Shown here in pieces: positions 1-64,000 of a stretch of DNA of 64,000 nucleotides (position 1 is its first letter; each line of letters opens with the position of its first letter). The notes below the pieces were generated by a model, which saw nothing but the letters and a program-made list of their open reading frames with translations, was not told the DNA's origin and made no database searches. The stretch is from Chiloscyllium plagiosum (Eukaryota), in assembly GCF_004010195.1 (NCBI RefSeq), contig NC_057753.1:14359937-14423936 (forward strand), read 5' to 3'. The position numbers were made by a program, and so were the translations under genes.

Positions 1-2560
1 GGAATATTCGTAGCCTCTGACCTGATTTTGCAGCCACTGGCTTCATGTGGCGAGTACAGTTGAGCTTCTGGTCAATGGGAATACTCAGGCTGTTTGTATT
101 GGGCGAGTAAGTGATCACAACACTATTAAATATATGGGGTAGTGGTTGGATTGTCTCTTACTGGTGATGGTCATAGCCTGTGGTCTGTGGCGCGAATGTT
201 ACTTGCTATATATCTAACAAAGATTGCATATGAGCCTGACCTTGGTGCGTTTGGACACGGACTGCTTCAGCATCTGAGGAGTCACAAGTGGTGCTAAAAT
301 GTCTGAATTCGTCCCCAGTTCTGACCTTATGATGGAGGGATGGTCATTGATGAAACAGCTGAGGATGGTTGGTCCGGGGACTCAACCCTGAGGAACTCCT
401 ACCAATATGCCCTTGAGACGAGATGACTAAGCTCCAACAACCACAACCATCCTCCTATGCATCAGATATGAATCTAATCACCAGAGAGTTTGCCCATTGA
501 TACCTGGGCAGCACGGTGGCTCAGTGGCTAGCATTGCTGCCTCAAAGCCCCAGGGGCACGAATTCGATTCTAGGCTCGGGCGAGCCTCTGTGTGGAGTTT
601 TTACATTCTCCCCGTGTCTATGTTGGCTAAATTGCCCATAGTGTTCAGGCATGTGCAGGTGAGGTGCACTGGCAAGGCCGAATGAGTTTGGGTGGGATAC
701 TCGTCGGAGTGACAATGTGGACTTATTGGACTGAAGGGTCTGTTTCCATACTGTAGGGATTCTATGGCCCAATGCCTCCAACTTTGATAGGCCCCTTGAT
801 GCCACACTCGGTCGAATGAAATCCTGACGTCAAGGGCTGTCACTCTCACTTCATCTCTGCAATTCAATTTTTTTTTCTCCATGTTTGACGCAAGGCTGTG
901 ATGAGAACAGGAGTTGAGTGTCGCTGGACGAACCAAATCTGGGCTTCAGTGAGCAAGTCATTGCTGAGCAGGTGCTGCTTGATAGGACTGGGGATGATAA
1001 CTTCCATCACTTTACTGAGGATCGAAAGTTGACTGATGAGGCGGTAATCGGCCAGTTCTTGATTTGTCTTTTTTTTTATGTACAGGGCATATTTTGGCAA
1101 TGTTCCACATTGTCGAATAAAGGCCAGTGTTGTAACTGTACTGGGGCAGCTTGCCTGGGGGAGTGACACCTTCTGGAGTACAAGTCTTCAGTCCTATTCT
1201 TAGCATATTCTAAGGGCCAATATCCATTGCAGCATCCAGTGACTCCAGCTGTTTCTTGATTTCACGTGGAGTGAATCGAATTGGCTGAAGACTAGCATCT
1301 GTAATGCTGGGAGCCACTGGAATACAAGATGTATCATTAACTTGGCAATTCTGGCTGAAGACTGATGCGAAGGCTTTAGCCTTACTTTTTGCACTGATGT
1401 GCTGAGTTCCTCCATCATTGAGGACGGGGATTTTGCAGAACCACCTCGTACAGTGTCTTATTTAATTGTCCAGCACCTTTCACGAATGGTTCTCACAGCA
1501 AGCCAGAGATTAGATCTGATGCATTGCTTGTAGGATCACTTAGCTCTGTCTGTCACTTTCTTCTTACGTTGCTTGGTACGCTGTGTGGTAGCTTCAGAGG
1601 TTTGGCACATCTGCTTCATGTATGCCTGTTGTCGCTCCTGACATGTCCTCCTACACTCTCCATTGAACCAGAATTGATCCCTTGGTTTGATGGGATTGCT
1701 TTAAGTGACGGATTTGCTGGCCCATCAGGTTACAGATTGCGCTGGAGGAAAGTTCTGCTATGGCCCATAGCGCCTCATGGATGCCCTTCCTTGAGTTGGT
1801 AGTTCTGTTCAAAGTCTGTTCAAATTAGCATTGGGATAGTGCTACACAAAACGATGGAGGCTATTCTCAATGTGAAGGCGGCACTTCATCTCGACAAAGA
1901 CTGTGAATTGGTTGCTCTTACCGATACTGTCATGGACAGATGCATTCGCAGTTGGAGACTGGCAAGGATAATGCATGATTTTCCTTCTTGTTTATTCTAT
2001 CACCGCCTGCTGCAGACTCATTCAAGCATCTATGACCTTTAGGACTCGACCAGCCTGTTCATTAGTGCTGCTGCCAAGTCACTTTGTGGACATTGAAATT
2101 TCCCACGGGTATATTTTGGGTCTTTACCATCCCCAGTGCTACCTCTCAGTGTTGCTCAATATAGTAGAGCACCAATTCATCCACCGAGGGAAGAAGATAC
2201 ATTATAATCACCAGGACTGAGATTAGCCTGAATCCTTGAGACTTCATGGGGACTGGAGTCAATGTCGAGGAATCTTAACAGAACCCCTTGCTGACTGTAC
2301 ACCACTTTGCCGCCACCGCTGCTGGGTCTGTCCAGCCGGTGAGACAGGACATATCCAAGGATGTGATGGTGGTTTCTGGATCATTATATATAAGCTATTT
2401 CCATATCAAGCTCGTCTGTGAGACAGCTCTCTAAATTTTGACAGTAGCCCCGAGACATTAGTGAGGAGGAATTTGCAGTGCCGACAGGACTGGTGGTGCT
2501 GTTGTCTTTTTCGGTGCCTACGTTGATGCCAGCTGATCCGTCCAGTTTCATTTCAATGTG
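1..2560 (-). mobile_element. Decayed CR1/L2-clade LINE (endonuclease-RT fragments), interrupted by a SINE
   Basis: Minus-strand ORF fragments with non-LTR RT motifs: ADYRLISQLSILSKVME (864-1169) and ALDVRISFDRVWHQG (601-936); many stops and frameshifts. Confidence 0.75.
507..765 (+). mobile_element. HE1-like tRNA-derived SINE
   Basis: Head GGGCAGCACGGTGGCTCAGTGGCTAGCATTGCTGCCTC with pol III A/B-box-like motifs, then TGTGTGGAGTTT core and LINE-like tail; other copies at 8372, 12588, 53470 and 54820. Confidence 0.85.
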
Positions 2561-3533
2561 ATTTGTGGCGAATGACAAAACTTGTCAGCTTGCTAGGCCA
2601 TTTCAGAGCGCAACTGAGAGTCAATTACATTGTTATGGGTCTGGAACCCAGACCAGGTGAGGATGGCATTTTTTCTTCCCTGAAGAATCTTAGTGAACCA
2701 GATAAGTTTGCCCAACAAACTACAATTGTTTCAGTGTCAGCAATTGATTCTTTATTCCAGATTTTAAAAAAAAATAAATTCAAATTCCACCGTTTGCCGT
2801 GGCTGGGATCGAATCTGCATCTCCAGAACTTTATCGGGGTCATTGGATTAGCAATTTAGCTCTAATGCCACTGGAAGTAACACTGATAAATTTGTTGTTT
2901 TTTGAATATGCACACAAAAACACAAACTATCACAGAAAAACGCGCATACAGAGACAAATAAGCACATAACACAATATACATATGCACAATCAGAAATGCA
3001 CAAACCATACACGCACGTGCGCACAATGGCACACACATGCATGCACGCACAAAGACCTGGTGCCACATTACGTTCACAGTAGATATACAGTTTGATGATC
3101 ATACGAATGATGGAATGGTCACCATTTACTCAATACATTCAAATCAACACGTTCAGAAGTACCCATTCTTAAGCCCCACCTTCAATAAACTGCGGGTTCT
3201 CTTAGAGCTCCTACCTCAAAGCTTTGTGTCAGCAGTGAGTTTGTGAAACTCGGAGAAGGTGAGACCTCTCCCAGCTCACTATCCAGAACATGTGGGAGAG
3301 CGAATTGTTGAGTGTGGGGATTTTAATGCGAGTGTTCAGTTATGATTCTGTTCTGTATCTGCATGAGTGACCAGAGTCTGCAGTTTATTGTCTCATCAGT
3401 TTCAGGAAGCTCTCGGGTGACAGGGTGACCTGTGGTTAACTTGGTTTCCTCTACATCTGAGCTCGAAACGACATCTTGGAACAGCCCATGATTCACACAA
3501 ACTGCAACTGGGTGTTCAACAATAGTTCACCGA

Positions 3534-3572
3534 AGTTTCTGTACAAGGATGAGACAGTTTCGCATCACTGTG
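3534..3572 (-). other. 23-RSS of V1
   Basis: Heptamer CACAGTG (3566-3572), 23-nt spacer (3543-3565), nonamer ACAGAAACT (3534-3542). Confidence 0.95.
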
Positions 3573-4016
3573 TAGTCCCATAAAGTGCAGTAATACACAT
3601 CAGTGTCAATCAGCTGTAGCCCGGTTATAGTCAAACTGGTGAATTTCTTTAAGGTCTGAAGTTCTGCTGAGAAGCGATGCTGTGCAAAATCCGCAGAATG
3701 CTGATAACCGTCATTATCATTCCTCAGTATGTACTCGAGTTGATTATCTGGGTGCTGTCGGTACCACAATAATGAATAGCTGCTCAATGTCGTATCATAG
3801 GTACAGGTTAGAGTCACTGCCTCTCCTTCTACCAAAACATATGAGGATAAAGATTGAGTGACAGAATCTTCATGACTGAGACCTGAAAGATAAAACAGGT
3901 ATAAATTATAAAATGCCTGTCTGTCATCAATTGGACAAAGGAATTGGAAGTGGCGCTGCTTCACATTTACCTGCTAGAATTGCGCCCCACACAAACAAAA
4001 CACTGAGTAGATGCAT
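3573..4016 (-). CDS. TRAV/DV: TCR alpha/delta V segment V1 (family A), open frame; leader 3971-4016, intron 3883-3970, V exon 3573-3882
   Basis: Spliced product MHLLSVLFVWGAILAG-LSHEDSVTQSLSSYVLVEGEAVTLTC...WYRQHP...DTDVYYCTLWDY; GT-AG phase-1 intron, both canonical Cys, conserved Trp, adjacent 23-RSS. Confidence 0.92.
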
Positions 4017-4374
4017 TTTCGTTATCTTCTGTAAAGCAGAGTTGCTGGGTATTTGAGTACATCCATTCTGAAACCCCGCCCTCAGTGCTGTCGGGTCACT
4101 GGATGTTTCCAAATCATTAAATGAATGAATGTTTTGTTGTCACATATATCTAGACTAACATAATGAAAAGTGTCTGTGACAGTCGTGATTCTTGGAGGGC
4201 CGGTGCAGGAGTGCAGACACCATGCATGTTGGCAGACCACAAGCCCTGTTATACACACTCTCCTGAAAACAGAGCACTGATAATTCTGATAGATTGGCTT
4301 CCAATCCTGACAAGCAATATCTGATATTACTAGCACCCTTACTCTCAAGAATATCTTGCTTTTCTGCCAGGCCT

Positions 4375-4565
4375 AACTGGTGTCTCAAGGCTAATAATAC
4401 AGTCTTATATGTGTAAGAGATGTGTTTGGTTTTTGGGATAGATTCAAACTCAAATGTGTTTGTTTAGTTCATGTAGCACTGTACCGAATCGAAGTGCATG
4501 TCTGGAATTGTATGCATTCAAAGAGATATTTTTTTCTGAATAAAGTACATTTTTGAAAGAAAAGG
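4375..4565 (+). mobile_element. 3' end fragment of a Tx1/L1-like element
   Basis: Ends TGAATAAAGTACATTTTTGAAAGAAAA, matching the tail of the 23.8-25.6 kb element (TGAATAAAGTAGATTTTTGA...AAAAAAA). Confidence 0.5.
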
Positions 4566-4999
4566 AAAGCCCTGCTGAATTTTTTGCCCCACGTCCCCCA
4601 CTGACGCCAGTTCTTCTTACGAAACGTCCCCTAGTTTTTTAAGTGCGATACTGTGGTGATTTCCAAAAGGTACATAATCATTGTAGCACCACAAACAACC
4701 ACCTCTCAGACTAAAACCCATCACACCAACCCTGTGCGGCACTAAACAGACACTCTACCATCTCCAGCTGTATCTCTGATAAAGAAGGTCGCAGTTGTTT
4801 TTCGGAGATAGTTGTCTGGAGGAATGATAACGTCTCACAATCTATTCCCCTATTCTCCTCTGCGTTGAACTCAATATAATGTTATTCTCTGCTGGCAAGT
4901 CTCCACTGCTGCAGAAGAGTTTGTCAAACGCATCGGGAATTCAATTCGAAGCAACATTCAAATCGAGAGTCACAACAACTCACACAAAGAGATATGTGT

Positions 5000-6470
5000 T
5001 CATCCCTTGCTACTCTAGGGAAGTCATGCTTGAAGAATCTTCTGGAATTGTTTGATGATGTGACCCGCTGAGTGAACAAGGATGAATCAGTAAATATTGT
5101 CTATCCAGAGATTCAAAGGGGTTTTGACAATCTTCCACACAAGAGAATACTAATGAAGATTAAAGCTCGTGGTTTCAAAGATAATGTATTGGCATGTGGA
5201 AAGAAGTGGTTGGAATAAACGGGCCCTTTTCAGTCGGCAGGCAGTGACCAGCGGGGTGCTGCAGGTTTCAGTGCTGGAACCTCTGCTGTTCACGAAATAC
5301 ATAAATGATTTTGACTAAGGAATTGAATGGGGTGAAAGTGACGACTGCAGATGCTGAAGATCAGAGTCAAAAAGTGTGGTGCTGGAAAAGCACAGCTTGT
5401 CAGGCAGCACCTGAGAAGCAGGAGATTCGACGTTTTGAGCATCATGTTCCTGATGCAGAGTTTATGCTAGAAATGTCGATTCTGCTGCTCCTCATGTGCT
5501 GCCTTGATCGGCTGTGCTTTTCCAGCACCACACTTCTTGAAGCAAATCACCAGATTTGCAAATGACATTAGACTGGGTGGCAGTGCGGGTTGGGATGAGG
5601 ATGCCAAGAGATTGCAGGGTGACTTAGATAGGCTGACTGAGTGATAAAAAAAACATATGGCAAATGTAATTTAATGTGGATAAATGTGAGTTATCCACTT
5701 TGGTCATAATACCAAGGAAGGCAGCATATTATCTGAATAATGGCAGTTTAAGAAAAGGTGTGGTGCGAACAGACTTGGGTGCCATGATGGAACAGTCGTT
5801 GAAGGTTGGTGTGCAGATGCAGTCAGCAGTGAGGAAAGCTAATGCCATTCCCTCCTTCACAGTGATAGGATTTGTGTAGTGGAGTATTTATGACTTGCAG
5901 CAGTTATATAGGGTCTTCATGAGGCCACACCTTGAGTATTGTGTGCAGTTATGTGCTTCTCGTCTGAGGAAGGGCATTCTTGCTATTATTGGAGCACAAC
6001 AAATGTTCACAAGACTGACTCCTGGAATGGAAGATCTGACATATGAGGGAAGATAACATTGAATGGGCTTGTATTCGCTGGAATTTGGGAAAATGAGGGG
6101 GGATCTCATTGAACCATATACCGTCCTGATGAGACTGGGCGGATTAGATGTGGCAAAAACAATGTTCCTGATGTTGGGAAGCTTATAACTAGGGTGTTGC
6201 AGTCTAAACATAAGGGATAAGCCATTCAGGGCAGCGATAAGAGAGGATTTCTTCACTCAGAGTTGTGAATCATTGAAATTCTCTCCTACAGGAAACCGGT
6301 TCATTTTATATATATTCAAGATGGAGCTAGACGTGGCCCTTGTGGCAAAATGGATGAAGGGCACGTGGAAAGGACGGGAATAGGATACTGAATTTGCATT
6401 ATCAGCCATGATCGTATTAAAGGTGGTGCAAGCTCGAAGGGCCGAACGGCCTACGCCTGCACCTAATTAC
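5000..6470 (+). mobile_element. CR1 LINE 3' portion (RT C-terminus and 3' UTR), with a palindromic repeat inserted at ~5335-5540
   Basis: Decayed RT motifs (LYRVFMRPHLEYCVQL); insert has inverted arms AAGTGTGGTGCTGGAAAAGCACAGC ... GCTGTGCTTTTCCAGCACCACACTT. Confidence 0.75.
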
Positions 6471-7859
6471 AATGTTTCTGCTTCTGCACGCAAAGCATGT
6501 TTGAGCAAACATATTTCCCGCAGTCTGGAATAACAAAACATATGTTTGTAATACCTTAATGAGGTTCAAATGTGAATAGTTCCATACGTTAGAGTTCAGG
6601 AGTGAAAATGAGTGTCTAATCAGTAAATTGACAGAGCAAATCAATACATTAAGCAACTTTTCCAGTATTTGGAAGACAACTGAAGTACAACTGGTCAGTG
6701 AAGAGAATCTAACTTTGAGTCTGCTTTTGCAACCAGCCTCTTTTATTTCTGAGATTTGCCCATTATGTGCAAACCATCCCTGATCCAGAAATTCACGATG
6801 AACAAACAGCCTCGCTACTAACTGTGGACTTTTATTCTGGGACACCAACATAGGACATATGGAAGGGTTTGGTCAGAATGACAAGTCGGTAAAGAAAGAG
6901 AAACCACGGACAAAAGAAACATCTAAATATCACCAGTGAATTGGTGAATGTCTTCTGAACATGCGAACAGACAGTATCAAAAAATGCACACTGCTGCTGT
7001 GGGTTAGTTAATGCTGCTGTCAATTTGAAAGATGCTGCTATGACTCTCTCTCTGTCTGAGTCCCTGAATCGTTTGTTATTCTTCGTGTGCACTAACGTAC
7101 ACCCGCCAACAGAGGGTGCAATTGCATCGTGTTGAACTGAAGGGAGAGAGGCTGTGGAGGTGCCGGTGTCGGACTGGGGTGGATTAAGTTAAAAATTGCA
7201 CAATATCTGTTCATAGTCCAATAGGTTTACTTGGAAGTGCAAGTTTTCGGAGAGCCGCTCCTTCTTCAGGTAGCTAGTGCGGGAGGATCATAGGACACAT
7301 ATCATCCTGCCCCACTAGTTACCTAATGAAGGAGCAACTCTCCAAAAGCTTGGACTTCCAAAGAAATCTGTTGAACTCTAAAGGGGTGTTTTGTGATTTT
7401 TAACTCTGAACACAGAGAGGTAGAGAAAGAAAATGCAAGATTATTTTGCTTTTATAAACTCATTCTTTATCATCCAGTCAGCTTATCTCAGAAAGTGATG
7501 GCCAGTTGCTGTTGAGCTGACAATAGAAGCGTGAAACGCCTCTGCAGATGAACGTTTCTCATCTTTGTAACGTACGTCACAAAAGACAATGACAAAAACT
7601 GAAAAATACACAACAGAACACATTAAAATACACGCGAAAAGATATTAAACCAAATATGCACGACCAGACGTGCATACATGCGCACGGACACATATACATG
7701 ACACTAACACCAGAATGTGCAGATGGAAACGTTCGGAGGTCCATGTCGTGCCTTTGGTCAGTGTTGAGTGGAGGTATAAAAACAGCTCTGGCCTGTTGTG
7801 CCCCATAAAGAGGAGAGCAGTTTTTTTTAATCACCGTGTTGCACTGCTGTCAATAAGGA

Positions 7860-9256
7860 ATGAAGGCGCAGATAAGATGAACGTTGATTATTCTAAAGTT
7901 GAATAAAATTATCCCAGGTGAGTTACACTAAATTGTCACCCTTGACTATCATGCGATCTTTTTGCAATTCCACTTTGTGTTATTACTTGATTTTGAAAAT
8001 AGACCATTTATTATTGAGTGTTGGTAAATAAGCATAAAAAGCAACTCCTTCCAAACCAATGACCACTATCATGTAGAAGGACAAGGGCAGCCGATAAGCA
8101 AGAGCACCACCAACTTAAGTTCATCTCGAAGTCAGTCCCCATCCGAACATGCAAATATATCACAGCTCCTTCAGCGTCACTGGGTCCAGCTTTGTCCACC
8201 CCTTTCTAAATGTTCCTTGTGTCTACCTCCACACGAAGCACTGCAGGCATTTCGAAAGGGAGCTCACGACGACCCTCTCCAGGGATATTAAGGATAGGCA
8301 CAAAATATTGTGTCCGCAAGTGGCGCCAAATCTCCTCGAGGAACAAATCACGGAATACCTAATAGCATCATGGCTGGCACGGTGGCTCAGTGGTTAGCAC
8401 TGCTGCCTCACAGCGCCAGGGACCCGCATTAATCTCCAGCCTTGGGCGATTGTCTATGTGGAGTTTGCACGTTCTCACTGTGCCTTGCGTGGGTTTCCTC
8501 CAGTCAGGTGAACTGGCCATGCTAAGTTGTCCATAGCATTCAGGGATGTGTAGGTTAGATGCATTAGACAGGACCAAATGTTAAGTAATAGGTTAGGGGA
8601 ATAGGCTTGCGTGGCATAATTTTCCGATGGTCAGTGTAGACTTGTTGCAAACAAGGGCCTATTTCAACACTGCAGGGATTCTATTCTATAATTGATCAAT
8701 CAAAATCAGATATTTCTTCAAAGTAAATGTTTTGAACCTGACATATGGTGGGTTAATGTGAACGGTGCAGACGTCATTTTTGCTCTGCAAGATACTGAGA
8801 CGTTTTTTAATCATTTGAAAAGAAATAGTGCGTCTATGTGAAGAGGTACAAAATGTGCCCAATGGAATGAATAGCCAGTTTCCCCACTGGGACATACAGT
8901 GTCTTTCCAGGGTACTGGAAGCATGTACCCTTATCTCCTCTCATCATCTGTCCCATGGAGTTTGTTTCCACCTTACAGACCACCCGGTCAAAGAGTGGAT
9001 AACACCGTCTCCTCCTGCATTAGAGGCTGTGAAACTTTCATAAGTGACAATGAATTGAAGCAGCAGCACTCTACTTAACTTTTTCAAGTGGCACTGGTGG
9101 CGTGGTCGACGGGAGCCACAGTTTCCGATCGCTGTCGAGGGCAGCGTGGTGAAAGCAATGTCAGGTCACCCTTCACCGGAAGCTGAACTGCTGCACTTTG
9201 ACCAATTGTGCCATCGAGACAGAGAATTCTGCCCTCTCCCTCTGGATTCTGATCTT
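7860..9256 (+). pseudogene. Family-B V pseudogene B1 (leader 7860-7917, V exon 8979-9256)
   Basis: Leader MKAQIR*TLIILKLNKIIP-G|GTGAGT; acceptor TTACAG; exon reads DHPVKEWITPSPPALEAVKLS*VTMN*SSSTLLNFFKWHWWRGRREPQF...CTLT..IETENSALSLW; RSS-like CACTGTC-23nt-ATAGAAACT at 9257-9295. Confidence 0.75.
8372..8685 (+). mobile_element. HE1-like SINE within the B1 intron
   Basis: GGCACGGTGGCTCAGTGGTTAGCACTGCTGCCTCACAGCGCCAGGGACCC head; GGGATTCTATTCTAT tail. Confidence 0.85.
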
Positions 9257-9502
9257 CACTGTCATACAATCCAGTGAGCAGCCATTATAGAAACTCTAGG
9301 GAGACAGGAGATATACTCACAGTCTCAGCTACTCAAGCACGACAACCTTACAAAGGAGGAGCAACAATTGAGAGAAAATTCATTATGTGGAGGGGTCATG
9401 CTCGATTAGGAAGTAATCCATGAATCTTGATGGGTGAACATCTAGCATGTACACACTTTCTAAACAATCGGTTCAGCGACGCGATCGATACCTCTGGATC
9501 AG

Positions 9503-11325
9503 TTAGAACATACAACATAGAAGAGTACAGGCCCTTCGGCCGTCGATGTTGTGCAAACTAGTGAAACTAATCTGAAGCCCATCTAACTTACACTATTCAT
9601 TTTCATCCATATGTCTCCGAATGACGATTTAAATGCCCTTAATTTTGGCGAGAATACTACTGTTGCAGGCAATGCGTTCCACACCGCTACTACTCTCTGA
9701 TTAGGGAAACTACTTTTTATATCTATCCTATATCTATCACCCCTCAATATAAAACTCTGTCCCTTTGTGCTCGCCAGCACAATCCAAGGAAAACGGCTCT
9801 CACTGTTCATCCTATCTTACTCTCTGATTTTCGTTTATATGGAATTAAGTCAGCGCTCAACCTTCTTCTCTCTAATAAAGACAGCCTCAATTCCCTCAGC
9901 ATTTTAACATAAGACTTTCCCACCATACGAGGCAACATCCTGGTAAATGTCCTCTGAACCCTTTCAAAAGCTTTCACATCCTTTTTATAATGTGGTGACC
10001 AGAACTGTACGCAATACTACAGATCCAGCTGCACAGAGTTTTGTACGGTGGCAGCATGACCTCATAGATCAGAAACTCAGCTCCTCTACTAATGAAAGCT
10101 AACAAACCATGTGCTTTCTGAACAACCCAATCAAACTGGGTGGCAACCTTCAGGGATCTGTGCACATGGCATGGAGATCTCTGTGTTCATCCACACTACC
10201 AAAAATCTTACCATTAGCCCAGTAATCTTTACTCCTGTTACTCCTTCACACTTTTCTGCATTAAATTCGAATTTCCACATCTCAGCTCAGCTCAGCGGCA
10301 TATCAATGTCCCTCTGCAACCTGCAACATCCTGCTGCACTATCCACTACACCACCAACTTTGGCGTTATTCACAAATTTGCTAACCCATCCCTCAATGCC
10401 CTCATCCAGGTCATTTATAAAAATGACAACAGCGGTGGCCATAAACAGATCCTTGTTGTATACGACTAGTAACTGAACTCCAGGACGAACATTTCCCATC
10501 AGCCACCACCCTCTGTCTTCTTTCAGCTAGCCAATTTCTGATCCAAATCGCTAAAGCGCCATCAATCACATGCCTCCATATTTTGTGCAAGAGCCTATTG
10601 TGGGGAACCTTATGAAACGCCTTACTGAAATCCACGTACACTCCATCACCCGTTTCACCCTCAAACACCGGTTTGTTCACCTTCCCAATGAACTCAATAA
10701 GGTTTGTGAAGCACGACCTACCTTTCACAAAACAGTGTTGACTATTCCTAATCAACTTATTTCTTTCTAGATGATTATAAATCCCACCTCTTATAACATA
10801 TTCCAACACTTTACCCACAACCGAAGTAAGCCTCACTGGTCTATAATTGCCAGTGTTGTCTCTACTCCACTTCTTGAACAAGGGAACAACATCTTCTACC
10901 CTCCAGACTCCTGGCACTATTCCTGCAGACAGTGCATGCATAAAGATGAAAGCCAAAGGCCCTGCAATCTTCTCCCTGGCTTCCCAGAGAATCCCAGGAT
11001 AAATCCAATCCAGACCAGGAAACTTACCTATTTTCGCACTTTCCAGACTTGCTACCATCTCCAATGTGAACTTCAATCCCATCTATTTTTGTAGCCTGTG
11101 TCTCGGCATTCTCCTTGACAATTTTGCCTACGTTCAGTGTGAATGCTGATGAAAAATATCCATTCAGCACATTCCCTATCTCCTTTGACTGCACAATCCA
11201 CTTCCCTACTTACTCTAGTCATTCTTTTATTCGATATACCATAGAAAGCCTTAGTATTTTCCTTGATCCTATCTCCCAACGACTTTTCCTTTCCCCTCCT
11301 GGCTCTTCTTCCCTCTCTGTTTTAG
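9503..11325 (-). mobile_element. CR1 LINE fragment (RT and 3' end)
   Basis: ORF 10411-11082 contains GNYRPVRLTSVVGK...VYVDFSKAFHKVPH; (TAGAACA)-type tail near 9503. Confidence 0.9.
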
Positions 11326-11413
11326 GTGAGGTAAGAAATCAGATCTATGTGACCGAGAAGTAGAAACTACCACAGCCCAACAATAGTTTCTAAGAAACAC
11401 AAGTGTAACTCAC

Positions 11414-11474
11414 CTGAATTGACTTAATTCCAGATAATCAGCATAATCAATGTTAATCGTTGCTCTGTCTGCAC
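11414..11474 (-). pseudogene. Orphan inverted family-B leader exon
   Basis: Reads VQTEQRLTLIMLIIWN*VNS-G|GTGAGTTACACT; homologous to the leaders at 7860 and 21754. Confidence 0.65.
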
Positions 11475-14400
11475 AGTCCACACATAATCCTTGGGTAAAG
11501 TCTGGTTTTGACACTAATACTATGGGTGAGTTTAATCCGTTGCAACTTCCTTCCATTATGTTGTTTTTGACAGTGTGCTCAATCACTTTTTGAACATATG
11601 CCAACTTCAGAGTGCTATGTCCACGAGGAGGCCACGTAACAGGAGCAGCGTTTCCTATGTCTACGTCATGCATAATTAGATCAGTATTTCCAAGCTTATG
11701 CCAACATAGCTCCCCATATGATTGCAATAACTCTTTCACATAATTTCAATTTAACTCAATAATTTCTTTAACTTTTTGGTAACGTCCTCGTGTCCAATTC
11801 AAGTGAAGGAATGTTTAATTCAGAATTGGCATAACATGGTTCTTCACTGTGACTTCAAAAAAGCAACACATTCGCCTTTTGCTTTCCTTCCCTATAAAAG
11901 TATTCTTTTCATCATGTTCGCAGAACACATTCAGTGAGATTTCTTTCTATTCAGCATTCCGATCCTATAATTCATCTCGTTCAATTTACTTTCAGTTTGA
12001 TAAGGCTCGTTGAACATTGTCAGAAATGTACATAGATCACTGAAAGTAACACTAACAGTTTATCTTCACTAGAAACCTTGAGGATTTGTTTGTTTCTTTC
12101 TGCTTCCTGATTCATCACATGCTGGATTATTTTTAAATGCTGCCTCGCCAAATCACCCGCTCTGTTGAATGTCTCCATAAAATTTGACATATGGTTGAAA
12201 TATGCGGTCTCTGAAATCTGACTCATCAATTTTGCGTGAAGTTATTTCAGTAGTCCGCTCATCTCGTGCCCAAAAACTAAGGCAAATGGATTGAATTTTG
12301 TAGATTCATTTGGGTCATCTGTAATCGTGGAAAGTACAAATGGAATTCCTTTAACCAAATCTTCTGGCTTGTCTTGACATTACACGCTCAACATGTTTTT
12401 TTAAAGTTTGTTGCCACTATTCTAATGTTCCCTACGATTCTCGATATACTCAGCAGATTTGAATTGTTTTATTCCCAACCTGCCCGCAACTTATTTGAAT
12501 CATTTCAACTTGCATTTCGGTTAATCTGATTATATCTTTGTAGGTAGTCCACGTCTAGTAGAAAAAAAGGAAGTTAATTAACCGTGTGAGCAGCACGGCG
12601 GCACAGTGGTTAGCACTGCTGCCTCACAGCGCCAGAGACCTGGGTTCAATTCCCGCCTCAGGCGACTGACTGTGTGGAGTTTTAGTTTTGTGGATATTGA
12701 GACAAAGGCTGTTATCATTCCACTGTAAGTAATCTAATCTAACCTTTCTACAATCCTTGTATACATGATGCAGCAGAATGCAATGGCCTCTGTAAATGTC
12801 GTGAAAACATCAGTTATGGTCAACAAATACAGAATCTCAAATCTTGTTTGAGGTAAGGGCCTTACATAATCAATTAAGACACCCGAAATGGTCTCTCAAA
12901 TGCTGGAAGAGATATTAAGAATGCTGGTGTTATTGCTGCATGACGTTATCAAAATGTCTGACACGCATGACAGCTCCAAATAATTCAATTATGTCCTTAT
13001 GCAGTCAAGGCCAATAATTTGTTTCGTATTTTGGCTTGAGCTTTTCTTACTCGCAAATGGTCTCCTCCTGATAATTCATGTGCTACTAACAACAGCGTTT
13101 TTCTATAACCCACGGGTATTGCAACTCGATAAACGTCTGCCTTTTTGACATCCGCCTGAATATGGGATGGTCTCCATTTCTTCTCTCAAGGCTTTGGTTT
13201 TAGGATAACAATATTTTCGGAAACGCTCAGATTCTTCTTCTCTGTATGTTTTTTTTGAAGCAGTTATTCTGGTCTTTCGTCCTTCTGTTATCATTCAGTT
13301 AATTTCTCTCGACAAATAATATTAACATTGTCCTCCATTTTCATTTTCTCAACAATTTAATCAAGCATGGTCTCTGATATTCCTATTTTAAATTCCTTCC
13401 TTATTCTCTGATTTCTCCTCCTGTTTCAAATTATGGATTCGAGACATTGTTGCCGAAAAGTCAAGAAAAACTCAGGATGAATGACTTGTAATACTTGCCT
13501 GATTTTCCACTGGCTTCTGAAACATTGTTGGCATACCCTCATCTGTGATCCAGCTCTATCATTCCCAAGGATGAATTGTACTCGTGGAACCGAGCATTTC
13601 CACCACATCACCACTTTTCACTGGATTATCCAACATCACTTTACATAATGAAACACTGTTTTTTTTTCCTCATGAATTCCTCGTATTAGCACCTTTACTG
13701 GCAATTCTCCTTCTGAATGGCATATTCCCTCCACTATCAACATCAAAGATTGGAATGTTCCCGTGTCTCTTAAAGTTTTCATTTCTTTATCGGCTGCTCC
13801 TGGTTGATACCTTGCTCTTGCAAGGTATTATTTTTCTTGGATCAACAACGCCCACATAGTCGCAGCACATTTCATTTGTTATGCCCCTTTCTCAAATGAA
13901 ATAAGAAGGGTATCTGCATTGTTCAACTAATACAACGCTAGAACATAGTTAAAAAGATCTCATCAACCATGGGTAAGAATGGACTTGCTCGTCATCACCA
14001 GCCTCCTCAATAATTCAATTTTATATGTGCATTTGCGCCCTTTTAAATCGACATGGCTCTCTTAATGCCAGTTTTTAATGTTCAACCTCTCCCCCTTTCT
14101 GCTATTGATCTCCCTCTTTCTCACTTTATCCTCTCCCTTCCTCATTTTTTTTCTGCTAGAGCTTTCCTCTCATTTTCCTTTTGCTTTCCTTTTAATCGAG
14201 ATTCAAACTGTTTTATTTCCTTTCTTCTTCCCTTTCAATCTAATTCAAGCTGGTTCATTTGTAATTGAATGTTAAGCATTTGTAAAAATTCCGATGTCAT
14301 TTCCGGTCATCATAAATGTCAAGTTACGGCTGCAATTCCCTCTCGTTTTCACACAGTCAAAGACAACACAAACTGCAATTTGTGTGCCAATTGCATAAGC

Positions 14401-15290
14401 TGTGTCTTTATTCCCATCTGTAAAACATAAAAAGTGACTTCTTCCTCCACGACAAGCAATCCTTAAGCGACTGAAAAACTACCCAACGCATATCCTGTTT
14501 TAACAAACCGAATTGAAAACTCAAAAGAAAATACACTACCGCTTGCAATTCGCAGATGTTGAGTTCAACAATTCTAAGTCCAAACTGAAATTAGCAGTTT
14601 TGATCCGGGTCAAACTGCCAGTTTGTTATCGAACACACCAGACCCATTCAAAATGTCTTAAGAAGGTAGAATACACCCTTTCATTCCATTGTTATTTTAC
14701 ACGTAAACATCAAGTGCTATGCCGATGCAATTTTATTGGTCAAACCACTCGATGTTAAGCAAAACATTATTTAGTCAACCACTGTAATTGAAATAAAATA
14801 AATCAAGACGAACTTACAATAATTTATGCCTATTGGAAAACTGTACAAAATAATAGATAATCTTACTACTAAACAGTAACTTTTCTAATTTAGTAACATC
14901 CAATAAACGCTGCTGTGGCAAAAATGCAAATTTAGAAAAGCACATTGTCTCCTGTGCAATCTATTAGCAAGAAAGAAATGCATGTACCAGCTACAATCCA
15001 GGAGAAAAGAAGGCCAATAGATAATTCTCAGTGGGGGAGGGCAACCCGAAGAGATTTACTGACTTCCAATCCTTCTGAGTCTCCAGGAACAACTGCTGAA
15101 AGCTTACTGAAGAAAGTCCTAAATCTGTAAGAGATTGCCCATACCCTCACAGGTTATTTCTATTATTCCAACTTTTAAAAAATAACCAAAACCTCACAAG
15201 TTGTTTATCTTCTCATCGGATGTTCGGTACTCGCTTCCAATCTCTGCAGAAAGAGTAAAGCACACCTCTTCAAAGCACAGTATCGTCACT
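11475..15290 (-). mobile_element. Decayed Gypsy LTR retrotransposon, Gmr1-like (INT upstream of RT); probable LTR at ~14625-15290
   Basis: On the minus strand: integrase zinc finger HELSGGDHL...YWP...CHACQ (~13090-12960), core VLIDYVRPLP (~12880), STKFNPFALVFGHE (~12300), then RT start SPIVLVSKPD..GLCVD (11740-11475). Confidence 0.75.
12588..12682 (+). mobile_element. Truncated HE1-like SINE head inside the Gypsy element
   Basis: GCAGCACGGCGGCACAGTGGTTAGCACTGCTGCCTCACAGCGCCAGAGACCTGGGTTCAATTCCC. Confidence 0.85.
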
Positions 15291-15789
15291 CACACATACT
15301 CTCAGAAACACACACACACACACACGAAGTAAATGCACACAGCTTCATGTGATCACGCTGTTGATGAAATGATTAATGCAACTTTCCATCAATGCAATCA
15401 AATCAGCATCTTCAGCCATTATAAATATCCCTTCTCAGTAATCCTCTGTGATGTCTCTCGGTACTCCATTCTCACTATCTTCTGTGGGCGATGAGGATGG
15501 GAAACTCAGAGAAGGAGCTGTCTCCCAGTTCACTAATCAGAGAAGAGCGAAGTGTTGTTTATGGGGATTAGAATGCGTGTGTTCACACAAGATTCAATCC
15601 TGTGTCTGTGCTATGGTCAGAGTCTGCTGCTGATTTCCTTAGCATTTCCAGGAAACAGTTTGGTTTCAGTGTGATGCAAGGTTAATTTGGTTTCCTTTTG
15701 GTGAAGGTAGGAACTCCTGAAAGCACATCGTAACTTTCTGAACATCTGCGAAAAAAAACATCAGACCGATAATTCTATGATGCAAAGAC

Positions 15790-15828
15790 AATTTTTGTAC
15801 AGGGGGGAGACTGATTGTCACCACTGTG
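15790..15828 (-). other. 23-RSS of V2
   Basis: CACAGTG (15822-15828), 23-nt spacer, ACAAAAATT (15790-15798). Confidence 0.95.
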
Positions 15829-16284
15829 CGGGCCCAGAAAGCGCAGTAATACACCGCAGCATCAGCCAGTTCGAGCCCAGTGATAGTCAAACTGGTGAAT
15901 TTATACAAGGTCTGAAGTTCGATGGAGAAGCGACTTTCAGCAAAATCTGCTTTGTCCTCATAACCAGCATAAGTTTTCAACGCTATGTACTCGGGCTGTG
16001 AGTCTGGATGCTGTCGGTACCAGAATAATGAATATTTGCTCAATGTAGTATCATAGGTACAGCTTAGAGTCACTTCCTCTTCTTCTGTCCGAATATCTGA
16101 GGAGAGTGACTGAGTGACAGAATCTCCATGACTCAGGTCTGAAAGAGAAAACAGACATGAATTGTAAAGCGTCAGAGTGGCCTCAGTTTGAACGATTATT
16201 TGATAACGCAATAAAAATTGGATTTCATGCATGTTGACCTGTTAGATTTGCTGCCCACAAAATCCAGATGATGAGTGTCCACAT
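15829..16284 (-). CDS. TRAV/DV: TCR alpha/delta V segment V2 (family A), open frame; leader 16239-16284, V exon 15829-16138
   Basis: MWTLIIWILWAANLT-DLSHGDSVTQSLSSDIRTEEEEVTLSC...WYRQHP...DAAVYYCAFWAR; intact Cys/Trp/Cys; splice donor is GTCAAC (weaker than paralogs). Confidence 0.9.
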
Positions 16285-16764
16285 GGTCGCTGTCCTCTGT
16301 GCAACAGTAGAGTCGGAAATTTGAAGACACACATCCTAATAAGCGGCTGTGAGTAAAAGATTGACGTGTGTCTGAATGTTCCACGCCTTGTATGGGCGTG
16401 TGGGCGGGAGAAAGAGAGTAGATTCTCAGCGAATTGACACATCCCAATCTGAGTTACAGTCATTGCACTTAAAATGGAGTAGGGAGAATTCTAATGCATT
16501 AACTTCCAACCATGTTGAACAATTCCCCTGATCTGCAGTACCTTCACTCTCAATACTGCTCTTTTACTTTCCTGCCCCACTTCCCCATTGACGCCAATTC
16601 TTGTTATTAATCAGTTTAGGTCTGTCCCCAGATTGACCACACCGCCCTCGAAATTTCTACATCACACGTGATGCTTGCATCCCCATAAACTGTCCCCTCT
16701 CAAATTACAATCCAAACTTCCACACCAATAGATTTTATGTCGTCCTTAACCAGCAATATGCGAA

Positions 16765-16955
16765 AAAAATATGGAGTGTAGATGCTGGATATCAAAATCG
16801 AGAATATGGTGCTGAAAAAGCACAGCAGGTCAGGCAAGCTCCGAGGAGCAGGATAATCGACGATTCGGATAGGAATCAAGAGCTTATGCCCAAAATATTG
16901 TTGTTCCTTGGATGCTAACTGATCTGCTGTACTTTTCTAGCACCACACCCTCGAT
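16765..16955. repeat. Palindromic interspersed repeat (same family as ~5335-5540 and ~60870-60990)
   Basis: GGTGCTGAAAAAGCACAGCAGGTCAG ... CTGATCTGCTGTACTTTTCTAGCACC inverted arms. Confidence 0.6.
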
Positions 16956-17825
16956 GAATTTAGCAGTATCCCTGATATCACTTTCAACGGATTCTCTCTT
17001 ATTCTGGACCTCTGTTGCTGTTTCTCCGTCCTCAGCTCAATATGAGCATACTCTGCCTACGTCTTATCCTCTCTGAATTCTTCACTGAGCTCAGTCGCAA
17101 CTTTCGTCCAACACTCTTAGGGTGTTTGCTGATTGACTGAACACAGAGGCCTCACAGTGCAGGATCCACTCGACATCGGAATCATTTTAAAGTAGCAATC
17201 TTCGTTTCTCGCACCTCACTTTGTGTGTGTGGAGGGGAGGGGTGAGAAAGAGAGAGAAGGAGAGAGAATGCTTGCACGTGCTTCTATCTGTGAAATGGTA
17301 AATATTTGTTTAAGCTTTCACTGAATTTAATAGAGTCGAAACCTCGCTTCAAACCTTCACTTCAAATCCCGTTTAAAGTACAACATTTTCTTCCTCTGCA
17401 GTGGCATGAAGCTGTTTACTACGCAAAGTGGAATTCGCTTGTGAATTGTTCAGAGGGAGATGAGCAGCAGACAGCAGCATCCAACCTTACAGCAGCTTAA
17501 GCGTGCATACACACATGCACACACACACACACGCTCACGGCAAATGCAAGTATTAGAGCTGGCCAGTGGGAAGATTTCAGATGGATCATTGAGGGAATTA
17601 GAAAGACGGTCAGTTTGGAGAAACCAGATGTGTGCAGCGTGTAGTATACAGATCCACATAATCAAAGAACAATTAAAAAGAATGCAGCACAGGACAGGCC
17701 ATTTGGTCCTCTGAGCCCCTGCTGACAATTGAGACTTACAGCGTCTGTATCTCTCTATTTCCTGCCTATTCGTGTATTTGTCCAAGTGCCTCCAGAATGC
17801 TGCTATTGAGTCTGCTTCCACCATC

Positions 17826-19402
17826 TTGAAAAATGTTCATATTACAGAGGAGGAAGTGTTGGATGTCTTGAAATGCATAAAGGTAGATAAATCTGCAGGA
17901 CCTGATCAGGTGTACCCTAGAACTCTGTGGGAAGCTAGAGAAGTGATTGCTGGGCCTCTTGCTGAGATATTTATATCATCGATAGTCACAGGTGAGATGC
18001 CAGAAGACTGGAGATTGGCTAACATGGTGCCACTGCTTAAGAAGGGTGGTAAGGAAAAGCCAGGTAACTATAGACCGGTGAGCTTGGCTCAGTGGTGGGC
18101 AAGTTGTTGGAGAGAGTCCTGACGGACAGGACGCTCATGTATTTGGAAAGGCAAGGATATATTATGGATACGCAACATGGCTTTGTGTGTGGGAAATCAT
18201 GTCTCACAAATTTGATTGAGTTTTTTGAAGAAGCAACATAGAGGATTGATGAGGGCAGAGTGGTAGATGTGATCTACATGGGAGACTGGTTAGCAAGGTT
18301 AGATCTCAAAAAATGCAGGGAGAACGAGCCATTTGGACACAGAACTGGATCAAATGTAGAAGACAGAGGGTGGTGGTGGAGAATTGTTTTTCAGATTGGA
18401 GGCCTGTGACCAGTGGAGTGCCACAAGGATTGGTGCTGGTTTCTCTACTTTTTGTCATTTGCATAAATGATTTGGATGGGAGCATAAGAGGTATAGTTAG
18501 CAAGTTTGCAGATGAGTCCAAAATTGAAAGTGTAGTGAACAGGGAAGAAGGTTACCTCAGATTACAACAGGATCTGGACCAGATCGACCAACGGGCTGAG
18601 AAGTGGCAGATGGAGTTTAATACATTTTGGGAAAGCAAATCTTATCAGGACTTAGACACTTAATGGTAAGGTCCTAGGGAGTGTTGCTGACCATAGAGAC
18701 CTTGGAGTGCAGGTTCATAGTTCCTTTAAAGTGGAGTCGCAGGTAGATAGGATAGTGAAGAATGCGTTTGGAATGCTATCCTTTATTGGTCAGAGTATTG
18801 AGTACAGGAGTTGGGAGGTCATGTTGCGGCTGTACAGAACAATGGTTAGGCCACTGTTGGAATATTGCGTGCAATTCTGGTCTCCGACCTATCAGAAAGA
18901 TGCTGTGAAACTTGAAAAGGTTCTGAAAAGATTTACAAGGATGTTGCCAGGGTTGATTTGACCTATAGAGAGAGGTTGAACAGGCTGGTGCTGTTTTCCC
19001 TGGAGCGTCGAAGGCTGAGGGGTGACATTTTAGAGGTTTACACAATTATGAGGGGCATTGATAGGATGAATAGATAAAGTATTTTTCCTGGGGTCGGGGT
19101 GTCCAGACCTAGAGGGGCATAGATTTAGGGTAAGAGGGAAAAGATATAAAAGAGACCTAAGGGGCAAATTTTTCACACAGAGGGTGTTACGTGTATGGAA
19201 TAAGCTGCCAGAAAATGTGGTAGAGGCTGATACAATTGCAATATTTAAACGGCATTTGGATGGGTATATGAACAAGATGGGTTTGGAGGGATATGGGCCA
19301 AGTGCTGGCAGGTGGGACTAGATTGGTTTGGGATAACTGATCGGCATGGTGGCATTGGACCGTAGGGTCTGTTTCCATGCCGTACATCTCTATGACTCTA
19401 TG
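17826..19402 (+). mobile_element. CR1 LINE (RT and 3' UTR) nested in an older minus-strand LINE fragment (~17690-17825 and ~19405-19870)
   Basis: ORFs with [34 protein letters not shown]; tail CTCTATGACTCTATGA; flanks on both sides are minus-strand LINE 3' sequence. Confidence 0.88.
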
Positions 19403-20354
19403 ACCTCCTCTGGCAGCACGTTCTAGGCATTCACGACTCTTTGGTTGAAACACCTTCCCTCGCCCATCTCTTTTAAATTTCGCCCCGATATTTTGAAGCT
19501 GGATCCCCTAGTAATTGAGACCTCCACCCTTGGAAAATAAAGCGCTATTATTTCCATTCGATCCATACCATTCGCAACCTTATAAACTTCTATCAGGTCG
19601 CCCCACAACGTGTTGCATTCCAGAGAAAACAAACGCAGTCTATCCAACGTTTCTACATAGCAACACTCTACCACACCAAGCAACATCCTGGTAAGCCTTT
19701 TTTCTGTACCTTCTCCAAAGCTTCTACACCCCTCTGGGAGTATAGTGACCAGAACTGAGCGCAAAATTCCAAGCATACATTGAATGTCCCGTCCAAAGAC
19801 GGCAAACATTCCATCGGCGTTTTATATTACCTTATCTACCTGGGCTGCCATCTTCAGTGATCACTTTACCCACAAACCAAGACCCATATCCATATCAATC
19901 ACGTTCTCTCAGATTTAACGTCTTATAATTCAAACATGTCTGACGCTTCCAAACTCAAGAAGATACAAGACAACACTGTATCGTCTTTCCATGTAAATCT
20001 CAGTCTTGAACACATTTATCACACAGACACTGCGGTAAATAATTCAACGGGTTTTTTTTTCCCTCGGGGGAAGAAATGCCTCCTCATCCCTGACTTAAAT
20101 ATGTGATCCCTTATTCTGATATTACACTTATGTTCCTCTACTCTCCCACGAGAGGAAAACATTTTCTTTTGGCTACACGGCCAAGTTTTCATCACACACC
20201 TTTCGAATATGTGGTACTTGAAAGTGTGTCTCCTGACACAAAGTCAGGGGCATATTAGCACAAGATCCCTCCACGCATTTCATTGATGTATTGATCATAT
20301 GACAGTGTAGATCAACAGAAAACATGTTTCCTCATGCTCACTTCTCCACAATGG

Positions 20355-20690
20355 TCTTGTGGTATTATCACTGGACTGTTAAACAACGGACCCAGGCAAC
20401 GAGTGGGGACCCGGCTTCAAAACTGACCTGTAGCAGATGGAAGAATCTGAATTCCACAAATACATGGAATTGAGAGCCTGATAATGACCTTGACACCATT
20501 GCAGATAAAACTCATCTTGTTCACTCATGTTGTTTCAGGAAGGAAACTGTATCCCTTCCTGGTCTGGTCTACTCATTACAAACAGCCAATGTGGTTGACC
20601 CTTAACTGGGCTCTTGCAAATTATGAATGGGCTACAAAAGCTAGCCTAGCAATGGCCTAGCCAGCAATACCCTGACCTCACGAAAAAAAT
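20355..20690 (+). mobile_element. tRNA-derived SINE (second family)
   Basis: GTGGTATTATCACTGGACT...GGGGACCCGGCTTCAAA head followed by SINE-like body; family not assigned. Confidence 0.5.
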
Positions 20691-21753
20691 GGAAAAAACA
20701 CTTTTAGCCCTGGAATAGCAGAAGCTACTTTTGGGTTACAATGGTCAGGTTCTAATGGGAATGAATAGACAGTAGTGACTCCAGGATTGGAGATAACTGC
20801 CCTGTCTGTTAATTGTCACGAGCAAATCAAGAATTTCAGCAAGTGTTCCAGCATCAGGAATACCACTGAAGTGCAACCTGTAAATGAAGAGGATGTAAAT
20901 TTGACCCTGTTTTAAGAATCAGCCTTCATTACATTTTAAGATCTGTCCGTTATGTACAAACTATCGCTGTTCCAGAAACTCTCTCAGTGCAAACACAACC
21001 TCTTAACGAACGGTGTATTGTTAGTCTTGAAAATTGACATGGAGGAATTGGAAATGGGTGTTCATATCGACAGGCGGGAGAATGATGAGAAACAATGGAC
21101 AAAAGAAATATTAGAATATCGCCAGTGCATTTATGAATGTCAGCTGAAGCTGTGATTTGAGAGTAGCAAATACTGCGCACTGTCCCGATGTGTGAGTTGA
21201 TGGTGCTGTTAGTTTGAAAGCTGCTTTATACTGCTGTCCGCTCTCCAATCAGTTTGACATCCTTTTGTGCAGTATTGAAATCGGCCATTAGACGATGGCT
21301 TAGCACCACATTCAACAAATGGGAGTGAAACAACGAAAGAGACTATTTTTAACAATTAATTCATTATCGCCCTTCCAGTCAACTTATCTCACAAAGTGAC
21401 AGTCAACCGTTTCTGGGCTCACATTAGATCGATCAGAAAACGCACCAGGTGAATGTTTCTAATCTTTTGAACACATCCTTCATCAGACAATGAGACAGAA
21501 CAATAATAGCAGAACACCTCAAACTAAATGAGTAAATGTCTCAAAGAAAATATGTACAACCAAACGGTCTGACACACGCACATGCACATTAACACTAACA
21601 TCTTCATACACAGATGAAAGCAATCGGAGGTCGTCGTCTTTTGTTTAAGATGTTGGTGCAAATGTGACAACAGCACTTCCTTCTGTGCCATTTTGTGCAC
21701 TATAGAGAAGACAGCCTTCGTTTACATCTGTCTTGTGCTCCTATCAATAGCTC

Positions 21754-22540
21754 ATGAAGGCAGAGGAGCAATTAACGTTGATTATCCTCAAGCTCAATGG
21801 AATAATCCCAGGTGAGTTACACTTTAGATTCTCACCCCTAACCGTCATGTATTTTTTAACGGTTTCATTTTGAGAAAGAATTGTCACTGGAATTGGGTGC
21901 TCGGAAGTAAGAGAAAAAAAATAATTGCAGCACCTTCCAATCCAATGGCCACTTCGGTCTAGAAGTACAAGGGCAGCTGATAAGTGGAAGCACCACCAAC
22001 ATCAAATTCCCCGGCAATTCACTCACCACACTGACTTGGAATTTAGGGCATTTCCTTCAGTGCTGCTATGTCAAATTCCTGTCCTCCAATCTCTAACGGC
22101 TCCCTGGGTCTACCTCGTCAACAACGAAAGTATCGATTTGAAAAGGCACCACTACTTTCTCTACGACTATTTGGAACAGGTAACAAACACTATGCCATCC
22201 AGCGATGCTCACATCATCTCAGGCGTCTAATCACCCAATAACTAACTGCATCTTTGGTGCTTCATGTCAAGACATTTTCTCAGAGTGAGTATTAAAAAGC
22301 AAAGTCTCTGTCATGTACTGTGATAATGTGAATGGTGTAAGTATCTTTTTTTTTTTTAACTGCCATATTGTAAAGCCTGAGGGTGTGAAGGGATTAGACT
22401 TCATTAAAATCAGTTTGAGAAGATGCGGAATGTCAAAACATACACCACGATATGCCCATTGGAACGAATTGCAAGTTTCCCCATTGTGAAATACGACGTG
22501 TTTCTAGTGAGTTGGATGCTTGCGACATTCTCTTCATTGA
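21754..22540 (+). pseudogene. Family-B remnant B2: open leader (21754-21811) plus intron, V exon absent
   Basis: TATAGAG at ~21701; leader MKAEEQLTLIILKLNGIIP-G|GTGAGT; intron 3' part (22440-22535) aligns with 8850-8940 but stops before the acceptor. Confidence 0.65.
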
Positions 22541-23150
22541 AGACATACTCAAACACTCACAAATACACAGACACATCGACACACATACACTTATAAAAAC
22601 ACTCACACACATACACATATAGCCAATTGCCATGTTATGTTTGACGCAAATGGATACAGTTCCATGTGAGCAAATTAATGAAGAAAGGATTGCTGTAGCG
22701 TTCCCCCAATACGATCAAAACCGCATCATCAGTCATTCTAAAACCCCGCCCTAAGCAAACTGCTGTAGGGTCTCTGAATGCTCCCCTCTCTTGACCTTGA
22801 GTAGGCGATGAGGATGTGAAAGTCCAAAAAGGAGAGCTGTCTCCCAACAGGCTGTCTACAAATCACAGCAGAGCAAACCGTTGGTGGCAGAGATCAGAAC
22901 GAGTTGTGTCTTTCATCATTCTGTTCTGTCTCTGTTCGTATGCTCAGATTTTGCAGTTTATTTTCTCAGTTCAGGAAAACAGTTCGGTGACAGTTTGAAT
23001 CAAGGTTAGTTTGGTTTCGTCTTGGCGTTTGGTTAGGCCCCTGAAAGCACAGATTAATTTCTGACACTCTACAAAAACCTCAATAAATGCAACTATCTAT
23101 GGTCCAAAAACAATTTTTGTACAGGAGACAGACTGTTTATCATCACTGTA

Positions 23151-23604
23151 TCACTGCGAGCGTAGTAATACATGGCCGAGTCAGTCAGTTCTAGCCCAGT
23201 GATAGTCATGCTAGCGAGTTTCTTCGAGATTTGAAGTTCCGCTGAGAAGCGACTTTTAGCAAAATCAGCTTTATCCTCACAACCATTCGTCTTTATCAAC
23301 AGTATATACTCCGGCTGTGTTTCTGGGTGCTGTTGGTACCAGTAAAACTTGTAAGCTGCTCAATGTAGTAACATAGGTACACCTTAGAGTCACAGCTTCT
23401 CCTTCTGTGCGACCATCTGAGGACAGTGACTGAGTGACAGAACTTCCATGACTTGGATCTGAAAGAGTAAACGGATATCATTTGTAAATTATCAGTCTGG
23501 GTTCAGTTTAAACGGTGATTTGAAAAAGAAATGTACAATGGATTTCCTCTACATTTATCTGCTACAATTGTGACTCATACTACCCAGATGCTGAGTAGAC
23601 ACAT
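23151..23604 (-). pseudogene. TRAV/DV: TCR V pseudogene V3 (family A)
   Basis: Stop in leader, donor GT>AT, frameshift near CDR1, second Cys>Tyr (YYYARSD), RSS heptamer TACAGTG (23144-23150) with nonamer ACAAAAATT (23112-23120). Confidence 0.92.
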
Positions 23605-23834
23605 TGTCGCTATCCTCTATGTAACAGTGGAGTTGCATATTTGAAAGCAACTATTCTAACACCCTGCCTTCAGGAAATTGCTGACGTGGCTCTGGGGTTT
23701 GTCACTTCACTACCTTGTGGGGGCGGTGATACAATGCTTGAGGGATGAAAAGAGCAGACGTTCAGTGAATTGAAACATCATGATTTGGGTTAAAGTCACT
23801 GCGCATAAAAAGGTGGAGTGAGAATTCTGGTAGA

Positions 23835-25615
23835 TGTAGTATACGCCACCCAAAATAGGCTTTCGGGAGGGAATCTGCAATTAGATCCAATTGTTCTGCA
23901 CCAACAACCTTTGTACAGTCCGAATCAATGGGTGGGAATCAGAAAGCTGCCCAATCAGATTCGGAGTAAAGCAGGGCGGCACACACTCTCCTGGCTTGTT
24001 TGTGCATTATGTGGAGCACTTTGCAGAGTCCATCAGATAGGGTGCGAGTCTCAGATGGGTGAGTGTTCCAAACAGCGGAGGCCCGTAGTTCAACGCCACC
24101 TGTACATGGATGACCCTGCCATTTTCTGCTCGGATTCGCTGTCAGTGTGCAGATTCATGGTCATCTGCGATCACTTAAAATAAGCATTGGGAGAAAAGGT
24201 AAATCGAGGCAAGAAACAGTTTCTTTGAAACTGGGAAAAGAAATCCTTCTTTCCCTTCACGGACAGGACACATTAACAGAAGGTGATGGGAATATTGTTC
24301 AGAGAGGCCAGAACATGCGCAAAACCTTGGGAGGGATACATAGCCAAAGTGGAAACTGGGCTTTTGGGAGTTCCGCTTCCTCGCCATTGTGGTTAAAAAC
24401 TTTGTCATCAGGCGTGAGGCACTCTCCCTGCTGTTTGTAGGTCTGGCACATCACCCAAAACTGTTTTGTTCAACTCGCCCAAGACACCCTCCGTTTCATC
24501 TGGAATATGGACCTGATCTTCAGAGAATTCATGTACAAAATTCCGGATAAGGGGTAAAAGAACGTATCCAATGTTCCCCTCATCTTTGTGGGTAGCCACC
24601 TTTGTGTGTGGTTGCATCAAGCTTTCCATCGACCTTCAGCACACAAATACCAAGTGTCACTATGTAGTGAGGTTGTACATAACCCCAGTGTTATGAAGGA
24701 TAAGACTGGCCTCGCTACAGGGGAACACAGCAAGTAGTTTCACCCTTCCGTATCACCTGTTCTTTGTAAAGAAATTTGCGGAAAAAATGCATTTGATGAC
24801 AAGTCCATCAGGAAGCAGTCCGCATGAAGTGTCTTCTCGAGACCTTGAGGGAAAAGCAGAGGATAGATCCTGTTGGGTGGTTCCCTGAGCAGATTGTCAA
24901 AGTTATTTGGCAGAAGGCCTCATCACCAGAACTTTCCAAGAAGCACTATGACATCTTTTGGCTTTAGCTGCGAAGGGCACTACATGCTAGATGTTTCATG
25001 AATACCCAGCACGACTGCATGCTGCCTTCGAAGTGGCTGTAAAGGGATTATAACTGTCACACAACTCGTTATGGAATATGCCTTTGCAAGGGAAGTCTGG
25101 AGGAAGATGCAAGTGGTTTCTGTCGACCGTCCTTCTCAGCAGCGGGACTCTGTGCTCTACATTCTGTTCCTTGGGACGCATCTGAGACAGACATCAACTG
25201 TGCCTGGAGGACCATCAACTCGGTGAGAGGCGGTCTTTGGTCTGCCGAAATTAGTTAGTCTTCCAGAACAAGTAGTTGACCCCGACCGAGTGTTGCAGAC
25301 TGGCATTTTCCAAGGTCGAAGACTATGTGCTAAGGACTGCAGTCAACCTTGGGGCACCAGGCGCCAAGGTGCATTGGGGAAACACCGTGATCTGATGTCT
25401 TCCTGATGAAGGTGAATGGGGAGGGTGGGGGAGCCTTCAGTTGTCAGACTTTCTGAATGTCAGAGTGGTCTTTGGATTTCTGAACAGTGGTACTCCACTG
25501 GTTTGTGCATTTACTTTATATGCAACTGTGCAAAACAAAAACTGTAGTTGTGTCAATGTGTGTACACAAAGAGATTTTTTATATGAATAAAGTAGATTTT
25601 TGAACTTTAAAAAAA
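23835..25615 (+). mobile_element. Decayed Tx1/L1-clade non-LTR retrotransposon, 3' portion
   Basis: RT catalytic-like LYMDDPAIF (ORF 23818-24183), decayed C-terminal region, AATAAA plus A-rich tail at ~25585-25615. Confidence 0.65.
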
Positions 25616-27306
25616 GTTGTGCTTTTTTTTAACCTCAGTTCCCCAATTGATGACAATTCTTGTTCTTAACCAGTTTCAGCCTGCCTCCAAATTGTCCACG
25701 CCACCCCTGAGATTTCAACCCCACCCATATAGCTTGTGACTCTACAAAAAATTCTTTCTCAAATTCCAGTCACCCCTGGCACATCACAGGACACAACCTC
25801 AACCTTATCCAGCAAAATCGCTTTTTCCAGATTCTTCTTTATTTTGGACATCAATTTCCGCTTCTGTGTCCTCAGACCCAAGCCCTCTGTTAGTTTGCTT
25901 CAGAATTCTTCATTGACTTAAGTATCATCTTCCTTCATCGCTGCTGTGGGTGCTTTTCTGACTCACTAAACACAGAGGCCTCACAGAGAAGGATCCACTG
26001 TATATGTGAATGATCTAATAGAAGTTATCTTCAGTTTAAGTGCACTCTGTATTTGTGCGTGCGCGTGCATGAGTACTCGTGCGTGCTTTTGTACAATGGG
26101 AGATGATTTTCAAGGCTTTGATGGAATGGTAAAGAGTCAAATCCTCTGTGGTTGCACTTCAATCCGTGTTTTCTTTGATACCATGTCAACCTTTGCTGGT
26201 GGCGTGAAGGTGTTACAAATGCTCACACAACGGAAGTTGCCAGGGAATTACTTGGAGGGAAATCAACAAAAGTCAGCACCCAATCTAACAGCAGCATCAA
26301 CAAGCAAACGCATGATAGGTATGGGGATTAGTTACGACCAGTGTGAAGAGTACAGAGGGGTCAATGTGGTAATTACAAAGTGGGTGAGTTTACGAAAACA
26401 CACGTGGTCAGCGCATAGATAACAGATTCATCTAATCACGTAAACATAATCACATGCTTCAGTTTGATCACATCTGACTTCTAATCTCAGCAGAGTGAAG
26501 GCCCAGACTGTCTGGCTTTTCCATATGTATTTTACACGTGAACAGATTTATCACATAGACTCCATTATAAGTGATCCCTCTGAGAAAAGAAATTCCGCTT
26601 CATTTCTAACTTTGATTTGCGATGCTTCATCCTGTGAATCTGCTCCAAGATTTTCCAAAGGGGATAATAACTTTTTCTTGTCTGTTCTGTCAAGTTTTCA
26701 TTGCAAACCTACAGAGCATGTGGGATTTGAAGGTGTGCCTCCTGACTCAGATATTGAAGCTACCACAACGTCATAGCTCCCTCCATGCAGCTCGCATCAT
26801 ACACTGCCGAATTGTTCTGATGTCGATAAACTCAAAAGATGTTTGTTCACGTTAAATTCTCTCCACACCCCTAGTCCTGGAGATACGTTATCACTCTTGC
26901 CCTCTGTTAGTTTGATTCATTTGTTTGTGAATCGGAACTGGAATAGTTAGAGACTTGAAACTTCAAAATTGGAGATGAATGTCTGGTTTGTTAATTGTCA
27001 CCCACAAATCAAGAAATTAGGCATGTTTTCCAGCAATAGGAATACATCTGAAGTGCAACATGATATTCTGACATGATTTTGTTCTGTGCCTGCACGCGTG
27101 CTCAGCAGTCAATTTTCTCAGCAGCTCAAGGAAACGGTTGAGTGACAGTTTGATACGAGGTTAGTTTGGTTTCCTCTCGGTGGGACTTGGAACTCCTGAA
27201 AGTACATACGAACTTTCAGAGACTCTGCAAAAACTCCAATAATTAGATCAATCTATGGTACAAAAGCAATTCTTATACAGCGGGGCGACTACTTTCCATC
27301 ACTGTG

Positions 27307-27759
27307 AGGTCGTAGAAAGCGCAGTAAGACACGGCAGTGTCAGTCAGCTGCAGCTCAGAAATAGTCAAACTGGTGAATTTGTTCCAGATCTGAAGTTCTA
27401 CAGAGAAGCGACATTTGGCAAAATCTGCTTTATTTTCATAGCCAGTAGTACTTTTCATTAATGTATACTCAGGATGTGTGTCTGGGCGCTGTCGACATCA
27501 AAGTAATGAAAAGGTGCTTGATGTGGTATCATACATGCAGCTTAAAGTAGCTACCTTTCCTTCAGTCCGAACATCTGAGGAGAATGGCTGACTGACAGAA
27601 TCTCCATGACACGACTGGAAGGGAAAAAAACATCAATTCTAAAATGTCAGGCTATCCTCAGTTTTAACAATGATTTGCAAACGTAATATAGATTAGATTT
27701 CCTCCACATCTACCTGCTAGAATTGTTCCCCACACAATCGAGATGATGAGTAACGGCAT
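27307..27759 (-). pseudogene. TRAV/DV: TCR V pseudogene V4 (family A)
   Basis: Leader MPLLIISIVWGTILA (27714-27759); 2-nt deletion at exon start; conserved Trp>TGA; ends DTAVSYCAFYDL; RSS CACAGTG (27300-27306) with degenerate nonamer ATAAGAATT. Confidence 0.92.
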
Positions 27760-30010
27760 TGTCGCTTTCCTCTATGTAACAGTGCACTCAAATATTTGAA
27801 GACAGACTTTTTTTTGCCCCACTTTCAGTAAACTTCCAATATGCCTCTGCAGCCTCCCCTCACTGCCTTGTGGCGGCCCTGATGCTTTGTGTGCAGGAGG
27901 AACAGAAAAGATTCTCAATGAATTTACACATCCCAACCTGGGTTACAGTGACTGCACCTAAATTGGAAGACTGAAACTTCTGATAGATTGACGTCCATTC
28001 ATGATAATCAATTCCCCAGATTCAATGCAACCTTTACTCTCAAAACTCTGGTCTTTTCGTTGGAAATGCTTCAACTGAAGCCATATTTGTGCATAGGTGA
28101 AACCTGGTTATTTGTATAACCAATTAAGGGGTTGCCCACAACGCCCCGAGATTGCCATCTCACACATTAACGTTACAATCCCATAACGGGGGGTTTAAAC
28201 TAACTCGGCAGGGGCATGGGAACCCAGATTGTAGCTTCAGGGTGCAGGGCCTGGAGTGTAGGGTGAAATTGCAACCTCTTCATCCGCATCACTGGACTCA
28301 ATCTCGAAGTTATCCAGCAGTATCTCTAAAATCTCTTTTACCCAATTGTCCTTTATTATGGTCCTCTCTTTCTGTTTCTCTGTTCTCCAAGCTCAAGATT
28401 TTTTTCTCTCTCTCTCTCATTCTCTCTCTGTCAGTTCTCCTCAGAATTCTTCATTGAGCTCAGTTTTACATTTCTTCCTCCCGTCTGTGGATGCATTTTC
28501 CGACTCACTGAAAACACACACGCCTTACGCAACATAATCCACTGTATCTCTGATTAATGATAAAGTGGCTATCTTAAGCACACTCAGCATCTGCCGCTGA
28601 GTGTATGCGTGTGTGTGCGCGTGCACGCGCACGCACCACCGCAAGTGACTCTCCGTGCAAGGGGAGATATTTAGAAGAGCTTTGACTTAATTTTAAATGG
28701 TCAAAGCGTCTTTGCTTTGCACTTCAATTTGTGTTTAAAGAAATACAATATCACCCTCTGCAGGTGGCCTAAATTTATTACAACTGACCATCGTAAAAGT
28801 CGCCAGGGAATCAGTGAGAGGGAGAGCAAGAGCACAAACCAGCATTCATCCTGACAGCTACGTCAACACACATACCCACACTCATACACATACACAAACA
28901 GGGTAAGTGTGAATGTTAGTGTTGACCCGTATAAAAAGGACAGAGAAGTGATTATGAGAATTAAATAAACAGTCAGTGCGAAGAAAACAGATATGGTCAG
29001 CACGTGGATTACAGATCCAGCTCTTCAAATCTTCTAAGGATGTTTCCTGTTTCAATTCAATCACGTCTGACTCTCGAAAACCCGCGCGAATACAAGCCCA
29101 GCCTTTCTAGTCTTCCCATGTCGATCTCATATTCAGCACCCAAACTCGGAGGTAAATCATTCCACAGCTTATTTCCCCTCTGAGAGAAGAAATGTCTCCT
29201 CTCCTCCAACTTCAATGTGTCATTCCTTATTCTAAGATTACGCCTTCTGGTCCTATGTTATCCAATAGTGTGATTCTCAGTCAAAATCATCTTGTCCTTT
29301 TTTCAAATTGAAATTCTGAGGCAACATAGCTCCTGGATTTGTAAAACACGTCCTTTATTATTGAATGTTGGGTGCTAAGCAAAAACAAACTGGCAGCACG
29401 TTTCCAACCAACGACCATTTACATCCAAAAGGCCAATGGCAGGAGATAAACGGGAACACAATGACTCACCATTCTGGCATGAAAATGTAACGCCATTCAT
29501 TCAGTGTCATTTTATGAAAATCTTGCCATTCACTCTGCAACAGTTCCGTCTGTCTACATACACGGGACCTATGACAGCGACTTCAAAAGGCATCTCACAT
29601 TTACCTTCTCCAGTTGTACGAAGAGTGAGCAAAAACACTATGCCTGCCAGCGAAGCACGCATCTCCTCAGGGAACATATCATCCCACAGCTCACGGCATC
29701 ATTGGATAATGAAGTCGACATTTTTTCTAAAAATAAATGTTGAGAATCAGAGATTCTGTCAAATGCCAGGCTAATGTGAGTGTGTAGGTGTGTTTCTTTT
29801 TTTAATTGCCAGAAGACAATCACAGGAGGGTGATGAAAACAGATTTTGTTTTTAAAAAGTTATCTTGAGAAGAATCAGGATGTGTGAACATATACCAATC
29901 CATGTCGATTGAAATGAAAGGCTAGTTTCCGAGTGGAAAAATATAATGTGTTTCCACTGAGCAGCATGTTTTTATCCTTCTTGCCTCTCACCATTTCTCC
30001 CACGTTGCAG

Positions 30011-30278
30011 ATCTCATGCCCAAACAGCGAGCTCGCAGTGTTCCCAAGCACTGGTGGCTGCGGAAGGCACCTCGGTGAGAATGACTGCAGAGCAACTCCT
30101 TGCAGTGGGGCCGCTGGCATGACAGACGTAAGCCACAAATTCTGAGCGCCACTTTGGCCAGCGTAGTCAGAGCAGGGAGGATTCCAGCCACTCTTCGCTG
30201 ACAGCAGAAACACAGCTTTTTTGCTGTCCGAGAAATCAGGAGACCTGATGCAGCCACATATCTCTGTGCTGTGATTAT
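30011..30278 (+). pseudogene. Family-B V pseudogene B3
   Basis: Acceptor TTGCAG; frameshifted SQALVAAEGTSVRM-C ... EIRRPDAATYLCAV; RSS-like CATCATG-23nt-CCAGAAACT at 30279-30317. Confidence 0.82.
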
Positions 30279-30616
30279 CATCATGTTACAACTGAATTGG
30301 CAGCCAGTCCAGAAACTCCGGGGACATAGGGAGCTATACATATAGCCTCATCATCTCAATGTCAACAACTGCGTACAGAGAAAATGATCAATGAGATAAA
30401 GTGAATGTTGCCAAGCTTTTATTTGAAATTTGGAAATATTCCCCATGATTTATAGTCTAGAGAATATAGAGCGTTGCCATTTCGAAACAATGTGTTCAAT
30501 GACTTGATGAAATACATTTCGAGCTGGTGAGTCTTGAACTGAAATCTATTTGGATTTGATTTAAGCATATTGCTATTGCAAATCAGTAACTCCTAAGAAT
30601 GAAAAGTGTAACTCAC

Positions 30617-30810
30617 TTGGGTTGATTCCATTCAGGGTAATGGCGATAATCAATTTTAATTGCATCTCTAGCTTTATGCCCTCTTGACAGGAGTGCAACA
30701 CCGAAAACAGCAACAACTCTCCTCTTTATAGTGCTTACGCAGGCCAAACAGGAAATGGAACTGGTACGCTCCCATTCATGCAATGACCAAAGGCAAATGT
30801 CCGGGATCAC
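30617..30810 (-). pseudogene. Orphan inverted family-B promoter/leader exon (leader 30617-30677)
   Basis: TATAAA at 30725-30730; leader reads IKLEMQLKLIIAITLNGINP|GTGAGTTACACT; upstream sequence aligns with 7745-7860. Confidence 0.7.
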
Positions 30811-31399
30811 TGAGATAATGCTTTCGTTAATCCCAGAGAATAACGGTGGAATCAGTCATAAGGGCTGCCTTACGAAAATGCAATAGAATAGGACCCTCTT
30901 TAAATTGACATTACATGAACTGCTGTGTGACTTATTTATTGTTTCATGATGGGATTTCCAGTCAAAGTGAGGTTGTGTTCCATGATACAGAAAGAATCTA
31001 AAGAAGGACAGAGTGGAGATGAAAATCAGACTAACGATGGTTAGATGCAAATAGAGGGGGCTAAGGATTCTAAGGGTCAAGTTTCAAATGAAGTACTGTG
31101 TGGAAATTGTACTGAAAATGTAACTGTTACATTGAATCTCCACATGCTCAAACATATGTTACCACGTGCATACACGCAGACTAACAAACATGCACATGCG
31201 CATGCATGCACGGACACATATACACACATACACAAACAGACACACAGCCTGGTTTATGTTGTATGCTAAGCAGATATGATTCGGAGATGCCGTTGTTGGA
31301 CAGGGTGTACAAAGTTAAAAACCACACAACACCAGGTTATAGTCCAACAGGTTTAATTGGAAACACACTAGCTTTCGGAGCGACGCGTCTTCAAGGAGT

Positions 31400-31640
31400 T
31401 ATGAACCTACACTCCAAGGTCTCTTTGTTCAGCAACACTCCCAAGGACCTTAACATTAAGTGTATAAGTCCTGCTAAGATTTGCTTTCCCAAAATGCAGC
31501 ACCTCGCATTTATCTGAATTAAACTCCATCTGCCACTTCTCAGCCCATTGGCCCATTCTGGTCAACATCTTGTTGTACTCTGAGGTAACCCTCTTCGCTG
31601 ATCCACTACCCCTCCAATTTTGGTGTCATCTGCAAACATA
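31400..31640 (-). mobile_element. CR1 LINE internal fragment
   Basis: Reverse-complement match to the RT region at ~18500-18710. Confidence 0.75.
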
Positions 31641-32529
31641 CCAACTGCCATGTTGTTGATTCTTAAGTTCCTTCTCGGAATTTGGGTCTGCAATAAATGC
31701 AGTGACGCCCTCATCCCATGAATGAGTAAAGAAAAGAAATGAATATCTATTTTTGGTCCATGACAACATGTTATCCCCTGTCCGTTGAAGTTGACTGTAA
31801 CCCTGTAACGTCTTACATGGTATTTTTTCGAAAGATTTCAGGAAAATCAAATTTTGAAAATAGAGTGACTCAACATTATCTGCTCCACTCGTTAAATCCT
31901 AAAATAGAACTCCAGTGCGTCTGTTAAAAGTAATTTTCCTGACATAGAATTATACTTTTTTTTCCCAATTGCGTCAATACTTTCTAAATATTGTGTTATT
32001 TCAATATAAGTAGTGGTACATGCACTTCGCAAAGAATTCAGGAGTGACAAGGAGATAGTTTAATTCAACAATAATTTGTAGTGATTTGAAATCAACTGCA
32101 TTATGAGATTCTGAAGCCATTTCCATTCCTGTTTTTTCTCAAATGGTAGATGGTTAGAATCCAGGAATCAAACTTTATGAATGTGTGCTGTAGAGAGAAT
32201 AGGAGAGTGAGGTTATCTCAATTATGCATTTCAGGAGGAGCGATGCAGCTAGGGCCAACTGACCACATCCCGGAAGTTCCCATTCTGGGATTTGAGGAGG
32301 ACTTGGGGCTCCAAAGAACAGGAGTCAAAGTTTCAGTCTAACACAACCACCAAGTTCGCATCAACATCTTCAAAGTTAGCAGCAATTGCACATAATTTGC
32401 ATGAATGTGTGTGTGTGTGTTTTTCTGTGAATTTTCACATACTTGTCAGGGGTTTTATTTAATGTTAAAAAGATCAAAGCCCCGGTGACATTTTCATCAC
32501 TTTGTGTTTAAAGTGACAAATTTGTCTTG

Positions 32530-32687
32530 CTGGATGGGAGCCAGAGCTTCTGATCACCACTTCGGTCAGTGTGGTCAGAGTAGGGAGGGTTTACGGTACT
32601 CTTCACCAGGTGACATAAACACAGCACTTTTACCATCTGCAACATCGGGATATAGGATACCGCTGTCCACCTCTGCCTGATAATCAT
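32530..32687 (+). pseudogene. Family-B V remnant B4 (3' half only)
   Basis: STFTICNIGI*DTAVHLCL; RSS-like TACCATG-23nt-GCAGAAACA at 32688-32726; downstream flank aligns with 30330-30600 and 43870-44140. Confidence 0.72.
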
Positions 32688-33308
32688 TACCATGATGCAA
32701 CACAATGAACAGTCAATGCAGAAACACGGGAAGACAGGTCTTATATCGACCACTTCACCATTTCAACTCCACCAATCTTACAGACGAGCAGCAATGACTA
32801 AGTGGAAAGGAATTTTGTGGAGCTCCCGTGTTCAATATTGAAATACTACATGAATCTTAATCAGTATGAATTAAGAGTGCATCTATTTTCTAAACAAACT
32901 GTTCAAAGGTCCTATGCACACTTCTAGACCAGGTGACACTAGAAACAGCATCTATTTGACTGTGTGAGGGACAGATTCTGTGCACATCAGTAGCCCCTAA
33001 GAATCTCAAGTGTTAATGAGAGTTGTACATTGCTGAGGTTGGGGATTAGAACGAGTGCCTTCACATATGATTTGTGCTGTGTCTCTGTGTGAATGTTTGA
33101 AGTCCACAGTTTATTTTCTCATCAGCTCCGGCTAACAGTTGGGTAACATGTTGATCCAAGGTTAATTTGGTTTCCACTCAGCGTGACTTTCAGCTCAGGT
33201 CAGCACTTTGGAATAACCCGGAAATTCATAAGAGTTCCAACAGATAGAAATCTATCTATGGGTCAAGGACAGTTTTTGAACAGGGATGAGGATGCTTCTA
33301 TAAATGTA

Positions 33309-33759
33309 TCAACGCTAATAGCGCAATAACGCACGGCAGAGTCAATCAGCTGTAGCCCAGTGATTATCAACCTGGTGAACTTGTTCGAGATCTGAAGTTC
33401 TGCAGAGAAGCGACGTCCAGCAAAATCAGCTGAATGCTGATAACCAATATCTGCATTCCTCAGTATATGCTCTGGTTGTGTGCCTGGATACGCACGTTAT
33501 CAGTCCAACATAAAGCTGTTCGTTGTCGTCTCAGAGGTACAGCTCAGAGTCACTACCTGTCCTGTACAAATATCTGAGTAGAATGGTTGAGTGACAGAAT
33601 CTCCATGACTCAGCTCAGAAACGAGAAAAAAAACAGTTCAATTATGGCAGATTGGCATTGGATTAAAATATGATTTGAGAAAGGAACGTAAAATGGCTTT
33701 GCTCCACATTTCCTTGTTAGAATTGCTTCCCATTCAATCCAGACCCTGAGGAGCCACAT
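33309..33759 (-). pseudogene. TRAV/DV: TCR V pseudogene V5 (family A)
   Basis: Leader MWLLRVWIEWEAILT with donor GG; acceptor AG>TG; TGA TAA in place of WY; heptamer destroyed; nonamer TCAAAAACT at 33271-33279. Confidence 0.9.
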
Positions 33760-36302
33760 TATCATTCTTCTCTGCATAGCAGAGCAGTCGGATATTTCAA
33801 GACGCATAGTCTATAAACTCGTCCTCAGTGAAATGCTGACATGTCTCTGGAGATTCTCATCCCACTGCATTGAGGGCAGGTGGAAGCGAGAAGGGTCTCA
33901 GAGAATTGACACATCCTGATCATGGTTACGGGTGCTACACTTAAAATGTAGCGTTGAGAAATCTGATGGACTGACTTCTATCCATGATAAACACTTGCCC
34001 AGATTCACATTAGCCTTACTCTCAAGACTCATCTTCATCTGCCCAACTTAACGAAATGACTCCATTTTATGTTCTCCAGCAGTTCAAGGCTGCCTGCAAT
34101 GCCACCCTGTTTGCCAGATATCTACCCTACTTGCACAGCCTCACAAACTGTCCGCTCTCAAATTACAATATCTCAAAGTCCATCTCCCGCATCGCTGAAT
34201 TTAATTTCACACTTACCCTGCAACATCTCTGATACTGACTTTTTTTTGCATTGTGATTGTCCTCTAATTCTGCTTCCCTTTACTCAGGCTTAAAATTATC
34301 CACTTCCGTCTTTTGGTTTATTTCAGAATCCTTCTGAGCTCAGTCTCACTTTCATTCCACACCTTTATGGGCGTCTTTCTCTTTTCTTGAACACAGAGAT
34401 TTCACATAACCGAACATACTGTACATCTGAAAGATGCTGGAGTAAATGTCTGAGGTACCAGCACCCAAAGTGTCGGTCTATGTATGTGAGTTTCCATATA
34501 TCTAATTATGCTTAAGTGTATTCCTCTGTGTGTGTGTGTGTGTGTCTTTTTTGTATGCGTGAGTCTGTACATACGAATTAAGTGCTTATCACTATGCACG
34601 TGTATTAATGTTTAGGTTTTCAGATCTTTTGGAGGCATTTACGTGTATATTTTGGTATGTGCATTTTCACTGTGTGTTATTCTGTCAGTCTCAGTGTTTG
34701 ATTAGAAACATGTTCAAATGATTTTATGAACGTTCATCAAGAATTTAATTATATGGATAAATTGTCAGTTCAGAAGCAGAAGGTTGATGCTGTAGGAGAT
34801 AAATTGACTACAGAAATGATAATAAAGAAATCACGTGAAGCAATATCAGTCTCTTTCACCATATTTGTACTGTGTATTGAACGGTATAAAATGCGACCTC
34901 CTGCTCGTGGCTCCCTCCCACTCCATAAGTGGAAGATAAAAATCATCAGGGACTCACTCAGAGGGACAGCAGACGCAGACCACAATATTCAAAATGAACG
35001 GGAATCATGTAGACACAGTGTGCAGTCTTTGATGCTCTCTCTTTGCACGTCAACTTGATAATCAAAAATCCAATGTTGATATATTAATGTTTATTTTGTC
35101 CTTTGTTTCTCTTTGCTCACATGGTCTTCATTGCAAATACCCCTTCCCCACCCCCCATTTCATTTTCCTGCCATTCCCAGTTTGTTAAGAAGTTGTCTTT
35201 GCTCAGACTGAGTTTAAGAATCAGAGATTGTGCATGGAAACAGATCTCCCAATGAAATGAGGCGTATCATTAAAATGGATAATATGTTAGGTTCTCCTCG
35301 ATGTGGCTTATACTTCAAGCTGCCCTTACTGTGGCTGGAAAATGTTCGTCAGTTATTCATTTGTTCGTGACAACTAGCAGACCAAGCATTCATCTCCACC
35401 ACCGTACTTGAATGTGCGCAACTACCTCCAAAGAACATCATTAATCATCCTCAAAATTAGACTATGTTATTGAAGGGCCAGATATCTACTGACAAATGGT
35501 GGTGAACAAGCATGTTTTGTGTTTCTCAGAATGAGATTAATTACTCGTCATGCAAGCAAGGTGAGTGGAGGAGTCTTGTGGCGTCGTGGTTTGCATCCAG
35601 ACCTTTGAGTTGGGAGACCCGTGTTCCAGTCCCACCGGTTCCAGAGGTGTGCCATAATACCTTGGTAGCATAACGTGGAAAAGTTGTTGCTCAATGCAGA
35701 AATGATTAGGACGAAGTGTGCAATCCTAGAAAGATGGGTTATAAAATTAAGACAGAGAGGAGGAGAAATTTCTTCACACAAAGGGAAATGAATATGATCA
35801 ACGATTTACCACAGAGGCTAGGTTGGTAGGTGTATTCAAGTTTGAATTACACAGATTCATTAGTAGGAAGGGAATCAATTGTTATGTAAAAAATGCAAGA
35901 AAGTTCAGTTAATGAATATCAGGTCAACAATGATCTCATCGAGTTCTGTATTGGGGACAGTGAAAAACATTGCATTTTATCGACTTTTTTTTGCTTGTCT
36001 GGATTTGATTAGACTAACTATATTCCTTTACATAATCGTTAGCCCTGCTCTCTGACAATGTCAATGCCCGGATATCAGAAGCGAAGCTATTGCTTGAAAG
36101 GTGTTTGTAAACAATACCTTGTTGTGCAAAGTCTGGATTGAAACATCTGTGTATTCATCATCGAAGCAAACTATCAAATGAAGAATCGATATGTGCAGAT
36201 TTAAGACAATGTCATGTCGCTAATACTTGTTAATTTATGGTCTCACCAACCAAATTCAATCTGAGTTGACTGACAGAGAGAAAAGCCAACATCACGCGCG
36301 TG

Positions 36303-36305
<3 letters not shown>

Positions 36306-36357
<52 letters not shown>

Positions 36358-36386
36358 ACACACACACATACACACACACACACACA
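36306..36386. repeat. (CA)n microsatellite
   Basis: About 80 nt of near-perfect CA repeat. Confidence 0.95.
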
Positions 36387-36917
36387 CGTCATATTGTGTT
36401 GTAAGTAACAAGATACAAGACGACGTGATCACAACAAGGATGAGAAATGTTTCAGCGTTCTATCAAAATACTTGAATCAATATTTCCAGTCACGCTCTAT
36501 CTACAACGTGGCCTTCAGTAATGTACTGTCGTCTTTCCATATGCTCACACTTCATTCATTTGTGTCAGCAGTGGGGGTTGTGAAACTCGGAGAAGGAAAA
36601 CCCTTTCCCAGCTCACAGTCTAAATTGCATGCATCAACAGATTGGTGGTGGTGGGAATTCGAACGGGAGCCTTCAAGTATGATTCTGTTCTGTCTCCGTG
36701 TGCCTGCTGAGTGTGCAGTTAAGTTTCCCAGCAGCTCTGATACGCAATAGGGTTACTGTTTGGTCCAAGGTACCATTCGTTTCCTCTTTGTGCGAGTTTG
36801 AGCTCCATGTATTCCATTCTAGCTGCCCGTAAGCCAGACAAGTTCCAACTGATTGATATTGCAACACCATTGGAAGGTCTTTTTAGGACACGTCTCATGT
36901 TGTTTCCCATAACTATG

Positions 36918-37371
36918 AGTCGCACAGCATGCTTGAATACATAGCAGAGTCAGTCAGCTGTAGCCCGGTGACAGTCAAACTGGTGGATTTATTCGTTGTC
37001 TGAAATACTCAGAGATGCGACCTTTAGCAAAATCAGTTGAATGCTTATAGCCTTTATTGTCATTCCTCAGTATACACTCAGGCTATGTGTCTAGATTGTT
37101 TCACTACCAAAGTATTTCAAAGCTGCTCAACGTAATATTGCATGTACAGGTTACAGTCAATGCCTTTCCTTCTTTCTGAATATCTGAGGAGAGCGACTGA
37201 GTGAAAGAATTGCCAAGACTCAGGTCTGAAAGGTCAAACTGAAATTAATTGTAAAACGTTTGGTTGGTGTGAAATTGGAAGATGATTTAATAAAGGAATG
37301 GGAAACGTCGCCCCTCTACATTTACCAGTTCGAACTGGTCCCAACACACACCAGATGCTGAGTAGATGCAT
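36918..37371 (-). pseudogene. TRAV/DV: TCR V pseudogene V6 (family A, V1-like)
   Basis: Leader MHLLSIWCVLGPVRT (37326-37371); TGG TAG TGA at WYR; second Cys lost; RSS degenerate (CATAGTT); promoter region resembles that of V1. Confidence 0.9.
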
Positions 37372-39399
37372 TTTCGCTGCCACTTCTGTAACAATATTTG
37401 AAGATACCCATTTTGAAACACCAACCGTAAATGTTGTCGTCTCCCTGGATGTTTCGACCTCATTAAATGAATAAATGATTTGTAGTCACATGTATTTCGG
37501 CCAATGTGGTACAAGAAATGTTTGCCTTGTGTCAGCAGTGATTCTGAGAGTGCAGGAGGAGTGCCGAATCTCAGTAAGTTGAAAGACCCCGAACTTTGTT
37601 ACAATTACTCACCATAAAACTGAGGATCAAGCACTCTGATGGACTGACTTCGATCCATGAGAAGCAATTCGTCAGATTCCTGGTGCCCTTAATTTCAAAG
37701 CTCTATCGCTTTCTGTCCCACATCCGCAAAATTTGCCAGTAGCCACTTAATGGATGGCATCAAATTACCCACGTACGCCATCTCCTGCATTTTCACTGAA
37801 CACATACTTCTTGTGGCACCATCAAAGCCAAACTCAATTTTTTCCAGCAGCATCTCGGATATTAATTCAGAAGTTGATGACTATTGTTTTGGGCGACAAA
37901 TTATCTGTAAGAATGACAATGGTTTTTCCATGTTTTTCCTATTTTAAACTTGATACAATACCACCTTCAGCTGGGAGATATCTGCCATTGCAGAGGTCGA
38001 ATGTCAAACTATTCAAGGATTCAGTCAGAGGGGGACCAGCAACACGCAGCAGCATTCAAACCTGATAGCAGCAATAATTCACACAATTACCGGGTGCAAT
38101 CTTAATGAGTGATATCTTAATGTCTATTTTGTCCTCTGTTTCTCTTTCCTCGCGTGCCTACAATGTTGAACAGCCCTTCCGCCATCTCCCACGTAATTTT
38201 TACTCTTGTCAAAAACGACATTTGTTTTAAAGGTTAGGCATGCTTAAAATTAGCTCGTGCACAAAGGATACTTGTCTTACAGTGGATAAAGTGCACAATG
38301 TGATGATACCTATCATTAAAATACGCAACAATTTAGATTCTCCTCTCTGTTGCTCTTCAGACTGTCCTTCCTTCTCCTGGAAAATATTCTTTAATTATTG
38401 ATTTGTTGGTGACAATTAACAGACCAGACATTCATCACAATACCTGACACAAATGTATAGATCGTTTCCCAATAAATCATCACTGACATAATACAAAATT
38501 AGACTATGTTATTGCAGGGCTGGATGACTACTGAGAAATGAGCGTGAACAAATATGCATTGTGTTCATCACCATGAGAATGAATTTTTGGTACTGAAGCG
38601 TGATGGTAATTTCCCATCCTTTCAGTTGGGATGTTCACATGCAATGAAAAGTCAGCAAGGTAGTGCAGAAACGTTATTCGCCCCATGCAAGGGCTGAGGA
38701 CAAAGCAGTCCTCTTAAAGATTGGCATAAAGATGTACACAATTAAATCTGAAATGAACAGAAATTTCTTCTCTCGAAGGGAAATTAGTCTGAGGAAATCT
38801 TTACCACAGACGTTGGGCTGCTAAGTAAGTTAAACGCTGAGCCAGACGACTGTATTAGCATTAGAGTGATCAGGCGTTCTTTGGAGAAAACAGGACAGTG
38901 AAGTTCATATTTATTTAACTTCACGCTTCGCTGGGATGAGTGGTTCACTATTACTTCTATGACGTACGTTGCTAATTCTTTACAATGACGATATAGAGAA
39001 CGACAGATGTTGAAACATCATAGTGGATGAAGAGTTGGATTGGAAAAAGCACAACAGGTCAAGCAACATCAGAGGAGAAGTGGATTCGACGTTTCAGGTC
39101 GGAATCTTTCATCAGGGCTGGGGGAGGGGAAGGGGCTGCGAAATAAATAGAGGGAGTGGGTGCGACTTGGAGTAGGTTGGTGGGATGCATGTAGAGGATG
39201 GCTGTGATTGTTCAGTGGGAAGGGTGAAGTGGATAGGGGGGAAGGAATATGGACAGGTAGGGTCAGGATAAAGGGCCGGGGTGCAGAGAGAGGACTGGTC
39301 TTGGTTTGAGGTAGGGGGTGGGGTGATTTGTAAGCTGGTCATTTTTATGTTCAGGCTTTACAACTGAAACAAAATGACAGAGTAGGCCTTTCTTTGTGT

Positions 39400-42090
39400 A
39401 TAGTCACGCAGTGACTTATTAATAACTGCAATAGCATAAAGAATAAGGGAAATGAGTTTGTATCAAACATCGAAATTGGCATGTATGACGTAGTGGACAT
39501 CACGAAGAGACTTCTGCTAGGAGATCAGGATTGGGAGCTGAATATTCAAGGATGTACATTCCATCGAAAAGGTAGGACGGTGGGCAGAGGGAGTGGATTT
39601 GCCTTATGAGTAAGAAACGAAATTAACTCAATGGTAAAAAAACAAGTAGGTTCAAATTGTTTAGAATCCGTGTGGGTAAAGTTCAGGACGAGCAGAGGTT
39701 TTTTTTTAAAAAAAGCCTTAGTCGGAGTTATGTGCTGGCCTCCAAGCCTAGTCAGGAGCTGGGACGCAAAATGCAGCCGGTGATAGAAAAGATGCTTCAG
39801 AAAGGCAAGGTTACAGTGATCATGGGGGATTTCAATATGCAGGTGGACTGAGAAAATGACAGTCGTGGTGGAGTGCAAGAAAAGGAATTTGTGGAATGTC
39901 CACAAGATGGCTTTTTGGAGCAGCTTGTGCGGGAGCTGATTAGGGAACACGCAATACTGGATTTAGTGTTGTGCAATGAAGCAGATCTCATAAAGGATCG
40001 TAAGGTAAAGGAAACCTCAGGAGGCAGTTATCATGATAAGACTGAATTTACTCTGGAATTTGAGAGGGATAACATAGAACCAAAGCGGTGTTATAGCTGA
40101 ATAAAGGCAACTGTAGAGGCATGAGGAAGGACCTGGGTAGAAATGATTGGCAGAGGAGTCTAGCAAGAAGGGCAGTGGAACATAATGGCAGGAGTTTCTG
40201 AAAGTAATTCAGTAGACACATCTGAGATTCATCCCGAGGATAAAGAACCCTGATTTATGGAGAAGGAAGCAACCATGGCTGACTGGAAGCCAGGGATATC
40301 ATAAAAGCATTGAGTAAGTATATAGTGTGGGGAAGGGCAGAGGGAAACCAAAGGCTTGGGAAGCCTACAACGACCAACAGAGAACAAAATCTAAAGAAAT
40401 AAGGAGGAAGCAGGTGAAATATGAGGGGAAGCTGGCCAGTGATATAAAGGAAGACTGTAAGTGTTTCTTTAAACACATAAAGGGCAACAGTGAACATTGG
40501 GTCATTGCAAAATGACGATAGAGAGATAGCAGTAAGGAACAAGGAGCTGGCTGAAGAACTGAATAATTACTTCGTGTCAGTCTTCACAGTGGAAGACTCG
40601 AGTAATATCCCTAACATTCAAGAGGGAGGGGCAGAGCTGAGAATGGTGTCCATCACCAAGGAGAATGTGCTAGAAAATCTGAACGGCCTAAGGTGGGTAA
40701 ATCACCTGGACCAGATAGACTGAACCCCAGAGTTCGAAGGGAAATATTTGAAGAGATAGTGGAGCCGTTGGTGGTGATCTTTCAGTATTCATAGAACATA
40801 GAAAGATACAGCACAGAACAGGCCCTTAGGCCCACGATGTTGTGCTGAAACTTAATCCTAATGTAAAATATAGTAACTTAACCTATGCAGCCCTCAACTC
40901 ACTGCTATCCATGTGCATGTCTGGCAGTCGCTGAAATGTTCCCAGTGACTTCGCTTCCACCACCTCAGCTGGCAACGCATTACATGCATTCACAACTCTC
41001 TGCGTAATCACTAGAATTGGGGAGGGTCCCATAAGAATGGCTGTCTGGAAGAAAGCAGAGAGTGGGGACAAAAGAATCCTTCTCAGGCTGGCAGCCAATG
41101 AGTAGTGATGTTCAACAAGGCTCAGTGTTGACACCACCACTTTTCACTTTTTACATTAATGATCCAGATGAAGGAATTGAGGGCATTCTAGCTACGTTTT
41201 CAGACGATACAAATGTAGGTAGAGGGACGGGGAGCATTGAGGAGTTGGGGAGGTTGCAGAAGAATTTGCACAGGTTAGGAGAGTGCCCAAAGAAATGGCA
41301 GATAGAGTAAAACGTGGGAAAGTGTGAAGTGATGCACTTTAGTAGGAAAATTGAAGCATGGATTGTTTTATAAATGGCGAGAAAATTCAGAAGTCTGAGG
41401 TGTAAAGAAACTTGGGAGCCGTCATCCAAGATTCTCTCAAGGAAAACTTATAGGTTGACTCAGTAGGTAGGAAGGCAAATGCAATGGTGGCATTTATTTT
41501 GCGATAACGTGAATAGAAAAGCAGAGATGTACTTCTGAGCCTCTATAAGGCTCTGGTCAGACCACATTTGAAGTGTTGAATTCATGTTTGGGCCCCATAT
41601 CATGGGAAGGATGTAATAGTCCTAAGTGTGTTCATGAAAATGATTCCATAAATGAAAAGTTTAACTTATAAGGAACATTTGATCATTCAGGGTATTTTTA
41701 TGCGATGGAGTTTAAAAGGATGTGAGGGGACCTAGTTGAAACACACAGAATACTGAATGGCCTGAACAAAGTAGTTATTGGGAAGATGTTTCAATTGGTA
41801 TGAGATGTTCGGAACCAAGGTCATAGTCTTCCAATAAAGGCAAGGCCATTTAAAACGGAGTTATTGAGAAACGACTTCGGCCAGAGACTGGTGCATCTAT
41901 GGAATTCATTGTCAAAGATGTCAATCATGGCTGATTGATGCACAAAAGCCTATCTATCTCTGTCCTTGATATACTCCGTAGACAGAGATAGATAGGCTTT
42001 TGTGTATCAATTTTCAGCTATGATTGAACAGTGGAGCAGACTCAATGGCCTTACTGGCCTAATTTCTGCTCCTATGTCTTGTGGTCTTAT
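39400..42090 (+). mobile_element. Decayed CR1 LINE (endonuclease and RT), with a minus-strand CR1 3' fragment nested at ~40791-41005
   Basis: VIMGDFN, AILDLVLCN and WQPMSSDVQQGSVL motifs; tail TATGTCTTGTGGTCTTATGGTCTT. Confidence 0.85.
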
Positions 42091-42130
42091 GGTCTTTTCG
42101 ATTTCTATTCATTCTTGTCCATTCGCGGTT

Positions 42131-42395
42131 GAGATTCGTCTACAGTCTCCTGGATATAGGCACGGCCTGTGTAGCTTTGTTATGGGCGTATCAGTCTTGA
42201 ACGTACTTACAGCACAGCCTCTTGCAAATAATTCCAGTTTCATTTTCCTCTGGATGCCTGCTTATCTTTCTTAAATGTGTGTGTTTATATTCTGAGATTA
42301 GGCATGCGACTCCAAGATACTCTCACAGGTTGAAACGACATTTCCTGATTTATTCAACTTTAGAGCAAGTTTTCATGACACATTTCTACAGCAGT
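42131..42395 (+). repeat. ~265-bp direct repeat, copy 1 (copy 2 at ~44259-44524)
   Basis: Near-identical text CTACAGTCTCC..GGCACGGCCTGTGTAGCTTTG...ACACATTTCTACAGCAG at both positions. Confidence 0.9.
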
Positions 42396-43575
42396 GATAC
42401 TTGAAGGTAGGCCTGCTGACTCAATTTCGGGATATTACCACAAGTCGCAAGATCCCTCCACGCAGTTTACCCCTCGATTGAAGAATTATTCATGTGGTGA
42501 TAAATAAAAATAATCATACGTGATCACACTCACCTCTATGCAAATCTTCAGACATGGAATAACATCGAGTAATTTTGTGTTGTATTCCAACTGTTCTAAT
42601 TGAAATGGTTCCAGAGGTTAGAGTCCAGTTTGGGAGATGTATGCCTGGCATGTTGATCATCAAAGCAAATCAAGCATGTAATCGGGTTTTCCAGCATGAA
42701 GGAGGCAGCTGAAGAGGCGTTGCGAAGAATTGAAATTTGATTCCGCTTTTTAAAGATCAGCTTGATTCCATAATGACATCTGTCGATTCTGTTCGAGGCA
42801 ACGTTCGTTCACAAAGTCACACTGAGCGAACATGACGTCATGACAAAATGTGGGCTATGATTTTACTAAACTGACATGGGGGTAGGGGAAAGAAATCACC
42901 CGAATTACTGGCATCTCAACAAAGAGAAGCAAAGAAGAAAGAGACCTTAAAATACCAACAGGGAATTCGTGAATTTCAACTGTTTATTCAAGTTGAGGGA
43001 AGAAAAGAATGTACACTGCAAGTTGATGCTGTTTTCTGTTTGAATGGTGCCAGCACTTGTTGCTCTCGCTCTAGCAAGGATGAGTTTCAAATTTCTCCTG
43101 GCATCCACCAGCAGATGTTAGAAATGCGTCACACTGAGTTGAAGGGAGTGAAACAGGGAAACAGACTATGAGAAACAGTGACATAATTTTCTTGAAAATC
43201 TCAGGAGGTCTGTCAGTATCTGTGAAGTGAAATCAGATATAATGTTAAGGGACGAGGGACCCATCCTCAGAACTGGTTTCTCTACGCAGACGTTTTCTCA
43301 AAATTAATGTTGAGAATCTGAAATTAACACATGGCAGGATAATGTCAACGATGTAAATGCATTTTTGTTTTAAAGAACACTAACAGGTTGACAAGCACAG
43401 GGACGCTAAAGGAACAGATTTTTAAAACAAAACACTGTGAATAAATGGAATTGTGAATATGGAATAAACGGTCAGTGTACCCATTGGGAAATACAATGTG
43501 TTTTCAGGGTGCTGGATGCTAATACCCTTATCTCCTGTCATCAATTCTCCCATGGGGTTTGATTCCATGCTGCAG

Positions 43576-43829
43576 AGCTCCTGCCGAAAGAGCTGATACC
43601 GCAGTCTCCTTTTGCAGTTATGGTCGTGAAAGTCTTCTCAATGACAATGAGCTGCAAATCTAACACTTTAATCAACTTGGTGAAGTGGTGTGATGGGAGC
43701 CGCAGCTTCTGATCTTCAGTAGCCTGACCAGGGAGGATGCAGGCCACTCTTCGCCAGGAAATGCAGCACTTTGACCATCAGAGACAATGAGTGAGAGGAT
43801 CCCGCCGTCGTCCTCTGCGTAGTCATCCT
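43576..43829 (+). pseudogene. Family-B V pseudogene B5
   Basis: Acceptor CTGCAG; LLPKELIPQSPFAVMVVKVFSMTMSCKSNTLINLVKW ... STLTIRDNE*EDPAVVLCVV; RSS-like CAGCACG-23nt-ACAGAAAAC at 43830-43868. Confidence 0.8.
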
Positions 43830-44154
43830 CAGCACGATACAAACCAATCAGCACCCAGAACAGAAAACACGTACAGACAGGAGCTGTACTGACAGCCTCA
43901 CCATCTCAGCAAAAACAACCTTACAGAAGACCAGCGGTAATTGAATGAAAATAAATGTTGAGGAGCTCCTATTTTCAATTTGAAAGTATCACATGAATCA
44001 TAATTCGTCAGAATTTAGAGTACATCGATTATCTAACCAACCTGTTCAGAGGTGTTGTGCACACCTTTAGACTAACTGAATCAATAAACTGGATCTTTTT
44101 GATCAAAAGGTCACTCCACATCAGTAACCACTAAGAATTCCAAGTGCAACTCAC

Positions 44155-44260
44155 CTGCGTTGAATTATTCAGGATAGTGAAGATTATCAATATTAAAAGT
44201 GCCTCCATCTTCACGTCCTTTTGACAGGAGTACAATACCGAAATCAACAATGGCTTTTGA
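44155..44260 (-). pseudogene. Orphan inverted family-B leader exon (44155-44214)
   Basis: Reads (VK)MEALLILIIFTILNNSTQ|GTGAGTTGCACT. Confidence 0.7.
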
Positions 44261-45041
44261 GATTATTCTACAGTCTCCAGGATAGAGGCACGGCCTGTGT
44301 AGCTTTGTTATGGGCGTATCAGACTTGAACGTACTTACAGCACAGCGTCTGTTGCAAATAATTCCAGTTTCATTTTCCTCTGGATGCCTGCTTATCTTTC
44401 TTAAATGTGTGTGTTTATATTCTGAGATTAGGCATTCGACTCCAAGATACTCTCATTGGTTGAAACGACATTTCCTGATTTATTCAACTTTAGAGCAAGT
44501 TTTCATTACACATTTCTACAGCAGGGGAGGCAGATCCGAGCAGGAAGTGCAGCGATTATACTTTCACCTTTACATAAAATGAAATGTAAATTATAAGGAC
44601 TTCTCACCCGCCATATTAGAAATACCGAATTAGAACAGTGGAGCGAGTAAAGAGAGTAATCACTGTGAAAATGCAGCTGAAAAGAGACTTCTTTCAATTG
44701 AAGATAAAGACACCATCATATACTTCTTCACATTTCGATTATGGTCTCTCCAATCATAATGAAGCTGGGTTCACTGGGGTGAATTCTCCTCACTCTCTAA
44801 CAGATCACACGAGGGTGTTGATTTGAACGGGAGTACTCAAATCTGAATCTGTTCTGTGTCTTTGTGAGCGCTCGGAGTCTTCAGTTTATTTTCCCTGCGG
44901 CTCTGGGAAATAACTGGGTGACAGTTTAATCCGAGGTTAATTTGGTTTCCTTCTTGATGTGAGTTTGAATATTTAACAGTACATTGTATCAGCCCTCCAT
45001 TTGCACAAACTCTAATAGAAAGCCAATCTATGATTCAAGGA

Positions 45042-45080
45042 AGTTTTTGTACAGGGGTGAGATTGCTTCTCATCACTGTG
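45042..45080 (-). other. 23-RSS of V7
   Basis: CACAGTG (45074-45080), 23-nt spacer, ACAAAAACT (45042-45050). Confidence 0.96.
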
Positions 45081-45536
45081 CTGTCCCAGAAAGCGCAGTA
45101 ATACATCGCAACGTCCGACAGCTGTAGCCTGGCGATAGTCAAACTGGTGAATTTCTTCGAGGTCTGAAGTTCCATAGAGAAACGATCTTGCACAAAATTT
45201 GCTTTATGATCGCTACCAGCAGTATTTTTCCAAAAAATAAATTCGGGCTGTGAGCTTTGATGCTGTCGGTACCAGAGCAATATATAGCTGCTCAATGTAG
45301 TATCATAGGTACAGGTTAGTGTCACCGCATCTCCTTCTGTCCGAACGTCTGAGGGGAGTGACTGGGTGACAGAATCTCCGCGACTCAGGTCTGAAAGGGA
45401 AAACAGATATCAAATGTAACCTGTCACGCTGCGCTCAGATAAAACTATGATTTAATTAATAAATGTGAAATGCATTTCCTCCATGTTTACCTGTTAGAAA
45501 TGCGACCCACACAAACCACATGGTCAATAGCCGCAT
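45081..45536 (-). CDS. TRAV/DV: TCR alpha/delta V segment V7 (family A), open frame; leader 45491-45536, V exon 45081-45390
   Basis: MRLLTMWFVWVAFLT-DLSRGDSVTQSLPSDVRTEGDAVTLTC...WYRQHQ...DVAMYYCAFWDS; GTAAAC donor, TTTCAG acceptor. Confidence 0.93.
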
Positions 45537-45615
45537 TGTCACTATCCTCTGTGCAGCAGGACACTCGGATGCTTAAAGGCACTCAGTCTATTAAATCTGC
45601 TCCCATGTAAAATGC

Positions 45616-45714
45616 TGACGTGTCTCTGAATGTTCGCGCATCACTGGCTTATGTGAATGGTGATGCTGTGTGGGTGGGAGGAAGAGAGCTGACTCTCAAA
45701 GAATTGACACATCC
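45616..45714 (-). promoter_or_regulatory. Conserved family-A V promoter motifs (CRE half-site TGACGT ~80 nt upstream of ATG; GAATTGACACATCC further upstream)
   Basis: TGACGT at 45616, 16362 and 23682, TGACAT at 33837; GAATT(G/T)A(C/A)ACATC at ~45701, 16431, 23768, 27920 and 33903. Confidence 0.5.
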
Positions 45715-47124
45715 TGAGATAGGCGAAAGTCACAGCATTGAAGGTTCTGACAGATTATGGTCTATCTTCGATAAGCTTTTCCCCAGAATCAGGGAATCGT
45801 TTACTCTCACAATTACTTTTCACTGCCCCATATCCTCAAATGACGCTAACTTTTGTTCTTAACATTTTGTGCGGGGGAGGAGATGGGCAAAAATACCCAC
45901 GCCACCCCTAGATTTCCGCTGTACATATTCTGACCCCCTTAACATACAAATCTTCAAGTGCCCTGCTTCTACATCACTGAAACCAATCTCAACCTTGCCC
46001 AACAGCATCTTTGTTAGCACTTTAGCTGAATTCACCCTTTATTCGCCTTCACTTGCTGCTTCTCAGCCCTTACGTTCAAGATTAACATTTTCTCCCTGTG
46101 TTAGTTCCTGGCATCATTCGTCACTCAGCTCAGTTTCACATTCTTAATCACCCTCTGCAGGTGTTTTCTGACTAACTGAAAACAGAGACCTCACACAGTA
46201 GGACCTGCTGTATATCTGAATAATTTTACAGTTGCTATCTTTGGTTCATGCACTGTGTGTCTGTGTCCATCTCTGTGTGTATGCATAAATGTGTGCGTGC
46301 GTGAAAGAGAGAGAGAGGGTTAGAGAAGGGCAGACAGCGAGAGGGTTTGTAAGATTGCTTGCCAAACTCTCTGGCAATCGGAGGTCCTTGCCAGGCCTTT
46401 GTTAGGGTCAAAGCCAACCTGCGTTGCACGTCAACATGCCTTGACGTGATGCCATGTCACTCTCTGCTGGCGGCTAGGAGTTACTACAACTGCGAACAGA
46501 GGTAGGGCAGCAACAGACATCATCATCCAATCTGATAGAAGCGTTATAGAGCATGCATAGATAAATAGGGTCAGTGTGGAAATGAGGGTAGTGGTCACTG
46601 AGAAAATTACAGAATGGCCAATGTGGGGATCACAAAGATGATCATTCTGGGAAAAAAAAACAGACATGTTTAAGATATTAATTACATACTCTCATTATCA
46701 AGTCCTCTTTGAAAATTATATACCTCAATTCAATCACGTGTCAATCTTGCAAACTCCAGAGCATACACCGCCAGGCTGTACACTCTTCCCATCTCTATCT
46801 CAGTCTTGTGCATAATTAGCACAAATGCTCTGTCATACATAATTTCACAGATTCTCCTCTACTTGAGAGAAGAAATATCTCTTCATTTCCATCTTCAATG
46901 TGTGACCTCTCATTCTGCGAGTGTGCCACTTCTCCGAGACTGTCCATCAGTGCAACAACCTTTCTGTACCCACTCTGTCAATTTTTCATTCCACGCATCG
47001 ACAGCATGCAAGAGTTGAGTGTGAGCCTGCTGACACCAATCGGGACACGACCACAAGGTCACAAGATCTCTCCATGATGTTTGCATCGAAATAGATGAAT
47101 TATGCTGACATTGATAAACAGATA

Positions 47125-50100
47125 GCATAGAACAGAGAGCAATACAGTGAAGATCATGCCCTTTCGCCCTCGATGTTTTGATAACCTGTGAACTAATGTA
47201 AGCCCATCCTCCGACACTATCCCATTATCATCTATGTACTAAACAAAGGATTGCTTAAATGCCCCAATGTGACTAGATAACTACATTGGCAGGCAGAGCA
47301 TTCCACATCCTTACCACTCTCTGAGTTGACAATCTGCCTCTGACATTTATCTTAAATATATCACCCCTCAATTTGTAGATATGCCTCCACATGCAAGCTG
47401 ACGTCATCATCCTAGGAAAAAGACGTTCACGGTCGATCCTATCTAATTTCTGATCACCTTGTATATCTCTATCAAATCCCCTCTTAGTCTTCTTCTCTGC
47501 AAAGAGAGCAGACCCAATCTCAGCCTTTCCTCATATGACCGTCTCTCCAGACCAAACAATATCCTGGTAAATCTCCTCAGCACCTTTTCCAATGCTTCGA
47601 CATCCTTCCTGTAATGGAGCGACCAGAACTGTACACAATATTCCAAGTGCGGCTGCACTAACATTATATATAGCTGCAGCATGACATTACGGTTCCAGAA
47701 CACAATCCCTCTCCCAATAAAAACAAACACATTGTATGCCATCTTAACAGCACTCTCAACCTGGGTGGCAGTTTTCATGGATCTATGTACATGACTCCAA
47801 GTTCCCTCTGCACATCAACACTACCAAAATTCTTGCCATGGATCCGGTATTGTGCCTTCCTGTTATTCTTCCCGAAGTGAATCACCTCACATTTGTCTGC
47901 ATTGAAATCCACTTGCCACCTCTCAGCACAATTCTGCAGTTGATCCAAGTCCCCTTGCAACCTGCAACATTCTTCCACACTGTCCACTTCTCCACCGACT
48001 TTAGTGTCATCTGCAAACTTACTTACCAATACACCTATACCTGCGTCCAACTCTTTATAAAAATGGCAAACAGCAATGGTCCCAAAACAGATCCTTGTGG
48101 CACACCACTAGTAACCGATCTCCAGACTGAAAATTTTCCATCAACCTCCACTCGCTGCCTTCTTACAGAAAGCCAGTTTCTAATCCAAACTGCAGAATCA
48201 AAATCAACTCCATGCTTCTGCATTTTCTCCAACAGCCTACCATATGGAACCTTATCAAAGGCTTGACTGAAGTCCATGTATACCACGTCAAATTTGTTAC
48301 CCTCATCCACATGGTTCCTCACTTTCTCAGAAAATTCAATGAGATTTGCGAGACATGACTGCCCTTGACGAAACCATGTTGCCTATCTGCAATCAAATTG
48401 TTGCTTGCTTGATGATTATAAATTATATCTCTTATCATCCTTTCCAAAACATTTCCTACAATAGACGGAAGTCTCACGGGTCTATAATTACCTGGGTCAT
48501 TTCTACTTCCCTTCTGGAACAAGGGCACAACATTTGAAATCCTCCAGTCTTCTGGTACTAAACCTCGAGACAATGACGAGACTCCATCATCACCTCCCAA
48601 ACTTCCCATAGAATCCTTGGATAAACTCATCCGGCCCAGAGGACTTGTGTAATTGTACCCCTTCTGGAATTGGTAACACCTCCTCCTGACTAATCTCGAT
48701 TCTAGTCTAAAACCTCTATCTCATTCTTCTCCTCTACAATATTCTCCTTTTCCTGAGTGAAGAAAATTGAGAAATATTCGTTTAGCCCCTCTCCCGATCT
48801 TTGCAGTGTCCACATACAGTTTCCCACTTCTGTCTTTGGCTGGCCCTATTCCCACTCTAGACATCCTTTTATTCCTCACTTACCTATAGAAAGCTTTAGG
48901 ATTCTCCTTTATTCTACCTGCTAAAGACTGCACATATGCTCTCCTCGCTCTTCTTAACTCTCTCTTTAAATCATTCCTAGCTAATTTGTAACTCTCCTTC
49001 GCCTCACCTGAAACATCTCGTCTCAACTTCACATTTGCCTCCTTCTCCCGCTTAAGAAGAGATGAAATTTCTTTAGTAACACACGGTTACCTTACATTAT
49101 GGCGTGCTTTCAGCCTGACAGGGACATACCAACTAAGGACACGCAATATATGTTCCTTAAACCAGCTCCACATTTCGATTGCCTCCATCTCATGCATTTT
49201 TCTACCCCATTCCATGCATTCTAAGTCTTGCCTAATCGCATTCTAATTGCCCTTCCCCCATCTCTAACTCTTGCCCTTTGGCATGTACTTATTCCTTTAC
49301 ATCGCTAAACTAAACATAACCGAATTATGGTCACGCTCTCTAAAGTGCTCACCTACCACTAAATCAAACTGCTGGCTTGGCTCATGATCAAATGTGCCCT
49401 TCCGTCTTGTCGGACCTTCCACATACTGTGTCAGGAAATCTTCCTGTACACATTGGAAAAAACTGATCCATCCGACGCACTAGATGTACGGCATTTCCAG
49501 TCAATGTTAGGGAAGTTAAACTCCCCCATAACGACTACCCTCTTCCTTTCATTCCTAACCAGAAAGTTTAGGCGATCCTCTCCTCTATATCCATGGAACT
49601 CTGCAGAGGTCTCTAAAAAAAACCCCGGCAGTGTGACCTCTCCTTTCCTGTTTCTAACCTCAGCCCATACCATCTCAGTAGACGTGACCTCGTCAAAAGT
49701 TCTTTCAGCCACTGCTATTCTGCCCTCGACTACATAGGCCACGCTTCCAACTCTTCTACCACCTTTCCTGTTCTAAATGAAAGATCTAAATCCTAGAAGC
49801 TGCAACATCCATTCCAGGCCCTGGCCTATTCATGTCTCCAAAATGGCCACAACAACGAAGTCCCAGGTATCTATCCATGCTGCAAACTCGCCTACCTTAT
49901 TTCGGACAATTCTGGCATTGAAGCAGACATACTTCAAACCAGCTTGCTGTCCGCCAGCACATTCGTGTGACTATGAAATCCTGTCCATACCCTCCCGACT
50001 CTCATCCTCCTGTGCACTGGAACTACTCCAACTGCGACTGCACTGACATTTTATATAGCTGCAGCATGACTTTACGGTTCCAGAACACAATCCCTCTACC

Positions 50101-53100
50101 AATAAAACCAAACGCATTGTATGCCATCTTAACAGCACTATCAACCTGGGTGACAGTTTTCAGGGATCTATGTACATGACTCCAAGTTCCCTCTGCACAT
50201 CAACACTACCAAAGGTCTTGCCATGGATCCGGTATTGTGCCTTCCTGTTATTCTTCCCGAAGTGAATCACCTCATATTTGTCTGCATTGAAATCCACTTG
50301 CCAGCTCTCAGCACAATTCTGCAGTTGATCCAAGTCCCCTTGTAACCTGCAACATTCTACCACACTGTCCGTTTCTCCACCGACTTTAGTGACATCTGCA
50401 AACTTATTTACCAATACACGTATACCTGCGTCCAACTCTTTATAAAAATGGCAAACAGCAATGGTCCCAAAACAGATCCTTGTGGCACACCACTAGTAAC
50501 TGATCTCCAGACGGAAAACTTTCCATCAACCACCACTCGCTGCCTTCTTACAGAAAGCCAGTTTCTAATCCAAACTGCAGAATCAAAATCAGCTCCATGC
50601 TTCTGCATTTTCTCCAACATCCTACCATGTGGAACCTTGTCAAAGGCTTGACTTAAGTCCATGTATACCACGTCAAATTCGTTACCCTCATCCACACCTT
50701 CTCAGAAAACTCAATGAGATTTGCGAGACATGACTGCCCTTGACGAAACCATGTTGACTATCTGCAATCAAATTGTTGCTTGCTAGATGATTATAAATTG
50801 TATCTCTTATCATCCTTTCCAAACCTTTTCCTACAGTAGACGTAAGGCTCACGTGTCCATAATTACCTGGGTCATTTCTACTTCCCTTCTTGAACAAGGC
50901 GACAACATTTGCAATCCTCCAGTCTTCTGGTAGTAAACCTCTAGACAATGACAACTCAATGATCAAGGCCAAGACTCCAACATCACCTCGCCATCTTCCT
51001 AGAGAATCCTCGGATAAATCTCATCCGGCCCAGAGGACTTGTCTAATTGTACCGCTTCTGGAATTGGTAACACCTCGATCCTTTCTCGTCTAAAACCTCT
51101 ATCTCATTCTTCTCCTCTGCAATGTTCTCCTTTTCCTGAGTGAAAATCGTTGAGAAATATTCGTTTAGCACCTCTCCCGATCTTTGCAGTGTCCACATAC
51201 AGTTTCCCACTTCTGTCTTTGGCTGGCCCGATTCCCACTCTAGACAACCTTTTATTTCTCACTTACCTATAGAAAGCTTTCGGATTCTCCTTTATTCTGC
51301 CTGCTAAAGACTGCACATACCCTCTCCTCGCTCTTCTTAACTCTCTCTTTAAATCATTCCTAGCTAATTTGTAACTCTCCATCGCCTCACCTGAAACATC
51401 TCGTCTCAACGTCACATTTGCCTCCTTCTCCCGCTTAAGAAGAGATGAAATTTCTTTAGTAACAAACGGTTACCTTACATTATGGCGTGCTTCCAGTCTG
51501 ACAGGGACATATCTACTTAGGACACGCAATATATGTTCGTTAAACCAGCTCCACATTTCGATTGCCTCCATCCCGTGCATTTTGCTACCCCATTCCATGC
51601 ATCCTAAGTCTTGCCTAATCGCATTCTAATTGCCCTTCCCCCATCTCTAACTCTTGCCTTTTGGCATGTACTTATTCCTTTACATCGCTAAACTAAACAT
51701 AACCGAATTATGGTCACGCTCTCTAAAGTGCTCACCTACCACTAAATCAAACTGCTGGCTTGGCTCATGATCAAACACCAGATCCAATGTGCCCTTCCCT
51801 CTTGTCGGACCTTCCACATACTGCTTCAGGAAACCTTCCTGTACACATTGGGAAAAAAAACTGGTCCATCCGACGCACTAGATGTACGGCATTTCCAGTC
51901 AATGTTAGGGAAGTTAAACTCCCCCATAACGACTACCCTCTTCCTTTCATTCCTAACCAGAAACGTTTAGGCGATCCTCTCCTCTATATCCATGGAACTC
52001 TGCAGAGGTCTCTAAAAAAAACCCCGGCAATGTGACCTCTCCTTTCCTGTTTCTAACCTCAGCCCATACCATCTCAGTAGACGCGACCTCGTCAAAAGTT
52101 CTTTCAGCCACTGTTATTCTGCCCTCGACTACCAAGGCCACGCTTCCAACTCTTCTACCACCTTTCCTGTTCTAAATCAAAGATCTAAATCCTAGAAGCT
52201 GCAACATCCATTCCAGGCCCTGGCCTATTCATGTCTCCAAAATGGCAACAACAACGAAGTCCCAGGTATCTATCCATGCTGCAAACTCGCCTACCTTATT
52301 TCGGACAATTCTGGCATTGAAGCAGACATACTTCAAACCAGCTTGCTGTCCGCCAGCACATTCGTGTGACTATGAAATCCTGTCCATACCCTCCCGACTC
52401 TCATCCTCCTGTGCACTGGAACTACATCCATTCCTCTGCTGAGCTAGCTCAAACCCACCCGAATGCCGACAGTAAATTTCCCACCAACGTTATTGGTAAC
52501 CCTTTCTTTCAAGTGAAGACCATCCTGTTTGCAAATGTCTCACCTTCCCCAGAATGTGCTCCAAATAACTGTGTTCCTGAAACCCTTCCTCGTGCACCAT
52601 CCTGCAGCCACGTGTTCAGCTGATATCTCTCCCGATTCCTTACCTCGTTATCACGTGGCACCAGTAACAAATCAGAGATAACAACTCTGTGTATTCTAGT
52701 TCTCAGCTTCCACTCTCGCTCCCTGAAATCCTGACTTACATCCCTATCCCTCTGTCTAACTATGTCGTTGTACCTACGTGGACCACGACTTGGGGCTGGT
52801 CACCCTCTCCCTTCAGGACTCAAAAACACGATCTGAAACATCACAGACCCTGGCACCTGGGAGACAACACACCAACCCTGAGTCTCGTTCTTTCCCAACA
52901 ACACTTCTCTCTGAACCGCTAACTATTGAGTCCCCAATGAGTCTCCTCATTTCCCACCTTCCCTTCGGCGCAACCGGGACAGATTATGTGCCAGAGACAT
53001 GCGCCCCACCGCATGCCCTTGGTAAGTTGTCTCCCCCCCCCCCCCCCGCCCCCGAAATATCCAGAATATTATATTTGTTTTTCAGGAGAACGACCACAGA

Positions 53101-53265
53101 GGATTCCAGCACTGATTTCGTTTTCCTTCTTCGAACAGTTACCCAGCTTTATTCATGCCTGGGAATAATTACTTCCCTTTAAGTCTTCTCTATCACAGCC
53201 TCTGCCTCCCGAATAGTCCAAGGTTCATCCGGCTCCCGCTCCAGTTCCCTAACGCGGTCTTGGAA
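47125..53265 (-). mobile_element. CR1 LINE with an internal ~2.4-kb tandem duplication (~47640-50030 vs ~50040-52425) and an ORF1 remnant at ~52450-53265
   Basis: Duplicated ORFs ([34 protein letters not shown]) appear twice with high identity. Confidence 0.9.
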
Positions 53266-53469
53266 AGTGCGAGAGTTTTTTTTTTACATTACGCTAGTGT
53301 GGAAACAGGCCCTTCGGCCCAAAACGTCCACACCGACTCACCGAAGCGCAACCCACCCATACCCCTACATTTACCCCTTACCTAACACTACGGGCACTAA
53401 CACTTCAAACCAGTCGTGTGACCATGAAATACTGTCCATAACCTCCCGACTCTCATCCTCCTGTACCTA

Positions 53470-53613
53470 ACACTGTGGGAGGAAACCGGAGCACCCGGAC
53501 GAAACGGGGAGAACGTGCAAACTCCACACAGTCAGTCGCCTGAGGCGGGAATTGAACCCGGGTCTCAGGCGCTGTGAGGCAGCAGTGCTAACCACTGTGC
53601 CACCGTGCCGCCC
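53470..53613 (-). mobile_element. HE1-like SINE, 5' part
   Basis: Reverse complement GGGCGGCACGGTGGCACAGTGGTTAGCACTGCTGCCTCACAGCGCCTGAGACCCGGGTTCAATTCCCG. Confidence 0.9.
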
Positions 53614-53768
53614 ACAAGAGTTGTATGCTCTTCCTGCAGATGTACTTGGATGGGGCACTAATGGTGTCCCTCACCTCAAACATCATGCAGGACGATCATT
53701 TCTAATCCAAAAGTGGAAATGAATGTCTCTTAATGGTCATGAACAAGTGAAGAATCTGATCTAGTTTT

Positions 53769-54613
53769 NNNNNNNNNNNNNNNNNNNNNNNNNNNNNNNN
53801 NNNNNNNNNNNNNNNNNNNNNNNNNNNNNNNNNNNNNNNNNNNNNNNNNNNNNNNNNNNNNNNNNNNNNNNNNNNNNNNNNNNNNNNNNNNNNNNNNNNN
53901 NNNNNNNNNNNNNNNNNNNNNNNNNNNNNNNNNNNNNNNNNNNNNNNNNNNNNNNNNNNNNNNNNNNNNNNNNNNNNNNNNNNNNNNNNNNNNNNNNNNN
54001 NNNNNNNNNNNNNNNNNNNNNNNNNNNNNNNNNNNNNNNNNNNNNNNNNNNNNNNNNNNNNNNNNNNNNNNNNNNNNNNNNNNNNNNNNNNNNNNNNNNN
54101 NNNNNNNNNNNNNNNNNNNNNNNNNNNNNNNNNNNNNNNNNNNNNNNNNNNNNNNNNNNNNNNNNNNNNNNNNNNNNNNNNNNNNNNNNNNNNNNNNNNN
54201 NNNNNNNNNNNNNNNNNNNNNNNNNNNNNNNNNNNNNNNNNNNNNNNNNNNNNNNNNNNNNNNNNNNNNNNNNNNNNNNNNNNNNNNNNNNNNNNNNNNN
54301 NNNNNNNNNNNNNNNNNNNNNNNNNNNNNNNNNNNNNNNNNNNNNNNNNNNNNNNNNNNNNNNNNNNNNNNNNNNNNNNNNNNNNNNNNNNNNNNNNNNN
54401 NNNNNNNNNNNNNNNNNNNNNNNNNNNNNNNNNNNNNNNNNNNNNNNNNNNNNNNNNNNNNNNNNNNNNNNNNNNNNNNNNNNNNNNNNNNNNNNNNNNN
54501 NNNNNNNNNNNNNNNNNNNNNNNNNNNNNNNNNNNNNNNNNNNNNNNNNNNNNNNNNNNNNNNNNNNNNNNNNNNNNNNNNNNNNNNNNNNNNNNNNNNN
54601 NNNNNNNNNNNNN
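53769..54613. other. Assembly gap (845 N)
   Basis: Run of n characters. Confidence 1.
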
Positions 54614-54819
54614 AGGGCAGCAGAGAGATTGACAAAATATCAGCGGGAAGTTCCCCTCTAAGTCACTCGCCCTCTGCCTTGGAAATGTATCACCCACCCT
54701 TCAGTATCAGTGGATCATTAGAGTGCCTTTTCTTCCCTCATAATATCCTGTCTTTACCTCAACACTAAGTGATGCAGCTGTTTGAAAATGTTAACCGCCA
54801 TCTCCTCCAGGGTATTTGG

Positions 54820-55140
54820 GTGGGGCAGCATGGTGGCTCAGCAGCTAGCACTGCAGCCTCACAGTACCGGTAACCCCGGTTCGATTCCAGCATTATGCAA
54901 ATGACTGTGTGGAATTTGTACATCTTTCCCGTGTCTGTGTATATATCCTTCCGGTGCGCTGGCTTCCTCCCATAATCCAAAAGTGTGTGGGAAAGAAGCA
55001 TTGTCCATGGCAAACTGCCCGTAGTCTTAGGTACATTAGTTAGAGAAATGAGGAAATGGGTCTGGGTGGGTTACACTTCAGGGAGTTGGCAGAGGGCTTG
55101 TTTGGTCGAAGGGCCAGTGTCCAAACGGTAGGGCTTCCAA
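54820..55140 (+). mobile_element. HE1-like SINE
   Basis: GGGGCAGCATGGTGGCTCAGCAGCTAGCACTGCAGCCTCACAG head and matching body. Confidence 0.8.
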
Positions 55141-55330
55141 GTTCTAAGTACTATGCCAGACAGAGGCGATCACATAGTCCGAGGAAAAAAAATCAAGGAG
55201 TTGCTAATATTATCTTTAGGTGATAAAGCTGAGACATTTTTCAATCTCTAAGGATACGATGGCATTTTATCGTGGGCGGGGCTTATAGAATGAGTGTCTT
55301 CAAATCTCCATTCCGCAGAGGACAGCAACA

Positions 55331-55746
55331 ATGCGGCCACTCAGCAGCAAGTCTTACAGGTAAATACGAAGTAAGTGCATTTCACATTTCTTCATCAAGC
55401 CATAGTTTAAACTGACCATAGCCTGATGGTTTACAATTGATTTCTGTTTTCTCTTTTAGATCTGAGTCATGGAGATTCTGTTGCTCAGATGTTTGGACAG
55501 AATAAGACGAGGTGACTCTAAGTTGTAACTATGAAACTGTAGCGAGCTCCTATGCATTTTACTCTAACCGACAGCACCCAAACATACAACCCGGACCTAT
55601 TGTGGGGAAAGGTACTGATGGTTCTGGTTATAAAGCAAATTTGCATAATATCGTTTCTATATGGAATTTCAGACCTTAAAGAAACTTACCAGTTTTACTA
55701 TAACAGGTTACAGCTGTCTGAAACTGCCATGTATTCCTGCACGATA
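55331..55746 (+). pseudogene. TRAV/DV: Inverted TCR V pseudogene V8 (family A)
   Basis: Leader 55331-55359 (shortened to 29 nt), GTAAAT donor, acceptor at 55458-55459, exon LSHGDSVAQ...VTLSCNYET...SETAMYSC with frameshifts; degenerate RSS ~55747-55786; 3' flank is the reverse complement of the other family-A flanks. Confidence 0.9.
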
Positions 55747-56691
55747 TTGAGTGATGAGAAACTGCATCACTCCTGCAGACAAAACTTCCCTGAACCATAA
55801 GTTGGCTCTCTGCCTGTGGGACTTGGCATGATTCACAGACTGTTGCAACGATCTGTTCAAAGTCGTTCAGAGAGGAAATCAAATTAACCTTGGTCAAACT
55901 GTTAGCCAAAGGTTTCCCGGAGTTCGGATGAAAAAAAATTGAAAATTCTGAGCACTCATACACGCACAGAAAAGAGTCATGTTTGAGTATTCACCTTCAA
56001 AATCCATGGTCAACAGTTTCCTGTCATGTGAGTTGTAGACAGTAAGCGTGGAGGTAGCACAACCCTTAGTTCCCAAGCTTCACAGACACTGACGAATTAT
56101 TGTGGTGTTGATAAACACAAAGAATGTTTTCAATCATCAATTTCTCTTCAGACATCCAGCCCTGGAACAATACAACGTACTTTTTTGCAAGGTTAGTGGG
56201 ATTTTAATGAGAATGGGCCCATAATTTAGAGTCCAGGAATTGTTATGACACGGGCTAAACCAGCCCACCCGCCACTCCCGCTATTTTAAACTGGAACACA
56301 AAGGTAAGTTACCCGTGCTGTAATCTGTTAAAACTCGAGAGGCCAAGAACTGTCCCAAAAGTCACTATTTTAAATAAAATCTGACCTTTGAATGTCAAAA
56401 ACAGAATAAATAATTAACAACTTTTTACGGCTCCTTTCTTCAACCTATATTTTACATTCACTTCTGTAATACTGGTCCAATAAAAACCCCCGTTAAGGTT
56501 TACCAAAGAAATTAAATTTCAAAACCAGCCAGCTGTCAAATCTTTCCTTTCTATCCTCATCTGTCTTCTTTTCTTTTTCTAAAGGATTCTTTTTCACATT
56601 AGGTCGACAGATAAAGGTACCTTGAAGACAGCTGTTCTTCGGACAGTCTGCATAGTTGGTGGCTTGGCAGCGCTCCTCCAACTGTTCAATT

Positions 56692-59600
56692 TATAGAACG
56701 TAGAACGTAGAACATAGAACATTACATCGCAGTACAGGCCCTTCGGCCCTCGATGTTGCGCCGCCCTATCATACTAATCGGAAGCCCATCCCACCTACAC
56801 TATTCCATGTGCGTCTATATGCCTGTCCAATGACGACTTAAATGCACTTAAACTAGGCAAATCTACTACCATTGCAGGCAAAGCGTTCTATACCCTTACT
56901 ACTCTCTGAGTAAAGAAACTACCTCTGATATCTGTCTTAAACCTATCTCCCCTCACTTTAAAGTTGTGTCCCCTCGTCTTTGCTGTTCCCATAATTGGAA
57001 AAAGGTTCTTCCTGTCCACCCTATCTAAACCTCTGATTATCTTGTATGTCTCTATTAAGTCACATCTCAACCTTCTTCTCTCTAACGCGAACAGCCTCAA
57101 GGCCCTCAGCTTTTCCTCGTAAACTATTCCTTCCATACCAGGCAACATCCTAATAAATCTCCTCTGCACCATTTCAAAGCTTCCACATCCTTCTTATAAT
57201 GCAGTGATCAGAACAGCATACAATACTCCAAGTGTGGCCGTACCAGAGCTTTGTACAGATGTCCCTCTGCAACCTACTGCATCCTTCGTCATTATCCACA
57301 ACTCTACCGACCTTAGTGCCGTCCGCAAGTTTACTAACCCATCCTTCTAAGCCCTCATCCAGGTCATTTATAAAAATGATGAGCAGCAGTGGACCCAACA
57401 CCAACCCTTGTGGTACGCTGCTAGTAACTGGACACCGAGATGTACATGCTCCATCACTACAACCCTCTGTATTCTTTCTGCAAGCCAATTACTGATCCAA
57501 ACTCATGTGTCTCCCACAATCCCTTTCCTGCACATTTTGTATAATAGCCTACTGTGGGGAACCTTATTGAACGCCTTGCTGAAATCCATATACACCACAT
57601 CAACCAGTTTACTCTCATCTAGCTGTTTGGTCAAAAAAGTCAATAAGATTCGTTAGGAACGACCTACTCTTCACAAAACCGTGCTGACTGTCCCTGATTA
57701 GATTATTCTTTTCTAGATCATTATAAATCCTATCTCTTATAACCTTTTCCAACGCTTTAACAACAACTGAAGTGAGACTCACTGGTCTGTAATTACCAGG
57801 GTTGTCCCTACTACCCTTTTTGAACAAGGTATCCACATTTGCAATCCTCCAGTCCTCAGGCACTATTCCTGTAGACAATGTTGATTTGAAAAACAATGCC
57901 AAAGGTTCGGCAATCTCTTCCCTTGCTTCCTAGAGGATCCTCGGATAGATCCCGTCCGGCCCAGGGTACATGTCTATTTTCACACTCTGCATTATTTCTA
58001 ATAACTCTTCCTTGTGAACCTCAATCTCTTCTAGTCTAGATGCAAGTATCTCTGTATTTTCCTCGCCAACATTTTCTTCTTCTATAGTGAACACTGTAGA
58101 GAAATATTTATTTAGTGTTTCCCCTATCTCCTCTGACTCCACACACAACTTCCCACTATTATACTTGATTGGCCCTAATTTAACTCACGTCATTGTTTTA
58201 TTCTTGACATACCGAGGGAAAGCCTTAGGGTTAACCCTGATCCTATTCGCCAACAACTTCTCATGTCTCCTCCTGGCTCTTCAGCGTTATCTTTTTAGGT
58301 ATTTCCTGACACTGTGTAACCCTCAATTGCCCTAACTGAGTTTTCACATTTTGTCCTAACATAAGCCTTCTTCTTCTTCTTGATCAGGGATTCCACTTCC
58401 TTAGTAATCCATGGCTCACGCGTTCTGTATCCTCCTCCCTGCCTGACAGGCACATACGTATCTAGGACATACAGGAGCTTTTCATGAATAAGCTCCACAT
58501 TTTGAATGTGCTCATCCCCGGCAGTTTCTTTCCCCATTCTACGCTTCCTAAATCTTTCCTAATTGCATCGTGATTTCCCTTCCCCCAGTTGTAACTCTTT
58601 CTCGGTGGAGTACACCTATCCCTTTCCATCACTAAAGTTAAGCAAAGTGTTCACCTACTTCCAAGTCTAACAGCTGACCAGGCTCGTTACCCAGTACTAA
58701 ATCTAAAGTGGTTTCGCCCCTTGTAGACCTGTCTACGTACTGTGTCAGGAAGCCCTCCTGCACGCACTGTACAAAAACTGGCCCATTTATAGTACTCGTA
58801 CTGTAGTGATTCCAGTCAATATTTGGATAATTGAAGTCCCCCATGACAGCTACCCTGTCTCTCTCACTCGTTTAGAGAATCATCTTTGCTGTCCTTTCCT
58901 TTACATCTCTGGGACTATTCGGAAGCCTATTAAAAAACTCCCAGCATGGTGACTTCTCCTTTCCTGTTTCTAACCTCAGCCCATACTACCTCAGTTAACG
59001 AGTCCCCAAATATCTTTTCTTCAACTGTAATAATGTCCCTGATCAACAATGCCACACCTCCCCCTCTTTTACCATCTTCTTTGTTCTTACTGAAACATCT
59101 GAATCTCGGAACCTGCAACAGTCCCTCCTGTCCCTCCTCTATCCATGTCTCCGTAATGGCCACAACATCGAAGTCCTAGGTACCAACCCACGATGCCAGT
59201 TCACCCACTTTATTTCGGATGCTCCTCGCGTTGAAGTACACACACTTCAATCCAGGTTCTCGCTTGCCAGTGTCAGATACATGATTTTGGAACTCCCTAC
59301 TCTCATCCCCTTCTCTACCTGTCCTACAATTTTGGTTCCCATCCCCCTTAGTTTAAATCCACCTTAACAGTTTTAGCGAATTTCCCACCCAGGATATTGG
59401 TACCCCTCTGGTTTAGATGAAGACCATCCTGCTTGTAGAGGTCCCACCTACCCCAGAAAGAGCTCCAATTATCCAAAAACCCGAAACCCTCCCTCCTGCA
59501 CCATCCATGTAGCCACGTGTTCAGCTCCTTCCTCTCCCGATTCCTCACCTCACCAGCACGTAGCACGGGCAGCAACCCAGAGAAAACAACTCTGTTTGTC

Positions 59601-60290
59601 CTAGCTCTAAGCTTCTATCCTCGCTCCCTGAATTTCTGCCTCAAGTCCCCATCTCTCTTCCGACCTATGTCGTCGGTGCCAATGTGGACCACGACTTGGG
59701 GTTGCTCTCCCTCCCCCGAAGGATCCCAAAAACATGATCAGAGACATCACGGACCCTGGCACCCGGGAGGCAACACACCAACGGTGAGTCTCTCTCGTCC
59801 CCACAGAAACTCCTATCTGTCCCCCTGACTATCGAGTCTCCAATGACTATTGCTCTGCTCCTTTTCCCCCTTCCCTTCTGAGCAGCAAGTGCCCCACCGC
59901 TTTCCCCTGGTAAGTCATCTCCCGCAACAGTATCCAACACAGTGTACTTATTGTTGAGGGGAATGGCCACAGGGGATCCCTGCACTGCCTGCCAGTTCCC
60001 TTTCTGCCCCCTAACTGTCACCCATCTGACTTTTTCTTTTATCTGGGGAGTGACTACCTCTGTGTAAGTCCTGTCAATAACCCCCTCTGCCTTCCGAATG
60101 ATCTGAAGTACATCCAACTCCAGCTCCCGTTCCCTAACGCGGTTTTCGAGGAGCTGGTATTGGGTGCACTTCCCACAGATGTAGTCAGCAGGGACACTAG
60201 TGGTGAGCCTTACTGCCCACATTCTGCAGGTGGAACATTCTACTGCCCTAAACTCCATTCCCACTATTCTAACTCCCGAAGTGACTATTT
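56692..60290 (-). mobile_element. Near full-length decayed CR1 LINE (ORF1 zinc finger and SGNH-esterase-like domain; ORF2 APE and RT)
   Basis: ORF1 59665-60264 with CSTC...CGKC and IVIGDSIVRG; ORF2 pieces AITETW, MGDFNYP, PGNYRPVSLTS; (TAGAAC[GA])n tail at 56692-56720. Confidence 0.93.
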
Positions 60291-60294
60291 TTTT

Positions 60295-60400
60295 AAAAAA
60301 GTATTATGAAATAAAAAAGTATTATGAAATAAACCTTAACTTGTCAATCTGGTTCCCACATTATGAAATAAACCTTAACTTGTCAATCTGGTTCCCACAC
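60295..60400. repeat. Short tandem duplications at the CR1 5' end
   Basis: ATTATGAAATAAACCTTAACTTGTCAATCTGGTTCCCAC x2 and AAAAAAGTATTATGAAAT x2. Confidence 0.9.
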
Positions 60401-61525
60401 TTTTTTTTAGGTTAATTTGTTTAATAGTTATACCCCAAAACATCGCTTCATAGCATTAGGTTTTATATGGTCAAAATACCAAATTGAACCTTGATTGGAG
60501 TTTATTATCTCGGGGCATAATTTAAACTCAGTGCCCGAATTCGAATTTTTTTGTGAAATGAAGCATCCCGATCTGTGTTACAGTCACTGCATCTAAAATG
60601 GAGGACTGAAAATTCTGATAGATTAACCTCCGTCCATGATAAGCAATTACCCAGATTCTCTGTACAATTTACTCTTAAAGTTCTGCTCTTTTACTTCGAA
60701 AATTCTTCAACTGAAGTTAAATTTGTATATCACCAGTTAACGAGTGCCCCAAATTGCTCGCACTTGCCCCAGATTTCCACCTCCAACATTATCTTTACAG
60801 TCCCACATTTCTCCCCTCTCAAATTGCAATCTCTCCTTACAAAGCACTGGACTCAATCTCAACAGTTTTATTCCTGGTGAAGGGCTTTTGCCCGAAACGT
60901 CGATTTCGAAGCTCCTCGGATGCTGCCTGAACTACTGTGCTCTTCCAGCACCACTGACCCAGAATCTTGTTTCCAGCATCTGCAGTTATTGTTTTTACCT
61001 CAACCTCAACAGTATCCATCAATATCTTTGATATTTTTCTCTGTTCCACAGGATCAAGATTATATCTGTCTGTCTCTGTCAATTCCTCTCAGAATTCTTC
61101 AGTGAGATCATTCTTAATTTTCCTTCCACCGAGTCAGTATCTTCAGTGATCCCCCTTCTAAAACTCAGCGACCGTTCAACTGATGTCGTGTTTCTGGATT
61201 CTCCCACTCATTCTTTTCTGGTGGAGACATGTCCGTGAAACTTGGAGAAGGAGAGTCGTCTGAAACTTCACTGGCTACAAATCAAAGCACAGCAAATAGA
61301 TGAGGGCGTCAATTGAAATGGGTGCAATCGAATATATTATGTTCCCTTTCTGTGTGCAATCTAAGAATCTGCAGTTTATTTTCTCAGCAGTGCCGAGAAT
61401 CATTGGTTGACAGCCTGATGTTAATGTGGTTTCCTTTCGGTGTGTGTTTAACTTCCTGCAGCACATAGTAACTTCCAAGATGCTGAGAAAACCTCAAAAG
61501 ACAAATCAACCTCTGGTCAAAAAGC

Positions 61526-61564
61526 AGTTTTTGAACAGGTGTGAGACAGTTCCTCATCACTGTG
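61526..61564 (-). other. 23-RSS of V9
   Basis: CACAGTG (61558-61564), 23-nt spacer, TCAAAAACT (61526-61534). Confidence 0.93.
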
Positions 61565-62017
61565 TCCCTGAAAGCACAGTAGTACACGAAAGCGTCTATC
61601 AGTTGTAGTCTAGTGATAGTCAAATTGGTGAATTTGTTTGCAGTCTGGAGTTCTACAGAGAAACGGTTTTTAGCAAAATCTGCTTTATCCTCATTCCCAT
61701 TAGCATGTTTCCTCAGTATATACTCGGGTTGTGTGCCTGGCTGCTGTCTGTACCAGTATAACCAGTAATAGTTCTCTGTCGTACTATAAATACAAGTTAG
61801 AGTCATTGCCTCGCCTTTTGTGCGACAATCTGAGGAGAGTAACTGAGTGATTGAATTTCCATGACTCAGGTCTGAAAAAGAGAACAGATATACGTTGCAG
61901 AATGTTAGGCTGACATCAATGCAAAATATGAGCAAATAAGGGAATATGAATTGTATTTCCTCCGTGCTTACCTGTTAGAATTGATCCCCATACAACCCAG
62001 ATACTGAGGAGCCACAT
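61565..62017 (-). CDS. TRAV/DV: TCR alpha/delta V segment V9 (family A), open frame; leader 61972-62017, V exon 61565-61871
   Basis: MWLLSIWVVWGSILT-DLSHGNSITQLLSSDCRTKGEAMTLTC...WYRQQP...DAFVYYCAFRD; GTAAGC donor, TTTCAG acceptor. Confidence 0.92.
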
Positions 62018-64000
62018 TGTCATTGCCCTTAATGGAATAGGGCTGCTGTGTCTTTAAAGACAGCTGTACTATGACTCCACCCTCAATATACTTCCTGCCG
62101 GAACCTGCATGTACCCAACTCACTGCCTTTTCTCGGTAATATGTTGGGTACAGTGGAGGAGGAGAGACAATTCCCGATTAACTTACACTTGCCAAGCAGG
62201 GTTGGAGTAACTGTCCTCAACAACTGTTCTTGCACATTCTAAGAATATGGCTTTCATCTATGATAAGCAATTTCTCAATTCCTAGTGTACATGCTCCAAA
62301 GACCCTTTTCGTTTACTGCCACTTATCCCCAGTTGACGCCAGTTCTTGTGATAAACCAGTTAATGGGTGCACTGAAATTGACCATGCAAGCTGCACGAAG
62401 GATTTAGACAGTTCATGTGATCCTTGTGGGCTCACAAACTGCCTCTCTCAAAATACCATCCCTCAAATTCAATCTCCCGCATCACTGAAGTCAATCTCAA
62501 CCTTATCCAGCAATATCTCTGAAATCACTTTTACTGGATTCCCCTTTATTCTATTCCTCCGTTGCTGGTTTCTCTACTCGTGCTCAAGATTATCACCCCT
62601 CCGGTTTTTGTTTGGTTCCTGTCAGATATCTTCACTGAGTGGTTTCACCATCATTCCTCCAGCTCGCTGCATGTTTTTCTATCTCTCGAAACAGGGAGGC
62701 ATCACGGAGCAAGATCCATTGTTATACTGAACAATTTCACACTTGTTGCCGTAGTTACTGGCACCCTCAGTATCTGCATGTTTGTGTGTGTGTGAGAAAG
62801 AAAGCATGTGTGCACGTGTGTGGGCGTGTGTGTGTGTCTGTTTGTGCTTGTGTTTGTTTCGTAGTTTTCTGTATGTGTGCTTGTGTCCATTCGCATGTTC
62901 GAGTGTTTATTTGTATTTCTGTGTGTTTCATCCAGTGTGTGTATTTGTGCGTCTGTGCATTTCAGCGTAAGTGCTTAAGACAGCGTGTCCGCGTGTCTGT
63001 ACGAATGTTTAGATGTGCACATTTGCTTTTGTAGATTTATGTCTGTGTTTCAATGTGTTTGCCGTTCTGCTTTTCTGTCTATTCTATTAACTAATTGGAA
63101 CCATTTTCAAAAGATTACAAAACTTCAGCCGGAGTGTTGCTTCAGGAGTCTAACACCCGGACTTAAACAATTGGCAATTGCTTTGGAATAAAAGTTGTTG
63201 AGAGGAATGATAATGAATGCATTAATGCAATAAAACGCTGTCTATTACCTGATTTTTCTACATATGTTAAAATTCCGCCGTCTGCTCGTGTATGTCCGCT
63301 CCTGCACATCAGGAAGATCAAACATACCAGGGAATTCAGTCAGAGTGAGGATAGCAGCAGATAGCATCATTCAATCTGACAGCAGCATCAATTCACACAA
63401 AGGGACAGTATGAGATCTTTGCTGCTCTCAACTCGCTTGTCTTGTCCGTAATTCCTCTTTGTTCAGATGAATTTTGACCACAGTCTGTTTAAAGTGTGCA
63501 TTTGCTCAAAGTCACTTCGATGAAATGCTGTCAATGATTTGTTTGTTGATGCTTTAAGTGTAAATTGAGGAAAATGCTGCATTTCCTTTCGTGGGTTTTG
63601 CACTGCTCTGGAGCTGATGTGTCTTAGTCTGTTGCGTGCACAATAATACACGCAATACACAGAGAATATCTGAATCATGCATTTCAGGACCAGCAATGCA
63701 GCTGGAGCCAGTTGGCCACATCCTGAGAGTTCCCACTCTGGGATTTGAGGAGGTTTTAGGGCTGCAAAGAACAGGAGTCAAAGTTTCAGTCCATTACATC
63801 TACCAAGTTTGCATCGACATCTTCAAAATTTGCAGCAATTGCATATAATTTCCATGAGTATGTTGCATGAATATTCGTGTGTGTGTGTTTGCCTGTGTGT
63901 GTGTCTGCCGCTTTGTATTTCTTTGTGCATGTTTCTATGTCCATGTCTCAGTGTATACAAAATCTATAATTATGTTTGTGCGTCTCTCTGTGAACTGGCA

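Follow-up and report, generated by a model that had tools for sequence, protein, structure and literature searches.

The plus-strand elements interspersed among the V genes of this locus raise the question of whether they are remnants of a second V family and, if so, by which route that family and its oppositely oriented neighbours would be joined to J. We consider it probable that these elements, here called B, are a broken second V family, likely multiplied by old duplications of an A/B cassette and likely lying on the J-alpha strand, so that B would join by deletion and the neighbouring family A by inversion. The B elements are interleaved with nine family-A genes in the window (the whole 64-kb stretch of DNA analysed), which places them within a TCR alpha/delta V array, a locus name taken from comparisons with nurse shark and Chiloscyllium punctatum. 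The family-A genes are as follows.

3534..4016, minus strand: A1, V gene with open frame; 46-nt leader, 88-nt intron, 23-spacer RSS
15790..16284, minus strand: A2, V gene with open frame
23112..23604, minus strand: A3, pseudogene; donor GT changed to AT, frameshift, Cys104 lost
27268..27759, minus strand: A4, pseudogene; stop at the W41 position
33266..33759, minus strand: A5, pseudogene
36880..37371, minus strand: A6, pseudogene; left end approximate
45042..45536, minus strand: A7, V gene with open frame; matches Pfam V-set at E 3e-13 and C. punctatum chiPu_0028691 at 83-84%
55331..55783, plus strand: A8, pseudogene; 0.7 kb right of an assembly gap
61526..62017, minus strand: A9, V gene with open frame

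Open frames are thus kept by four of the eight minus-strand family-A genes, compared with none of the five B remnants. The family-A relatives P0003, P0004, P0006 and P0007 are rearranged chains with J motifs, and the 64-kb window holds no J, D or C segment. The B elements comprise the following parts.

7860..7917, plus strand: L1, B leader exon; 58 nt, phase 1, internal stop, GTGAGT donor at 7918
7918..8978, plus strand: B1 intron; 1061 nt, short repeat at 8377-8485
8979..9256, plus strand: B1 V exon, a pseudogene with stops and one frameshift that has lost both Cys codons
9257..9295, plus strand: B1 RSS; CACTGTC, 23 nt, ATAGAAACT
21754..21811, plus strand: L2, intact B leader; 58 nt, GTGAGT donor, 13/19 residues (68%) identical to the chiPu_0019012 leader
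21812..22533, plus strand: B2 intron remnant; V exon deleted
29333..30010, plus strand: remnant of the B3 intron, fused to spacer X; the leader has been deleted
30011..30278, plus strand: B3 V exon, a pseudogene frameshifted in its 5' part and carrying one stop; still reads DAATYLCAV
30279..30317, plus strand: B3 RSS; CATCATG, 23 nt, CCAGAAACT
32507..32687, plus strand: B4, truncated B exon retaining the 3' part only; no head-to-head partner
32688..32726, plus strand: B4 RSS; TACCATG, 23 nt, GCAGAAACA
42366..43575, plus strand: spacer X/Y plus a remnant of the B5 intron; the leader has been deleted
43576..43829, plus strand: B5 V exon, a pseudogene with internal deletions, stops and a frameshift that retains both Cys
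43830..43868, plus strand: B5 RSS; CAGCACG, 23 nt, ACAGAAAAC

B1, B3, B4 and B5 align end to end with a DNA identity of 58-65% and match each other pairwise at E 1e-11 to 1e-34, confirming the four mutually homologous plus-strand V exons described in an earlier note on this DNA; an AG acceptor lies directly 5' of B1, B3 and B5. The 7-mer, 23-nt spacer and nonamer-like end reported after each exon were also found, although in degenerate form. In all four copies the 7-mer starts 15 nt from the Cys104 codon position and the spacer measures 23 nt, while the CAC of the heptamer is retained in B1 alone and none of the four signals passed a strict RSS scan of the window, so that their recognition rests on position and not on match strength. 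At 7860 and 21754 we recover the distinct 58-nt phase-1 leader with a long intron, unlike family A. The order of separate leader exon, phase-1 intron and V exon is complete in B1, whose intron spans 1061 nt versus 88-100 nt in the seven family-A genes measured.

To find relatives, a B profile was searched against 1.84 billion proteins. It gave 27 matches, the best of which, P0009, covers the whole profile with 101 bits (E 2e-24), the next reaching 58 bits. P0009 is C. punctatum chiPu_0019012, an open reading frame on a 272,995-bp contig, and the family-A relative P0005, chiPu_0019013, lies one locus number away, likewise on a 272,995-bp contig. P0009 has a 58-nt leader and an exon of 272 nt to the Cys, and in its gene model a leader of the B kind is spliced to the V exon. 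It carries C23, W41 and C104 and matches Pfam V-set with E 7e-11; none of seven single B fragments matched Pfam. When the B3 fragment was run through a word index of longer proteins, none of 20 candidates was confirmed; P0009 residues 1-113 gave one confirmed candidate of 23, P0009 itself, with no second close relative or cDNA. Among solved structures, P0009 is about equally near TCR alpha and kappa chains; its best matches are light-chain and TCR alpha domains, with VH far lower in one alignment. Two further genes matched by the B profile, chiPu_0025496 (P0020) and Callorhinchus A0A4W3GAJ6 (P0022), are short-CDR2 shark V-set genes of similar length pattern, but with 24% and 32% identity to P0009 they belong to other families.

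The window copies are 45-47% identical to P0009 over an aligned stretch that takes in the RSS and flank, and reach frameshift-aware scores of 143-169 against it, compared with shuffle maxima of 32-45 (20 shuffles each). Against a V found only via family A, B3 still scored 43 (shuffle maximum 28, 8 shuffles); B5 scored 30 against a V found in the same way (shuffle maximum 27). Judged from sequence, the V identity of the B exons exceeds chance. Each window copy holds a subset of C23, W41 and C104, and each is broken by 1-4 stops and 1-3 frameshifts relative to P0009, so coding is impossible. The B elements are real, unannotated V pseudogenes, and the earlier view of B as a second, distinct V family whose copies here are all dead, through stops, frameshifts and deletions, stands. 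By analogy with P0009, the family itself is likely not extinct, with a working copy surviving in C. punctatum. In two single-cell RNA runs, of which 2% and 6% were read, reads fell essentially only on repeats, with none over the bin of the intact A7 either.

Conserved non-coding blocks lie between the genes.

6525..7859, plus strand: spacer blocks Y and Z upstream of L1
19912..21753, plus strand: spacer blocks X, Y and Z upstream of L2
34685..35845, minus strand: inverted copy of spacer blocks Z, Y and X
38110..38908, minus strand: inverted copy of spacer blocks Y and X

The A-to-B spacer is collinear in three cassettes, A1/B1, A2/B2 and A4/B3, and spacer stumps are present behind A3 and A7 too. 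This collinear homology likely reflects duplication of a back-to-back A/B cassette and agrees with the proposal that the locus expanded by copying a divergent two-V unit. Four such pairs had been listed; three hold, while A6/B5 is not collinear and has the inverted block at 38110-38908 between its members, and B2 is represented by leader and intron with no exon. The idea that these regions conceal a further V exon, belonging to the minus-strand leaders L' described below, found no support: consensuses of spacer blocks X, Y, Z and U, of the B intron and of the B 3' flank gave no profile match above 2.6 bits in six frames, versus 48.7 bits for a B exon control that is partly circular, the profile having contained P0009. 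Block identities all range around 55-70% and are saturated, so that the order of duplications is not readable and no tree was built.

The orientation of the array relative to J has to be borrowed from C. punctatum, since the window holds no J, D or C segment. In the published C. punctatum table (PMC10322711 Supplementary Table 2), TRAV33 is a plus-strand gene of class F (transcribed) with an intron at 59-825, a 272-nt exon and RSS position 15. It is the last V before TRAJ_001 and stands head-to-head, at 7,150 nt, with the minus-strand TRAV32, also class F, whose intron at 47-144 and 296-nt exon are as in family A; TRAJ_001-106 and TRAC are on the plus strand (PMC10322711). The table concatenates three scaffolds with unstated boundaries, gives no intron for most rows and, past TRAC, has J entries in either orientation. 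By geometry and not by sequence, chiPu_0019012 is likely TRAV33; the consecutive chiPu numbers do not prove direct neighbours, because P0005 has its RSS at position 18 and TRAV32 at 15. Two short B motifs had no match in 11 of the 19 supplementary files of PMC10322711.

The window B copies resemble TRAV33 in their 58-nt leader, long intron, RSS position 15, plus strand and back-to-back placement with a minus-strand A-type gene. They differ in that all are broken whereas TRAV33 is transcribed, and in the B1 intron of 1061 nt versus 767 nt; with A7 84% identical to its own C. punctatum match, they are paralogues and not orthologues of TRAV33. The spacing of the family-A genes follows TRAV24 to TRAV27_2 (offsets 12.3/12.0, 19.6/19.3, 23.7/25.6, 41.5/43.2 and 58.0/60.4 kb), with an 88-nt intron common to A1 and TRAV24, and the RSS position agrees for only three of six genes (A1, A2, A7). 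The matching 624-685 kb of the table contain no plus-strand entry. A-type entries (46-nt leader, 88-100-nt intron) at 531-953 kb are on the minus strand in 11 of 12 cases, with 5 of 11 in class F. If the window is oriented to J as the C. punctatum block is, B would join J by deletion and the main family A by inversion, and the window B copies would have decayed by ordinary birth-and-death. The claim that the two families need different joining routes is thereby shared, whereas the idea that it is the dead family which requires the unusual route is not: the gene of B geometry, TRAV33, lies on the strand of TRAJ_001-106 and TRAC, and A-type genes are mostly inverted and transcribed.

Selection on the joining route might have shaped this pattern, internal direct V genes being purged because deletional joining removes what separates them from J, namely V genes and possibly TRD, while only a J-proximal B copy survives. 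Although we think it rather unlikely, several counts point that way. All six plus-strand V remnants of the window are dead versus four of eight on the minus strand (one-sided Fisher p 0.07), and pseudogenes among C. punctatum TRAV18-33 make up 4/6 plus-strand versus 3/23 minus-strand entries (p 0.018). The place of TRAV33 directly before TRAJ_001 would fit as well, as would the argument, made for salmonids, that inversion preserves intervening genes for secondary rearrangement (PMC8559430). Against this, the copies are non-independent: B exons are 58-65% identical versus 54-71% for their flanks, and since the exons are no more conserved than the flanks, B may have been copied after its death. 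Furthermore, transcribed genes in the distal block TRAV01-17 (24 entries) comprise 6 plus versus 5 minus. It is correspondingly doubtful that the array arose from a back-to-back cassette whose inverted alphaV4 member was kept and whose direct member was lost in all internal copies, the J-proximal one alone surviving, because deletion destroys the V pool required for secondary rearrangement; if true, the shark array would naturally preserve the trace of selection acting on the orientation of V genes.

That family A is the direct one, with B inverted and dead because inversional joining is disfavoured, strikes us as quite improbable. The contrast between five dead B remnants out of five and four open minus-strand A genes out of eight would suit it, and J and C lie outside the window. 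However, in C. punctatum most A-type genes oppose TRAJ and TRAC, with five transcribed, the gene of B geometry lies on the J strand and is transcribed too, and inverted V blocks are expressed in salmon and newt (PMC8559430, PMC12698447).

Besides the deletional B and inversional A genes of the preferred reading, the window contains B-type leaders facing the other way.

11414..11474, minus strand: L', orphan leader of B type; 61 nt, contains a stop and has lost its start codon, GTGAGT donor at 11413
30617..30677, minus strand: L', orphan leader of B type; 61 nt, reads ATA at its first codon, donor at 30616
32981..33013, minus strand: remnant of an L' intron start; abuts the 3' flank of A5
44155..44214, minus strand: L', orphan leader of B type; 60 nt, has a deletion of 1 nt, donor at 44154

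A trace of L' thus stands behind all four B exons on the opposite strand, with a LINE-like insert between B1 and the copy at 11414..11474. Orientation within the window is mixed owing to these minus-strand B-type leaders, the inverted spacer blocks and the plus-strand pseudogene A8, so strand is not exclusive to a family as had been assumed. L' and the inverted blocks may be left-overs of a third, oppositely facing B-related gene with its V exon deleted, together with local inversions. A function of L', as an antisense promoter or leader facing the B RSS or as an alternative leader for a gene further left, is very unlikely. Its recurrence behind four of four B exons speaks for it, and so does the donor region, the best-conserved 15-column window in an alignment of five leaders (4 mismatches, where none of 230 Y windows had fewer than 7 and none of 90 X windows fewer than 8), but 2 of 74 windows of the family-A 3' flank are equally conserved. 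The first ATG is lost in all three full copies, with a stop in one and a deletion in one, and V-like sequence is absent downstream of any L': 15 of 16 frameshift-aware scores were at shuffle level or within 3 of the shuffle maximum, the remaining one being 37 versus 29.

That B is not a set of V genes but a repeat or transposon in which V-like words arose by chance, as the missing Pfam matches (0/7), the unmatched B3 fragment and the weak RSS matches could suggest, is scarcely conceivable given the intact V relative at E 2e-24, the retained leader-intron-exon-RSS order, the RSS at a fixed distance from the Cys in 4/4 copies and the read depth over B3 and B4, which is single-copy-like in both DNA runs examined and by which a transposon is ruled out. 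Read depth there was 1.5-5.6 in X1 and 10-15 in X11, compared with 1e5-1e6 for repeats, and contigs span X-intron-B3 and B4-L'-A5 flank.

Two known shark arrangements were considered for B and rejected. The supporting V-delta of NAR-TCR lacks its own leader and is spliced from the upstream NAR-TCR V-D-J; B1, B2 and P0009 carry their own leader, with no J upstream. In shark IgL miniclusters, J and C lie within a few kb of V (PMC12227049); the 64 kb contain one FGxGT/WGxGT match, inside LINE-like sequence, and no 12-spacer RSS by the strict scan. Family A resembles, by eye, the nurse shark alphaV4 rows of PMC5931798, where alphaV4 is a germline family with several members that serves both alpha and delta chains, whereas B is unlike all of the 72 of 447 nurse shark rows compared. 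Two short B motifs had no match in that table, whose gapped rows and cut cells give such a search low power, and the words 'orientation' and 'inversion' do not occur in the paper. In the open literature searched, we found no head-to-head two-family V cassette or orphan inverted leaders described for a shark TCR locus.

The finding is mostly ordinary, pseudogenes, tandem cassettes and mixed orientation being routine in antigen receptor loci, and our understanding of V(D)J recombination is unchanged by it. What the shark TCR alpha/delta locus gains from it is a V pseudogene family that had not been annotated, along with a cassette history. A point left unremarked in the published table is that inversion is likely the joining route of the large alphaV4-type family in sharks, as in teleost TRAV, and if so, inversional alpha/delta joining would be old. 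Salmonid and newt TRAV, TRDV and TRBV loci hold V genes in both orientations, with inverted genes expressed and inversional joining inferred (PMC8559430, PMC12698447); mixed orientation is published there and visible in the shark table. Orientation in salmonids and newts shifts by large blocks, whereas the shark window alternates gene by gene within a duplicated two-family cassette.

The four plus-strand V exons of the second family (B1, B3, B4 and B5) were found at the positions proposed in the earlier note, share 58-65% identity with each other, and all end, as it had described, in a 7-mer followed by 23 nt and an AGAAA nonamer. In 4/4 exons the heptamer-like 7-mer begins at position 15 counted from the codon for Cys104; it retains its CAC in B1 only, and none of the four B signals passes a strict scan for recombination signals (RSS). 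Both DNA read runs differ from the window in B5 at 43835 (C to T; the heptamer is non-canonical either way) and at 43854 in the spacer (C to G). Our analysis likewise confirmed the leader length of 58 nt and the intron of 1061 nt. B2 comprises a leader and intron with no V exon. V residues are given by their IMGT labels C23, W41 and C104; ‘NAR-TCR supporting V’ is the label for V-delta segments that have no leader of their own.

Single B fragments are too decayed for recognition, with 0/7 matched in a Pfam search and no match for one (B3) in a word search among longer proteins. A profile built from seven unjoined fragments gave weak matches to 7/8 family-A relatives (best 24.8 bits) and 27 matches in the full protein library, topped at E 2e-24 by C. 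punctatum chiPu_0019012 (P0009). This protein consists of a leader and a V-set domain that has W41 and the two cysteines, its tail reading through into RSS-like sequence. It and the family-A relative chiPu_0019013 (P0005) carry consecutive locus numbers, and the contig of each measures 272,995 bases. The B exons score 143-169 against P0009 (shuffle maxima 32-45) and are 45-47% identical to it over the aligned stretch, with 1-4 stops and 1-3 frameshifts per exon. This makes them pseudogenes, as had been claimed for every copy; their relation to P0009 is one of paralogy, not orthology. The B copies are real TCR alpha/delta V pseudogenes, correctly spotted from the start, and a transcribed member of their family likely exists in a bamboo shark. 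The B leader (7860-7917 and 21754-21811, and likewise that of the intact P0009 gene) has a short hydrophobic core interrupted by a basic residue, which is atypical of signal peptides.

The main family, A, has nine copies in the window: eight lie on the minus strand, and the ninth, the pseudogene A8, on the plus strand. Open frames and CACAGTG-23-nonamer signals are present in A1, A2, A7 and A9; Pfam recognises a V-set domain in A7 (E 3e-13), whose closest protein is from Chiloscyllium punctatum (83%), which points to a shark as the source, probably a carpet shark. J motifs mark 4/8 family-A relatives found as rearranged chains, and in the 72 of 447 rows available from one nurse shark supplement (PMC5931798), aV4 rows match family A by eye. 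Outside LINE-like sequence the window shows no J motif, nor did a strict scan find any 12-spacer RSS. The A7 region (44928-45591) has several close look-alikes in the DNA runs, with a depth of 11.8 in X1, a depth of 98.5 in X11 and up to 8 contigs, which shows that there are further recent copies resembling A7 elsewhere. A8 (55331-55783) lies 0.7 kb right of an 845-N gap (53769-54613), and its orientation may reflect either a true inversion or a mis-oriented contig. Just left of A9, the family-A upstream region recurs without an A exon (60553-61131), a further decayed cassette.

The proposed duplication of a divergent A/B cassette is partly supported. The order A, upstream region U, spacer blocks X, Y and Z, leader, intron, B recurs in A1/B1, A2/B2 and, with a deletion, A4/B3, whereas the blocks of A6/B5 are not collinear; spacer stumps also lie behind A3 and A7. 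Inverted X/Y/Z blocks occur at three places:

34685-35845, upstream of A5, spanned by contigs of independent runs
38110-38908, upstream of A6, spanned by contigs of independent runs
62985-63440, upstream of A9

The inverted copies are somewhat nearer to each other than to the forward ones for Y (63% vs 58-60%) and X (59% vs 46-54%), and for Z no closer to each other than to forward copies. Within LINE-like (reverse transcriptase-like) sequence, 47639-50030 and 50024-52430 form a 2.4-kb tandem duplication (93% identity) that could be recent or represent uncollapsed haplotypes.

Facing back toward each B RSS, we found a minus-strand paralogue of the B leader, 60-61 nt long when complete:

11414-11474, minus strand, orphan leader after B1, beyond a LINE-like insert
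30617-30677, minus strand, orphan leader about 300 nt behind the B3 RSS
32981-33013, minus strand, leader remnant after B4
44155-44214, minus strand, orphan leader about 300 nt behind the B5 RSS

The donor CAGGTGAGTTACACT is nearly invariant over five leaders, the first ATG is lost in all three full copies, and no V-like sequence follows any of them. The simplest reading is that a third, B-related gene once faced B tail to tail and would have lost its exon before the duplications, the leaders being its remains. By geometry, TRAV06 of C. punctatum (61-nt leader, 272-nt exon; accessible part of the PMC10322711 table) may be living kin. There is also a 277-nt direct repeat (42120-42394 and 44248-44524; 94% identity), whose second copy truncates what lies upstream of the orphan leader at 44 kb. 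With A8 on the plus strand alongside inverted blocks and orphan leaders, locus orientation is mixed and was reshuffled more than once.

The earlier note implied joining by deletion for A and by inversion for B, which is likely reversed. In the accessible part of Supplementary Table 2 of PMC10322711, which concatenates three scaffolds with unstated boundaries and gives C. punctatum TRA genes with strand (F in its legend meaning transcribed), TRAJ_001-106 and TRAC lie on the plus strand, J entries after TRAC occupying both. Twelve V entries between 531 and 953 kb share the family-A geometry (leader of 46 nt, intron of 88-100 nt); eleven of them are minus, five of these F. TRAV33, the last V ahead of the J genes, is class F and plus, back to back with minus-strand TRAV32 at 7,150 nt. 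Its geometry (58-nt leader, 767-nt intron, 272-nt exon to Cys, RSS 15) parallels P0009 in the 58 and 272, RSS 15 being found in P0009's window homologues; elsewhere in the table an intron starts at 59 only in TRAV05, but with a 254-nt exon and RSS 14. The spacing of TRAV24-27_2 parallels that of the window A genes, with RSS position agreeing in 3/6. P0005 and TRAV32 differ in RSS position. Judged across species by strand and geometry, B likely faces J directly, with A inverted, and the B family is likely not extinct.

Ordinary decay suffices to explain the dead B copies, since pseudogenes also make up half of the A copies on the minus strand, and the B exons are conserved no better than their own flanks. 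Selection, purging direct-facing internal V genes because they delete the array, is faintly suggested by p values of 0.07 (window) and 0.018 (TRAV18-33 block of the same table), both drawn from non-independent copies, and is contradicted by six transcribed plus-strand genes in the table's more distal block (TRAV01-17). A transposon is ruled out because B3 and B4 show unique-sequence depth in two DNA runs, up to five orders of magnitude under repeats; B5 is uninformative on copy number, as flanking repeats raise its depth bins. One contig of the same species spans 29031-30282 and one of a related species spans 32526-33228 (B4, leader remnant, A5 flank); the junctions in these stretches are therefore not assembly artefacts.

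In the literature accessible to us, neither the A/B cassette nor the orphan leaders were found described; V orientation in shark loci may nonetheless have been shown already in supplements or subscription papers. Mixed orientation has known counterparts, as far as the available parts of these papers go: teleost TRA/TRD V genes are inverted to J-C, with one salmon block oppositely oriented and both expressed (PMC8559430), and inverted V clusters are expressed in newt (PMC12698447).
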